64,000 nt of DNA, from positions 86,199,921 through 86,263,920 of the forward strand of contig NC_092383.1 in NCBI RefSeq assembly GCF_030028105.1. Direction: 5' to 3'. This document shows, in pieces, positions 1 through 64,000 of the stretch. Numbering within the stretch: position 1 is the first letter of the stretch; every line of letters begins with the position of its first letter. The stretch comes from Mobula birostris (taxonomy: Eukaryota). The translations under genes and the position numbers were made by a program. Below the pieces are notes generated by a model. That model had not been told where the DNA came from, did no database searches, and saw nothing but the letters and a program-made list of their open reading frames with translations.

Positions 1-119
1 TTAAGTACGCTTTAAATATACTCAAATGTCTTGGCCTCAAAAGCCATGTATGGTATTGAATTCCACAGATTCAACACCCTCTGGCTACAGAAATTCCTCC
101 TCATCTCTGTTCTAATGTA

Positions 120-340
120 CGGAGTCTGCACATCCTCCATGTGGAATGTATGGGGTCTCCCCGAGTGGTCCTGTTTCCTCCCACAGTCCAAAGACATACT
201 CATTAGGATAACTGCTCTTTGCAGATTGCCCTGTGATTATGTTACAGTTAATTGGGTTTGTCGAGAGTTCGATCGGTGTTGTGACCCAAAGGGCTGGAAG
301 GGCCTATTCTGTACTCTATCGGTAAATAAATAAAATAAAG
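120..340 (+). mobile_element. tRNA-derived SINE remnant (V-SINE/HE1-like)
   Basis: Core TTTCCTCCCACAGTCCAAAGAC and (AAAT)n tail; the same core recurs near 49270-49440 (opposite strand there) and 54700-54910. Confidence 0.55.
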
Positions 341-840
341 GGATGCCCTTGCATTCTGAGGCTGATTTTTCAGGATGATTTCCCCATAAGGAAACCACTT
401 TTGATCATATACCTCCAAATACCCCAAAATCCTGTTCTTAATAATAGACTCCCACATCTTCACAACCACTAAAGTCAGGCTAACTGGTTGACAATTTCCT
501 TCCTTTCGCCTCCCTCCTTTCTTAAAGAGTGTGGTGATACTTCCAATTTTCCAATCCTTTGAACATTTCAGTCTAATTATTCTTGAAAGATCACCACTAA
601 TGCCTTCATGATTTCTTTAAATAACTCTTTCAGAAACTTGGGATGTAGTACATCTGGTCCAAATGACTCATCTACTTTCAGATCCCTCAGCTTCTCAAGC
701 ACGTTTTGCTTAGTAATAGCAACAACACTCATCTCTGCCCCTGCCATTGCCAAATTTCTGTCATTCCCACTAATATTTGCAATATTATAAGTCCTTCCTT
801 TTGCTTTTATGAGAATCAGAAGTCGATACCAGTCTGGACT
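340..840 (-). mobile_element. CR1 LINE ORF2 fragment (degraded)
   Basis: ORF 577..846 ends VLEKLRDLKVDESFGPDVLHPKFLKELFKEIMKALVVIFQE, matching the CR1 ORF2 at 29542-31176. Confidence 0.75.
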
Positions 841-1109
841 TTTCAATGTGAAGCCAGAAGTATTAATGGAATGCTCTCAATTTGTCGAGATGCGCAAGTC
901 CAACTATGTTTGAGATGCTCCATATCTTCCAGGAGCAAGTGACAGACTTAACTGTTCACTGCACTTTAGTTCTACCCCATGGATGCTGCAATGTGCAGCT
1001 TCTACAAATGCAAAGAAATTCCTTACCCTCACTAGAGGTATAAGAGCAGCAGTAACAGAGTAACAAAAAGAAATATTTAAATGTATCCTCCCTTGAAATT
1101 AGAACTTAC

Positions 1110-1430
1110 CGCTGCCATTGATTTCTGTCACGTAACTGCAGATATCTCCGTTGTTGAAGACTGTCGCATTAACCATTGCACTGGATCTCGCTCCAAGCCG
1201 ATTTGAGGCACTGCAGTAATATTGCTGGTGTGTGTGCTTGAAGGATTGACAATGCAGAGTCAGCTCATTGGTATCTGAGATCTTCGGATACCCAGATGAG
1301 GTTTGTTCATACCATCTGTATTGAATGGGAAGGGATCCCTGGAAGGACTCACAGGAAAGTGACACTGAGCCCCCGAGACATGAGACATTTGCTGGTGACA
1401 GATATCGAATCACAGGAACAGACACGAGTT
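1110..1430 (-). CDS. Gene 1 exon 3: second Ig domain (C2/I-type) with Cys-containing C-terminal extension
   Basis: tttcccacag acceptor (AG at 1432-1431), G|gtaag donor (GT at 1109-1108), 321 nt, phase 1-1, open: LVSVPVIRY..SLSCES..YRWY..YYCSASN..GDICSYVTEINGSG. Confidence 0.9.
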
Positions 1431-1493
1431 CTGTGGGAAAGAATTAAACATTCAGACACTGAATGAACATCTGAAAATCAGACACTCTTCTGT

Positions 1494-2010
1494 CACTTTA
1501 TTACGTACAAATATTAACCTGATCATTAATACAAATATCTAATCAGTCAATCAGACGATCAGCAACTCAACTCATCAAAGCATGCAGAAATATTCAAGAG
1601 TTTCAGTCAATGTTAGGCCAAAGTCAGAATGCGGAAGTATTGTGATCTAAGTACCTTTGAGCATGCAATTATTGCTGGTGCCAGACGGGGTAGTAAATAT
1701 CTAAGGCACTACTATCCTCCTGGGATTTTCACACACAACTGTTTCTAGAGTTCAGTGAGAATGGTACGAACAACATGAAAAAACATCCAGAGAGCAGCAA
1801 TTCTGTGAACAAAAGTGCTTTATTAATGAAAGAGGTCAGAGGAGAATGGCCAGACATGTTCATGCTGACAGAAAGGTGACGGGAATTCAAATAACCGTGG
1901 GTTATGACAGCGGTGTGCTGAAGAGCATCTGAAGGTACAACACGTCAAAGCTCGAAGTGGATGAGCCACAGAAGCAAGAGACCATGAACATCCACTCAGT
2001 GGCCACTCTG
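1494..2010. mobile_element. Tc1/mariner-like non-autonomous remnant in the V-C2 intron of gene 1
   Basis: Starts CACTTTATTA(C)GTAC and ends CACTCAGTGGCCACT; a homologous element sits at the same intron position in gene 3 (14616-16010). Confidence 0.6.
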
Positions 2011-2233
2011 TTATGACAGGAGGTTTAAAGGCAGCAACTTGTGAGATATCTGTCACATGTTTGGAGGCTTTCAGGAGAGAATGAAATTGTAACTGGGTTC
2101 AGAGACCTGCCGTATAGAGGGAGACATTTGGTACTGATATTAATGCAGAGATAGTGAGGGATGGACAGTGTCTGGCAAAGATCATGAGACTTTTATTTTA
2201 TGGAAGGCACAAATCAATCACTGAGAAACCTAC

Positions 2234-2548
2234 CATCATTTACTGTTAGTTTTAAATTAAATCTTGTATCGAGACCTGGTGTTGTAATTCCACAGCCGTA
2301 CCATCCTGAATCTCCAGAGTGAAGATCTTCCATAGTAACAGTAAATATTCTCCGTTCCGGGTTATCTGTGATTGACACTCGTCCACTCCGTCTGTGCTGC
2401 TCATTTGTTTGCACTAAAACTGAACAATAGAGAGTCCATCCATGGCACCAATACTTTGTGTGTGAGCGGTACTTTTCTTCATAGTGACAATCGATTGTGA
2501 TCGCTCTTCCCACAACTCCTCTTACAGATTTCTCTGCCCACAATGCAC
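2234..2548 (-). CDS. Gene 1 exon 2: CD300/pIgR-like IgV domain
   Basis: ccctcagtttcag acceptor, G|gtagg donor, 315 nt, phase 1-1, open; four-Cys pattern IDCHY..KYWC-x6-C..DSGWYGCG typical of CD300/pIgR/TREM V domains. Confidence 0.93.
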
Positions 2549-2980
2549 CTGAAACTGAGGGAGGCATTGTCAGATGTGAGGGAAAGGAACAATTTAATAC
2601 AACAATTATTTTTCAACATGACGGTAAAAACAGGTGCAGGTCATGTACAGCATGTGGTCCATGACAACACAGCCAATGATTTTTGTGTGAAGTGCAGTCA
2701 GTGCTGTTACTGTGTCAGCCGTGTCAGTGATCTCTCTTCCCTGTGTCGGTACATTGTGGGTTCACTTCCCACTCCAGAATCCTGAGCAGAAACCCAGGGC
2801 TGATCTTCCAGTGCACTGCTGGGGGAGAGCCGTAGTGTAGCCAGAGGGTGTTGACTCTATGGAATTCAATACCATACACAGCTTTTGAGGCCATGAAAGT
2901 GTTCAACTTTCAGTTGCTTCAGAATATGTCAGCCTTTGAAATGTCCACAGAGCTTCCAGCTATTTCATAAGATGCTCCCA

Positions 2981-2984
<4 letters not shown>

Positions 2985-3015
<31 letters not shown>

Positions 3016-3025
3016 CTGTGTGTGT
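2985..3025. repeat. (TG)n microsatellite in intron 1 of gene 1
   Basis: Direct reading of the TG run. Confidence 0.95.
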
Positions 3026-3639
3026 TCAGACAAGGTTCTGAAGCAATTTGTAAATATTGTACCTATCAAGTATTTCTATGTGTAGTTAGAAGGTGGCGCA
3101 ACAGTGGTCATTAGTGCTTCTGTGTCTAGAAACTCAGGTGAGATTTCAATAACTGTTGAGATACTTTGAGTACGAAAATCCAATTTATTATTTCTGGAAT
3201 TTAAAAAACAAGTATCAATAATAATAATGATGAACTGTCAGATTGTAAAGATCCCATCTAGATTGGAAAGACTTTTAGGGAGAGAAATTTCTTATCCCTA
3301 CCACCCTGGTGTACCTTTGACTCCAGATCTAGTAACGTTCTATGCTAACTGCACCACTGAAGTGGCCCAGGAAGTCTCTGATTTCAAGACAATAATGTCA
3401 AATGTCACAGTGATCCCTGCAGAGAGAGAACAGATCCCAGCAATGGTAGATCTGATGTTCTCGCTTAACAGGTTGCAGTAGATTTCTCCAGCTGGACATA
3501 TTCTCCCCACACCTGGCTCTACACAATTCCTCTTTTCTCCTTATCTGCTTCCACCTCTCACCCACCTCCAAACACCATCCCTTTTCCACCCCATTCCATT
3601 TGCCTGTTGTGCTTCACTATTCCTCAGCCCCGACTAACG

Positions 3640-3830
3640 TGAGGACCCAGCTTCACGCCTCCCCCTCTCCTATTTAACCCTCTCCCGCTCTACTCACACA
3701 TGAGGCAGGGTCTCGACCCGAACCATTGACATTTCCTCTGCCCCTGACAGAAGCTGCTTGACCCATTGAGTTTCTCCAGGAGTGAACTCTGAGCTCCAGT
3801 TTCCGACAGCTTTAGTGTCTACGGGTATCA
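3640..3830. mobile_element. Penelope-like terminal-repeat remnant in intron 1 of gene 1
   Basis: GCTGCTTGACCCATTGAGTTTCTCCAG motif; same position in gene 2 (about 12660-12830) and gene 3 (about 17100-17290); related to the end of the 44.6-46.3 kb element. Confidence 0.55.
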
Positions 3831-3907
3831 AGCATTCTTGTGAAAACGTTGTACGACCCCCAATCCAACACTGATTATGCAGTTGTCCAGTGCTGTCTGT
3901 AACTCAC

Positions 3908-3947
3908 CAGGTAGGAAACCAGTCAGAAGGATCAACGTCCTCAGCAT
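3908..3947 (-). CDS. Gene 1 exon 1: signal peptide MLRTLILLTGFLP(G)
   Basis: ATG at 3947, hydrophobic leader, G|gtgagt donor; phase 1 matches the V exon. Confidence 0.88.
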
Positions 3948-4010
3948 TTTATTCACGGAGACACAGCCAGGACCTGTCTGTCCTCAGAGAGAAATGACTG
4001 AAATAAAATA

Positions 4011-4050
4011 AGGAAGAAGTCAGTCGGAAGTTTGATCAAAAAAACTACAG
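4011..4050 (-). promoter_or_regulatory. Putative proximal promoter of gene 1 (two Ets-type GGAA(G) motifs and a degenerate RUNX-like site)
   Basis: GGAAG at 4012, CGGAAGT at 4025, AAACTACA at about 4042; same layout upstream of the gene 2 and 3 leaders. Confidence 0.45.
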
Positions 4051-4389
4051 TAACACAATTGGTGTGTGGTACATGACAATCTGAAAAGCTTTTAGTTATA
4101 TTTAGCAGGACAGGAAAACTTAAACTATTCTCAAAGAGTGAATGAAGTGATGAGAAGTGTTAAAATATTAGAGACAAGCAACAGGAAACGTTTTAATCTG
4201 AAGTCAAAATAAACGACTGTAGGTGTCCTGAAGCAGGGAATTAAGCTGAAATGTTGACCACCTGACTCCTGAAGTTCAATTTATTTTTTGCATGATTTAT
4301 AGTGTTAGCTGTGGTGCGTCATTGGGAACAGTGTTCATGGTGAAAAGTTAACGATGGAAAGAGAAAGAGCCCATGTAGAGTGTTGTGAG

Positions 4390-4850
4390 TGTGAGGAGAA
4401 AGTTTGATGGCTCTAGGCGTGTACTCACTGGAGATTAGAAGAATGAGGGGGAGAGGGGGAATCATATTCAAACCTATTGAATATTGAAAGGACAAGACAG
4501 AGTGGATGTGGAGAGGATGTTCCCTGTGAGTTCTAGGATCAGAGGGCAGTGCCTCTGAGTACAAGCACATTCCTTTAGAACAGAGATGAGGGAAAATTGT
4601 TTTAGCTGGATGGTGGTGAATCTGTTATATTCACTGTCACAGATGACCGTGGAGGCCAATTCACTGGGTATATTTAAAGTGGAGATTGATAAATTCTTGA
4701 ATAGTAAGGGCATGAAAGATTATGGGGAGAAGGCAGCAGAATAGGGTTGAGAGAGAAAATAAATCAGGCACAATGGAATGGTGGAATAGACTCAAAGGGA
4801 AGAATGGCCTAATTCTTCTCTCTGCCTTTTGGTCCTATGGTCTTCTGATA
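4390..4850 (+). mobile_element. CR1 LINE 3' end fragment
   Basis: GTACTCACTGGAGATTAGAAGAATGAGGGG..GTGGTGAATCTG..TATGGTC tail; also present in unit B (about 18150-18510). Confidence 0.75.
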
Positions 4851-5029
4851 CAGGCAGCAATCTGCTGAACCTCTTCTGCAATCCCTCCAATGTTTCCACA
4901 TCTTTCTTGCTATGCTGCAAACACAACTACACACTGACCTGAAGTGTGTCCTAATCATATTTTTATACATTTGCAACCTGAATTTTCATATGCACATTGC
5001 TGGCTCATTGCCATTAGCGGAAACACATC

Positions 5030-5450
5030 TCCCTCTGTTCCAAATTTCAGGGAGTTATGGACTTACACTCCAAGCTTTGTCCGTCATTCCGGATCTTGCC
5101 TTGGTACCCCCAGCACTCAGGGCAAACCCTTTTCTCATTGTTACCATCAGTAGGGAGATACAGAAGCCTGAAGGCACACACTCAGCAATTCAGGAACAGC
5201 CTTTTCCCCTCTGTCATCCAATTCCTAAATAGGTATTTTATGCATAAAGACTACCTCACTTTTTTAATGTATATTATTTCTGTTTGTGCATGATTTTAAT
5301 CCATTCAGTATATGTATACTGTAATTTATTTTTTTCTCTTCTTCTATATTATATATTACATTGAACTGCTGCTGCTAAGTTAACAAATTTCATGACACAT
5401 GCCAGTGATAATAAAAGTGATTCTGATTCGGGTTCTGATTTTGATTCTGA
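5030..5450 (+). mobile_element. Rex1/L2-like LINE 3' fragment with (ATTCTG)n tail
   Basis: GRYRSLKAHTQQFRNSLFPSVIQFLN reading and ATTCTG repeat tail at about 5420-5450. Confidence 0.65.
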
Positions 5451-6329
5451 TAACTCAATGTTTTGGGGAGCTTGCTGCTGAGGAGGGAGCAAAGTAGGAA
5501 ATAGGTGTGATGTAGAAGAGGCTTTTCACGCAAACTCAGCATACAGTACTTCACTTCATTCCCTCTCCTCTCTGAAAACCGTGTCTGCTCTTTGAAGGAA
5601 ACTTTAAAGCACACCTTTTCTGAATTCTATTCCATCTGTCAGTGCAATTTCAAGAACTCTGATGGATTTTCACTTTACTCTGGTTAGATGTGAGAGGAAA
5701 CCAAGTGAATGGAATTACACAGTCACAATGGAGTAAAATCCATATCAGATCTGTTCTTAAACCAAATCAACTCAATTTTGACAGGAAATGATCTGTGTTA
5801 AGTAGACAACCCCTGTAGTTTCTATTTCTCATAGAATCACAGGGCACAGTTAATGGGCTGGACACACTTGTCCAAGGAGAAGACATTTCTGTCTTACCTG
5901 GCTCAACTCCATGGTCTCCCTTTCCCCTAACCCTGCATATCTTTGCTGAGATTCTCAGTCTCTAGCATCACAGTATCTCTGTTCACCAGGTTAGATCTTC
6001 CTATGTTAGTCGAAGTGTGATCTATCCACATTCATGCTGTGCAATTATCTGGGACAGATGAAGTCTGAGGAGAGCTTCAGTGCAAGGAATAACAATTCTC
6101 ACATGTCACACATATTGTAGAAGTAATACAGAATCATAATCAAAATCAGTCTTAATATCACTGACATAATGTATGTTGTGAAATTAAATGTAGCAGTCCT
6201 AAATGGGAATGTTCGATGATTACCATTGGAGCTCTACACAGAGTCACGACTTCTCGGTGCCATCTTGAATTTTATCTGAACAATGTTAATTGTTCAACCT
6301 TGATTTCATTGTAAACACTGGAAAATCTG

Positions 6330-6740
6330 CAGATGCTGGAAATCCAAACCAACACACAGAAAATGCTGGAGGGAACTCAGCAAGTCAGGCAGCATCTGTG
6401 GAAATGAATAGATAGTCGACATTTCAGGCTCAGGCTCTTAGTCAGGTCTGAGGAGAAAGTGAGAAGTTGCCTGAATCAAAAGATGGGTGAGGGGCGGAAG
6501 GCTATCTGGAAGGTGATCAGTGATGCCAGCTGGATAGGAACAGGTGTAAAGGCAGTAAAAGAAGGAATCTGACGTGAGAGGAAAGTGGACCATAGGAGAA
6601 AAAGGAGGAGGGGCCTAGGGAGAAGAACCAGGCTGGTGAGAACTGGTAAAAGAAGGGCCTCCGACTGAAACCTTGACTGTCTATTCACCTCCATAGATTC
6701 TGACTGACCTGCTGAGTCCCTCCAGTATTTTGTGTGTGTT
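6330..6740. mobile_element. Penelope-like terminal repeat remnants
   Basis: AAATGCTGGAGGGAACTCAGCAAGTCAGGCAGCATC and its reverse-complement copy near 6700-6740. Confidence 0.55.
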
Positions 6741-7202
6741 GCTTTTGACCTCATTGTAGTATGAGGGTTGAGGTGATTCAAGAATGTAGCTCATTTATAT
6801 TTTCCTGAATTTTTGTTGCTGACTTTGCAATTGTTTATAAACACTTAATTTCACATTGTATATCAAGAGATAAATCATAAAATAATTCAGTATAGATGGA
6901 GAGCTGTTGTAATTTTGGGTTTGTTACATTTGCTTTAGGGGAAAACAGTGCAGTATATTAGCCATGAATGTATATCTGCTTAAATTCTGTACATTGTATA
7001 GTATGAGTGCTGGCTCTATTGCATCAGTCACTGCTGTCATCAGTCTAATGTTCACCCTCAGCGAATGATGTGGTTAGAACTTCTGTCTTCTTTACTTGTC
7101 TTACCAAACAGAATATAGAGAAGTAACAGCAGATGCTACACATTGACAGATTGTTCTGGCCTCTTCCTGCATTGCACCATCACTTCTTGGAAAACTTCTC
7201 AA

Positions 7203-8153
7203 AGGTCATTTTCATAAATAACCTGGATGAGGAAGTGGAGGGATGGGTTAGTAAATTTGATGACACAAAGTTTGGGCGTGTTGTGGATAGTGTGGAGGGC
7301 TGTCAGAGGTTACAGCGGGACATTGATAGGATGCAAAACTGGGCTGAGAAGTGCAGATGGAGTTCAACCCAGATAAGTGTGAGGTGGTTCATTTTGGTAG
7401 GTCAAATATGATGGCAGTATACAGTATTAATGATTAGACTCTTGGCAGTGTGGAGGATCAGAGGGATCTTGGGGTCCAAGTCCATATGACACTCAAAGCT
7501 GCTGCGCAGGTTGACTCTGTGGTTAAGAAAGCATGCGGTGCATTGGCCTTCATCAATCGTGGGATTGAGTTAGGAGCCAAGAGGTAATGTTGCAGCTATA
7601 TAGGACCCTGGTCAGACCCCACTTGGAGTACTCTGCTCAGTTCTGGTCGCCTCACTACAGGAAGGATGTGGAAACCATAGAAAGGGTGTAGAGGAGATTT
7701 ACAAGGATGTTGCCTGGATTGGGGAGCATGCCTTATGAGAATAGGTTGAGTGAACTCGGCCTTTTCTCCTTGGAGCAACGGAGGATGAGATGTATAGATA
7801 GAGGTGTATAAGATGGTGAGAGACATTAATTGTGTGGATAGTCAGAGGTCTTTTCCTAGGGCTGAAGTGGCTAGCATGAGAGGGCATAGTTTTAAGGTAC
7901 TTGGAAGTAGGTACAGAGGAGATGTCAGGTGTACGTTTTTAATGCAGAGAGTGGTGAGTGCATGGAATGGGCTGTCAGCAATGGCGGTGGAGGTGGATAG
8001 ATAGGGTCTTTTAAGAGACTCCTGGATAAGTACATGGAGCTTAGAAAATCAGAGGGCCATGGGTAACCCTTGGTAATTTCTAAGGTATGAACATGTTAGG
8101 CACATCTTTGTGGGCCAAAGGGCCTGTATTGTGCTGTAGGTTTTCTATGTTTT
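7203..8153 (+). mobile_element. 5'-truncated CR1 LINE (RT C-terminus and 3' UTR)
   Basis: FINNLDEEVEGWVSKFDDTK..RLQRDIDRMQNWAEK, TTCTATGT-type tail; absent from the paralogous site at about 20030 in unit B. Confidence 0.85.
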
Positions 8154-9459
8154 TAACTGTGGGTCAATATCCTGATGAGAACAAGTGCAGAGATACAAAA
8201 CATCTTCAGCAAAGTATTTTTGTTTCAGCAGCTAGATCACTGAACAACAATAACAATTTGGTGAAGAAAAGTGAAAAGGTCATTTAACCATCGTGTTTAA
8301 ACTGGATCCCAATCCTGTGCATACCTCTAAATACAATGGTGGGATTGTAAAACATTTTCCATTCGGTTGTTGAGAAGTCATACAAAAAGAGCAGCTTCAT
8401 GAGGTATTGGTCAGACTGCATGTGGAAGATGGTGAACAGTTTTTGGCCCCTTATCTTTGAAAGGATGTGCTGTATTTGGAGCGGATCCAGAGGACGTTCC
8501 CGAGAACAATACCAGGCATGAAAGGGTAAATATGTGAGAAGTGCTTGATGTCTTGGGGTCTGTACTCGCTGGAGTTTAGAAGAATTGGGGAAGGGTTCTC
8601 AATGAAACCTCTTGAATAGTGAAGGGCCTAGACCTGGGTTGGTGTCTATGTGGAGAGGAAGTTTCCTCTGGTAGAAGGGTCCCTGACCAAAAGGTACTGA
8701 TTCTGTGGAGTTTATTATCACAGATGGCTGAGGAGGCTAAGCCCTTGGACATATTTAAAGCAGAGGTTGATAGGTTTTTGTTTAGTAAGGGTGTCAAAAG
8801 GTACTGGGAGAATAGGGTTGAGGTGAACAATAAATGAGCCATTATAGAATGGTGATACAGTCTCAATGGGCTGAATGGCCTTCTGCCACTATGTGTCATC
8901 GTCTTATGATCTGAAGTGATAGGGCAATGCAGGGAAAGGTTGCAACAGTTAGTTTACGTGAGGCATCCATTGATACTTAACTATATTCTATTTTTACAGA
9001 ATAAGACAAGTAAAGAATACGGAAGTCCGAACACAGACTCAGGGCAGTAATTGTTGCCAAAAGTGCATCTACGAAGTACTGACTTGAAGGGGGTGAATAC
9101 TTATGCAATTAATTATTTTACATTTTATATTTCAAATAATTTACATCACTATGTAGAGATCTGTTTTCATATGCAGAAGTGTCCATAAATCAGGGCTTCA
9201 TCACCTGGGACTGAACTGTATTGTCTTTGTCTTACACCTCATTCCTCTGAGCAGATCTGCTTTCTAAACTGACAGTGTTCCATTATTTATCCAGATCTGA
9301 GGAGGGGTCCCTGACCTGAAACTGGGTTCAATGGCCCAAAACGTTCAGTGCTAATTCCTTTACAGAGATGCTGCCTGATCTGTTGAGTTCCTTCAACACT
9401 TGTGTGTGTTCAATCAGTATACAGGAGGACGTTTGAAAATCTGGTTGTATAGTGTCACA

Positions 9460-10310
9460 ACAACTATCTCTCATTTAACATCATCAAAACCAAAGTGCTG
9501 ATTATTGACCACAGTATGAGGTATCCAGAAGTCCACGAGCCAGTATTCAGCAGGAAATCAAAGGTGGAAAGAGTCAGTAACTTTAAATTCCTTGGCATTA
9601 TCATTTTAGAGGATCTGTCCTGGGTCCAGCACAAAGAAAGCTGACAGCGCATTATTTACTTAAAAATTTGCAAAGATCAAACTGTCATCTAAAACTTTGA
9701 CAAAGTTCTATAGATCCACAGTGGAGCATATTCTTACTGGTTGCATCATGGCATGGTATGAAAACACCAATGTCCTTGAATGGATAAACCTATAAAAAGG
9801 TAGTGGATAAAGTCCAGTTGATCACAGATAAACCCCTCCTCACTGTGGAGCACATTGTCACACTAAAAACAGCATCTATCATCAACTAGGCCATGCTCTC
9901 TTCTTCCTGTTGCCGTCAGGAAGCAGGTACAGGAGCCTCATGTCCCACACCAGCAGGTTCAGGAACAGATATTACCCCTTAATCATGGGGCTTCTGAACC
10001 AGAGTGGATAATTTCACCTATCACTGAACTGATTTCTCAACCTATGGACTCACTTTCAAGGATTCTACAATTCATGTTCTCAAATATTATTTAGAACTTA
10101 TTTACCTATTACTATGATTATTATTTTGTTTTTCTTTTAGTATTTCCATTTTTTTTTACTCATTGGTTATTTGTCTTTGTGTGTAGTTTCCACTGATTCT
10201 ATTGTGTTTCTTTGTATTTACGGTGAATGCCTGAAAGTAAATGAAATAGTATATGGTGACATATACAGTATGTCCTTCAATAATAAATTGAAGTTTCTTT
10301 TCTGACAATT
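9460..10310 (+). mobile_element. Rex1/L2-like LINE 3' fragment
   Basis: Homologous to the RT C-terminus and tail of the 14691-15780 element family; reverse-oriented counterparts at about 21200-21650 and 26050-26520. Confidence 0.6.
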
Positions 10311-11143
10311 ATGCAATCATTTGATCAGAATAAAATAAAAGTTAATTGAAATTGGGTATATTTCCAGTCAATATTCAGGGGTATTAAAGACGAATGAACA
10401 ATGGAATTAAAAGTTGGGTGTTGAACAAAATGAGTGATTGCCTTGTTGCAGCTTGCAATGGTCAACGGGGTGTGAATCTGCAAATAGAAGTTGCTACTTT
10501 TCTCAGAGTTGACATGTAACTGTAACCCGTCGATGTACAATTCGCCTCGGAGCTGCTACATGAAGGGAGCTGTTTGCAGATGTAAAGATCATCACTCATG
10601 ATAACAAAATGCAAAATATTAGAAGATTCTTTGTAATCAGATAACAATGTGGTATAGCACAAGTTTTTTTCACACAGTGGATGAGAAAGAGAATAAGTAA
10701 GGCAAAAGGCCAGCATTACATTGAAAACTGCAGCAGGTCACTCTTATGCAGCGAGTTTCAACCTGGAATAAAACCGCAACCTACAATCCAATTTTGAGCT
10801 TATTATAGTTGTATATCTTTCACCTTTGATTGAGATGATGTCAGTTTCTTTGATTAATATGACAGAGGATTCACATTTTAAGGCATCAAGTTTCAGTAAC
10901 TGACAGACTATAGTTTCAAGATCAGGCACCTGAATCAGCATGGATAACTTCACTCACTCAACACTGAACTGATCATGACACAGAAACCTAAGGGCTCACT
11001 TTCAAGGACTCCATAACTCGTGTTCTCAGTATTTATTTATTTGGAGATTCAGCACAGAACAGGCTCTTTAGGCCCAATGAGCCACACTGCCCAGTAACCC
11101 ACCGATTTAACCCAGCCTAATCCCAGCACAGTCTTCACTAATT

Positions 11144-11444
11144 CATTTGACACAAGAAGATGGATTTCACTGTATGCTTCGAAGTTTTGATGTAAATTTG
11201 ATGAATATAAAGCTAATTTTTAAAAATAAAACAGAATATACATGCAATATTTCCTTCCCGACCCTGTAGCCCATTGGTTTCTACTGAAACTGAATATTGG
11301 TGACCAGTATTCCATGGCACCAATACATTGTGTGTGACTGATTTACTGTTGCATAGGGGCAATCATTTATGATCACCTTTCCTACAACTCCTCTTACCCC
11401 ATCTCTCCATCTCCACAATCCATCTCTCTCTAACCAAAAGTAAA
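11144..11444 (-). pseudogene. Gene 2 degenerate IgV exon
   Basis: Reads GVRGVVGKVIINDCPY..SHTMYWCHG, then a frameshift, YSVSVETNGLQGR, an AT-rich decayed middle and EIHLLVSN at the end; no C2 exon found downstream. Confidence 0.75.
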
Positions 11445-12913
11445 CTGAAATTGAAAGCAAAATTCTTGAGGATCTGAAGAGAATTCAGAATTGAAGCGAA
11501 TGAGGGTGAGAGACAACATGATAGAGATGTACAAGATGATCAGAGGCAGAGATCAAGCGGTGATCCAGAGAATATCTCAGGGCAGAAATGGCCAATGTGT
11601 GGGGGAATAATTTCAAGGTGATTGGAGGAAAGGATTGAGAGGGTGTCCGAGGCATGTTCTTTACACAGAGTGGTGGGAGCATAAAAAGCCTTACCAGGAG
11701 TGGTGGTAGAGGCAGATACACTTAAAAGACTCTTAGATAGGCTTATGGATTATAGGAGAGCTTTAGAAGGGATGGATTAGATTGATCTTATAGTAACACA
11801 CAAATGCCAGAGAAACTTAGCAGGCCAGGCAGCACCTATAGAAACAGGTACTGTCCACGTTTCGGGCTCAGACCCTTCAGCACCTACTCCCCAGTTTTCA
11901 GGAACAGTAATTACCCTTTCACCATCATACTCCTGAACCGATGTGGATAACTTCACTCACTTGAACTGTGAACTGATTCCACAACACATGGAATCAGTCT
12001 CACTTTCAAGGATTCTGCAGCTCATACTCTCAGTATAAAAATAATGTATTAAAATATGTGTATTTTTATCTGCACTATTTGTCTTCTTTTGCACCTTGGT
12101 TGTTTGTCTGACTTCATTTATGTAGGTTTACACAAATTCTATCACATTGCTTTATTTTTCTCTAAACGCCTGAAAGAAAATGAATCTCACTGTAGTATAT
12201 GCTGACATGCATGTACTTTGATAATAAATTTACTTTGACTTTGACTAGTGCAGCACTTTGTCAAAAGGCTTTTGAAAATCCAAGTAAACAACATCCACTG
12301 ATGGACAAAGTCTTGTTCCTCTATGCAGCCTGTTAATTCTTTAAGGAGTTCTAACAAATTTGGCAGGGTAGATTTCTCCTTAAGCAGATTATGCTGACTT
12401 CAGCCTATCTTACCATATACCTCCAAGTACTCTGAAACCTCATCCTTAATAACAGATTCTAACATCTTAGCAAACACTGAAGTCGGACTAATTGTCCTAT
12501 AACATCCTGCCTTTTGTCTCCCTCCCTTCTTAAAGAAATGAGTGACATTTGTAGTTTTCCATTCCTCTGGAACCATACTTGAAAGATTATTACTCATGCC
12601 TCTACAATCTCTTCAGTTAGCTCCTTCAGAACCATGGGGTGCAGTCCAAGTAACTGATCCTATTTCACAATGTCCTCTCTCCTATTTACACCATCTTCCC
12701 TCTCCACTCAGGTTCAATGCAGAGTCTCAACCCAAACCACCAACAATTCCCTTCCCCCAGACAGATGCTGCTTGGCCTGCTGAGTTCCTCCAGGAGATTT
12801 CTCTGAACTCCAGTTTCTGACATCTTTAGTGTCTACACGTATTCAAGCCCTGTTCTGGAAACAATGCAAACCAAAACTGATTATAAAAATACCCCATGCT
12901 GGTTGTCACTCAC

Positions 12914-12950
12914 TGGGTAGGAAACTAATCAGAAGAATCGAAATCCACAT
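12914..12950 (-). pseudogene. Gene 2 leader exon MWISILLISFLP (intact exon of a pseudogene)
   Basis: ATG at 12950, A|gtgagt phase-1 donor, homologous to the gene 1 and 3 leaders. Confidence 0.8.
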
Positions 12951-13020
12951 TGTTTTATTCACTGAGACCCTGTCAGCACTTGTCTGTTCACAGAGTGAAA
13001 TTGCTGTTGAATAAAATTAA

Positions 13021-13057
13021 GGAAGAAGAGGGCAGGAAGTCCAATCGCGAAACCACA
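13021..13057 (-). promoter_or_regulatory. Putative promoter of gene 2 (Ets + Ets + RUNX)
   Basis: GGAAG at 13021, CAGGAAGT at 13033, AACCACA at 13051. Confidence 0.45.
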
Positions 13058-13589
13058 GTGAGCTAACTTAGGCTGATATGTGAACATATGAAAAGCAACA
13101 CACACAAAATTCTGGAGGAACTCAGTAAGTCAGGAAGCGTCTATGTAAATGAACATACAGTCGATATTTTGGGCCGGGATCCTTTATCAGGTCTGAAAAA
13201 GAAAGGGGAAGACACCAGAATGAAAGGATGGGGTGAGGGGATGCAGGCTAGCTGGAAAGTGATTGGTGAAGCCAAGTGGGTGGGTGGGTAAGGTAAAGGG
13301 CTGGAGAGGAAGGAATCTCGTAGGAGAGGACCGTGGAACATAGGAGAAAGGGAAGGAGAAGGGGACCCAGGGGGAAGTGATAGGAAGGTGGGATGAGGTA
13401 AAAGGCCAGAATATCAAAAGCTCTTAATTATATTTGTCAAAATTAAAGACAATTCCCAATAACAGATAGAAATAATGAGAAAAGTCGAATTCTTAGACGC
13501 CAGCGACAGCAGATGTTATAATCTGCAGCAAAAATAAATTGCTGGAGGAGTCATGATGCAGCAGCTTAATCTGCAATGTTGACCATTCT

Positions 13590-13950
13590 GCCGGACATTA
13601 AAAGTGACAGGTGCGTAAAAAGGACCCGAAGGATTATTGGCAAACCAAGTTACCCCGACCACAAACTGTTCCAGCTGCTACGATCCGGGAAACAGTATCG
13701 CAGCATAAAAGCCAGGACCAACAGGCTCCGGGACAGCTTCTTCCACCAGACCATCAGACTGATTAATTCACACTGACACAATTGTATTTCTAAGCTATAT
13801 TGACTGTTCTGTTGTATATCTTACTGTTCATACTCTTTATTACAAATTACTGTAATTTGCACATTGTACATTCAGATGGAGATGTAACGTAAAGATTTTT
13901 ACTCCTTATGTGATGGATGTAAGAAGTAAAGTGAATTCAATTCAATTCAA
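13590..13950 (+). mobile_element. Rex1-like LINE 3' fragment with (TCAAT)n tail
   Basis: RCVKRTRRIIGKPSYPDHKLFQLLRSGKQYRSIKARTNRLRDSFFHQTIRLIN; near-copy of 15480-15780. Confidence 0.75.
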
Positions 13951-14097
13951 TCTGCAGATGCTATCTGACTCCCTAAGTTCCTCCAGAAGCTTTTTCTCTT
14001 GCTTGAGTTAAAATGTTATCCATGATGAGTCATCAAGTAAAGGGTTGATGACAAAAAGTTAACTGAGGAAGGAAAAGGAATGAGAGGAAGAGAAAAA

Positions 14098-14325
14098 ACC
14101 ATGGTCAAGACGTTCAGTTGTTCTTCAGAACAAACATCAGAATGGGAAGAAATGTGTTCTAAGTGACTTTATTGTGGAATGGTTGTAGGTGCCAGATGGA
14201 GTAGTTTGAGTATCTCAGAAACTGATGATCTCCTGGGATTTGCACACACTACAGTCTCTAAAGTTCACAGAGGATGGTGCAAAAAATTGAAAAAAGGAAA
14301 TCTTGTGAGTAGTGGTTCAGTGCCA
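14098..14325. mobile_element. Tc1-like remnant abutting the truncated gene 3 C2 exon
   Basis: Same family as 1494-2010; joins directly to C2 coding sequence at about 14325. Confidence 0.6.
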
Positions 14326-14327
14326 AT

Positions 14328-14554
14328 TCCAGGCACTGCAGTAATATTGATGGTACTTGCATTGAAGGATTGACAACATCGAGCCACTTCATTGGTGCCT
14401 GATACCGTTGGATACCCAGATGAGGTTATTTCATACCATGTGTACTGAATGGGAAAGGATCCCTGCAAGGACTCACAGGAAACTGACACTGAGTCCCTGA
14501 GACGTGAAACATTTGCTGTTGACAGATATCGAAGCACAGGAGAAGACACGGGTT
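14328..14554 (-). pseudogene. Gene 3 C2 exon, frameshifted and 3'-truncated
   Basis: tttccacag acceptor, PVSSPVLRY..SVSCESLQGSFPIQYTWYE; 1-nt loss before QYYC; ends at YYCSA without a donor. Confidence 0.85.
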
Positions 14555-14615
14555 CTGTGGAAAGGAATTCAACAATCAGACACTAAATGAACATATGAAA
14601 TCAAAAACTCCTCTA

Positions 14616-16010
14616 CCACTTTATTAGGTACACCTGTTCACCTGTTTGTAAATGCAAATATCTAATTAGCCAATCATGTGGCAGCATACTTACACACCTG
14701 GAGAAGAGGGATGCTGATGTGAGAATACTGTTCTTGGACCACAGTTCAGCATTCAACACCATAATTCCCTCCAGGCTTGACAAGATACTCAGAGACCTCA
14801 GCCTTCACCCTGCCTTGTGCAGCTGGATCCTGGACTTCCTGTCAGTTCACCGGCAGGTGGTAAAAGGGGGGTTCCCTCATCTCTGCCCCTCTGACCCTCA
14901 ACACAGGAGCCCCTCAGGGCTGTGTCCTAAGCGTCCTCCTTTACTCTCTGTATACTCATGACTGTGTTGTCACCTACATGTCCAATCTGCTAATTGTATT
15001 TGCAGATGATACTATATTGATTGGCCTTATCTCAAATAATAACAAGACAGCCTACAGGGAAGTCATCACCCTGACACTGTGGTGTCAAGAAAACAACCTC
15101 TCCCTCAATGTCGCAAAAACAAAGGAGCTGGTTGTGGATGACAGGAGGAATGGACACAGGCTAACCACTATTGACATCAATGGATCTGAGGTTGAGAAGG
15201 TAAACAGCATCAAGTTCCTTGGCATACACATCACCAAGGATCTCAAGTGGTCTGTACATACTGGCTGTGTGGCGTAAAAAGCACAACAGCACCTCTTTCA
15301 CCTCAGATGGTTGAAGAAGTTTGGCATGGGTCCCCAAATCCTCAGGACTTTCTACAGGGACACAATTGAGAGCATTCTGACTGGCTGCATCACTACCTGG
15401 TATGGGAACTGTACCTCCCTCAATCACAGGACTCTGCAGAGAGTGGTGTGGACAGCCCAGCACATCTGTGGATGTGAACTTCCCAATATCCAGGATATTT
15501 ACAGTGATAGGTGCATAAAAAAGGTCCGTAGGATCATTAGGGACCCAAGTCACCCTAACCACAAACTGTTCTGGGACAGCTTCTTCCATCAGGCCATCAG
15601 ACAGATTAATTCGTGCTGATACAATTGTATGTCTATGCTACATTGACTGTCCTGTTGTACATACTATTTATTACAAATGACTATAAATTGCACTTTGCAG
15701 ATTCAGACAGAGATGTAGTGTAATAATATTTACTCCTCATGTATGTGAAGGATGTAAGAAATATAGTCAATTCAATTCAACACAGTCCATAAAAGCATGC
15801 AGACATGGTCCAGAGATTCAGTTGTTGTTCAGGTCAAACATCAGAATGTGGAAGAAGTGTGATCAAAGTAACTTTACGCATGAAATGATTGTAAGCGGTT
15901 GTTTGAGTATCTCAGATAATGCAGATCTCCTGGAATTTTCACACTGTCTCTAGAGTTGGTAGAGAATAGTGCAAAAAACAAAAAAAAAAATCCATGGAGC
16001 AGCAATTCTA
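14616..16010. mobile_element. Tc1-like remnant split by a nested LINE
   Basis: CCACTTTATTAGGTAC start at 14616, resumes at 15781 and fuses to the V exon at about 16010. Confidence 0.6.
14691..15780 (+). mobile_element. Rex1/Babar-like LINE RT fragment (frameshifted)
   Basis: RILFLDHSSAFNTI..FADDT..KTKELVVD..KFLGIHI..IESILTGCITTWYGNC in ORFs 14719, 14978 and 15311; (TCAAT)n tail. Confidence 0.85.
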
Positions 16011-16014
16011 TAAG

Positions 16015-16306
16015 CATAAAATCTCGTATCAACACCTGTTGCTGTAATTCTACAGCCGTACCATCCTGTATCTCCCGTGTGAAGATCCTCCATAGTAACA
16101 GCAAATACTCCCCATTCCGGGTCATCTGTGATTGACACTCGGCTACTCCGTCCGTGTTGCCCATTTGTTTCCACTAAAACTGAACATTGTTGACTCTATC
16201 CATGGTACCAATACTTTGTGTGTGAGCGGTACGTTGCATCAGTGATAATCGATTGTGATCACTCTTCCCACAACCCCTCTTACATCTTTCTCCTCACACA
16301 ATGCAC
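16015..16306 (-). pseudogene. Gene 3 IgV exon, inactivated
   Basis: Close paralog of the gene 1 V exon; B-strand Cys to Tyr, frameshift, TGG to TAG, and 3' end plus donor deleted after GVDTRF. Confidence 0.9.
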
Positions 16307-17366
16307 CTGAAACTGAGGGAGGCATTTTCAGATTTGAGGGAAAGGAACAACTTCATGCAAACAAATATCTTGGAACACGAGTGTAAAAACAGGTCCAGGT
16401 CACGTCCAGAATGTGAACCATGATGAGCAACCAATAATTCCGGTATGAAGTGCAGCCGAACGTACACAAATATAACAGCCGTTTCATTTAGGATGCTGCT
16501 CTAATTTCTGATGGAAATCTTATATTTTGCATCTGTCAGGTATTTCTATGTGTAGTTGGAAGGTGGTGTAACAGTGGTCATTACCACTTCAGTGTCAAGA
16601 ACTCCAAGCATGATTTCAATTTCCATAAGGATATATTCAGTGTTTAAATCCAATTTATTAATTATTTCTAGAATTTATAACCACATATCAATGATGGTAA
16701 TAATCAACTACCAGATTTTCAAAATCCCATCTGGATCAGAAAAGCCTTTAGGGACAGAAATCTCTCATCCCTACCCACCCTGGCTTATCTTTGACTCCAG
16801 ATCTAGTTGTATTCTTTACTTAATTGCCCCAGTGAAATGGCCCAGGAAAGACACTGATATCAAGACAATGTCAGCGTGTTCCCTGCAGAGTGAAATCAGA
16901 TTCCAGCAATGGTAGACCTGATATTCCCACTGAACAGCCTCCAGGAGATTTCAGTAGCTGGATATATTCTCCCCCCACTTGGCTACACACTACTCCCTTT
17001 TTCCCTTTATCTGCTTCCACCTCTCAGCCATCTTCAAAATCCACCCCTTTTCCTCCCCATTCCATTTGCCTGTCATGCTTCACCCCTCCTCAGTCCCTGA
17101 CCACCTAGTGGACCCAGATTCACATCTCCCCCTCTCCTATTTACACTATCTTCCTCTCCACTCAGACTTGATGCAGAGACTCAGCCTAAACTGTCGACAG
17201 TTCTCTTCCCCCTAACAGATGCTGTTTGGCTCACTGACTTCCTCCGGAAGTTTGCTCTGAACTCCAGATTCAGTCATCTGTAGTGTCTGCACACATCAAG
17301 TTCTGTTCTGCAAATGGTGGACGACCTCCAAATCAATGCAAATGGCCAGTGCTTGCTGTCACTCAC

Positions 17367-17403
17367 CAGGTAGGAAACCAATCAGAGGAATTGAAGTCCA
17401 CAT
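17367..17403 (-). pseudogene. Gene 3 leader exon MWTSIPLIGFLP(G)
   Basis: ATG at 17403, G|gtgagt phase-1 donor. Confidence 0.8.
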
Positions 17404-17471
17404 TGCTTTATTCACAGAGACCCAGCCAGGACCTGTCTGTCCTCAGCAAGAAGTAACAGTGAAATAAAAAT

Positions 17472-17510
17472 GAGGAAGATGGCAGCAGGAAGTTCAATAA
17501 GAGAACCACA
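17472..17510 (-). promoter_or_regulatory. Putative promoter of gene 3 (PU.1/Ets + Ets + RUNX)
   Basis: GAGGAA at 17472, CAGGAAGT at 17486, AACCACA at 17504. Confidence 0.45.
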
Positions 17511-19149
17511 ACAGGGGTATGGTATGTGACAATCTGAAAAGCTTTTAGCTATATTTAGCAAGACAGAAACATTTAAGCAATTCCCAAAAACTGAATGAAA
17601 TGTTGAGAAGAGTTAAAATGGTAGATACAAGAAACAGCAGTTGGTCTAATCTTCAGCAAAAACAAACTGCAGGAGATGTCCTGAAGCAGAGCGTTAATCT
17701 AAAAATGTTGCCTCTGTGGATCCCACCTCTCTCCCCACATTTCTCTAGAAATTTTATTTTTTTACTTGATTAAATATGTTAGGTGCATTGAGTTATTGGG
17801 GAAACTGCTGATGTTGAAAACTAAATGGTGGAAAAGGAAAAAGCCCAAGTTGAAGGTTGTCGTGATTGTGAGTTGAAGTTACGATCTGGGCTTCGTGTCT
17901 ACGGGTTCCATGTGCTGATTTGAGGCTGAGGGAGTGACCCTCCCCACTGCTCCAGTCTTTTCTTCTAAATGCTATTTGCTTCCTTTTGTTTTTGATTTGT
18001 TCTTTTCTCTCGCTGTACATTGGGTGTTTGGAGGTCTTCTTTTATTTGTGGGTTATTTTGGGTTTCTTTGATTTGTGGCTGCCTGTAAGGAAGCTAACCT
18101 CAGGATTGTATAATGTATGCATACAATGATGATAAATGTACATTGAACTATTGAATATTGAAAGGCCTAGATAGAATGGATGTGGAAGGGATGTTGCCTG
18201 TAGAAAAGGAGTCTAAGACCAGAGGGTACAGCCTCAGAGTACAGGATGTTCCTTTAGAACAAAGTTGAAATTGAGAGTGATGAATCTGTGGAATTCACTG
18301 CCACAGATGGCTGCGGAGGCCAAGACACCAGGTGTATTTTGAGTGGAGATTGATAGTTTCTTGATTAGTAAGGACGTCAAAGGCTACGGGGAGAAGTCAG
18401 GATAATGAGATTGAGAGTAAAAGTAAATCAAACATGATGAAATGGTGGAATAGACCCAAGGGGAAGATTGTCTTAGTTCTTCTCCTATGCCTTTTGATCT
18501 TATGGTCTTCTAATACATTCACCAAACCTGTGAACTCTTCTACACCCCTCCAATATTTCCACATTCAGTATTTGCCATGATGATAATTCAATCAAATCTG
18601 TTTTGTGAACTTGCTGCCAAAAAGCAACAAACTAGGAAATAGGTGTGATGTAGAAAGGGCTTTTCATGCAAACTTAGCACACAGTACTTGGCTTAATTCA
18701 CTCTCCTCTCTGAAGGCTGTGTCTTATCTTTGAAGAGACTTTAAAGCTCCACTCTTCTGAATTCTATTCCATCTGTTTGTGCAATTTCAATAGCTCTGAT
18801 GGGATTTCACTTTGCTTCAGTTACCATCAGGAGCAATGTCAACATCAATATCTTCCAACCCAATGTCACGTCTTTCTGATGATTTGATTTCATTTTAATA
18901 AACAGAGCAATGCCACCCTTGTTGCCTTCTTGTCTGTTCTTTCGATACAATGTGCTCCAAGCTATAATTTTCTTTCAGCCATGATTCAGTGATGCCTACA
19001 ACATCATACAAGCCAATCCATAACTTTGTGACAAGTTCCTCTACCTTATTCCGTATACTGCACATATTCAAATTTAACGGTGTATCCACCCTGTTCGATC
19101 TTGTCTGCCTTTTATGTTGAAACTCATCCTATTGACTGGTATTTTGCCC

Positions 19150-19770
19150 TGTCAGAATCAGAATCAGGTTTATTGTCATCGGCACTTGTTAACTTAGCAG
19201 CAGCAGTTCAATGCAATATATAATTTAGCAGAGAAAATAATAATAATAAATAAACAAGTAAATCAATTACAGTATACATATATTTAATAATTTTTTTAAA
19301 AAGCGTGCAAAATCAGAAATACTGTATATTTAAAAAAAGTGAGGTAGTGTCCAAAGATTCAATGTCAATTTAGGAATCAGATGGCAGAGGGGAAGAAACT
19401 GTTCCTGAATCGCTGAGTGTGTCTCTTCAGGCTTCTGTATCTCCTACCTGATGGTGACAGTGAGAAAAGGGCATGCCCTGGATGCTGGAGGTCATTAATA
19501 ATTGATGCTGCCTTTCCATGACACCGCTCTCTGAAGATGTCCTGGGTACTTTGAAGACTAGTACCCAAGATAGAGCTGACTAGATTTACAACCTTCTGCA
19601 GCTTCTTCTGGTCCTGTGCAGTAGCCCCTCCATACAAGACAGTGATGCAACCTGTCAGAATGCTCTCCATGGTACAACTATAGATATTTTTGAGTGTATT
19701 TGTTGACATACCGTATCTCTTCGATCTCCTAATTATGTACAGCCGCTGTCTTGCCTTCTTTATAACTACA
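19150..19770 (-). mobile_element. Rex1/L2-like LINE 3' fragment
   Basis: ORF 19377..19709 MESILTGCITVLYGG..GRRYRSLKRHTQRFRNSFFPSAI; ATTCTG tail. Confidence 0.75.
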
Positions 19771-22339
19771 ACAGCCTCGCCTCACCACACATTGGGTATT
19801 TGTAAATGATACCTTGTATAATATGAGAGCTGACTCTATTGTATAAGTTATTGCTGTCAGTTGTGTAGTGTTCACCCTCAGTGAAGGATGTGGTTAGAAC
19901 GTCTGTCTTCTTTACTTGCCATAGCAAACAGAATATGGAGAAGTACGAACAGCTGTTGGTACTTCTCTATAGATGACAGATGTTCTGGTCTCCTCCTGTA
20001 TTGCCCCATCACTTCTTGGAAAACATCTCAACAACCATGGTGCAACATGCTGATGTGAACAAGTGCAGAGAAACTAAACATCTTCAACAAAACTATTTTG
20101 TTTCAGCATCTAGATCATTGAACAACAATAACAATTCAGGGAAGTGAAAAGGCCACTTAACCATTGTGTTGAAACCTAATCCCAATCCTGTGCAGCCCCG
20201 TAAATACAATGGTGGGATCATAAAATGTTTACCAGTCAGTTCTTGGGAAGTTATCCAAGAACTGAGGCTTTATAAGGTATAGGTCAGATTCAATGGGCTG
20301 AGTGGCCTAATTCTGTTCTGTTTTATTGTCTTCTGGTCTATGGTCTTAACTGATGAAGCAATGCAGGAAGAGGATGCAACAACTAGTTGACTTGAAGCAT
20401 CCATTGGATCCACCCTGAATACTGTCTTCTGAGCACAGAAGTTCTAAACTTACTCCTTGAGCATTACTTTGGGATGTCCTCGGAAAAGGAAAGGGTCCCT
20501 TTCAGAATCAGGATCAGTTTATTTTCACTGTCTTCTGATGTGAAATGTGTTGTTTTGCAGTAGAAAAACTAAGTAAGTTCCTTGCCTCAGAGCATTAATG
20601 AACTCCAGTTTAACAGGTCCAGGTCCACAAGTGGGACCACTGCTTCTGGAATTATCCCCAGGCAATCAACACCCATCAGATAACCCTGAGCTGAAGAGGG
20701 CAAGAGCTTCATCAGATTCCGGTGTTATTGTGTCACATCGTCACACAGCAGGCAAAGGTTATTATGCCATATTCCTACCTGCCGATGAGGCTTTTCAAAG
20801 TTCAAAATTCAAATTCAATTTATTATGAAGGTACATACATGTCAGCATAAACTATCCTGATTATAATGACGATAATGCAGTTCACCTTCTCTCATTTTCA
20901 AGACCGTTTATTGTACATTCATGGGTTACAGTCACAGATCAGTACTGAGAAAAGTTACACCTTCTAGTTGCAGATTCACACCCTGATGACCAATGTAAGC
21001 TGCAATAATTTGCAGCTCTCTCATTTTATTCAGCACCCAACTTTTATTTCCATTGCTTGTTCTCCTTTAAGGCCTTTGTACAGTGACTGGAAATGTTCAT
21101 GCTGTGTCTCTTTCTCACTCCATTTCGACAAAATGTGTTATGAAAAGTCAGTAACCTTGTCAAACTTGAAAATCTTCATAGTAACTTTAGTAGCAAAGTT
21201 TGTATGTGTTGCCATATTCTATCCTCAGTTCCATTTTCTTACAGGCATTCACAGTAGAACAAAGAAGTACAATAGAATCAGTAAAAACTACACACAAGAG
21301 CTGACAAAATATAATCTGCAATGGAAGGCAAACTATGCAAATACAAAAAAATTATTGATTGTAAATATAAGACTGAGACATGAGTTGTGGAGACATTGAA
21401 AGTCAGTCCATAGGTTGTGTTCAGCGAGCACTTCACTGTTGAGCTGAGTGAAGTTATCAATACCTGGTTCAGGGGCCTGATGGCTGAACTGTTCCTGAAG
21501 CTGATGGTTTGGGACGTTCCAAAGGGAGCAGTGAGAAGAGAGCATGTCTGGATGATGAGGATCCTGGATGATGGATCCTGCTTTCTTGTGGAAACCCTCC
21601 TTTGTCGGTGTGCTCATTGTATGGGAGGGCTTTACCTATGATCTGATCAGTCTTGACCAATTTCCACACGGACCGTCTCTGAGTCATGAATGGCTCTGTT
21701 TTTTATAGAAGCCTGTAAGTCAATATTGCCCATAAATTAGAAAACAGACAAATATCATACAATGTGGTATCCATACCTCCATGGTATTCTAATGAAGGGC
21801 ATCAACTGCATATAAAACTAAAAAGGAGTAATTCTGAAAAGAGATGAGAACGAAAACTCATTATGTTATTTGTAGGAACAGAGAACATAGAACAGTACAG
21901 CACAGTACAGGCCCTTTGGCCCCCAGAGTAGTGCTAAATTGTATTCCATGATCAAGCTAATCCTTCCCTCCTACATTGCACTTAACACTCTATTTTAATA
22001 CATATATGTGTGTAGCTCTCTCAGAGCTTCTTAAATGTCCCTGTTGTATCAGCCTCTATCATCAAGCCTACAGTGAATTCCAGAGAGCTGCCACTCACTG
22101 TGTGGAAAAAAAAACCTACCTCTTACATCTCCCCTAAACTTTCCTCCACTCACCTTAAATGGGTGTCCTCTGGTACTGGTCTTTGTCATGATGAGATCGG
22201 TGTGCTGCCTATCCACTCAACCAATGCTTTTTCTCCACAATACTCCACGTGTGATCGAACCAGAGCTGCAATATTTCCTTGTGGCTCTTGAACTCAATCA
22301 CATCAACTAGTGAAGTTTAGCACATCATACACCTTCTTT

Positions 22340-23150
22340 AAGTATCTGAGAATGGGCAAAGAAATGGCTGATGGAATACAGTGTCGGGAAGTGTTTGGTC
22401 ATACACTTTAGTAGAAGAAATGAAAGGATGAACTACTTTCTAAATGGAGAGAAGATACCAAAAACTGAGGCACAAAGGGACTTGAGAGTTCTTGTGCAGG
22501 ATTCCCTCAAGGTTATTTTGCAGGTTGAGTCTGTGGTAAGGAAGGCAAATATGATGTTAGAATATAAAAGCAAGGATGTAATGTTGAGACTTCATAAAAT
22601 ACTGGTGAGGCCTCATTTGGAGTATTACGAGCAGCTCCTCATCTTGAAAAGGATGTGCTGAAACTGGAGAGGGTTCAAAGGAATTTCACGAAAATGATTC
22701 CAGGATTGAATGGCATTTCATATGAAGAGCATTTGATGGCTCTAGGCTGTATTCAATAGAATTCAGAAGAATGAGTGGAGACCTAATTGAAACCTATCAC
22801 ATGCTGAGAGGCCTTGATAGAGTGGATGTGGAAAGGATGCTTCCTTTGGTGGGAGAGCCTAAGACTAGACAACATAGCCTCAGAATAGGGGTGTGTCAAT
22901 TCAGAATGGAGATGAGGATGAATTTCAAAGTTGGAGATCGGTGAACCTCTGGAATATTTGCCACATGCAGCTGTGGAGGGTGAGTCTTCATGTATAATTA
23001 AGGCAAAGATTGATAGCTTCTTCATTGGTCAGAGCATGAAGAGATATGGGGAGAAAAGCAGGAGATTGAGGCTAAGAGCAAAACTGGAGTTTCCATGATG
23101 AATTGGTGGAGCAGGCTCAATGAGCCAAATGGCCTAATTATGCTCCTATA
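22340..23150 (+). mobile_element. CR1 LINE 3' fragment at the B/C junction
   Basis: MEYSVGKCLVIHFSRRN..LVRPHLEY in ORF 22371..22661 plus 3' UTR. Confidence 0.8.
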
Positions 23151-23164
23151 TCTGAACTTCTCAG

Positions 23165-26100
23165 CCACAAGCAATAGCAGATATTTTAACTTGAAGCAAA
23201 AATAAAGATTTGGATTTGTCCTGAAGCAGAGGATTAATCTGAAATGCTGACCACTCTGCCTATGTAGAACACACCTGTCTCCCTGGGTTCCTCCAGAACT
23301 TTTATATTTTGCTTGATTAAAAAAGTCAGGTGTGTTGAGTCATTGGGAGAAGTGCTCATGGTGGAAAGGGAAAGAGCACATGTTGAGTGTTTTTGTGATT
23401 GTGAGTAGGAAGTTGTGGGCTTCGTGTTTACAGGCTCCACGACATTTACCATGCCGTGCTCTAAATTCAGGCTGATTCTATAGCCTGCTCAGGCTGCTCC
23501 AGGCTTCGAGTCTGAGGACGTACTTTCATTCTAAATACTATTTGCTTACTTTTATTGTTTGCACATTTCTCTCTGTCTCTGCACATCAGGAGATTTTTGA
23601 TCTTTTATTGATGGGCTACTTTGGGCTTCTTTGTTTTGTGGCTACCTATAAAGAGATGGATTTTAAGAGTTGAAAATAAATGTACATTGCACTTTGAACT
23701 TTTGAATGATGAAATGGTGGAATAGACCCAATGGGAAGGATAGCCTAATTCTTCTCCTATGTTGTTGTGATGGAAATGAGACAGATTCTTTGGGTCTCAA
23801 AGGCAAGGATTCTGGACACACAGTTTTAACAATAAGGAGTTTATTTACAAGGGGAGAAGAGCTTGAGGACAACACAAGTGGCTAAAATATTCGCACAAAC
23901 ACGCTTAGGATAGTCAAGCATGGGAAAAGTTGGGTTGGCAGTACGCTCCCAAAACCCTATTCAATGCACAGCTCACCACGTGTCTCCAGCGCTGTTCTGT
24001 AGTCTTCAGCCTGGAGTGAAGCAGGGTGGTCCCTCGAGGATGGCAAAAAAGAGAGCTGGCCAAGCACATGTAGCACCCTTTATAGGTCAGGGGGCTGGAG
24101 GGTCCAGCCCAGGTGATTCACTGGGGGGCCAACGGCTTGGTACTAGATGGGTTAATCCAATTAAGGTGGCCAATGGTTAAGTGTGCATTGATTAGTTGGG
24201 AGGGGTGAAATGTTGACTGGCATGTGGTGTGCCTTCCGACCAGGTAGAGGGCAGTGCTGAGCCATGACAGGCACGGCTCTCTGGATATATATGTCTTTTG
24301 GTTTTATGGTCTTCTTATACAGGCAACAAACTGGTGAACCTCTTCTGCAATCCCCAAGTGTGTTCTAACTGTATTTTTATACATTTGTAACATAAATTCT
24401 TGAGTGATTAATGCTGGCCCAATGCCATAAGCTCTCTTTACCACCTACTTTACCGTCTCCCTCGATTCCAAAGTTTGGGGAATTATGGACTCCAAGATTT
24501 GTGCATCATTCTGGATCTGCCTTGATGATAATTCAATCAGACGTGTTTTATAGAACTTGCTGCTGAGAAAGAATAAAAATAGGAAATAGGTGTGACGTGG
24601 AAGGGTTTTTCATGCAAACTCAGCAGACAGTACCTCACTTCATTCTCTCTCCTCTCTAAAGGCCATGGCCGATCTTCGAAGGAACCTTAAAAGCTTACCC
24701 TTCTGAATTCTATTCCAGTTGTCGGTGCAATTTCAAGAGCCCTGATGGGATTTCACTTTGCTTCAGTCCAATATGAGGGGAAAACCCACTGAATGGAATT
24801 ACCCATTCACAGCGGGTAAAATCCACGTCGGATCTCTTAAACCAAATCAACTCCATTTTGAAAGGAAATAGTCTGCATATGTAGACAGCTCCTGTAGTTT
24901 CTTTTTCTCATAGATTCATGGGGCACAGTTAATGTACAGGTCACATTTGTCCAAGAAGAAGACATTTCTATCTTACCTTCTGCACTTCTTTCTATGTTAG
25001 TTGAACTGTGATCTATCCAGATTCATGCTGTGCGATCCCCTGGGGCAGATGAAGTCTGAGGAGAGCTTCAGTCCAAGGGATTAGAATTCCCACATGTCAC
25101 ACATATTGGAGAATAAACACAGAATCAGAATCAGAATCAGGTTTAACATCACCGGCATACCGTATGTCATGAAATTAACTATAGCAGTCCTAAACAGGAA
25201 TATTTGATGATTCCCATTGGGAAGGAGAAGCTTGTTTACAGAAGGCATTTATTAGTTCTTCCCTAAATTCTGTTTTGTAAGAGAAGTAAACAACACAGAA
25301 GTTCTAACAATATCCTTTGAGAACTGCTTGAGACAGCCTGGGACAGGGAAGTGTCCATTTCAGAATCAAAATCAGCTTTGTTTTCTCTGTCTTCTGATGT
25401 AAACTGTGTTGTTTTGCAGCAGAAAAAAAATAAACAAGTTCCTTCATTCAGACTATTAACGAGCTCAGGTTTAACAGGTCCAGGTTTACAAGTGGGACCA
25501 CTGCATGTGGAATTATCTGCAGATAATCAACCCTCATTAGCTAACCCTATCCTGAGGAGGTCATGAGCTCCAAACAGACTCTGGTGTTATTGGTGTTATT
25601 TGGTGTTTTTGCTTCACATCCTTGCATCGGAGGTGACGGATATTGTGCTGTATTGCTCCTTGTCAGTGAGGCATTTTAAAGTTCAAAACTCAAATTGAGT
25701 TTATTATTGAAGTGCATATATTTCAGCAAAAAAACTACTCTGGTTATAATTACAATAATGAAGTTCACCCTTTGTTCGATTTTCAGGATGTTCTATTCTA
25801 TGTATGTACATTAATGGGTTACAGTCACGTGTTAGTTCTGAGAAAACTTACACCATCTATTTGCAGATTCACACCCTGATGACCAATGCAAACTCCAATA
25901 ATCAGCAACTTAATTTTAATCAGCACCCAACTTTTATTTCTACTGCTGGTCCTTTAGTACATTTGTGCAATGACTGGAGAGCTTTATGCTTGAGTCTCTT
26001 TCTCACTCCATTTCTACAAAATGTGTTCTGATGGGTAAGTAATCACGCACTTTATCACAGCTCAAAAAATCCAAAGCAAATTTATTTTCAAAATACATAT

Positions 26101-27230
26101 AAATCACTATATACTACCCAGAGATTCATTTTCTTGCAACCTTTCATTGGAGAACAAAGAAAAACAATAGAATCAATGAAAAACTACACACAAAAACTGA
26201 TAAACGACAAACATGCAAAGGAAGCCAATCTGTGCAAACACAATAAATAAGAAATTAATTAATACTGAGAACATAAAATTGTAGAGTCCTTGAAAGTGAG
26301 TCTATAGGCTGTGTTCAGTGATCTTTGCTGTTAAGTGACCAAAGTAAACCACTCTGGTTCAGGAGCCTGTTAGCTGAAGTGTTCCTGAATCTGTGGGCTT
26401 TGGGCCTAAGGCTCCTCTGTGTCCTTGCCAGTGAGAAGAGAACATGTTTGTATGATGGACGTCCTTGATGATGGATTCTGCTTTCTCATGGCAATACATC
26501 GCTGTAGATATGCTCGTTGGTGTGCTGGGCTGGGCTTTGCCTATCAATTGATCAAATCAGTATTAACCAATCTCCATACAGACTACCCCTGAGTAACGAA
26601 TGGGTCTGTGTTTACAGAGGCCAGAAAGTAAATATTGCCGATAAATCAGAAAACACAGAAATATCACTCAATGTGTTACCCATACCTTCATGGTATTGTA
26701 ACGAAAGGATCAACTGCAAATAAAACTGAGGAAAAACAGTAATTTTGAAAAGTGGAGAGAAAGTAAACCAGTTTTGTTATAACATAGAACATAAAACAGT
26801 TCGGCCCACAGTATTGTGCTGATCTATACTCCATGATCAATCAAATACTTCCCAAATGCATAGCCCATGAGACTCTGTTTCGTACATACATGTGTAAGCC
26901 CATCTAGGAGTCTCTAAATGTCCCTATTGTATCAGCCTCTACCCCCATGCCTGCAGTGCGTTCCAGGGACCCACCACTCTCTGTATAACAAAAAACTTAC
27001 TTCTTACATCTCTGCTAAACATTCTTCCACTCACCTTAAATGGATCTCCTCTGATATTGGTCATTGTCACCATGAGGAGGGGGTGCTGGCTATCCACTCA
27101 ATCTATTCTCCACAACGCTCCAAGAGTGATCAAACCAGAGTTTTCGAGAGCTGCGACATTACTTTACGGCTCTTGAACTTGATCCCCTCAACCGGTGAAG
27201 TCAAGCACCTCATTCACCATCTTTAACACC
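23165..27230. repeat. Segmental duplication unit C: distal upstream region without leader or coding exons
   Basis: 23165-23260 matches 4175-4270 and 17620-17710; 24500-25200 matches 5450-6200; 25280-27230 matches 20430-22340. Confidence 0.75.
23762..24289 (-). mobile_element. Solo LTR-like insertion
   Basis: Absent from the paralogous site at about 18490; flanked by TATG; minus-strand CCTATAAAGGG and AATAAA motifs; termini degenerate. Confidence 0.5.
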
Positions 27231-27510
27231 GTTTCAACTTGCTCAACAACTTTAAAGGATCTACACATTTGATCCCAATGTCCCTCTGTAACTCCTCACT
27301 GTTAAGAATCCTGCCATGAACCTTGTAATCTGGCTTAAAGTTCAATTACCCAAAGTGTATCACAACATATTTTTCAGTGTTAAACTCTATCTACCACTTC
27401 TCCACCCAGCATTGCATCCTGTCGTTGTCTGTTTGTAACTTATGACAACCTTCTGTACCACCCACAACACTGACAATCTACATGTCAGGTGCAAACATAT
27501 GTATATACAG

Positions 27511-27895
27511 TACTGTGCAGAAGTTGTAGGCATATGTAAAAATATTTTATAAAGCGAAGAGGCTTCCAAAAATAATGAAATGTCAAGTTACCGAATATCA
27601 GATATTTACTATAAAGTGCAGTAAACAGAAAAAAGCTAAATAAAATCGATATTTGGTGTGACCACTCTTTGCCTTTAGAACGGCATCCATTCCCTTAGGC
27701 ACACAGTTGTGCAGTTTTATAAGAAAATCAGCTGCTTTTTCCAAGCAACTTGGAGAACTTGCCACTGTTCTGCAGACTTGGGCTGTCTCGTTTGCTTCTG
27801 ACTTTCCAGGTAATCCCAGGTAACCTGGATAATGTTGAGATCAGGACTCGGTGAAGGCTATGCTATCTTGGGATGCCTAAGAATTTTGCACGGTA
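27511..27895. mobile_element. Internally deleted Tc1-like element
   Basis: Degenerate TIRs TACTGTGCAGAAGTTGTAGGCA .. TGCCTAAGAATTTTGCACGGTA; homologous to 39216-39602. Confidence 0.65.
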
Positions 27896-27989
27896 ATGTA
27901 CATTGGAAATTTGAATTAAGTAACATTACAGAGGTTCATTTGTGTGTACAAGTGACATTAAGTCAAGTGATTATAACTTGGGAATGAGC

Positions 27990-28515
27990 TTGTCCTGTCC
28001 AGTTGTCCTGTCCAAGACCGAAAGAAGCTGCAGAAGATCGTGAACACGGCGCAGCACATCACACAAACCAATCTTCCGTCCTTGGAGTCACTTTACACCA
28101 CACGCTGTCGGAGCAGTGCTGCCAGGATGATCAAGGACACGACCCACCCAGCCAACACACTTTTCGTACCTCTTCCCTCCGGGAGAAGGCTCAGGAGCTT
28201 GAAGACCCATACGGCCAAAGTTGGGAACAGCTTCTTTCCAACTGTGATAAGACTGCCGAACGGATCCTGACCCGGATCTGGGCCATACCCTCCAAATATC
28301 TGGACCTGCCTCTCAGTTTTTTTGCACTCCCTTACTTTCCATTTTTCTATTTTCTATTTATGATTTATAATTTAATTTTAATACTTTTTTTACTATTTTT
28401 AATATGTTTAATATTTCATATTTGTAATCCAGGGAGCGGGAACTGCAGAATCAAATATCGCTGTGATGATTGTACATTCTAGTATCAATTGTTTGGCGAC
28501 AATAAAGTATAAAGT
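27990..28515 (+). mobile_element. Young Rex1/L2-like LINE 3' end
   Basis: SGRRLRSLKTHTAKVGNSFFPTVIRLPN and (AAAGTAT)n tail; CpG-rich. Confidence 0.7.
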
Positions 28516-28759
28516 ATAACTGTATCCTCTTTTATCTTAACATTACTCCTCCTACCAGATCAATTCTTTAAACTAACACTCTTCCATTTTTAACTCAGAT
28601 CTGATGAGAAATCCCTGACCTGAAACTGGATTTAATGAAAAGTTCCTGTTATGATTTGCAGCTTCAAAACAGTGAACGAATTCAAAACAAACAACAGAGC
28701 TGGGAAATGAGAATCTTAGACTGTGTTTCTACTTTAAGTGAGGTGCACATGTATCACGT

Positions 28760-28975
28760 AGAAACATAGAAAATAGGTGCAGGAGTAGGCCATTCGGCCC
28801 TTCGAGACTGCACTGCCATTTATTATGATCATGGCTGATCATCCAACTCAGAACCCCGCCCCAGCCTTCCCTCCACACCCCCTGACCCCCGTAGCCACAA
28901 GGGCCATATCTAACTCCCTCTTAAATATAGCCAATGAACTGGCCTCAACTGTTTCCTGTGGCAGAGAATTCCACA
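28760..28975 (-). mobile_element. CR1 3' tail fragment inserted in the Gypsy 3' LTR
   Basis: Near-identical to the reverse complement of 32450-32670 and to 33650-33860. Confidence 0.85.
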
Positions 28976-29396
28976 CTTTCACCATGTTGGTGTCATGACA
29001 TATCAATTCATTTCATTTACTTATGAACCATATTTAATTACTTAAACAAACAAGAATACTTAATCAAACAATATTTACAATATTACTCGAATACTACTGA
29101 AATATTAAATACACAACACTCCTTGCAACTTAAGTATAAATTCCATCTGAATAGAAAATGCATCTCTCTATATATACAGTATACTATATGAAGGATTTCA
29201 TACTCGTGGCATATCATCCTTCCTGAAACAGAGGATCACTCTGCTTAACAGATGAGACTTGTAGCTGTGAAACCATCTTAGGTTCTGGGGCCTCCTCCAC
29301 AGTGGGTTGTAAGAGCTGTTGACCCTGAGACTGCAGGAAGTGGTTCTGACTGCGATGGACATCTTTCTTCTCTTTCCCATTTCTTCTTCTAGTTCA

Positions 29397-29452
29397 TGCA
29401 TTTAGTTCACTGGAGTATTCTCTTATTAATCCTTCTATTGCTCCCTTTACAA
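29397..29452 (-). pseudogene. RBM25: RBM25 retro-fragment, 3' piece (VKGAIEGLIREYSSELNA)
   Basis: Matches recalled vertebrate RBM25 IKGAIEVLIREYSSELNA; contiguous with 32681-33137 once the CR1 and one TSD copy are removed. Confidence 0.85.
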
Positions 29453-32400
29453 AAGGACGGGTTGCACTTGAATCCTAGGGGGACCAATATCCTGGCAGGG
29501 AGATTAGCGGGGGCTACTGAGGTGACTTTAAACTAGAATGGTTGGGGGGTGGGAATCAAATTAAAGAGGCTAGGCGTGAGGAGGTTAGTTCACAACAGGG
29601 GGATGGGAACCAGTGCAGAGAGACAGAGGGGTGTAAGGTGAGGGTAGAAGCAAAAAGTACTATGGAGAAAAGTAAAAGTGGCAGGCCGACAAATCCAGGG
29701 CAAGCATTAAAAAGGGCCACTTTTCAGCATAATTGTATAAGGGCTAAGAGAGTTGTAAAAGAGCGCCTGAAGGCTTTGTGTGTCAATGCAAGGAGCATTC
29801 GTAATAAAGTGGATGAATTGAAAGTGCAGATTGTTATTAATGATTATGATATAGTTGGGATCACAGAGACATGGCTCCAGGGTGACCAGGGATGGGAGCT
29901 CAACGTTCAGGGATATTCAATATTCAGGAGGGATAGACATGAAGGAAGGGGAGGTGGGGTGGCGTTGCTGGTTAAAGAAGAGATTAACGCAATAGAAAGG
30001 AAGGACATAAGCCGGGAAGATGAGGAATCGATATGGGTAGAGCTGCGTAACACTAAGGGACAGATGACACTGGTGGGAGTTGTGTACAGGCCACCTAACA
30101 GTAGTAGTGAGGTCGGAGATGGTATTAAACAGGAAATTAGAAATGTGTGCAATAAAGGAACAGCAGTTATAATGGGTGACTTCAATCTACATGTAGATTG
30201 GGTGAACCAAATTGGTAAAGGTGCTGAGGAAGAGGATTTCTTGGAATGTATGCGGGATGGTCTTTTGAACCAACATGTTGAGGAACCAACTAGAGAGCAG
30301 GCTATTCTGGACTGGGTTTTGAGCAATGAGGAAGGGTTAATTAGCAATCTTGTCGTGAGAGGCCCCTTGGGTAAGAGTGACCATAATATGGTGGAATTCT
30401 TCATTAAGATGGAGAGTGACATAGTTAATTCAGAAACAAAGGTTCTGAACTTAAAGAGGGGTAACTTTGAAGGTATGAGACGTGAATTAGCTAAGATAGA
30501 CTGGCAAATGACACTTAAAGGATTGACGGTGGATATGCAATGGCAAGCATTTAAAGGTTGCATGGATGAACTACAACAATTGTTCATCCCAGTTTGGCAA
30601 AAGAATAAATCAAGGAAGGTAGTGCACCCATGGCTGACAAGAGAAATTAGGAATAGTATCAATTCCAAAGAAGAAGCATACAAATTAGCCAGAGAAAGTG
30701 GCTCACCTGAGGACTGGGAGAAATTCAGAGTTCAGCAGAGGAGGACAAAGGGTTTAATTAGGAAGGGGAAAAAAGATTATGAGAGAAAACTGGCAGGGAA
30801 CATAAAAACGGACTGTAAAAGCTTTTATAGATATGTAAAAAGGAAAAGACTGGTAAAGACAAATGTAGGTCCCCTGCAGACAGAAACAGGTGAATTGATT
30901 ATGGGGAGCAAGGACATGGCAGACCAACTGAATAATTACTTTGGTTCTGTCTTCACTAAGGAGGACATGAATAATCTTCCAGAAATAGTAGGGGACAGAG
31001 GGTCCAGTGAGATGGAGGAACTGAGCGAAATACATGTTAGTAGGGAAGTGGTGTTAGGTAAATTGAAGGGATTGAAGGCAGATAAATCCCCAGGGCCAGA
31101 TGGTCTGCATCCCAGAGTGCTTAAGGAAGTAGCCCAAGAAATAGTGGATGCATTAGTGATAATTTTTCAAAACTAGTTAGATTCTGGACTAGTTCCTGAG
31201 GATTGGAGGGTGGCTAATGTAACTCCACTTTTTAAAAAAGGAGGGAGAGAGAAACCGGGGAATCATAGACCGGTTAGCCTAACGTCGGTGGTGGGGAAAC
31301 TGCTGAAGTCAGTTATCAAGGATGTGATAACAGCACATTTGGAAAGTGGTGAAATGATCGGACAAAGTCAGCATGGATTTGTGAAAGGAAAATCATGTCT
31401 GACGAATCTCATAGAATTTTTTGAGGATGTAACTAGTAGAGTGGAAAGGGGAGAACCTGTGGATGTGGTATATTTGGATTTTCAGGAGGCTTTTGACAAG
31501 GTCCCACACAGGAGATTAGTGTGCAAACTTAAAGCACATGGTATTGGGGGTAAGGTATTGGTGTGGGTGGAGAGTTGGTTAGCAGACAGGAAGCAAAGAG
31601 TGGGAATAAACGGGACCTTTTCAGAATGGCAGGCGGTGACTAGTGGGGTACTGCAAGGCTCAGTGCTGGGACCCCAGTTGTTTACAATATATATTAATGA
31701 CTTGGATGAGGGAATTAAATGCAGCATCTCCAAGTTTGCGGATGACACGAAGCTGGGGGGCAGTGTTAGCTGTGAGGAGGATGCTAAGAGGATGCAGGGT
31801 GACTTGGACAGGTTGGGTGAGTGGGCAAATTCATGGCAGATTCAATTTAATGTGGATAAATGTGAAGTTATCCACTTTGGTGGCAAAAATAGGAAAACAG
31901 ATTATTATCTGAATGGTGGCCGATTAGGAAAAGGGGAGGTGCAACGAGACCTGGGTGTCATTATACACCAGTCATTGAAAGTGGGCATGCAGGTACAGCA
32001 GGCGGTGAAAAAGGCGAATGGTATGCTGGCATTTATAGCGAGAGGATTCAAGTACAGGAGCAGGGAGGTACTACTGCAGTTGTACAAGGCCTTGGTGAGA
32101 CCCCACCTGGAGTATTGTGTGCAGTTTTGGTCCCCTAATCTGAGGAAAGACATCCTTGCCATAGAGGGAGTACAAAGAAGGTTCACCAGATTGATTCCTG
32201 GGATGGCAGGACTTTCATATGAAGAAAGACTGGATGAACTGGGCTTGTACTCGTTGGAATTTAGAAGATTGAGGGGGGATCTGATTGAAACGTATAAGAT
32301 CCTAAAGGGATTGGACAGGCTAGATGCAGGAAGATTGTTCCCGATGTTGGAGAAGTCCAGAACGAGGGGCCACAGTTTGAGGATAGAGGGGAAGCCTTTT

Positions 32401-32673
32401 AGGACCGAGATTAGGAAAAACTTCTTCACACAGAGAGTGGTGAATCTGTGGAATTCTCTGCCACAGGAAACAGTTGAGGCCAGTTCATTGGCTATATTTA
32501 AGAGGGAGTTAGATATGGCCCTTGTGGCTATGGGGGTCAGGGGGTATGGAGGGAAGTCTGGGGCGGGGTTCTGAGTTGGATGATCAGCCATGAGCATAAT
32601 AAATGGCGGTGCAGGATCGAAGGGCCGAATGGCCTACTCCTGCACCTATTTTCTATGTTTCTATGTTTCTATG
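29453..32673 (+). mobile_element. Young CR1 LINE, ORF2 (APE + RT) nearly intact, ORF1 truncated
   Basis: ORFs 29542..31176 and 31210..32574 are one frame broken by a single TAG at 31174-31176; FADD motif, (TTCTATGT)n tail, 7-bp TSD TTTACAA at 29446-29452 and 32674-32680. Confidence 0.95.
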
Positions 32674-32680
32674 TTTACAA

Positions 32681-33137
32681 CCTGATCTGCCCTCTAGGTT
32701 TCCTCATCCACAACCTGTGGCAAATCCTCTGTTTTTGTCTCTCCTTTGACTCTATTTCTTTTTGGCCTTCCTTTCATCGATCTGGTCTTTGGTCTTTGGT
32801 CTTTGCATCTACTTTTACAAGCAATTTTTTCTCCTACTTGACATTCCTGCAACAACCATAAAACACACAGAGTAGGTTTCAGTTCTTTACAGGCACAAAA
32901 GCCAAATGCTTGCAACTTTCCTGAAGATCCTTAAACTCTCCTCCAGCTTAAAACCAAGCCACATTTCACAAGTATCTGACTGATTAACTTATCAGAAGCT
33001 TTCTCAGACATGTTGCCTATAAAAACTGTTGTAGTCCAACTAGTGCTTTCATCATTTTCACTCTTCCTCTGAGCAGCGTGGCCCTTCCTTACAGGAATAT
33101 GCTTTCCAATCAGAGGTATAGAAGTTGGAACCAACAC
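32681..33137 (-). pseudogene. RBM25: RBM25 retro-fragment, 5' piece (RRM region), intron-less, with stops and frameshifts
   Basis: VLVPT..GKH..ENDE..TTTVFIGNMSEKASDKLISQILVKCGLVLSWRRV*GSSGKLQAFGFC..KLLVKVDAKTK..DEET*RADQ, recognised as RBM25 from about residue 53 onward. Confidence 0.9.
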
Positions 33138-33649
33138 ATGTTTGTTCTCAGTTAGGCAATGGTTTATGATGTATGTCAAAGAGGCAGTTGTGGCATTATC
33201 TAGTACCTTTCTTAATTTGGTTTCAGTCGGCTTCATTGCAAGGGATGTGGCATGCAATTGGTGGATGGATCTCCAATCGAGTAGCAGTTGTCTCAGCAAA
33301 TGAAGTCCCCACAATGCTGGTCCTTCTGTTTTTACCACATACAAGCTCAATGTGGCTCACAGTTCTGCATGTCATTCCCACAGGAGTTATCCTTTTACCA
33401 GTATAAGTTCTCAGTTGAATATTTGCAGGCTTCACTTTGGTATCTTTCAAATGCTGTTTAAACTCATTTTGTGGGATGACTGAAACAGCTGAACTAGTGC
33501 CTAATTCCATTTTACTAATTTGTCGTTTACTCCTGGTGTAAGCCACATTGCTTGTTTGTTGTTAATTTTCATACAGTAAAGCTCAAGGCTACACAGTCCT
33601 GTGTCACTCTCATCATAATCAGATTTTTCATCTACAGCATGCAGATTTG

Positions 33650-35103
33650 AAACATAGAAAATAGGTGCAGGAGTAGGCCATTCGGCCCTTCGAGCCTGCA
33701 GTGCCATTTATTATGATCATGGCTGATCATCCAACTCAGAACCCCGCCCCAGACTTCCCTCCATACCCCCTGACCCCCATAGCCACAAGGGCCATATCTA
33801 ACTCCCTCTTAAATATAGCCAATGAACTGGCCTCAACTGTTTCCTGTGGCAGAGAATTCCACAGATTCACCACTCTCTGTGTGAAGAAGTTTTTCCTAAT
33901 CTCAGTCCTAAAAGGCTTCCCCTTTATCCTCAAACTGTGACCCCTCGTTCTGGACTTCCCCAGCATCGGGAACAATCTTCTTGCATCTAGCCTGTCCAAT
34001 CCCTTTAGGATTTTATACGTTTCAATCAGATCCCCCCTCAATCTTCTAAATTCCAACGAGTACAAGCCCAGTTCATCCAGTCTTTCTTCATATGAAAGTC
34101 CTGCCATCCCAGGGATCAATCTGGTGAACCTTCTTTGTACTCCCTCTATGGCAAGGATGTCTTTCCTCAGATTAGGGGACCAAAACTGCACACAATACTC
34201 CAGGTGTGGTCTCACCAAGGCCTTGCACAACTGCAGTTGTACCTCCCTGCTCCTGTACTCGAATCCTCTCCCTATAAATGCCAGCATACCATTCGCCTTT
34301 TTCACCGCCTGCTGTACCTGCATGCCCACTTTCAATGACTGGTGTATAATGACACCCAGGTCTCGTTGAACCTCCCCTTTTCCTAATCGGCCACCATTCA
34401 GATAATAATCTGTTTTCCTATTTTTGCCACCAAAGTGGATAACTTCACATTTATCCACATTAAATTGAATCTGCCATGAATTTGCCCACTCACCCAACCT
34501 ATCCAAGTCACCCTGCATCCTCTTAGCATCCTCCCCTCCTCACAGCTAACACTGCCGCTCAGCTTCGTGTCATCCGCAAACTTGGAGATGCTGCATTTAA
34601 TTCCCTCATCCAAGTCATTAATATATATTGTAAACAACTGGGGTCCCAGCACTGAGCCTTGCAGTACCCCACTAGTCACCGCCTGCCATTCTGAAAAGGT
34701 CCCGTTTATTCCCACTCTTTGCTTCCTGTCTGCTAACCAATTCTCTATCCACATCAATACCTTACCCCCAATACCATGTGCTTTAAGTTTGCACACTAAT
34801 CTGTGTGGGACCTTGTCAAAAGCCTTTTGAAAATCCAAATATACCACATCCACTGGTTCTCCCCTATCCACTCTACTAGTTACATCCTCAAAAAATTCTG
34901 AGATTCGTCAGACATGATTTTCCTTTCACAAATCCATGCTGACTTTGTCCGATGATTTCACCACTTTCCAAATGTGCTGTTATCACATCTTTGATAACTG
35001 ACTCCAGCAGTTTCCCCACCACCGACGTTAGCCTAACTGGTCTATAATTCCCTGGTTTTTCTCTCCCTTTTTTTTTAAAAAGTGGGGTTACATTAGCCAC
35101 CCT
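33650..35103 (-). mobile_element. Young 5'-truncated CR1 LINE, same subfamily as 29453-32673
   Basis: ORFs 33736..34518, 34398..34871 and 34888..35160 almost identical to 31210..32574; tail at 33650. Confidence 0.93.
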
Positions 35104-35248
35104 TAGTGCTTTTTCGAAACTGCAAGTTGACTTTTTAGCTTTTTTGCTTCCTAGTACCATGCATTTATTTTTGTCTGGCTGGCAAGTTCTTTGTATGTGT
35201 CCTACTTTGTTGCACTTTCTGCAAGTTTCAGCTTTAAACCTGTATTTG

Positions 35249-35961
35249 TGTCACAATGGGGTGCTGGGAATGGACCCAAATACAAGAAACAGACACTGAA
35301 GTACAAGGAACAGGACTTGACTAGAGTAGGGACGTGACAGGATACAGACAAGGAGCAGGGACAAGAACGCAGACTAGGGCTTGGATCCCAAGCCAGAGAC
35401 TGGACAAGGACCCAAAACCTGGGTTTTGTCTCGGGCTCAGGCCCCAGAACCAGGCATGGACATGACATGACTGCAGGACTGGAGTTTGGGGTCTTGAGGC
35501 TTGAGGCTTGGAGACAGGCTAGGGGTCTTGAGGCTGGAGGCTTGGAGACAGGCTAGGGGTCTTGGTCTTGAGGCTTGGAGACAGGCTTTGGGTCTTGAGG
35601 CTTGGAGACAGGCTTGGGGTCTTGGTCTTGAGGCTTGGAGACAGGCTTGGAGTCTTGGTCTTGAGGCTTGGAGACAGGCTTGGGGTGCTGGTGTTGAGGT
35701 TTGGGGTCTTGGTCTTGAAGTGAGCAGGCAGAGAGTCAGGCAAGGTATCCAGGCAGAGAGTCAGGCAAGGGGGAAACAACAGGGAGGGGAGCAGGACAGT
35801 CCAGCAGGGAATTCCTGGTTTGTAGAAGTATTTATGTCTCAGCCCCAAAACGAGAAACATGTGACCCAAACAGAAACTGGGGAATATCAGAAACCCTGGA
35901 ACGAGGAACCATGGACCGGACCGTGAAGCGGAACACGGACTTTACGGACCGGACTATGACA
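35249..35961. mobile_element. Solo LTR inserted in the gag zinc-knuckle region
   Basis: TGTCA..TGACA termini; 5-bp TSD ATTTG at 35244-35248 and 35962-35966. Confidence 0.9.
35485..35720. repeat. About 27-34 bp tandem repeat inside the solo LTR
   Basis: About 7 variable copies of GGTCTTG(GTCTTG)AGGCTTGGAGACAGGCT. Confidence 0.9.
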
Positions 35962-37991
35962 ATTTGTTTGGTGAACATGAGCCCCTGACACAATGGTAAC
36001 ACAATTTGTTCAGCCAGGCCAGTTTATGTTTGGACAATGTAATTTGTCTACACTCACTTTCATTCCTGATTGCAATTTAATTGTATCTCTGTGTGTGGTT
36101 TCCATTGAAACAGCAATTTTACCTGCTCTCTCGAATGTAAGTTGTGCTACAGTTAGGAATCATTTGTGAATGCTTTCTTGAAAGATTCCACAAAATAAAT
36201 AATCTCTCAGTACATCTTTAAGCCTATTGTTGAGGTGACAATGGTCAGGCAATCTCTTCAATTCAGCCATGAACACTGAAGTGGGCTCCCCTTCTTTTAG
36301 ATTTTGCTTATGAAACCTAAAGCTTTCTGCAACAAACAGTGGCATTGTTTCTAAATGTTCTTGAGAATATTAGCAAAGCTAATTTCTGCTGGTTTGTTTG
36401 GAGCAGTCAAACTTTGAAGCAAACTATATGCCTTTAAAGGCAAAGTACTTGGAAAAATTTGCACTCATTTCTTGATGTCTATTACATTTTCTTCAAGCTA
36501 GTGTTGAATTAGTTCAGTATACATATTCCCCTGCCACGTACATGATTTCCCAATATGTCTGAGCGGCGTGGAGGGAAATTTTCCGCCAAATGGAAATTCC
36601 AGATGCGACCTAACAACGACGATACACATTCCAATTATCTGCTATGGAATCAGACAAGCCAATCTTTCTGATGTAGCCATCTGTGTCTGCTGTTTTAAAT
36701 GATGATTATCGCCCAGTACTCACTCTTTATGAATGGATGAATTCTTCTGATATCTGACTTTTTTAATACTTGATCGTGTTCTCCCTTCAGAAGAACATGT
36801 GCTGTGCTGTTTTTTAATTAAACTTGACCATCTTTCTATGTGCTGGGCTACGATTTTTTTAACTTGCAGTGTTTTTTTTTAGTTCAAATATTTCTCTGCG
36901 TTTCAACAGGTTGACAGCTACCTAACATTCATTTTAAAGATACGTCATCGCCAATGTATGTTTTGTAACTTCAAAACATCAAACTAATTCAAAAGGAAAT
37001 ACGGGAGTCGGGGAATATTCTTCACTTCATTCTTCACTTCAAGTGAGGCATGTATGTATCATGTAAATTAAATATATCTTCATTCTAGCTCACATGTAAC
37101 CCATAATTTATTATTTTCACACACACACAAACACACAAGATGACTCATATAGAACTGAAATACTAAATACAGCTTCCACTAGTAGGGGAGCCAAGGACAA
37201 AAGGGCAGTCTCAGAATGGACGGACATCCCTTCAGAACAGAAATAAGGAGGAATATCCTTCATCAGAGGTGGTGAATCTGTGGAATTCATTATTACAGAT
37301 GGCTGTGGAGACCAAGTCATTGGGTATATTCATTAGTGAGGGCATTAAAGCTTACAGGGAGAAGGCAGGAGAATAGAGTTTACTGGGATAATATATCAGC
37401 TATGATAGAATGCCGAAGCAAACTTTACGGGCCAAATGGCCTTACCCTGCTCCTGTGTTTATGGCCCTATGGTCTTGATTCCATCAAGAAAATCCAGGAA
37501 CCTGAATGTGATCTGTTCACCATGTTTGAATTTTCATTCTCAACTAAGCCAAGAGGATAAATTAGTTATTAGCATCAACAATTTGTTAATAAGAATATTA
37601 GCTGATTGTTTATTAATTATTGAAACATACAACAACAACCTCAGGCATTTGAGTCCATAGAACAGCATTTAATAGAGTAAACTGGTCTTAAGCAGTTCAC
37701 AGCCATGACAGGGTTAAAAATCGTTGCTTGCGCAATGAAAAGAAAACATTGTGAAAAGGTGCCATACAGTTGAGATCTGTGAAGGTGACATGTTGGAAAT
37801 GGAATGCTAAAAAAAGTCAAAGTCCTTACGTATGGTAACATTATTTTTTCACCTTCATGAAGTTGTTAATGAATGACAAGAGAGGTTAATTCACAGATGT
37901 TAAATTTGTCTATATTCTGAAAAAGTATGACTATTTCATCTTGGTGTGAAATTCCAGCAGAATCTGTGTGATCCAGAAGCCTTCACTTTAC

Positions 37992-38030
37992 CTTATAGAC
38001 CAGTCTGGGAGGATCTGATTCATCGCGTCT
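37992..38030 (-). CDS. Gene 4 cytoplasmic exon RRDESDPPRLVYK
   Basis: ccatttccttttgcag acceptor, AAG|gtaaag donor, 39 nt, phase 0-0, matches the TM exon phase. Confidence 0.7.
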
Positions 38031-38248
38031 CTGCAAAAGGAAATGGTCAAATCATCAGACTCATCAACACTGGGAACTCTGATTTAGAGTTGTATCTGGA
38101 GCTTGGACTCCAATATATTCACATCAAGCATTCTGCACACATAGTATGTCAACATCTTGTCAATATCATCTGCAAATAGCTTTGGATTGACCATCCTCAA
38201 ATGATCAATATATTTGAGTGCAAATTCTATTGTTTTCCATAAGCCTAC

Positions 38249-38336
38249 CTTGGTTTCCCTTGTGAACCACGTGACCGAAATAGTGCAGATCAGGAAAGCG
38301 AAGAGCAGCCAACAACCAACCTTCCATATCATGAAA
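38249..38336 (-). CDS. Gene 4 transmembrane exon (S)FMIWKVGCWLLFAFLICTISVTWFTRETK
   Basis: cttcccctttacgcag acceptor, AAG|gtagg donor, 88 nt, phase 2-0, hydrophobic helix with a Lys near its N-terminus. Confidence 0.82.
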
Positions 38337-39215
38337 CTGCGTAAAGGGGAAGAGTAACAGAACTGATGAGATACAGAAACGAGATGGCTTTGTGTTTGAA
38401 ATATTTACCTCCTGTTTCCTCTGTAACATTAGTGGAGTGGGGTGAGGTAAATAAGCAGAGCTGGAGGAGTAAATAATGTTGACTGAATGAAAGGGAGAAA
38501 AACATCATCAGTTGGAATAAAACCATATTTTCTCGAGGCAATGGCAACATCTTGCAATGCAGTCATTCACTGATACTATTATGGTTGTTGGAATTACAGT
38601 AGATCCGCTAGAAAATGAATCTCAGGGTTGTATAATAAATTTACCTTGATAATAAATTTACTTCGAGCTTTGAAATCTTTTCTGCACTACATCCAGTTGA
38701 ATAACAATTCCCTTTTGTAACAGAGTACCAGATTCTCTACTCTGACTAATACCAGAAACCTTCTTCACTATAGTGACTCCACTTTCAAGGAACCATGTAC
38801 CTGAATTCCAAGATCCCATTGTTCTTTAACACTTCCCAGGGCCCAACCAATCACTTCGAAAGACTTACTTGATTTGTCTTTTGAAAATGCAAGACTTTGC
38901 ACAATTCTGAATTAAACTCCATTTGCTATTCCTCAGCCCAAAAACTCAGCTCATCAAGATCCTCTGTAATTCTTCAAAATCCTTTTCACCAGGGACATGA
39001 GATGTACAGGTTGGAAAGGTGACAGCAAACTTCTCCATTCTCAGAGGTGAATGAAACTAGATGACATGGATTTAGATTTGAAGCGATTGTTTTCACCCAG
39101 AGAGTGGTGGAAAAAGTGTCACAGTCAATGTTTGTGGAGTGTCTGAATGAGATCTCAAGTCACATCTCCATGGTAGGCTTTGGACCTTGTTCTGGAAGAT
39201 AGGGTTTAGATACAT

Positions 39216-39602
39216 TACTGTGCAAAATACAGGTGCATTTAAAAGAATTCTGTAAAGTGACGATGCTTTCAAAAGTAATGAAATGAAAAATATTTAAATA
39301 TTTAAAAATATTATAATGTGCATTAAGCAGCAATAAACTAAATCAAATCAAAGTTGGGTGTCACCACACTTTGCCTTTAAAACTACTTCAATTCTTTCGG
39401 GTACCCTGTCATGCAGTTTTATAAGAAAATCATCTGCTAGGTTGTTCCAAGTGTCTTGGAGAACTTGCCACATTTCTTTTTCAGACCTTGGCTTCTGCTT
39501 CTCCAAGCAATCACAGACAGCCTCGGTGTTGTGATCAGGACTCTGGAGATGATACCACCTGAAACTAAATAAGAATCGAAGGTGCCTAAGGCATTTGCAG
39601 TA
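39216..39602 (-). mobile_element. Internally deleted Tc1 element with transposase C-terminus
   Basis: WQVLQDTWNNLADDFLIKLHDRVPERIEVVLKAK in ORF 39348..39692; TIRs TACTGTGCAAAA .. GTGCCTAAGGCATTTGCAGTA. Confidence 0.8.
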
Positions 39603-39846
39603 TACTGTAGATGGATGTGCAATGGAAATCCACATGGTCTTTGTCTGTGTTGTACGACTCTGGGACCAGATGAACCTGTTACACAACAGCATTATCTGAA
39701 CCCTGAAGCTTAAAGTTCAAAGTGGATTTATTACCAAAATACATATCTGTCATCATATACAACTCTGAGATTCAATTTCTTGTGGGCATACTCAGTAAAT
39801 CTATAGATTAATAACCACAACAGAATGAACAGAATGACCACAACAC

Positions 39847-41266
39847 AACAAAGGTTCTGAACTTAAAGAGGGGTAACTTTGAAGGTATGAGACGTGAATT
39901 AGCTAAGTTAGACTGGCAAATGACACTTAAAGGATTGACGGTGGATATGCAATGGCAAGCATTTAAAGGTTGCATGGATGAACTACAACAATTGTTCATC
40001 CCAGTTTGGCAAAAGAATAAATCAAGGAAGGTAGTGCACCCATGGCTGACAAGAGAAATTAGGGATAGTATCAATTCCAAAGAAGAAGCATACAAATTAG
40101 CCAGAGAAAGTGGCTCACCTGAGGACTGGGAGAAATTCAGAGTTCAGCAGAGGAGGACAAAGGGCTTAATTAGGAAGGGGAAAAAAGATTATGAGAGAAA
40201 ACTGGCAGGGAACATAAAAACGGACTGTAAAAGCTTTTATAGATATGTAAAAAGGAAAAGACTGGTAAAGACAAATGTAGGTTCCCTACAGACAGAAACA
40301 GGTGAATTGATTATGGGGAGCAAGGACATGGCAGACCAATTGAATAATTACTTTGGTTCTGTCTTCACTCAGGAGGACATGAATAATCTTCCAGAAATAG
40401 TAGGGGACAGAGGGTCCAGTGAGATGGAGGAACTGAGCGAAATACATGTTACTAGGGAAGTGGTGTTAGGTAAATTGAAGGGATTGTAGGCAGATAAATC
40501 CCCAGGGCCAGATGGTCTGCATCCTATAGTGCTTAAGGAAGTAGCCCAAGAAATAGTGGATGCATTAGTGATAATTTTTCAAAACTCGTTAGATTCTGGA
40601 CTAGTTCCTGAGAGTTGGAGGGTGGCTAATGTAACCCCACTTTTTAAAAAAGGAGGGAGAGAGAAACCGGGGAATTATAGAACGGTTAGCCTAACGTCGG
40701 TGGTGGGGAAACTGCTGGAGTCAGTTATCAAAGATGTGATAACAGCACATTTGGAAAGTGGTGAAATGATCGGACAAGGTCAGCATGGATTTGTGAAAGG
40801 AAAATCATGTCTGACGAATCTCATAGAATTTTTTGAGGATGTAACTAGTAGAGTGGATAGGGGAGAACCAGTGGATGTGGTATATTTGGATTTTCAAAAG
40901 GCTTTTGACAAGGTCCCACACAGGAGATTAGTGTGCAAACTTAAAGCACACGGTATTGGGGGTAAGGTATTGATGTGGATGGAGAATTGGTTAGCAGACA
41001 GGAAGCAAAGAGTGGGAATAAACGGGACCTTTTCAGAATGGCAGGCGGTGACTAGTGGCATACCGCAAGGCTCGGTGCTGGAACCCCAGTTGTTTACAAT
41101 ATATATTAATGACTTGGATGAGGGAATTAAATGCAGCATCTCCAAGTTTGCAGATGACACGAAGCTGGGTGGCAGTGTTAGCTGTGAGGAGGATGCTAAG
41201 AGGATGCAGAGTGACTTGGATAGGTTGGGTGAGTGGGCAAATTCATGGCAGATGTAATTTAATGTG
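39847..41266 (+). mobile_element. Internal fragment of the young CR1 subfamily, truncated at both ends
   Basis: Near-identical to about 30434-31855; no 3' tail. Confidence 0.9.
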
Positions 41267-41573
41267 TTTTTCCATTATTCATTCCAATAATCTACTTACA
41301 AGGTAAAAACATATATCAACTTTCATGTCAAAAGTTATTGCAGAATATTTGGAGAGATTAGTTTATCTTGAACTCCTGGGATTAAAACATGTTGTCGAGC
41401 GTTGGTTGTACTACTGGTTGTGAAAATGAAAACAATATTCTCACAGGCATTCAGTACAAGTAAATGAAATTATAAATTTCCCCTGAATTATCTCTCATAT
41501 GGGGGGGGGGGCAATCATAGCACCAGCAATGAGAACATTGTACATTTAAGCAGGACTGGATCAAGTGACTTAC

Positions 41574-41619
41574 CTTGCAGTTGATACTGTTGTAAATGTT
41601 TCACATGAATATTCACGTC
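41574..41619 (-). CDS. Gene 4 hinge exon (G)REYSCETFTTVSTA
   Basis: tttctttccttgcctcaacag acceptor, AAG|gtaagt donor, 46 nt, phase 1-2, bridges the C2 and TM exon phases. Confidence 0.8.
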
Positions 41620-43957
41620 CTGTTGAGGCAAGGAAAGAAAATTCAGTCTCGCATGTTTACCCAGTGCAGTCAAGCAAGAGTACATGATTGGCAGGTGGAA
41701 ACTCATGGTTTGAGTAAAAGGCTGATTGGTTACAGGGAGGTGAGTAATTTCTGTTTCTTGTGCATATTTGAACACCTGTTGCTGGGGAAATTACAAGGCT
41801 TGAGTTGGAGGGTTTGCAAACCATAATCCTAAGCAGACAGAAGTGGAAGTTCCAGCCAGGCAATTGACATCTGCCAGCTCTGGGAGATCTGTTGTTGGGG
41901 CCACAACACCCACCGGAAAGACATACACATCTCTGCACTGAGTGTATGTGGAGATATTGGACCAAGTACAGTTGTTGATACAACAGGATAATGCTTCTGT
42001 TCTCAATGAAAAAACAACTTGTATAATGCAAGATGCTGGAGGAACTCAGCAGTTCAGGCTGCATCTATGGAAAGAATAAACAGTCGACATTTCAGACCAA
42101 GACCTTTCTGATGAAGGATCTTTGCATGAAAAATTGACTGTATACTTCTTTGCATAGATGCTGCCTGGCCTGATGAGTTCTTCCAGCATTTTGTATATGT
42201 TGTTCTTGTTCTCCAGCATCTACAGAATCTCTTCTGTTCCTGTTTTAATAGTGGGATGACAAATGTCATTGAACATCATAGAGTTATACAGTATGGGAAC
42301 TAGCCCTTCAGCTCAATTCATCCACACTAACCAGCATGAGCTAGTCCCATTGAGTCTACTCCACCATTTCAGCACAGCTGATCCATTTCCCTTTCAACCT
42401 CGTTTTCCTGCCTTCTCCCCATTACCTTTCATGTCCTGACTAATCAAGAACTTATCAACCACAGCCATAAAGGTATCTGGTGATCTGACCTTCACCACCA
42501 CCTGTGGCAACAAATTCCTGTCTCACCTCCCTCTGGCTAAAGAATTTCCTCCTCATCTCTGTTCCAAATGGACATCACTCTCTTTTGACTCTGTGCCCTC
42601 TGGGTTTTGACTTTCCCACCAATGGAAACATCCTCTTCACATCCACTGTATAAAGGCCTTTCACCATTCGATCAGCTTCAATCAGATCTCCCCTCATTCT
42701 TCTAAATTCCAGTGAGTACAGGTCCTGAGCCTTCAATTGCTATTCATATGATAATCTTTTCATTCCCGGAATCGTTCTTGTGAACCTCCTTTGAACTATC
42801 TCCAATGCCAACACATCTTATTTTAGATAAAAGGCCCAGAAATACTCACAATATGGACGTCCCTGAAAAGGACAGGCCTTCATTAATCAGAGGATTGAGA
42901 TCAAGAGTTGTGAGGTAATTGTGTAATACCAGTGGTCACCATCTACTGGCAGAATATCTATTGCGACCCTCTGCCTTCTGTAGGAAAACCAATTTCTATT
43001 ATTAGAATATCTCAAATGAAGAGGCACTGTAACAAGATAAGGATCGGGTAATTTAAAATTGGATTTAAATTCACAATCCTTGGAATCCTACACCTGGATG
43101 GTGGTGGAGGCTGGATCAGTGGGGATCTTTAAACAGAAAGTACCGTAGATATTTTTTGATATAGATCAGGAAATGGCGAACTGTAGGAAAATGATGCAGA
43201 AGAGCTAAGAAAGCCTAGTACAGATCAGCCAAGATGATATTGAATAGTGGAGTAGTCTTGAGACACCAAACAGCCTGCTTGGTTTCTTGAGTTCAGTCCT
43301 TACACCAATTGCATGTGACTTCCATTGCTTCTTTAGCCTGCATAATTCTCTCTATCTTCCACAAAACAAACTACTGGAAACTGTTTATAAATCCAGAAGG
43401 TGTGAGTTTGGGTATTTGCTGGTTCTCAAAGATGAGAAAATCTCAGTCAGCAACTAGAAATGTCAGCAATTTAGACGCAAAGCCACCATGCACAGCAAGA
43501 GCAGGCTGCAGGCAGGAAACTCTCTGGTGAGGGACTCACTTCTCAGCTACCGAACAGGGCATGCCGTTCCCTGCAAGATTTGTCACAATGCAGCTTAAAG
43601 AACATAACAGATGAACACTCCCACCCACTAACCCACCCCTCCACAACCCCCACCACCACTACTTTATCATTTCATGTCAGGCACCTCAGGTAGATACACT
43701 ATTGTGCCTAGCAGCAATTTACTTACATACAACCAATGTATATAAACAATTTTATGTATTTATATGTATCATGTTTATTAACGATTGTGTTCTGTACCTT
43801 ATTGTTATTTTTTATGGGTGCATTAGATCTAGAGTAACAATTAGTTTGTTCTCCTTATATTTGCATATTGGAAATGATATTAAGCAATCTTGAATCTTGA
43901 AGACGGTACATGATACTCAATCAATCTCCCTAATGATTCGCACCCTCCACCACTTAC

Positions 43958-44278
43958 CAGTGCCAGTGAACTGAATCACAAAGCTGCAGTTGTCTCCTCT
44001 GTTGTCGATGGACACGTTCACTATTTCACTAGACTTTGCTCCATGAGTATTGGAGGCAGTGCAGTAATATTGATAGTGTTGGTGTTTGAAGGATTGACAA
44101 CGTAGATCCAGTTGACTGTTTTCAGAGACTTTTGAATCCACAGATGAGATATTTTCATGCCATGTGTACTGAATGGGAAGGGATCCCTGGACAGACTCAC
44201 AGGACACTGACACGGAGCCCCCAACACACACGATATTTGCAGAAGACAGATATCGAAGCACAGGAACAGACACTGGTT
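43958..44278 (-). CDS. Gene 4 C2-type Ig exon
   Basis: tttcccacag acceptor, G|gtaagt donor, 321 nt, open, phase 1-1, paralog of 1110-1430. Confidence 0.9.
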
Positions 44279-44589
44279 CTGTGGGAAAGAATCAGTCAAC
44301 ATATTGAAATCAATATGTGGGCATCTGAACTCCACATCAATCCCAGATGCCTGAACCCCGCGTCTGCCACTATTCCAAAACACAGCAGGAGTCCAGATCA
44401 GAACAGCAGCAATGACAGTGAGGATGTGATGTGTCAGCGTGAAAATCAGGGTACAATCTCTCACAGCTACAAGGAGACAGTCACCACTGGTGTTTGAAAA
44501 AAAATAATGCAAGCGTTGTTTGAAGGTGATAGTTTAATGGAAACTTGTGAGACAAGCTCTTTAGCTACAATGATTGTGGCGACTCCCTG

Positions 44590-46345
44590 TAACACACAGA
44601 AATTACTGGAGGAACTCAGCAGGCCAGGGAGCACCTACAGAAAAGAGTACAGTCGACATTTTGGGCCAAGGCTTTTCAGCAGAACAGGAAGATGAGGACT
44701 CAGAGTCTGAGGGTGGGAGGAGGGGAGGGAGAAACGCAGGGTGATAGGTAAAACCAGTAGGGGGAAGCATAAAGTGACAGGGAGGGGAGAGGTAAAGGAA
44801 AGAGTTGGGAAGTTGATTGGTGAAAGAGATACAGGGCTGGAGAAAGCAGAATCGAATAGGGAAGGACAGAAGGCCATTGAGAAAGAAAAAGGGGGAGGAG
44901 CACCAGAGGGAAGTGATGGGCAGGCAAGAAGATAATGTGAGAGAGGGAAATGGGAATGGGCAATAGAGAAAGGGGGGGGGAGGAACATTACTGGAAATTC
45001 GAGAAATCAATGTTCATGCCATCAGGCTGGAGGCTACACAAACGGAACAAAAAGTGTTGCTCCTACAACCTGAGTGTGGCCTCATCACAGCAATAGAAGA
45101 AGCCAGAGACTGACAGGTTGGGATGGGATTGGGAAGTGGAACTAAAATGGGTGGACACTGCAAGGTCCCGCTTTTTCTGGTGGATGGAGTGTATATGCTC
45201 GGCAAAGTGGTCTTCCATTCTACTTTGGGTCTCACTGATATACAAGAGGCCACACCGGGAGTACCGGATACAATAGATGACCCCAACAGACTCACAGGTG
45301 AAGTGTCGCCTCGCCTGGAAGGACTGTTTTGGACCCTAAATGGTAGTGAGGGAGGAGATGTAGGGGCAGATGTAGCAGTTGTCCGCTTGCAAGGATAAAT
45401 GTCAGGAGGGAGTCTGTGGGGAGGTGTGAATGGACATGGGTGTTGTGCAGGAAGTGATCCCTGTAGAAAGCAGAAAGTGAGGGGAAAGGAAAGATGTGCC
45501 TGGTGACGGGATCCCATTGGAGATGGCAGAAGTTTCAGAGAAATATGTGATGGAGTTGCAGCTTAACGGGGTGGTAGGAGACAACAGGAGGAACCCTAAC
45601 ACTGATGGGGTGGTGGGAAGATAGGGTGAGGGCAGACGTGTGTGAAATTGAAGAGATGTAGTTGAGGGCAGTGTTGATAGTGGAGAAAGGGAAGCCCCTT
45701 TCTTTCAAGAAGGAGGACATCTCTATCCTCCTGGAGCGAAAAGCCTCAACGTGAGAGCAGATGCAGTACAGAAAGAGAAATTGAGGGAAGGGGTTTGGTA
45801 TTTTTACAAGTAACAGGGTGGGAAGAGGTATAGTCCAAGTAGCTGCAAGAGTCATTGGGGTTTGTAGCAATCTTCAGAGATAAACTGTCTCCAGAGATAG
45901 AGACAGACAATTTGAGGAAGGGAAGGGAGGTGCTGGAAAAGGACCTGGAAATTTAGAGTCAAAGTTGATGTAGTCAATTAGATCGGCATGGGTGCAGGAA
46001 GCAGCACCAATGCAGTCATCGACGTAGCATTGGAAACGTGAGGGAGAGACACCAGTATAGACTTGGAACGTAGATTGATCCATGCAGCCAACAAAAAGGC
46101 AGGCATAGCTGCGACCCATGCAAGTACCCATAGCTATTGTTTGAAGGAAGTGGGAGGAGCCAAAGGAGAAATTATTGAGAGTGACGATAAGTTCCGCAAG
46201 ATGGAGGAGAGTGGTGATGGAGGGGAACTGATTGGCTCTGGTGTCCAGAAAGCAGCAGAGACCTTTGAAGCCTTTCTGGTGGAGGATAGAGGTATGTAGG
46301 GAATGTACATGCATAGTGAAAATAAGATGCTCGGGGCCAGAGAAC
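44590..46345 (-). mobile_element. Penelope-like element (RT + GIY-YIG remnants) in the V-C2 intron of gene 4
   Basis: RT-like IFTM..SLHTSI..TLNNFSFGSSHFLQT..AMGT..YVDDC (ORF 45874..46485); GIY-YIG-like YISETQSRMEDHFAEH..THFSS (45063..45245); terminal repeat at about 44590-45000. Confidence 0.8.
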
Positions 46346-46588
46346 CGGAAATCAGGGTGGCATTTCATACAGTTCAGAGGCAGGAAAATGTACTGAGCCT
46401 TTCCACTGGAAATTGTTGGCCAGTCAGTGGGACGGACAACATGTGGGGTTCCCAAACCTTGCCCATCCCCCACAGGGCTCTGCACTGCTGAGGAGCCTCA
46501 GGATATCCATGCTTCTCTGACACTTCCTCGAGCAAATATGGATCAGACATTTCACTGGACACATAAAGGTAATCAAGGAGAAACCTAC

Positions 46589-46908
46589 CGTCAGATACTT
46601 GTAGATACACGTCAAACACTGGATGATTGCCAGATGTTGCAATTCCACATCTGTAAACTCCTGTATCTTGAGAGACAAGATTCTCCGTAGTAACAGTAAA
46701 TATTCCCTGGGATGTGTTATCTCTGATTGTCATTCTTCCATACTGCTCATTTGTCCCATTTGTATTCACTAACGATGTGCATTGGCGATCCCACATGCGG
46801 CACAAATACTTTGTGTGTGAACGGTACTTTGGTCATAGTGACAATCGATTGTGATCGCTCTTCCCACAACTCCTCTTACTTTGTTTTCTGCCCATAAAGC
46901 ACCCAAAA
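46589..46908 (-). pseudogene. Gene 4 IgV exon with one 1-nt deletion
   Basis: ctccctcag acceptor, G|gtagg donor, 320 nt (321 expected); frame shifts at GAC CA AAG TAC (about 46828-46832); otherwise open with four Cys. Confidence 0.8.
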
Positions 46909-47134
46909 CTGAGGGAGAAATTCTTCTGAAAATGGACAGGTAAAATTCAAATTTACACAAGCAGATTCAAGATTGCTTCATGTCATTTCCTCTATACAAA
47001 TATAAAGGAGAACAAAACCATTGTTCCTCCGGATCTGAAGCAGCACAGAAAAAGCAAATGATAAAGAAAGCAATAATAATAAAAAGAGATGTTTTATTTA
47101 AAGCTGTCAGTGTGTTCTAAGGAATCTACCACAC

Positions 47135-47162
47135 CCTCAATTGGTGTAATTGAATTCCACAT
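47135..47162 (-). other. Degenerate leader-like segment upstream of the gene 4 V exon (MWNSITPIE..)
   Basis: CA ATG TGG AAT TCA ATT resembles the gene 3 leader start; weak donors and no hydrophobic core. Confidence 0.3.
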
Positions 47163-47334
47163 TGTCTGAAAAATGCTACAGCATCGTCCCTCATCACAAG
47201 ATCACGGCTCTTCACAAGTAATGATTTTTATTTGATTGGAGTCATCATTATCACTGCCCAGTGATGTCTCAGTGTGTTTCAACAATTCTGAGTCAATAGA
47301 TTACTGATCCAGTCCTATTCCAGGCAGGTGAGCA

Positions 47335-48590
47335 CAAGATCGGTAGTGGATAAATTACCAGAGGTAGTTCTCTGAGACAGAGTCTACCTGAATTTGCAAA
47401 GGCATGATCTGATTGCGGATAGTCAACGTGATTTTGTGCATGGGAAATCTACTGTCAAGAAATTGACAAGGTTTTTTTTTTGAAGGGATGAAGAAACGGA
47501 CTGATGAGGGCAGGAGCAGTAGCATGTAGCACATGGAGTTTAGCAAGGCCTTTGAAAACATCTCACATAGCAGACAGATTTGTATTGTGAGATCACATGG
47601 TAAGCTAGTTGGTTGGATACAGAATAGGCTGAAGGGATCTCGAAAGAGAACTGGTGTTCAGCCCCATTACTCTGTGCTAGCCAGATTCCCCCACATGAGC
47701 CCAACCCGTCTGCCTGCATTTGATCCATCTCCCTCTCTTCTCACCAGAGCCATCTATTCAAGTTGAATTTCAAGTTTAATTGTCATTCAACCATATATGG
47801 ATACTGCCAAATGTAACAGCGATATTCCCGGACAAGGACGAAAAATACAGTAACAACGGTGAAACATAGCAGAAGGCTCATATAAAATAGCAGTCAAGAA
47901 AAAATTATATGTAGTTTGTTTATCGTACACATAATTTCATAATTAGTTTACTTTGAATATTGAACTTGGAAAGTGGCTAATGGAATGACTGATGTATGGA
48001 ACTCAGGCAGTGTGAAGTAATGAATTTTGGGAAGTGGAACAAGGACAAAACGTACACAGCAGAGAACCAGGTTTGCAACTACACAGGTCCCTGAATGTGG
48101 CAACACAGGTGGACAAACTGCTGAACAAGGAATATGACCAGTTGCCTTCATTGGATGGGGCATTAAGTAGAGCTGGGATGGCATGTTACAACTATAAAGG
48201 ACATTGACAAGACCTCATCTCGACTACTCTGTGCAGTTCCAGAGGAAGAATGTGATTAATTAGAGAAGGTACAGAAAGCATTCACAAAGATGCTTCTGAA
48301 ACTGGACGGTCTGGGTTTTGGATAGGCTGGGACAGTTTTCCCTGAAGTGAACACAGCTGAGGTTTAAAAATTAAGAGGGGCAAAGATATGCTGGATAATC
48401 ACAGTCTTTATCCCAACTTTGGGGAGTCGAAAACTAGAGAGCCAAGACTGACGGTGAGGGTGGAAAGTCTTTGAGGGCCTGGAGGGGCAGTGTTTTCCAC
48501 ACAGAGCAGTGTGTATGTGAAAAGGCTGCCAGAAGAAGTACTAGGGGGTGGGAATAAATTCACCTTTAAAATACTTTTGGACAAGTTCAT
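47335..48590 (+). mobile_element. Old fragmented CR1 upstream of gene 4
   Basis: RT and 3' remnants collinear with 56690-58310, 59650-59808 and 63660-63720. Confidence 0.65.
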
Positions 48591-48630
48591 GAAATTTGCT
48601 GAAGTTAGTCCATAGCCACAAAGTGAGTCA

Positions 48631-48850
48631 TCACTGCAGCACATTAATTGCAGGCCACAGACTGAGTTCAGCGCAGAAGTGAGTAAACCTTGTTGACAAA
48701 CTAATTAAACACCAGCCCATCCCCTTGCCTATGACATGCATTCCTTTAGTTTTTCGCACAGGTTTCGAAGGTATATTATCTTTGTCACAATCACGAAATA
48801 CAGCAGCCTTGTTCATATCAGTATAGAAGGAATGGGTTCCCTTCTCATTT
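48631..48850 (-). CDS. Candidate terminal exon of gene 5 (NEKGTHSFYTDM..VIGKGMGWCLISL..NVLQ*)
   Basis: ccttcctcaccttcag acceptor, phase 2 fits the hinge exon, 73-codon open frame in unique sequence; function uncertain. Confidence 0.35.
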
Positions 48851-51550
48851 CTGAAGGTGAGGAAGGTACTTTAACCAGCAACCTGAAACTCAGTTTCAGT
48901 AGTCACAATGTTAATTGGGCTGCTCAGGAAATCCTAAAGCTGGTGATGATCATAACACAATGAGATCATAAGACATAGGAGAATTAGGCCATTCGACCTA
49001 TATCGACTGCTCTGCCATTCCATCTTGGCTGATTTATTATCCCTCTCAATCTTATTCTCTTGCCTTTTCCCTGTAACCTTTAATGCCCTCACTACTCAAA
49101 GACCGATCAAACTCAGCTTTAAATAAACCCGATGACTCGGCCTCAACAGCCATCTGTGGTAATAAATTCCACAGATTCACCACCATCTGGCTAAAGAAAT
49201 TCCTCCTCATCTCAGTTCTAATGCTGTCTGTTAGGGGTCTGTACTTCTTCCACGTAGAATGCATAGGCTTTCCCCGGCTGCTCCAGTTTCCTCCCACAGT
49301 CCAAAACCATGTTAATTGGTCCCTGTTAATAGTCCTGTGATTATGTTAAAATTATCAGCTTTGTCGAGGGTTAATGGGGCAGCATGGCTTGAAGGGCCAG
49401 AATGGCCTATTCCGGGCCAAATCTTTAAATAAATAAAAAGAAAGAATGTTCTTGTAAGGAGCAAGCCCAGGTACATTACAAGATCAAGAGCTCATTTTAT
49501 GATACTAGGAGACCATCCAATAGTTTCACAACAGTGAGAAAGAAGCTGTCCTTGAAGTTTGTAGTACATGCTTTCAGACTTTTGTAATTTCTGCCCGATA
49601 GGAGGTGAGAGGAAGAGAATATGTCAGTGAAAGTTGGATCTTCAATTAGATTGGCTGCTTTACCAAGTCAGTGAAAAGTATTAAAAACAATAAAAAATAT
49701 AAATTACTGCAAATATCCAAAAAGTATAATTTTGTATGTATGCACACTTGTGTGTAACAATCAGGATGTGGGGAGAAGCTGAGGTAAATATCTAGAGATT
49801 CCACTGCACTCACAGTTGAAGGATCTAATAAAGGAAAGATTGCATTTGCTTAAAACCAGCTCTCCTATAAAAATCAATTCCCGCCAAATCCCACACTGGT
49901 TTGGACATTGATTGCTGAGCTCTTACTTGTGTCATGTCAAAATTTTTTCTCATCTGAACTGTGGAATATCTTCAACAGACCCAGCAGAAGACCTACAGTG
50001 AATGTCTTAGGGCAAGCAGTTTGACAATCACATGAGCTCATTACAGACAGAGAGCGGATTAATGAGAGCAGGGCAGTGGATGTTGTCTATCTGAAACTCA
50101 ATAAGGCCTTTGACAAGGACCCATTAGTTCAAGATGGTCTAGCAAATTGAATATAACATTGGCTTGATGGGATGAGTTAGTGGATTGTCATGGGGGGTTT
50201 TCAAATTGGAGGTTTTGCATTTTGGCAAGTTAAACCACTGCAAGACGTACAGTAAATGGTCGGAGGATGCTATGGAGAATGTTGCAAAAAAGTGATCTGC
50301 TCTTCCAGGTACATTGTTACCTGAATATGATGACACAGGTAGACAGGATGGTGAAGAAGGCATTTGGTACACTTACTTTGTTAGTCAGGGCACTGCGTAC
50401 AAGATTATTATATTATGTTATGGCTGTACAAGATGTTAGTGAGACTACTCTTCAAATACCATGTGCAGATGTTGTCTCCTGATAATAGGAAATATATCAT
50501 TGGACTGGAAAGGGTGCAGCAGAAAAATCATGAGGACATTCCTGAGAATGAAGGGATAGAGTTATAATGGAGGGTTGGAAGGATGAGACTTTTGCCCTGG
50601 AGCTTAGAATGCTGACGGGTCATTTAACAGAGGTATATAAAATCATGAGGGGCACCTATAAGGTGAATGGTCACTGTCTTTTTACAAGGGGAGGGGACAG
50701 TAAAGCCAGCAGGTGCAGGCTACAATTTAGCGGTGAAAGGTCCTAAAGAGCAATTTTATACACAGAGGGTCTTAGGTATATGGAACAACCTGCCATAGCA
50801 ATCCATAGGAGTGGGAGCATTTACAACATTCAGAAGACATTTTGACAGATACATGAGTAGGAAAGGCTTAGAACAAGGGTTCACAAACTTTTTTGCCATG
50901 TCCCCCTACCATTAACTAAGGGGTCCATAGAGTCAGTGTCACTGGTTAATTTGCTCTGTAGTTTACAGAACTGAATTTATGCACCTCAGTTTGTTTATTT
51001 ATGTGTAATCCATTTGCAGATCTCATCCCCACTTTCATAAGTTATTATGTGTTATGCGTGTTACACCCTGGTTTGGAGAAACATTGTCTCGTTTGATGGC
51101 ATACATCTATATAGTTATATGACAATAAAATTCACTTGACTTGACTTGACTGGTCTTGACCGCAGGTTGGGAATCTCTGGCAGAGAAGGATATGGGATAA
51201 ATAAAATTACAGGTGCTCTACCTAGATGAAAATCTCGGTTGACTTGGACGAGTCAGGCTGACGGGCCAGTTGTTCTAGTAAACAACAAGCACTTTATGAC
51301 TCAGAACATGAGTTTCAATTGCTATGCTCAAATTATTAAATATTTGGAAAAATAAATTTATCTTTGATCTCAGGCTTGACGCATGTACAAGAAAATCAGG
51401 AATATTCAGATTCCAACACATCATTTCATTGAAGTTAATCATGTCAGATAAGTTTAACACCAGTTAAAGAGAAACATAGTTCTCTCCCAGCTGGCTCTAT
51501 TTGAAAGCAATTACAGTGAAATCCCCTGTAGAGAGAACCTAATACTTTAC

Positions 51551-51629
51551 ATTTGAGGTGATGTAGTTTTTTTCCTTTCTGCAGTTGTCATCGATTCTGT
51601 CACATTATTTTTACAGAAATGATTTCGCC
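51551..51629 (-). CDS. Gene 5 hinge exon (G)RNHFCKNNVTESMTTAERKKTTSPQ
   Basis: ttttattttcttttaacag acceptor, AT|gtaaag donor, phase 1-2, GRxxxC start as in gene 4. Confidence 0.72.
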
Positions 51630-52499
51630 CTGTTAAAAGAAAATAAAATTCAATTTCATCTGCTTTGTATTTAAAAGAACAAAAGAGCACAATTGTTAGA
51701 CCAACAGGTAGTTTAGTGTGGTGGACCAAAGGTGATCTATACTGAATGCACATTAAAAGTTGAAGATGACATTTTTTCCTCACATGTACATCAGATCATA
51801 CAGTGAAATGTGTTGTTTACAATGACCAACACAGAATATGTGCTGGGGGCAGCCTGCAAGTGTTCCATGTTTCCAGTGCCAAAATAGCTTCCCTTTGACA
51901 TACCAATACTAACCTGTGCGTCTCTGGAATGTGGGAGGAAAGCGCGACACCCGGAGGAAACTCATACAGCTACTAAGAGAACGTACAAACAACTTGCAAT
52001 AGTGGTTGGAATTGGACCCGGATTGCTGATTGCTAATTGCTGTTCTACTGTGCACCCAATTACATTTACTGATGGCTTGGATTCTTTCCCATACTCAGTA
52101 CCTGATGGTGTGGAGATGCAGCTGGGAAAGTTAAAGGACTTGGATTGAGGAAACTGTAATTCTATCTAATTAGGGAAAGGTCCATCTAGGGAGATGGCCT
52201 CAGCCGGCATGGCGAGATCACTTTCCAGGGCCCCATCACCCTCTGCAGAGTTGGTGATAGCTGTACTTGAATATACAGGGAGATAGTGGTTCAAGTACAC
52301 TTTTTGTCCAAAAGGATAATGTAGGAGATTTTTTCAATGAAAAGTCAAAGTCTTTTCCTTCCCATATCTCTTGATCTTTCTACCTCTGAGAAAAATAACT
52401 CAATCTTTCTTGCATATAGGTTCAGCACATTCTGGGCGAAGAAATCCTTCCTAATCCCAGTATTAAATGTCTCACCCTTTAGATTATTTCTAAGCCTCC

Positions 52500-52930
52500 A
52501 TGCTTACTTACTTACTGCCCATTACAACATTGGCATTTAGGGCAGCAATGAAGGTTTTCTATCCCTAGCATTGTTCAGGGCTTCCTCCATCATGTCAGTA
52601 GATTCCTTTCGGTTTTCACTGCTGTCAGTCATGCAAGTCCCAGATGCAGACTGAGCAATACCATCAATCTCTGATGTAGAAGGATTCTTCATTCCTGTTT
52701 CCATAACAATTTTGTTTTACCACTCAGCTTTGTTAGTCCTGAGCTGAACCCCCAAACCTGGAGGACTGGTGGATCACTCTAAGTCTGACCTCTACACTTT
52801 GACCTATATAGGCATGGGTGAGCCTACAAAGAGCCAAAGTATAAAGACCTCACTCCAGCCAACAGAGATCTCCAGGTTATTGAGGCATGCAAGACTCCAA
52901 ATCCAACAGCAAGGTTGTGATCCTCTTGGA
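52500..52930 (-). mobile_element. Degraded LINE remnant with (TAAG)n tail, possibly RTE clade
   Basis: GCTTACTTACTTACTG tail at about 52502-52517; clade from recall only. Confidence 0.35.
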
Positions 52931-53430
52931 GGTAAGATTCCATAGACTGTCCAGTATTCCCTGGTATTGGAAGCCTTCTAACTGCATCTGTTTCAGCCTG
53001 GTAAAATATTGCAGCTTTCTATGAGATCACCTTTCAGTCTGGTGAACTCCAGGAAATAAAAACCTGATCAACCAATTCTCTGTTCTTGTGTCACTCATGG
53101 CATCCCAGAAATCAGTCTGCTGATCCTTTGCTAGCTTCCTTCCATAACAAGAACATCTTTCATCAGACCAAAACTGTTGGTGACATGAGAGTGAGGATGA
53201 AGAGATTGTCTGACTGATTTAAGCTTTAGGCCAGAATGGAAAAGTGGGGTATGCGCCAAATTGAGGCAGCGAGTCCCAGGCACAGGAGCGTATCGAAGCA
53301 GCACGAACCCCCTACCATCTAAGCCATGTGTACTGGATATTGTGTTCCAACAATACAATATCCAGTACACATCAGTCACTCAGTTGTACTCCATTGACAA
53401 TCATAAAATATTAAACTCTGCACTACTTAC

Positions 53431-53751
53431 CCATTCTGTTGACATCAATCACATTTCTGCAGTTCCTGACATTGTTGGAGATGGACACGCTGATCATTTC
53501 ACTAGTCTTTTCCCCATTATCATTTGAGACTTTGCAATAATACAGATATTTTTTGTATTTTAAGGATTGACAATGTAGATCCAGTTTATTGGTAACAGAG
53601 ATCTTTGAATCCACAGTTGGGGTCTTTTCGTACCATGAATACTGAATGGGAAGGGATCCATGGCCAGACTCACAGGACACTGACACATAGTCCCCACAAC
53701 CTGAGCCACTTGTTAGTGGTGAAAATCGAAGCAAAGGAACAGACACGGGTT
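53431..53751 (-). CDS. Gene 5 C2-type Ig exon
   Basis: gttttccacag acceptor, G|gtaagt donor, 321 nt, open, phase 1-1. Confidence 0.9.
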
Positions 53752-54629
53752 CTGTGGAAAACAACCAATAAACATCTGAAAATCAAACACAGTAAAGATT
53801 TCAGCAGTTCTGTATCTCAACCAGGACCCACACGTCTGGAATCTCAGCAGCTCCTCTACCTCTCTGTGTCTCTGCATCCTCTTATCTGCCCGAACTGCCA
53901 TATCTGCCATTATCCCTGAACACAGCAGGTCTCCAGATCAGGACAGCAGTGATGACACTGAGTATGTATCTGTGTGAAAATCAGAGTTACAAACTCTCTC
54001 AGCAGCAAGGAGACAGTCTAATGTTGCAACCAACAGCTTGACTCTGAAAAGGCAGCACTTGTGGGTGTCCTGGAAACCTATCAACTTCTGCTTTAAATAT
54101 ATCCAATAATTTAGTCTCCACAGACTGTGGCAATGGATTCCACAGATTCACCAGCCGCTGGCTAAATAAATTCCTCCTCATCTCTCTTTTTTTCTGAGTC
54201 TGTGCCCTCTGGTCTTAGAGGTCCACACTACAGGAAGCATCCTCTCCACAACCATCAGCTTTTCTGTGCTCATTCTTCTAAGCTCCTGCAAGTGCACGCC
54301 CAGAGGTTTCAAACACTCCGCATACATCTGGGGAATTTAATATCTGGAGCCCTTTAGAGTTGATGTACAGAGAGTTTTTGGGGTTCAAGTCCATTGCTCC
54401 CTGAAAGCTGCAACACAAGTGGAAATAATGGTAATGAAAGCATTCAGCACATTTGCATTCTTCATTTTACATATTGGAAACTAAAGCTGACAAGGCATTT
54501 TGAAGCTTCATAAGACTTTGTTTAGGGCACATTTGCAACATACAATAATTTGTGATTCTGATAGCGACAGTATAGAAAAGATGTGGAGGTTTTAGAGAGG
54601 GTAAAAAGGTCATCAGGGTGTCACCAGGG

Positions 54630-54910
54630 CAGCATTGTAGACTAATGGTTAGCACAAGGCTTTACCGTGGCAATTTCTGCTGCTCTGTGTAAGGAGTTTG
54701 TGTGTTCTCCCCATGTCCACGTGGGTTTCTTCCAGGTGCTCTGGTTTCCTCCCACAGTCCAAAGACCTAGAAGTTGGTAGGTCAATTGGTTGTTATAGAT
54801 TGTCTGAGTTTGAGGCTGGGGTTAAGTCTGGGGGATTACTGGGTGGCACGTCTCAAAGGGCGTGAAAGGCCTCTCCACGCTATATCTCAATCAATGAATA
54901 AATCAAATAA
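54630..54910 (+). mobile_element. tRNA-derived SINE (V-SINE/HE1-like)
   Basis: A-box-like TAATGGTTAGCAC, core GGTTTCCTCCCACAGTCCAAAGAC, (AATA)n tail. Confidence 0.6.
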
Positions 54911-55931
54911 ATGAATAAATGTTACCTGGATTGTAGCTATGGGGAGAAGTTTGACAAACTTGGATCATTTTCGCTGCAGTATAGGAGGCTGAGGAGAGAC
55001 CTGATAGAAGTTTATGAAGTTATAGAAATCATAGATAGGGAAGATAGAATCTTTTCCCAGGGTTTAAATGTAAAATGATAGTGAGCATCGTTTGAAGGCA
55101 ATAGGGGGAATGTTTAAAGAATGTTTTCGAGACAAGTTTTATTTACTCTGAGGGTGCTGACTGCATGAAACACACCGACAGACTGGCTGGTAGAAAGGGA
55201 TATCATAACAATATTTAAGAAGCTTTTGGACATGGACATGAAAAGGGAGGGGTTGGAGAGATATGGACCACATGCAGTAAGATGGAAGTAGCTTAGAATG
55301 ATAGCATGGTCAGTGTAGACATGGTGGGCCAAAGAGTCAATTCTTGGGCTGTACATTATATCAATTTCTCCCTAACCCCATTGCTCTATTTCCCACCAGG
55401 AATGGGCTGAATGGGGAGGCTGGCTACCGGGAAGTGGATGGTTAGTGGGTGCTGGCGGGTGGTTTATGAGAGCACAGAGAGAGTGCCGGGTAGGGGTGGG
55501 AGTGACTGATCCATGAAGCAGGGATGGGAAATGGAATAGACTGCCCTGGGAGGACTGAACACAATCTGTAGTGATCTGGATCTGATTCCCTTTTTATGCT
55601 TTTTGAAGTGTTTAGACCATGTGAAACACTTGTTTCTCATTGACCTGTAAATATCAGATTCTTAGTTTTAGTCTGAATGCAAACCACTGTCAGAGCAACA
55701 TTTCATATGGTTCAGAAGCAGGATAATGTGCTGAGCCTCCCACTGGAAACCAGAGGGTCAGATCCCACACTGGGTGAGAGCAACTGGAGTGGGATTTCCG
55801 AACCCAGCACCCTCCCGCAGGGGCCTGCTCTGTAACAGAGCCTCTGAATATCGGTGCTGCCCTGACACTCCCCAGAGAAAACATGAATCAGACACTTCAG
55901 TGGAAAGATAAAGTCAAAATCGGAAACCTAC

Positions 55932-56259
55932 CAACAGATACTTGTAGATGCACGTTAAATATTGGAGGATTGCCAGATGATAGAATTACACATATATAAT
56001 GCCCTGCATCATTAGGGTCAAGGTGCTCCATAGTAACAGTAAATATTCCCTGGGATGTGTTATCTCTGATTGTCATTCTTCCATACTGCTCATTTTGCCC
56101 ATTTGTATTCACTAACGATGTGCATCGGCGATCCCGCATACAGCACAACATCTTTGGGTCTAAGCGATACATTGGTGCATAGTGACAATTGATTGTGATC
56201 GCTCTTCCCACAACTCCTCTCACTTTATCTTCTGCCCATAAAGCATGAGGGAGAAGTTT
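55932..56259 (-). CDS. Gene 5 IgV exon (open frame; 5' boundary uncertain)
   Basis: ALWAEDKVRGVVGRAITINCHY..MLCC..RRC..DAGHYICV..VHLQVSV, G|gtagg donor; ancestral acceptor removed by an 8-nt deletion. Confidence 0.75.
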
Positions 56260-56749
56260 CTTAGAGAATGGACAGGTAAAATCAAATTTACACAGGCAGA
56301 TCCTAGATTCAAGATTGTTTAATGTCATTTCCAGTGCTCATGTGTAAAAGAGAATGAAATCATTGTTACTCTAGTCTAATGCAGCACAAAAACTCAAAAG
56401 ATAAAGAACATAATAATAATAAATAAAGATATTTTATTTAAAGCTGTCGCTGTGGTCTAAGGAATCTACCACACCGTCAATTGGTGTAATTGAATTCCAC
56501 ATTGTCTGAAAAGGCAACAGCATCGTCCCTCATCACAAAATCACAGCTCTTCACAAGTAATGATTTTTATTTGATTGGAGTCATCATTATCACTGCCCAC
56601 TAATGTTGCAGTGTGTTTCCACATTTCAGGGTCAATAGATTACTGATCCAGTCCCATTCCAGGCAGGTGAGCACAAGATCAGCAGTGGGTAACTTACTGG
56701 AGGTGATTCTGTGAGACAGGATCTATCTGAATTTGCCAAAACATAATCT

Positions 56750-57050
56750 GACTTAAGGATTGAAGGGCGCCCATTCAGAACAGAAATGCGAAGAAATTTT
56801 TTTAGTCAGAGGGTGGTGAATCTATGGAATTTGTTGCCACGGGCAGCAGTGGAGGCCGAGTCATTGGGTGTATTTAAGGCAGAGATTGATAGGTATCTGA
56901 GTAGCCAGGGCATCAAAGGTTATGGTGAGAAGGCAGGGGAGTGGGACTAAATAGGAGAAAATGGATCAGCTCATGATAAAATGGTGGAGCAGAATTGATG
57001 GGCCGAATGGCCTACTTCTGCTCCTTTGTCTTATGGTCTTATGGTCTTAT
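56750..57050 (+). mobile_element. Short young CR1 3' end
   Basis: Near-identical reverse complement of 58311-58605; (TTATGGTC)n tail; absent at paralogous 47410. Confidence 0.85.
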
Positions 57051-58310
57051 GATTTGGGATGGTCTATGTGATCTTGTGCATGGGACATCCCCTTTCAAAC
57101 AAATATGGCTGAGCTTTTTGGAAGAGATAATCAAAAGGATTGAAGAGAGCAGGACAGTAGTGTTTAGCCCATGGAGTTTAGCAAGGCCTTTGACAAGATC
57201 TTGCATTGTAGACTGATCTGTAATGTGAGGTCACAGTGTAAGCTAACTGGATGGATATTGAATAGGCTTGGCGGAAGGGATCAGATCGTGATTCTGAAGT
57301 CTGACATCAGACTTTATCACAAGTGGTGTACCATAGGGATCAGTGCTATTATTCGTTAACCACTGTTATTTGTCATCAATATTAATAATTTGTAATGATA
57401 ATGTAAGTAATATGATTAATAAGTTTTGGATGACACTGTAGTGTGGTGGACAGTGGAAAGAATTGTCGAATTTTATAATGGGATCTGGAAAATGAACCAG
57501 TGTTCAGCCACATCACTCTGTACCAGCACAATCCTTCCACCTGAGCCCATCCCATTTGTCTGAATTTGAAACATCTACCTCTCTTCTTGCTACCACCATT
57601 AGGTAAGACGTACAGGAGTCCTGGACCATTTTCACTCGCCTCAGCACTGAACTGACTCTGCAGCTGTGGTCTCACTTTCGGGGACTCTGTGACTCATGTT
57701 CTACGTATCATTTGTTTACATATTTTATTTATTTTGCACAATTCATCATCTTTTGCACATTGGATGCTTGTTAGTTTTTGTCGTATGTGGTTCGTCGTGG
57801 ATTCTGTTGTGTTTCTTTGTTTTGTGGGTGCCTGCAAGAAGATGAAACTAGATTGTTTATGGTATACCTAGATTGATAATGAATTTACTTTGAACTTTGA
57901 ACTAGGAAAGTGGCCAATGGAACAGCTGATGGAATTGAACTCAGGCACTGTGAAGTGATGCATTTTGGGAAATTAAACAAGGACACAACTTGCACTGTTG
58001 GGAACGAGGTGTGCAACTACATTGGTCCCTGAAAGTGGCAACACAGATGGACAAAGTGTTGACCAAGGCAAATGCCATGCTTGCCTTCATTGGATGGGGC
58101 ATTAAGTACAGTTGGGATGGCATGTTACAGCTATAAAGGGTGTTGACAAGATTTCACCTGTCCAGAGGAAGAGTGTCATTAATTTAGGGAAGGTACAGAA
58201 AACATCCATACAGATGCTGCTGGGACTGGAAGTTCTAGGATATGGATAGGCTGGGACTGTTTTCCCTGAAGTGAACTCTGATGAGGGATGACCTCAGTTT
58301 AAAAATTAAG

Positions 58311-59646
58311 ACCATAAGACCATAAGCCAAAGGAGCAGAAGTAGGCCATTCGGCCCATCAAGTCTGCTCCGCCATTTTATCATGAGCTGATCCATTTTCT
58401 CCTATTTAGTCCCACTCCCCTGCCTTCTCACCATAACCTTTGATGCCCTGGCTACTCAGGTACCTATCAATCTCTGCCTTAAATACACCCAATGACTCGG
58501 CCTCCACTGCTGCCCATGGCAACAAATTCCATAGATTCACCACCCTCTGACTAAAAAAATTTCTTCGCATTTCTGTTCTGAAAGGGCGCCCTTCAATCCT
58601 TAAGTCGTGCCCTCTTGTACTAGACTCCCCATTATGGGAAACAACTTTGCCACATCCACTCTGCCCATGCCTTTTAACATTCAAAATGTTTCTATGAGGT
58701 CTCCCCTCATTCTTCTAAACTCCAAGGAATACAGTCCAAGAGCGGACAAACGTTCCTCATATGTTAACCCTCTCATTTCCGGAAACATTCTAGTGAATCT
58801 TCTCTGTACCCTCTCCAACGTCAGCACATCCTTTCTTAAATAAGGAGACCAAAACTGCCCACAGTACTCCAAGTGAGGTCTCACCAGCGCCTTATTGAGC
58901 CTCAACATCACATCCCTGCTCCTATATTCTATTCCTCTAGAAAGGAATGCCAACATTGCATTCGCCTTCTTCACTACTGACTCAACCTGGAGGTTAACTT
59001 TAAGGGTATCCTGTACGAGGACTCCCAAGTCCTGTTGCATCTCAGAACTTTGAATTCTTTCCCCATTTAAATAATAGTCTGCCTGTTTATTTTTTCTGCC
59101 AAAGTGCATAACCATACACTTTCCAACATTGTACTTCATTTGCTACTTCTCTGCCCATTCTTTCAATCTATCCAAGTCTCTCTGCAGACTCTCCGTTTCC
59201 TCAGCACTATCGGCCCCTCCAACTATCTTCGTATCGTCAGCAAACTTAGCCACAAAGCCATCTATTCCATAAACTAAATCATTGATGTACAATGTAAAAA
59301 GAAGCGGCCCCAACACTGATCCCTGCGGAACACCACTGGTAACCGGCAGCCAACCAGAATAGGATCACTTTATTCCCACTCTCTGTTTCCTGCCAATCAG
59401 CCAACGCTCTATCCACGTATGTAACTTTCCCATAAATCCATGGGCTCTTATCTTGTTAAGTAGCCTCATGTGTGGCACCTTGTCAAAGGCCTTCTGAAAA
59501 TCCAAATATACAACATCCACTGCCTCTCCCTTGTCTGGCCTGGTAATTTCCTCAAAAAATTGTAATAGGTTTGTCAGGCAGGATTTTCCTTTAAGGAATC
59601 CATGCTGAGTTCTGCCTATCTTGACAGATGCCTCCAGGTACTCTGT
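58311..59646 (-). mobile_element. 5'-truncated CR1 LINE
   Basis: RT ORFs 59365..59673, 58681..59139 and 58406..58684; TSD AATTAAG at 58304-58310 and 59647-59653; empty site at 48369-48375. Confidence 0.92.
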
Positions 59647-59808
59647 AATTAAGAGGATATGGTGGATAATCACCGTCTTTATTCCAGAGTAGGGACTTCA
59701 AAATCTAAAGAGTCTCGTCTGAAGGTGAGAGGAGAGTCTTAGAGGACTGGGAGGGGTAGTGTTTTCCACACGGAACAGTATGTGCATGGAAAAGGTCAGA
59801 GGAAAAGT

Positions 59809-62800
59809 CCCAGCCTCCCCAAGGATTACATCTGCACCAGGTGCACTGAGATGAGGCTTCTGAAGGACCGTGTTAAGGTGCTGGAGATGGAAATAGATGA
59901 CCTTCGGCTAATTAGGGAAAGTGAGGAGGTGATAGATACTACCTATAGAGAGGTAGTGGATAGCACCCCTGTGACAGTCCCCCTCAGAAATCGATCTATC
60001 GTTTTGGATTCTGTTGAAGAGGCAGACCTGACAGAGGAGGACCACAGTGAACGAGACTCTAGCATTCTGCCCAGTGCCAAAATCAAGAGAGCAAGAAGAA
60101 ATGCGGTAGTTATAGGGGACTCCATTGTAAGGGGGACGGACAAGAGATTCTGCGAGCCGGACGAGGATACCCGGATGGTGTGTTGCCTCCCTGGTGCCAA
60201 GGTACGGGATGTCTCAGATCGAGTCCAGAGTATTCTGAGGAGAGAGGGCGAGCAGCTGGAAGTCTTGGTACATATTGGTACCAATGACATAGACAGAAAA
60301 AGAGAGGAGGTCCTGAAGAAAGATTGCTGGGAGCTAGGAAGAAAATTGAAAAGCCGGACCTCCAGAGTAATAATATCAGGATTGCTGCCTGAGCTGCACG
60401 CTAATGATGGTAAGAATAGCAGAATTAAGTGGATGAATGTGTGGCTAAGTAACTGGCGCAGGGGGCAGGGCTTCAAATTCTTGAATCACTGGGATCTATT
60501 TTGGGGAAGGTATGACTTGTACAAAAAAGATGGATTACACCTGAACTCAAAAGGTACTAATATCCTAGCGGGATTGTTTAATATAGCTGTTAGGGAGGGT
60601 TTAAGCTAAGTTGGCAAGGGGAAGGAAACCAAGATGTTAGGATCGAGGAAGAAGAAAATAGAAATAAGTCAAAAATACCGTGCAGCAAAGATGGTAAAAA
60701 GGACAGGCCGATGAATATACAGGATAATTTGCTGCAAAATAGATACATAGCACAAGTGGCAACAGGTACCGATCTAAATGTACTGTATTTAAATGCACTC
60801 AGCATTAGTGGATGACCTTGCTGCACAGCTGCAGGTTAAAAGGTATGACATTGTGGCCATCACCGAGTCATGGCTAAATGATGGATGTGATTGGGAGCTG
60901 AATATCCAAGGATACACAGTGTACAGGAAGGATAGGAAGGTAGGTAAAGGGGGCGGCGTGTCCCTGATGGTAAGTAACGATATCAAATCAATAGAATGAA
61001 GGGATATAGGATCAGAAGAGGTAGAATCCTTATGGGTAGAATTAAGAAATGGCAAGGGTAAAAAGACACTAATAGCAGTTATATACAGGCCTCCAAACAG
61101 CAGTCGGGATGTGGACTACAAGTTGCAGCTGGAAATAGAAAAAGCGTGTCAGAAGGAAAATGTCAAGATAATTATGGGGGATTTTAATATGAAAGTGGAT
61201 TGGGAAAGTCAGGAAGGTAATGGATCTCAGGAGAGGGAGTTTGTAGAATGCCTACAGGATGGCTTTTTAGAGCAACTTGTCCAGAAGCCCACCAGGGGAC
61301 CGGCTGTTTTGGATTGGGTGCTGTGTAATGAACCTGAGGTGATTAGGGAGCTGGAGGTAAAGGAACCTCTTGGAAGTAGTGATCATAATATGATTGAGTT
61401 CAGTTTCAAATTTGAAAAGGAGAAGCTGGTATCAGGTGTATCGATATTTCAGTGGAACAGGGGAAATTACAGTGGTATGAGAGAGGAACTGGCCCAAGTC
61501 AATTGGAAAAGTAAACTAAATGGAGGGATGGCAGAGCAGAATTGGATGAAATTCCTATAAGAAATAAGGAAAATGCAGGAAAAATATATTCCAAGAAAAA
61601 AGAAAATCATGAATGGAAAAATGGCACAAATGTGGCTAACGAGAGAGGTTAAGGCAAAAATAAAAGCAAAAGAAACGGCGTACAAGGAAGCAAAAATTAG
61701 TGGGAAAAATGAGGACTGCAAGACCTTTAAAAACTTACAGAAAGAAACTAGGAAAGTCATTAGGAAAGAAAAGATGAATTATGAAAGGAAGTTGGCGATT
61801 AACATAAAAAAGGATACTAAGAGTTTTTTTTAAATATATGAAGAGTAAAAGAGTGACAAGGGTAGATATGGGACCGATTGAAAACGATGCTGGAGTAATT
61901 ATAATGGATAACAAAGAGATGGCGGAGGAACTGAATGAGTATTTTGTATCAGTCTTCACAGTGGAAGACATGAGCAATATACCTGATAGCCAGAGGTATC
62001 AGGGAATAGAATTAGGTACAGTCAAGATAACTAGAGAGAAAGTGCTTGGGAAGCTAAGTGGACTAAGAATAGATAAGTCTCCCAGCCCGGATGAGGTGCA
62101 CCCAAGGGTTCTGAAGGAGGTGGCTTTGGAGATTGTGGAAGCATTGGAAATGATCTTTCAGGAATCAATAGACTCTGGCATGGTTCCGGAGAACTGGAAG
62201 GTCGCAAATGTAGTTCCGCTATTTAAGAAAGGAAGGAGGCAGCAGAAAGAAAATTACAGACCTATTAGTCTGACATCGGTGGTTGGAAAGATATTGGAGT
62301 CAATCCTCAAGGACGAGGTTATGAAATACCTCGAGATGCATGACAAGATAGGCCGAAGCCAGCATGGTTTCATGAAGGGAAGATCCTGCCTTACCAACTT
62401 ATTGAAATTTTTTGAGGTAATCTCGAATAAGATTGACAAGGGAGAGGCTGTGGATGTTGTGTATTTGGATTTTCAAAAGGCCTTCCATAAGGTGCCGCAT
62501 ATGAGGCTGCTTAATGGATGAGAGCCCATGGAATTATAGGAAAGATATTGAAATGGGTGGAGCATTGGCTGATAGGCAGAAAGCAAAGGGTGGGAATAAA
62601 GGGATCCTATTCTGATTGGTTGCCGGTTACTAGTGGTGTTCCGCAGGGGTCGGTGTTGGGGCTGCTTCTTTTTACGATGTATATCGATGATTTGGATTAT
62701 GGATTAAATGGTTTTGTGGCCAAGTTTGCGGATGACACCAAGATAGGTGGAGGAGCAGGAAATGTTGAAGAAACGGAAAGGTTGCAGAGAGACTTAGTCA

Positions 62801-63656
62801 GTTTAAGAGAGTGGGCAAAGAAATGGCAGATGAGATACAACGTTGATAAATGTACGGTTGTACATTTCGAAAGAAGAAATAATCGGGCAGATTATTATTT
62901 AGATGGGGAGAAAATTCAAATATCGGAAGTGCAAAGGGACTTGGGGGTCCTCGTGCAGGATACCCTAAAGGTTAACCACCAAGTTGGATTGGCGGTAAGG
63001 AAAGACGAATGCTATGTTGGCCTTCATTTCAAGAGGAATAATGTATAAGAGTAAGGAGGTGTTGATGAGGCTCTATGGGGCATTAGTGAGACCTCATTTG
63101 GAATACTATGTGCAGTTTTGGGCCCCCTATCTTAGAGAGGATGTACTGATGTTGGAGAGAGTTCAGAGAAGATTTACGAGGATGATTCCTGGAATGCAGG
63201 GGCTAACATATGAGGAGCGTCTGTCGGCTCTTGGATTGTATTCATTAGAGTATAGAAGGATGAGAGGGGATCTCATAGAAACGTTTCGAATGTTGAAAGG
63301 GTTGGACAGAGTAGATGTGGAAAGGTTGTTTCCCTTGGTGGGTGAGTCCAGGACAAGCGGCCATAGTCTTAGAATTAGAGGGTACCCAGTTAAAACAGAG
63401 ATGAGGGGAAATTTTTTTAGCCAGGGGGTCGTGGATTTGTGGAATTCGTTGCCACATATGGTTGTGGAGGCCCGATCATTGAGGGTGTTTAAGGAGGAGA
63501 TTGACAGGTATCTAATTAGTCAGGGTATCAAAGGATATGGGGAAAAAGCCGGAAATTGGAATTAGATGGGTGAATAGTTTAGCTCATGGGGGAGCTGTGG
63601 AGCAGACTCAATGGGCCAAATGGCCTACTTCTGCTCCTTTGTCTTGTGATCTTGTG
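59809..63656 (+). mobile_element. Near full-length CR1 LINE: ORF1 (SGNH esterase-like) open, ORF2 broken
   Basis: ORF1 VVIGDSIVRG..VHIGTND..DGLHLN (59782..60609); APE/RT pieces with several stops and frameshifts; (TCTTGTGA)n tail; probable TSD AAGT at 59805-59808 and 63657-63660. Confidence 0.92.
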
Positions 63657-64000
63657 AAGTGTTGGAGGTGGGTACAAATACACTATTTAAAATACATTTG
63701 GACAAGTTCATGTACAGGAAAGCTTTAGAAGGATGTGGACCAAATACAGGGAAATGGGTGAAACTCAGTAAGACACTGTGGTCGGCATGGACGATTTGGG
63801 CCGAAACACCTGTACCCATAACCTGTAACTCCATGACTCTGCAGCATCCTCTCTAAACTGGATTACACTTCTGAAAGTTTAAATTCAGAATTCAATTTCG
63901 GAGGGAAGGCCTCAAAATCCCCAGCTTTGCCTGCTGTTGGCAACCGAGATGGAGGACGAATCGTTCGGATAGAGATGGCGCTCAGTACTCGGTGTCAGAG

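Follow-up and report, generated by a model that had tools for sequence, protein, structure and literature searches.

The closest described counterparts of the locus studied here are the MDIRs (modular domain immune-type receptors); among them, MDIR1–5 were reportedly described from the clearnose skate by Cannon et al. in Immunogenetics in 2006. PMC3031540 cites this work. Skate MDIR5 combines V-C2-V-C2 with a WKVGRW membrane span, and skate MDIR2 combines V-C2 with an ITIM tail. These receptors and the genes in the window (i.e., the whole 64,000-nt stretch of Mobula birostris DNA analyzed here, contig NC_092383.1; its V-bearing units are lettered A, F, B, C, and D by ascending coordinate) share alternating V/C2 cassettes, activating and inhibitory forms, and many copies; unlike the skate receptors, those of the window come from a manta ray, a member of another order, the Myliobatiformes. 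Relative to what that source describes of the skate cDNAs, the window apparently adds phase-1 exons of 321 nt, a choice of two to three acceptors for the V exons, a stalk exon that serves a second time as a linker between domains, and pseudogenized cassettes. The window is an additional member of the known MDIR family and no new kind of system.

In mammals, the CD300 ectodomain has one V domain only, carried by a mucin-like stalk. The window V domains share with CD300/CMRF35 the second (C-C′) disulfide, and the window family shares with CD300 the paired activating/inhibitory logic, with a charged transmembrane (TM) segment or an ITIM; however, every V exon except the decayed one of unit F is followed by a C2 exon, gene A encodes four Ig domains, and the V domains do not group with mammalian CD300, of which one sequence was sampled. 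pIgR is a single gene whose product strings together V domains and no others (five in mammals, two in teleosts) and has a transcytosis tail; in contrast, V and C2 alternate in the manta ray family, which comprises dozens of paralogs with ITIM or charged-TM tails. With FCRL4/FCRL5 and the membrane-proximal domains of CD22, the likeness is limited to the C2 domain type and carries no claim of orthology; FCRLs to our knowledge lack an N-terminal CD300-like V domain, which the window family possesses, unlike the C2-only FCRLs and classical FcRs. The modeled V-C2 pair resembles Siglec-5 D1-D2, in which a V-set domain precedes a C2-set one, in architecture alone.

Ig-domain exons of the window

Searching the whole window with nucleotide profiles (nhmmer), we recovered five V-type Ig exons (matches at 2240-2555, 11253-11403, 16012-16313, 46593-46909, and 55936-56245) and four C2-type Ig exons (1111-1430, 14321-14554, 43959-44278, and 53432-53751), all on the minus strand. 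The original prediction had posited five minus-strand V+C2 units: the five V exons stand, but there are four C2 exons rather than five because unit F (11-13 kb) has none after its V in the nhmmer search of the window. The three intact C2 exons (1110-1430, 43958-44278, and 53431-53751) are each exactly 321 nt long, as predicted, and have consensus borders, with CCACAG immediately before the exon and GTAAGT immediately after it. The start coordinate of the original prediction, 1110, coincides with the final base of the first C2 exon. Leader exons are present in the window for units A, B, and F only, and the short hinge/stalk, TM, and tail exons that had been anticipated do exist and were located (in unit C, along with a linker after the C2 of unit D). 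At the nucleotide level, the V exons pair as A/B (84% identical) and C/D (86%), with ~62-72% identity between the groups; the C2 exons of A, C, and D are 69-75% identical in pairs and fall in three separate supported clades, and the window holds two V and three C2 lineages.

The predicted range from open to decayed is borne out, with unit A open, the V of unit C bearing one 1-nt deletion, and the V exons of units B and F heavily damaged; the predicted rapid turnover likewise agrees with the disabling lesions in four of the five units and the young LINE copies in the introns. The region from 56.3 to 64 kb is LINE sequence. The exons, splice sites, and lesions described here are direct observations, as are the identity with annotated proteins and the domain phylogeny; splice junctions outside gene A were deduced from consensus sites and orthologous protein models, the latter being Gnomon predictions. 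Protein comparisons used a set of 270 fetched relatives.

Gene A, an annotated four-domain ITIM gene

An annotated ITIM gene with four Ig domains has its first three coding exons in unit A:

3908..3947, minus strand: leader exon of gene A, coding part (MLRTLILLTGFLP), with phase-1 donor GTGAGT
2234..2554, minus strand: V exon of gene A, D1-type, 321 nt, four Cys; Pfam V-set match at 6e-13
1110..1430, minus strand: C2 exon of gene A, D2-type, 321 nt, open

The V exon has two tandem acceptors 6 nt apart (CAGTTTCAG) and the donor GTAGGT, and its four cysteines, a feature already predicted for these V domains, line up with those of both disulfide pairs in pIgR D1. Spliced conceptually, leader, V, and C2 yield 227 aa that agree at every residue with the N-terminus of Mobula birostris XP_072134916/7, a V-C2-V-C2 protein with an ITIM tail whose gene spans 23.7 kb; in the portion outside the window, its tail carries IVYADL and its TM is uncharged. 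Gene A continues left of coordinate 1 with a D3 V, a D4 C2, a stalk, the uncharged TM, and the ITIM tail.

Dead 5′ cassettes

Units F and B, counted as genes 2 and 3 in the original prediction, are 5′ cassettes that are dead:

12914..12950, minus strand: leader exon of unit F, intact (MWISILLISFLP), donor GTGAGT
11120..11460, minus strand: V relic of unit F, heavily decayed, with a 24-nt insertion, frameshifts, and a stop
17367..17403, minus strand: leader exon of unit B (MWTSIPLIGFLP), donor GTGAGT
16012..16312, minus strand: V pseudo-exon of unit B, D1-type, with Cys replaced by Tyr twice, a 2-nt deletion, and the donor lost
14321..14554, minus strand: C2 pseudo-exon of unit B, D2-type, with a 1-nt deletion and a 12-nt insertion

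The leader of unit F matches the N-terminus of XP_072134915 at 12/12 positions and is apparently exon 1 of an 83-kb gene model, which would have to span the whole of gene A; the V relic below it carries indels and is ~55% identical to the other V exons. The leader of unit B is absent from every one of the 270 fetched relatives, the V of this unit has two in-frame stops (TGA and TAG), and its C2 has lost the 3′ end and the donor.

A probable disabled activating-type gene

Units D and C comprise eight exons:

55932..56259, minus strand: V exon of unit D, D3-type, open frame, disabled acceptors
53431..53751, minus strand: C2 exon of unit D, 321 nt, open, consensus splice sites
51551..51629, minus strand: linker/stalk exon after the C2 of unit D, 79 nt, phase 1 in and phase 2 out, donor GTAAAG
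46589..46925, minus strand: V exon of unit C, D3-type, three acceptors
43958..44278, minus strand: C2 exon of unit C, 321 nt, open
41574..41619, minus strand: stalk exon of unit C (GREYSCETFTTVSTA), 46 nt
38249..38336, minus strand: TM exon of unit C, activating type, its WKVGRW motif reading WKVGCW
37983..38030, minus strand: short cytoplasmic tail exon of unit C, ending in a stop codon (RRDESDPPRLVYKVK, then stop)

In the V of unit D, an 8-nt deletion removed the two proximal acceptors and put the far third one (56259) out of frame, so that the sole in-frame acceptor is a cryptic GGGCAG/AA at 56231; the domain has also lost a conserved Trp and has one extra Cys. The acceptors of the V of unit C are those at 46925 (phase-2 entry from the linker) and 46908 and a mutated proximal one, and the exon measures 320 nt because of its single 1-nt deletion, which shifts the frame after CHY. 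The TM Arg of WKVGRW, invariant in 45/45 relatives, is Cys in unit C, and the TM is one residue short. The C2 of unit D belongs to a lineage common to the D4 domain of M. birostris P0159, and that of unit C to the lineage of Hypanus P0158 D4 and M. hypostoma P0155 D4; these are different lineages and not sisters (AU p=1e-15).

Residues 192-686 of Hemitrygon P0217 run colinear with units D and C, and the C2 of unit D, the linker, and the V of unit C join in frame via acceptor 46925, as in Hemitrygon P0217 and Hypanus P0158. Given this colinearity with one Hemitrygon protein and the in-frame splice through the linker and the third V acceptor, the two units, previously "genes 4 and 5", are best seen as a pair of cassettes from one activating-type gene that has been disabled. 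Neither a leader for C or D nor the 5′ end of their gene was found in the window, and no M. birostris protein among the 270 fetched relatives contains their exons, including after a search targeting the C2-stalk-TM region of unit C.

Domain phylogeny and family membership

In the V tree (the V and C2 trees have ~105 columns), the V domains of units C and D fall inside a 14-row clade (100/99) of third-position V domains from Mobula, Hypanus, and Hemitrygon; that of unit A groups with first-position V domains, which are also the nearest rows to that of unit B, though outside any starred clade. The D1-type V has its own leader and the D3-type has none. The two predicted subfamilies survive as the V pairs A/B and C/D but not in the C2 domains, which form three clades, and the V groups are positional domain types (D1-type versus D3-type V) common to stingray genera.

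The assignment to the MDIR family holds up well. The closest named proteins among the UniRef matches of the window's closest relatives are "Modular domain immune-type receptor 2/3/5" of Rostroraja eglanteria (clearnose skate), and tblastn searches with MDIR5 against the window recovered the V (64% identity, E=7e-40) and C2 (59%, E=5e-36) of unit A. MDIR proteins are 57-66% identical to batoid relatives of the window genes and their domains nest among batoid sequences in both trees, while a branch with 97% SH-aLRT sets the MDIR-type V apart from the pIgR-like V domains of teleosts and caecilians and the CD300H V domains of mammals; skate MDIR2/3/5 are direct homologs of the window genes. The modularity typical of MDIRs recurs as a variable number of Ig domains of few subfamilies: the relatives have the architectures V-C, V-C-C, V-V-C, V-C-V-C, V-C-V-C-V-C, and longer, the longest model reaching eleven Ig domains. 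Both signaling forms are represented, by gene A (ITIM, uncharged TM) and by unit C (W-K-V-G-R-W type, mutated to Cys). The family is large and clustered, with five V exons in 55 kb and at least 10 distinct M. birostris products, many with consecutive accession numbers, on one 99.8-Mb chromosome.

The predicted CD300/pIgR-like character of the V domain emerged both from sequence comparison with CD300 and pIgR D1 and from a fold search with a predicted structure. The V domain matches pIgR D1 at 45 bits (160 bits summed over the five V domains of pIgR), with each of the four Cys aligned, as are the motifs KYWC and YxCG, and the modeled V superposes on CD300lf/CD300a with target TM-scores of 0.83-0.91, rmsd 1.5-2.0 Å, and 38-40% identity, the rmsd and identity ranges also covering a CD300f structure. 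For the C2 profile, the best match was FCRL5 (212 bits over 6 domains, ~35 bits per domain), with FCRL4 at 38 bits, and then VSIG4, CD22, and CAR. The best two-domain superposition of the modeled V-C2 pair was Siglec-5 D1-D2 (query TM-score 0.56, 21% identity).

Alternative readings of the locus

The original prediction saw five independent tandem two-domain V+C2 genes in two subfamilies (1-3 and 4-5), each carrying short hinge, TM, and tail exons of its own, that had reached different points in a birth-and-death process. The five V exons, head to tail on one strand, and their pairing as A/B and C/D (84-86%) agree with this, as does the existence of two-domain V-C2 proteins in the family (MDIR2, P0055, and P0179). 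However, we consider it improbable: the product of gene A has four Ig domains and its gene runs off the window, leaders accompany only A, B, and F, unit F has no C2, the C2 domains of C and D are not sisters, and D joins C in frame through the linker exactly as in the Hemitrygon and Hypanus proteins, making the two one relic. It is similarly unlikely that D+C is the 3′ part of a functional gene, with its leader and first cassette right of the window, that copes with its lesions by V skipping or by use of the cryptic acceptor at 56231. Six of its eight exons (the C2 of D, linker, C2 of C, stalk, TM, and tail) have open frames and good splice sites, so part of the relic could be expressed with the damaged V exons skipped; skipping would preserve the frame since every Ig exon is phase 1-1, the annotation of M. 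hypostoma isoform X3 (P0048) leaves out the D3 V exon, and the linker, ending in phase 2, could join the TM exon directly. Against these points stand the lack of M. birostris proteins with such exons among the fetched relatives despite the targeted search, the loss of the otherwise invariant membrane Arg and of a TM residue, the V of unit D without its conserved Trp and acceptors, and an identity of only 77% between the C2 of unit C and that domain type in M. hypostoma, a species of the same genus.

Taken at face value, the RefSeq names, which include "polymeric immunoglobulin receptor-like", "CMRF35-like", and "Fc receptor-like 5", would make the window genes manta ray orthologs of pIgR, CD300, or FCRL, and the V resembles pIgR D1 and CD300 just as the C2 resembles FCRL5/4. 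Yet five different automatic names are attached to this one gene family, the V domains make up a chondrichthyan clade of their own that excludes the pIgR-like and CD300H sequences, and the family is a large multigene one rather than a single-copy pIgR; we know of no alternation of V with C2 in pIgR, CD300, or FCRL, and hold such orthology to be highly unlikely. Instead, the window is probably part of an MDIR cluster that contains a disabled activating gene, the dead B and F cassettes, and the start of the live gene A.

A cassette model for the MDIR cluster

MDIRs are Ig-superfamily receptors, paired as inhibitory and activating forms, that constitute a multigene family of chondrichthyans; their ectodomains are built of alternating cassettes of CD300/pIgR-like V and FCRL-like C2 domains. 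One Ig domain corresponds to one 321-nt exon with both ends in codon phase 1, so that the duplication, loss, or skipping of a cassette leaves the reading frame intact. On this reading, minus-strand order from 5′ to 3′ starts with the disabled activating gene at ~56.26-37.98 kb (V and C2 of D, linker, V and C2 of C, stalk, TM, and tail), continues with a dead leader-V-C2 cassette (unit B) and then unit F, whose leader is intact but whose V is dead, and ends with the first three coding exons of the live inhibitory gene A. From family motifs and mammalian paired receptors, we infer that the ITIM form would recruit SH2 phosphatases and dampen signaling, and that forms with the membrane-span Arg would pair with an ITAM adaptor.

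Because MDIRs pair a pIgR-D1-like V with an FCRL-like C2, they could be Ig-binding (Fc/polymeric-Ig) receptors of cartilaginous fish, a group in which one survey found no homologs of pIgR, FcRL, or classical FcR (PMC4016189); alternatively, cassettes or leaders might be spliced across gene boundaries. We give little weight to either proposal. If true, cross-gene splicing of cassettes or leaders would produce combinatorial receptor isoforms from one cluster. The cluster also means that counts of V exons overestimate gene number in such clusters, and the misleading automatic names (pIgR-like, CMRF35-like, FCRL5) are corrected here for a manta ray gene. Above all, the locus offers a base-pair view of MDIR modularity, in which equal phase-1 exons, alternative acceptors, and a reusable linker let V-C2 cassettes come, go, and die.

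A live inhibitory receptor gene at the left end of the window

Searches of the window with its own ORFs (tblastn) and with nucleotide profiles (nhmmer) recovered exactly five Ig exons of V type and four of C2 type; all are encoded on the minus strand and fall into units A, F, B, C and D (V_A, C2_A and so on denote the exons of each unit). Pfam assigned the V exons to V-set (6e-13) and the C2 exons to Ig_3/Ig_2, and the two disulfide pairs of the first domain (D1) of pIgR align with the four cysteines of V_A. The original prediction had thus described the sequence accurately, start coordinate included: both the 321-nt C2 exons and the four-Cys V domain were found. The remaining ORFs of the window yielded only LINE domains in Pfam, and an Rfam search of the window gave no match. 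Short exons were located via homologous full-length proteins.

Receptor exons in the window
1110-1430, 43958-44278 and 53431-53751, minus: intact C2 exons, 321 nt each, flanked by CCACAG and GTAAGT
2234-2554, minus: V exon of unit A, 321 nt
3908-3947, minus: leader A, ATG, phase-1 GTGAGT donor
12914-12950, minus: leader F, ATG, phase-1 GTGAGT donor
17367-17403, minus: leader B, ATG, phase-1 GTGAGT donor
37983-38030, minus: tail exon 3′ of C2_C, 48 nt, stop at its end, consensus splice sites, in frame
38249-38336, minus: transmembrane (TM) exon 3′ of C2_C, 88 nt, consensus splice sites, joins in frame
41574-41619, minus: stalk exon 3′ of C2_C, 46 nt, consensus splice sites, joins in frame
51551-51629, minus: stalk-like (linker) exon 3′ of C2_D, 79 nt, GTAAAG donor

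One live inhibitory four-domain receptor gene, gene A, begins in the window. Its reading frame is open, and leader A, V_A and C2_A together encode 227 residues that match positions 1-227 of Mobula birostris XP_072134916.1/XP_072134917.1 without a difference; the gene is therefore already in RefSeq, under the uninformative name 'polymeric immunoglobulin receptor-like isoform X1/X2'. Proteins P0219/P0267 are identical to gene A, and the M. birostris protein P0159 matches at 99%/97%. The gene spans 23.7 kb, the first 2.9 kb of it within the window, and its product has a V-C2-V-C2 ectodomain joined by a stalk to an uncharged membrane span, beyond which the tail carries the ITIM IVYADL. Isoforms X1 and X2 differ by the presence or absence of 'VS' between D2 and D3, a difference consistent with alternative splicing to a tandem pair of V acceptors separated by 6 nt, such as the pair at V_A (CAGTTTCAG); use of one or the other of the two proximal acceptors at the off-window D3 V exon would explain the isoforms X1/X2, with and without 'VS', of two annotated manta genes.

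Units D and C as probable cassettes of a single gene

Of the five two-domain V+C2 genes counted in the original prediction, the last two (genes 4 and 5) most plausibly represent two cassettes within one activating-type gene. In several stingray proteins a C2 domain is separated from the following V domain by a stalk-like peptide; at this junction the Hemitrygon protein P0217 reads ...EVNRM-GKIHFCEN...TTSPQ-I-TISPSVSGDLWAEDKVRG...., and the window yields that string when the 79-nt linker is spliced to C2_D on one side and, using a third acceptor at 46925, to V_C on the other. Moreover, V_D, C2_D, the linker, V_C, C2_C, the stalk and the TM exon are colinear with P0217 residues 192-686. It is this colinearity, together with the in-frame join, that argues against two separate genes. 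The segment 51505-51550, considered as a decayed uncharged TM exon with stops, was ruled out by the presence of a GTAAAG donor at 51550 and by the in-frame join to V_C, which is colinear with P0217. V acceptors at 2549-2560, 46903-46930 and 56225-56262 (minus) include two in tandem, 6 nt apart; D3-type V exons have an extra one 17 nt further upstream. This third acceptor occurs only upstream of D3-type V exons and allows a phase-2 linker exon to be joined to a V exon.

Domain position also accounts for the two subfamilies (genes 1-3 and genes 4-5) that had been proposed. In the V trees, V_C and V_D fall in a clade (bootstrap 100, SH-aLRT 99) of third-position V domains from four-domain proteins of Mobula, Hypanus and Hemitrygon, whereas V_A groups with first-position V domains; hence what separates the two groups is where a domain sits in a multi-cassette protein, not membership of two gene sets, and the split predates these genera. 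The nearest rows to V_B are first-position V domains, and no strongly supported clade contains it. The C2 exons form three supported clades (A and B; D; C), and constraining C2_C and C2_D together was 99 log-likelihood units worse (AU p=1e-15, in a test somewhat weakened by the pair having been chosen after the tree was seen).

Decay and retroelement activity in the remainder of the cluster

Apart from gene A, the cluster region consists of cassettes left over from duplication and decay. V_C has lost one base outside any homopolymer (GCA to G-A). The frame of V_D is open, and its conserved Trp is missing; an 8-nt deletion takes out two of its acceptors and leaves the third out of frame for every upstream exon phase used in the MDIR (modular domain immune-type receptor) family. 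The unit C TM exon is one residue short and has Cys in place of an Arg kept by 45/45 relatives. No leader for unit C or D was found in the window with the homologous full-length proteins, and C or D exons occur in no M. birostris protein retrieved, including by a search aimed at their C2-stalk-TM type. Several stops and frameshifts disrupt unit B, which has also lost donors; unit F retains a scarcely recognizable V exon, with no C2 after it. A tblastn search with 130 family tails for ITIM-type TM/tail exons gave only noise in the window outside the unit C exons. A match to the C-terminus of the M. hypostoma model P0048 (isoform X3) at 21033-21116 (minus) was rejected as a terminal exon because it belongs to a repeat that recurs in inverted orientation at 10359-10421 (plus). 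This repeat matches the last 28 residues of P0048 (82%), whose C-terminus is probably repeat-derived.

Repeats and retroelements in the window
14978-15274, plus: reverse-transcriptase fragment (RVT_1, 1e-05) in the V_B to C2_B intron
29542-32574 (plus), 33649-35160 (minus) and 39847-41266 (plus): near full-length LINE and two fragments, APE endonuclease and reverse transcriptase ORFs in the near full-length copy, fragments ~97% identical to it
35486-35704: minisatellite adjoining a LINE fragment, 33-nt unit, 6.8 copies, 86% matches
58313-63656: second LINE family, two diverged copies in opposite orientation, 78% nt

LINE copies ~97% identical to one another lie between and within units and indicate recent retrotransposition in the cluster. 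One ~97% fragment sits within the unit C introns. In the 58313-63656 region, an ORF at 59782-60606 (plus) encodes a GDSL-esterase-like domain, as in CR1/L2-type ORF1.

Two likenesses to annotated proteins each admit more than one explanation. Leader F, intact even though the V exon that follows it is dead, is identical (12/12) to the N-terminus of XP_072134915, an 820-aa product of an 83-kb gene model whose accession immediately precedes that of gene A. If this model is right, leader F is its exon 1 and the first intron crosses all of gene A; the window holds no further exon of it. The link could be real long-range splicing or an annotation artefact. Similarly, an ORF that continues beyond the V_C donor into intron sequence (46374-46589, minus) resembles the C-terminus of the Hypanus model P0034, through either possible intron read-through in the P0034 annotation or, also possibly, a shared element; a YVDD-type motif lies at 45874-46485.

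Relationship to the MDIR family

A profile-free search with V_A against 1.8 billion protein representatives matched many elasmobranch proteins, and searches seeded with close relatives recovered the UniRef entries 'Modular domain immune-type receptor 2, 3 and 5' of the clearnose skate. Skate MDIR5 (V-C2-V-C2, with a WKVGRW membrane span) aligns with V_A at 64% and C2_A at 59%, and MDIR2 is a V-C2 form with an ITIM tail. The predicted MDIR assignment is therefore correct and the finding real; the predicted number of genes and division into subfamilies have to be revised. Relatives are present in rays, skates, sawfish, sharks and elephant shark, range from a lone V to eleven Ig domains (longest model), and bear automatic names such as pIgR-like, CMRF35-like, FCRL5, CXADR-like and A33-like. 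In the V-domain tree, a branch with 97% SH-aLRT parts them from teleost/caecilian pIgR-like proteins and one mammalian CD300H-like protein. By sequence, pIgR D1 and CD300 structures are closest to the window V, and FCRL5 and FCRL4 gave the top scores for the C2-domain profile. In an AlphaFold model of the V-C2 pair (pLDDT 86), the predicted V superposes on CD300lf and CD300a at 1.5-2.0 Å, and the modelled pair superposes best on Siglec-5 D1-D2.

MDIRs have been recognized as a family since 2006 and RefSeq already includes the live gene, making this another member of a known family, of modest interest. By analogy with mammalian paired receptors and from the motifs present, the V domain would be the putative ligand-binding end, ITIM-bearing forms may recruit SH2-domain phosphatases, and Arg-bearing forms may signal via an ITAM adaptor.

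Follow-up and report, generated by a model that had tools for sequence, protein, structure and literature searches.

A decayed LTR retrotransposon of Mobula birostris carrying spliced RBM25 sequence in place of its pol core, very probably one dead copy of a large non-autonomous family

The window analysed here is a stretch of 64,000 nt from Mobula birostris (GCF_030028105.1, NC_092383.1:86,199,921-86,263,920, forward strand), and all positions are relative to it. A decayed LTR element spans approximately 37172 to 28647 on the minus strand. The order that the first-pass annotation had read on that strand (LTR, primer binding site, gag, protease region, RBM25, 3' retroelement piece, purine tract, LTR) was borne out, as was its end at 28647, but the 5' LTR, which it had started at 37065, begins at about 37172 according to LTR alignment. 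The parts are as follows.

36955..37172, minus: 5' LTR, whose first few bases have diverged or are missing; the LTR probe of copy L025 aligns at 37171-36957
36943..36954, minus: primer-binding-site-like motif directly after the 5' LTR; other copies have a similar decayed motif
35962..36680, minus: 5' part of gag with stops and frameshifts, its identity to other copies and to parents being 70-78%
35250..35961, no strand assigned: nested solo-LTR-like insertion with TG...CA ends, an internal tandem repeat and a 5-bp duplication (CAAAT)
35103..35249, minus: 3' part of gag with zinc knuckle (zf-CCHC, E 0.0011, under the cut-off)
33649..35102, minus: nested 5'-truncated CR1-type LINE with an RVT_1 match, 96-98% identical to other window copies
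33196..33648, minus: end of gag, aspartic protease region and pre-RT linker; as far as 33189 the identity to RT-bearing parents is about 80%
33186..33195, minus: putative 5' switch point, consisting of the final 10 nt of host exon 3, of which the leading 7 (33195-33189) also occur in the parent element
33138..33185, minus: host 48-nt in-frame cassette exon, 71% identity, AG/GT ends at the host locus
32674..33137, minus: RBM25 exons 4, 5, 6 and first part of 7, intron-less (RRM), 82-90% identity by exon map
29453..32673, plus: nested young CR1-type LINE with a 7-bp duplication (TTGTAAA)
29397..29450, minus: rest of RBM25 exon 7, 96% identical to the host
29376..29394, minus: start of RBM25 exon 9, remnant of the exon 7-to-exon 9 deletion typical of short subfamilies
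29364..29372, minus: putative 3' switch point, 9 nt present both in host exon 10 and in the integrase tail of the parent
29132..29363, minus: integrase C-terminal tail and 3' untranslated region, 70-80% identical to parents
29119..29131, minus: decayed polypurine tract
28647..29118, minus: 3' LTR, broken by a CR1 3' fragment at 28756-28984
28642..28646, minus: possible target-site duplication, a suggestive 4/5 match to 37173-37177

This copy is dead and does nothing. As had been reported, a TAA at 32931-32933 interrupts the RBM25 part at 32674..33137, frameshifts follow further on, and a CR1 element is inserted at 29453-32673; this insertion is not the only one but one of four, the others lying at 33649-35102, 35250-35961 and 28756-28984. 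The protease catalytic motif is altered, the two LTRs are 72% identical over 231 columns, and the RT matches found within the span belong to the nested CR1 copies.

The description of an intron-less RBM25 fragment was upheld, but its size is approximately 600 nt (33195-32674, 29450-29397 and 29394-29376) rather than 520 nt. Compared with the host RBM25 gene, the exon pieces show 71-100% identity (83.7% overall), and five exon junctions are crossed without introns in the window copy and eight in long copies elsewhere in the genome. The host gene was located by a genome protein search with the RBM25 C-terminus, which found host exons alone (3 matches of 9 candidates); a PWI family search had picked other genes, presumably SRRM1 and PRPF3, instead of RBM25. 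The window RBM25 ORF gave no Pfam match, and better-preserved copies match RRM_1. The frame is indeed open from retroelement residues into the RRM (32931-33356, ending at the stop 32931-32933), but what had been taken for a 16-codon linker is the host cassette exon. In the captured form exon 3 is joined straight to this cassette exon, and a 30-nt microexon is skipped. Contigs of runs X1 and X3 contain the cassette exon in spliced form, and the exon 3-to-cassette joint kept by the element is absent from the joints listed for present-day contigs (15 of 17). Most of the R/E-rich exons are gone from the window copy, a deletion common to its subfamily. The 3' junction had been sought in an A/G-rich tract at about 29375-29395; that tract proved to be the start of RBM25 exon 9 (29394-29376), and the switch point maps to 29372-29364.

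RBM25 sits where the RT/RNase H/integrase core belongs, a core of approximately 2.9 kb in RT-bearing relatives; the distance between the two joints ranges from 1.3 to 4.5 kb in 13 parents, four of which fall at 2.8-3.0 kb. The core is absent, as first claimed, although integrase is not missing altogether, since the 3' piece is its C-terminal tail. No RT or integrase match was found at 84 of 86 chimeric loci, and the matches at the other two lie kilobases off; among 26 parent loci, 22 have RT, 17 have integrase and none has RBM25. Alignment of the flanks to the RT-bearing element showed that both derive from one element, and mapped exact microhomologies of 7 nt at the 5' and 9 nt at the 3' switch point, for which the chance probabilities, taking any random pair of points, are about 7e-4 and 6e-5. 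The exact 9-mer is present in 13 of 25 parent tails, and 64 of 85 copies align from one and the same exon 3 position. The RBM25 piece ends within exon 10, and inspection of the joint sequences revealed neither poly-A nor a target duplication around it. Thus the piece is neither confined to one exon nor interrupted by introns, its flanks are not of unrelated origin, and L1-type hallmarks do not bracket it; junctions, flanks, replaced pol and microhomology all agree with capture of spliced RBM25 mRNA by template switching in an LTR element, as originally suggested.

The chimera shares LTRs, gag, protease region and integrase tail with its parent family at 70-80% identity. The parent has RVT_1, Integrase_H2C2 and rve matches in order, with gag and protease under the cut-off and RNase H recognised from translation alone; one parent protease matched gag-asp_proteas weakly (E 0.019), and a match of parent gag to PNMA was likewise weak and under the cut-off (E 1e-3). 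The 248-bp LTRs with TG...CA ends, the primer site, the purine tract and the 5-bp target duplications are those of a Ty3/Gypsy-type element, and from this anatomy and motif likeness we take parent and chimera to be probable Gypsy elements. Lacking its own RT, RNase H and integrase core, the chimera is not autonomous. No intact parent copy was found, and neither a named polyprotein nor an annotated chimera turned up in protein searches at E 0.001 (8 and 6 candidates), which does not imply absence.

A search for further chimeric copies was productive, the exact 18-nt junction occurring 237 times in the genome and a control 0 times. Of 85 sampled copies, 5 contain the exact 18-mer (among 19 protease-selected ones, none does), from which we extrapolate to some 4,000 chimeric copies (1,800-12,000). 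The parent junction occurs 455 times, a chimera-to-parent ratio of about 1 to 2; a ratio of 19 to 6 among protease-selected loci was discarded as query-biased. In 18 of 24 copies at least 4 of the 5 positions of the target-site duplication match, compared with 3.1% of shuffled pairs. LTR-LTR divergence, proposed earlier as a means of dating, gave a median identity of 80.6% for chimeras (n=31) and 77-83% for parents (n=4), and the two are of similar age. A shark mutation rate of 7e-10 is given in the available part of PMC10587355, but it is per generation and not per year, so no firm date for the chimera follows. The copy tree is star-like, without a clean chimera clade (6 label changes), and two tail types are found in chimeras and parents alike, so that recombination may have followed, or the 3' switch may have taken place more than once. 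Contigs of other organisms bear the same chimera. Element-like contigs also come from runs whose RNA nature is a guess, none of 21 runs being on record as RNA, and these contigs show neither strand nor level.

We consider it very probable that the dead copy in the window belongs to an abundant non-autonomous LTR family whose pol core has been exchanged for spliced RBM25 sequence, a double template switch being the likely route, and that parent enzymes likely mobilised this family. An RBM25 mRNA (exon 3, cassette, exons 4-10) would have been co-packaged with element RNA; reverse transcriptase may have switched to this mRNA at the 9-nt match and returned to the element RNA at the 7-nt match. Since the chimeric product would have retained its primer site and purine tract as well as the two LTRs, parent enzymes could have mobilised it in trans. 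Master copies may afterwards have lost A/G-rich exons through deletion, and the window copy would later have received its four insertions and been multiplied together with an Ig-receptor gene cluster that was duplicated five-fold in tandem. The old LTR-mediated retro-duplication foreseen earlier is supported, and the chimera went on to become a family.

Other origins were weighed against this one. Spread of a single retrocopy by segmental duplication does describe five copies on the window's contig, which are 98-99.8% identical with nested insertions included; the remaining copies lie dispersed on many contigs, are 78-79% identical to the window copy and have different 5-bp duplications, and their unrelated flanks refute such spread for them, leaving it scarcely credible as a general account. 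A LINE-made processed pseudogene that landed in an existing LTR element is highly improbable: CR1-type LINEs are abundant in the genome, and three are inserted in the window copy, but some 2.8-3.0 kb of pol is replaced rather than interrupted, and the lack of flanking poly-A or duplication, the stop inside exon 10 and the microhomology at both joints are out of keeping with it. Recombination at the DNA level between an integrated element and RBM25 cDNA or a processed pseudogene, followed by LTR amplification, is very unlikely. DNA repair can also be guided by short microhomologies, and the joining site is not readable from sequence; this route nevertheless presupposes a spliced donor and a pair of events at the DNA level, the C-terminal search gave host exons alone, and the anatomy fits published template-switch products.

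Quite unlikely, and an addition to the template-switch reading rather than a replacement for it, is that a Gag-protease-RRM fusion was translated in master copies and aided their spread (e.g. by RNA binding), the RRM being kept by selection. Protease tail and RRM do share one open frame in copies L016, L116, L172 and L096, and over 333 aa in L115, but an in-frame joint has a prior of one in three. The RRM is kept in 15 of 19 protease-selected copies and the R/E region in none of them, but the latter is A/G-rich and prone to microhomology deletion. Once those attributable to CpG decay or to the deletion joint are set aside, the amino-acid changes of intermediate frequency fall in the cassette and ahead of the RRM, with none inside it, but there are only about four, too few for testing. 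The 16 synonymous versus 1 nonsynonymous near-fixed differences are accounted for by host evolution alone, and exact junction counts show fewer chimeras than parents. Apparent amino-acid variants at host positions 612-613 proved to be the exon 7-to-exon 9 deletion joint and not point changes, and a stop present in 6 of 16 long copies failed correction for 327 variants and was not counted as shared. A codon-position test on gag and protease was disturbed by CpG decay and indels in the reference copy. Rare changes in 85 pooled copies gave pN/pS of 1.15 and 0.96; the copies decayed neutrally after insertion, and no evidence was found of selection for the in-frame fusion. With these neutral changes, and the stops, frameshifts and four insertions of the window copy, the locus does not qualify as a domesticated chimeric gene.

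The capture mechanism is already known (LTR-mediated retroposition, Tan 2016); what is unusual is the scale and the preserved splice form, and this scale makes a known accident measurable. Thousands of neutrally decaying copies of at least seven RBM25 exons can be read as an internal clock by comparison with host RBM25 and as a fossil of an old splice form, and they permit a direct test of whether cargo benefits a gene-capturing element. The copies, about 87% identical, also permit a test of whether their small RNAs reach the host mRNA, and genomes that bear them will show inflated RBM25 annotation and read mapping. A more speculative reading, which we regard as unlikely, holds that the element profited from the stolen splicing-factor domain, either a master Gag-protease-RRM protein or concealment from small-RNA silencing behind conserved host gene sequence having driven amplification to thousands of copies and repeated RRM-sparing deletions. 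The family may also archive an ancient RBM25 splice form.

Acutely transforming retroviruses are replication-defective, depend on a helper and carry host coding sequence, already spliced, as an in-frame fusion to gag. The chimera resembles them in its defective, presumably helper-dependent genome and in-frame gag fusion of a spliced host piece, but has no env that we could see, shows no sign of selection on its cargo, and is a germline retrotransposon rather than an infectious virus. In the portion of PMC5131818 available, LTR-mediated retrocopies are described as partial intron-less mRNAs replacing part of an internal ORF, with microsimilarity at both joints (median 6 bp) and neither poly-A nor duplication at the insert; they retain their two LTRs and undergo further rounds of retroposition as non-autonomous elements. 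Nine such Drosophila retrocopies occupy 18 insertion sites. As far as that account goes, the chimera is like them in its partial mRNA, replaced ORF segment, microsimilarity, lack of poly-A, both LTRs and secondary retroposition, and unlike them in its estimated 4,000 copies, its deletion subfamilies, its age and its occurrence in more than one organism. Maize Bs1, as outlined in part of PMC13317346, is an LTR element with pol partly replaced by pieces of three genes. The chimera shares with Bs1 and other gene-capturing plant LTR elements, so far as these are described there, the replacement of part of pol by host gene segments, but differs from Bs1 in carrying a single vertebrate splicing-factor mRNA, in frame behind gag and protease.

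The minus-strand order given by the first-pass annotation (LTR, primer-binding site, gag, protease region, RBM25, 3' retroelement sequence, purine tract, LTR) is present in the window. The element's proposed end at 28647 was retained, while the 5' LTR reaches approximately 37172 rather than 37065. The gag of this copy is broken, with a zinc knuckle present, its two LTRs share 72% identity across 231 aligned columns, and the four insertions that interrupt it postdate the element.

Features in and near the window element (window coordinates)
~37172 to 28647, minus: LTR element with 5' LTR, primer-site-like motif, gag, protease region, RBM25-like sequence, retroelement tail, purine tract and 3' LTR
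35250-35961: solo-LTR-like insertion of a different family with an internal tandem repeat, breaking the element
33649-35102: CR1-type LINE insertion, breaking the element
29453-32673: CR1-type LINE insertion, breaking the element
Within the 3' LTR: CR1 3' fragment
1102-2612, 43920-46832 and 53426-56337, minus: cluster of Ig V-set and Ig-domain exons (Pfam)
Near 14362-16238: related Ig exon copies

Repeats like those in the solo-LTR-like insertion also occur some 10 kb upstream of the window. The nested CR1 at 29521-32574 (plus strand) retains an almost complete endonuclease-RT frame of 551 and 465 aa, interrupted by a single stop; it is 96-99% identical to the copies at 33649-35102 and 39847-41192, and belongs to a young LINE family. 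The window copy lies within a 105.7-kb unit that is present five times. These units are approximately 99% identical to each other, and the element and its insertions are 98-99.8% identical between them. Each unit carries tandem Ig V-set and Ig-domain exons, all in the same orientation on the minus strand (Pfam), a cluster that presumably resembles CD300/pIgR-like receptors. Either the immune receptors expanded recently or the assembly has over-expanded the unit.

The better-preserved copy L017 aligns to RBM25 proteins with identities of up to 76% (1128 candidates gave 392 hits at E 1e-10 or better, of which the best 120 were listed); it also hits Pfam RRM_1. The host RBM25 gene is located at G000:C1:154.44-154.49 Mb (host genome, contig C1); exon numbers are our own labels. 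The RBM25 content of the window copy begins with the final 10 nt of exon 3, followed by a 48-nt piece, exons 4, 5 and 6, most of exon 7 and the start of exon 9; long copies also include exons 8 and 9 and reach exon 10. An exon map against the host gene revealed no intron sequence in the window copy's piece, which crosses five exon junctions as a retrocopy does, and the cargo of the element is spliced RBM25. The suggested in-frame fusion is borne out by the frame at 32931-33356, which stays open where retroelement residues give way to RBM25.

What had been read as a 16-codon linker is the 48-nt piece, a host RBM25 cassette exon. The host gene carries it within the intron separating exons 3 and 4, together with a pyrimidine tract and AG and GT ends, and it is spliced to exon 4 in contigs from two of four public sequencing runs. 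The host gene also has a 30-nt in-frame microexon after exon 3 (L123:1225-1254; G000:C1:154446024-154446053), spliced in all four runs. Of the 120 RBM25 proteins listed, 63 have the exon 4 start motif, and a peptide filter over these found no clear counterpart of either exon. Since the element joins exon 3 directly to the cassette (the three exon 3 bases after the shared 7-mer are present in 38 of 53 fully aligned copies), a joint absent from the 15 contig joints listed out of 17, the microexon was probably missing from the mRNA that was captured.

The genome search for further chimeric copies revealed a dispersed family. There were 2,637 first-look candidates for the RBM25 piece; 40 were scored, giving 5 local duplicates and 35 copies elsewhere at 78-79% identity, and the first 20 dispersed loci examined all had the same architecture. 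Across the genome the 18-nt 5' joint has 237 exact matches (control, 0), and it is retained in 5 of 85 sampled copies, from which approximately 4,000 copies were extrapolated (95% range 1,800-12,000). None of the listed host genome matches fall on contig C2, though similar-rank contigs have many; sequence kept out of the search or contig numbering may account for this, and counts may be low. The matching 18-mer of the parent, the RT-bearing Ty3/Gypsy-type relatives in the same genome, occurs 455 times, so with similar ages the chimera would be about half as abundant as the parent. Both ends could be located, with a TG start, in 24 copies; the 5-bp flanks of 18 of these agree at 4 or 5 positions, compared with 3.1% of shuffled pairs. 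By deletion pattern, 17 copies are long, 16 group B, 5 group C, 44 short and 3 unassigned; the window copy groups with the short forms.

When 25 dispersed loci were chosen by their protease region, 19 ran into RBM25 and 6 into RT. Pfam analysis of 26 parent loci found RT in 22, integrase in 17 and RBM25 in none; 84 of 86 chimeric loci lacked any RT or integrase hit, the hits in the remaining two being kilobases away from the joint. Parent and host are identical over 7 nt at the 5' joint and over 9 nt at the 3' joint between host exon 10 and the integrase tail, the exact 9-mer being found in 13 of 25 parent tails; for random point pairs the chance of such microhomology is ~7e-4 and ~6e-5, respectively. 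Measured in 13 parents, the segment that was replaced spans 1.3-4.5 kb (2.8-3.0 kb in four). The joint sequences contain neither a poly-A tail nor a duplication flanking the RBM25 piece, the marks of a processed pseudogene inserted later. The integrase tail comes in two versions, both found in parents (5 and 6 of 25, 14 unclassified; L205-L229) and in chimeras (26 and 3 of 85, 56 unclassified; chimeric tails L117 and L118), a hint that chimera and parent RNAs have recombined.

Dating by LTR divergence, as had been proposed, gave a median identity of 80.6% (K2P 0.229) for 31 pairs, one from a parent, and 77-83% for four parent pairs; the burst would be approximately 100 million years old, an age dependent on an assumed rate of 1e-9 per site per year. 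A gag-protease tree (76 rows, those under 550 aligned bases being dropped) was star-like, with mean terminal and internal branches of 0.13 and 0.007, and separated chimeras from parents, though not cleanly (6 label changes versus 13 in shuffles). The protease-RBM25 joint is bridged by contigs of organisms F and G (runs X16 and X17), in organism D (X12) one contig links protease with exon 4 sequence, and contigs of organism C (X9) contain RBM25-to-tail joints. Because these contigs carry its joints, the chimeric family is older than the split of these organisms.

Across 200 codons, and with 83 of 85 copies included, identity to host RBM25 averages 87.3%. Rare changes are neutral, with pN/pS at 1.15 (transitions) and 0.96 (transversions), and the near-fixed differences from the host, 16 synonymous and 1 nonsynonymous, match what evolution of the host gene after the capture would produce. 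That the element put an in-frame protease-RRM fusion to use seems improbable to us. A single frame does span the protease tail and RRM in several copies, overlapping open stretches across different copies suggest that gag and protease share it, and protease-selected copies kept the RRM in 15 of 19 cases and the A/G-rich R/E region in 0 of 19; such A/G-rich sequence is, however, easily deleted, and the informative changes are too few. One copy (L115:4096-5094, minus) stays open for 333 aa, running out of the protease tail, across the RRM and into the integrase tail; its gag is broken, so it is likely a chance survivor.

No description of an RBM25-carrying LTR family was found in the titles and abstract openings listed, subscription journals, Repbase and Dfam lying outside the search. 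Tan et al. 2016 (PMC5131818) describe the same mechanism and hallmarks in animals, secondary retroposition included, and cases with more copies may appear in their Table 8; PMC13317346 reviews gene capture in plants, Bs1 included. The chimera is real and well supported and its mechanism is already known; what is unusual is its scale and the preservation of a splice form.
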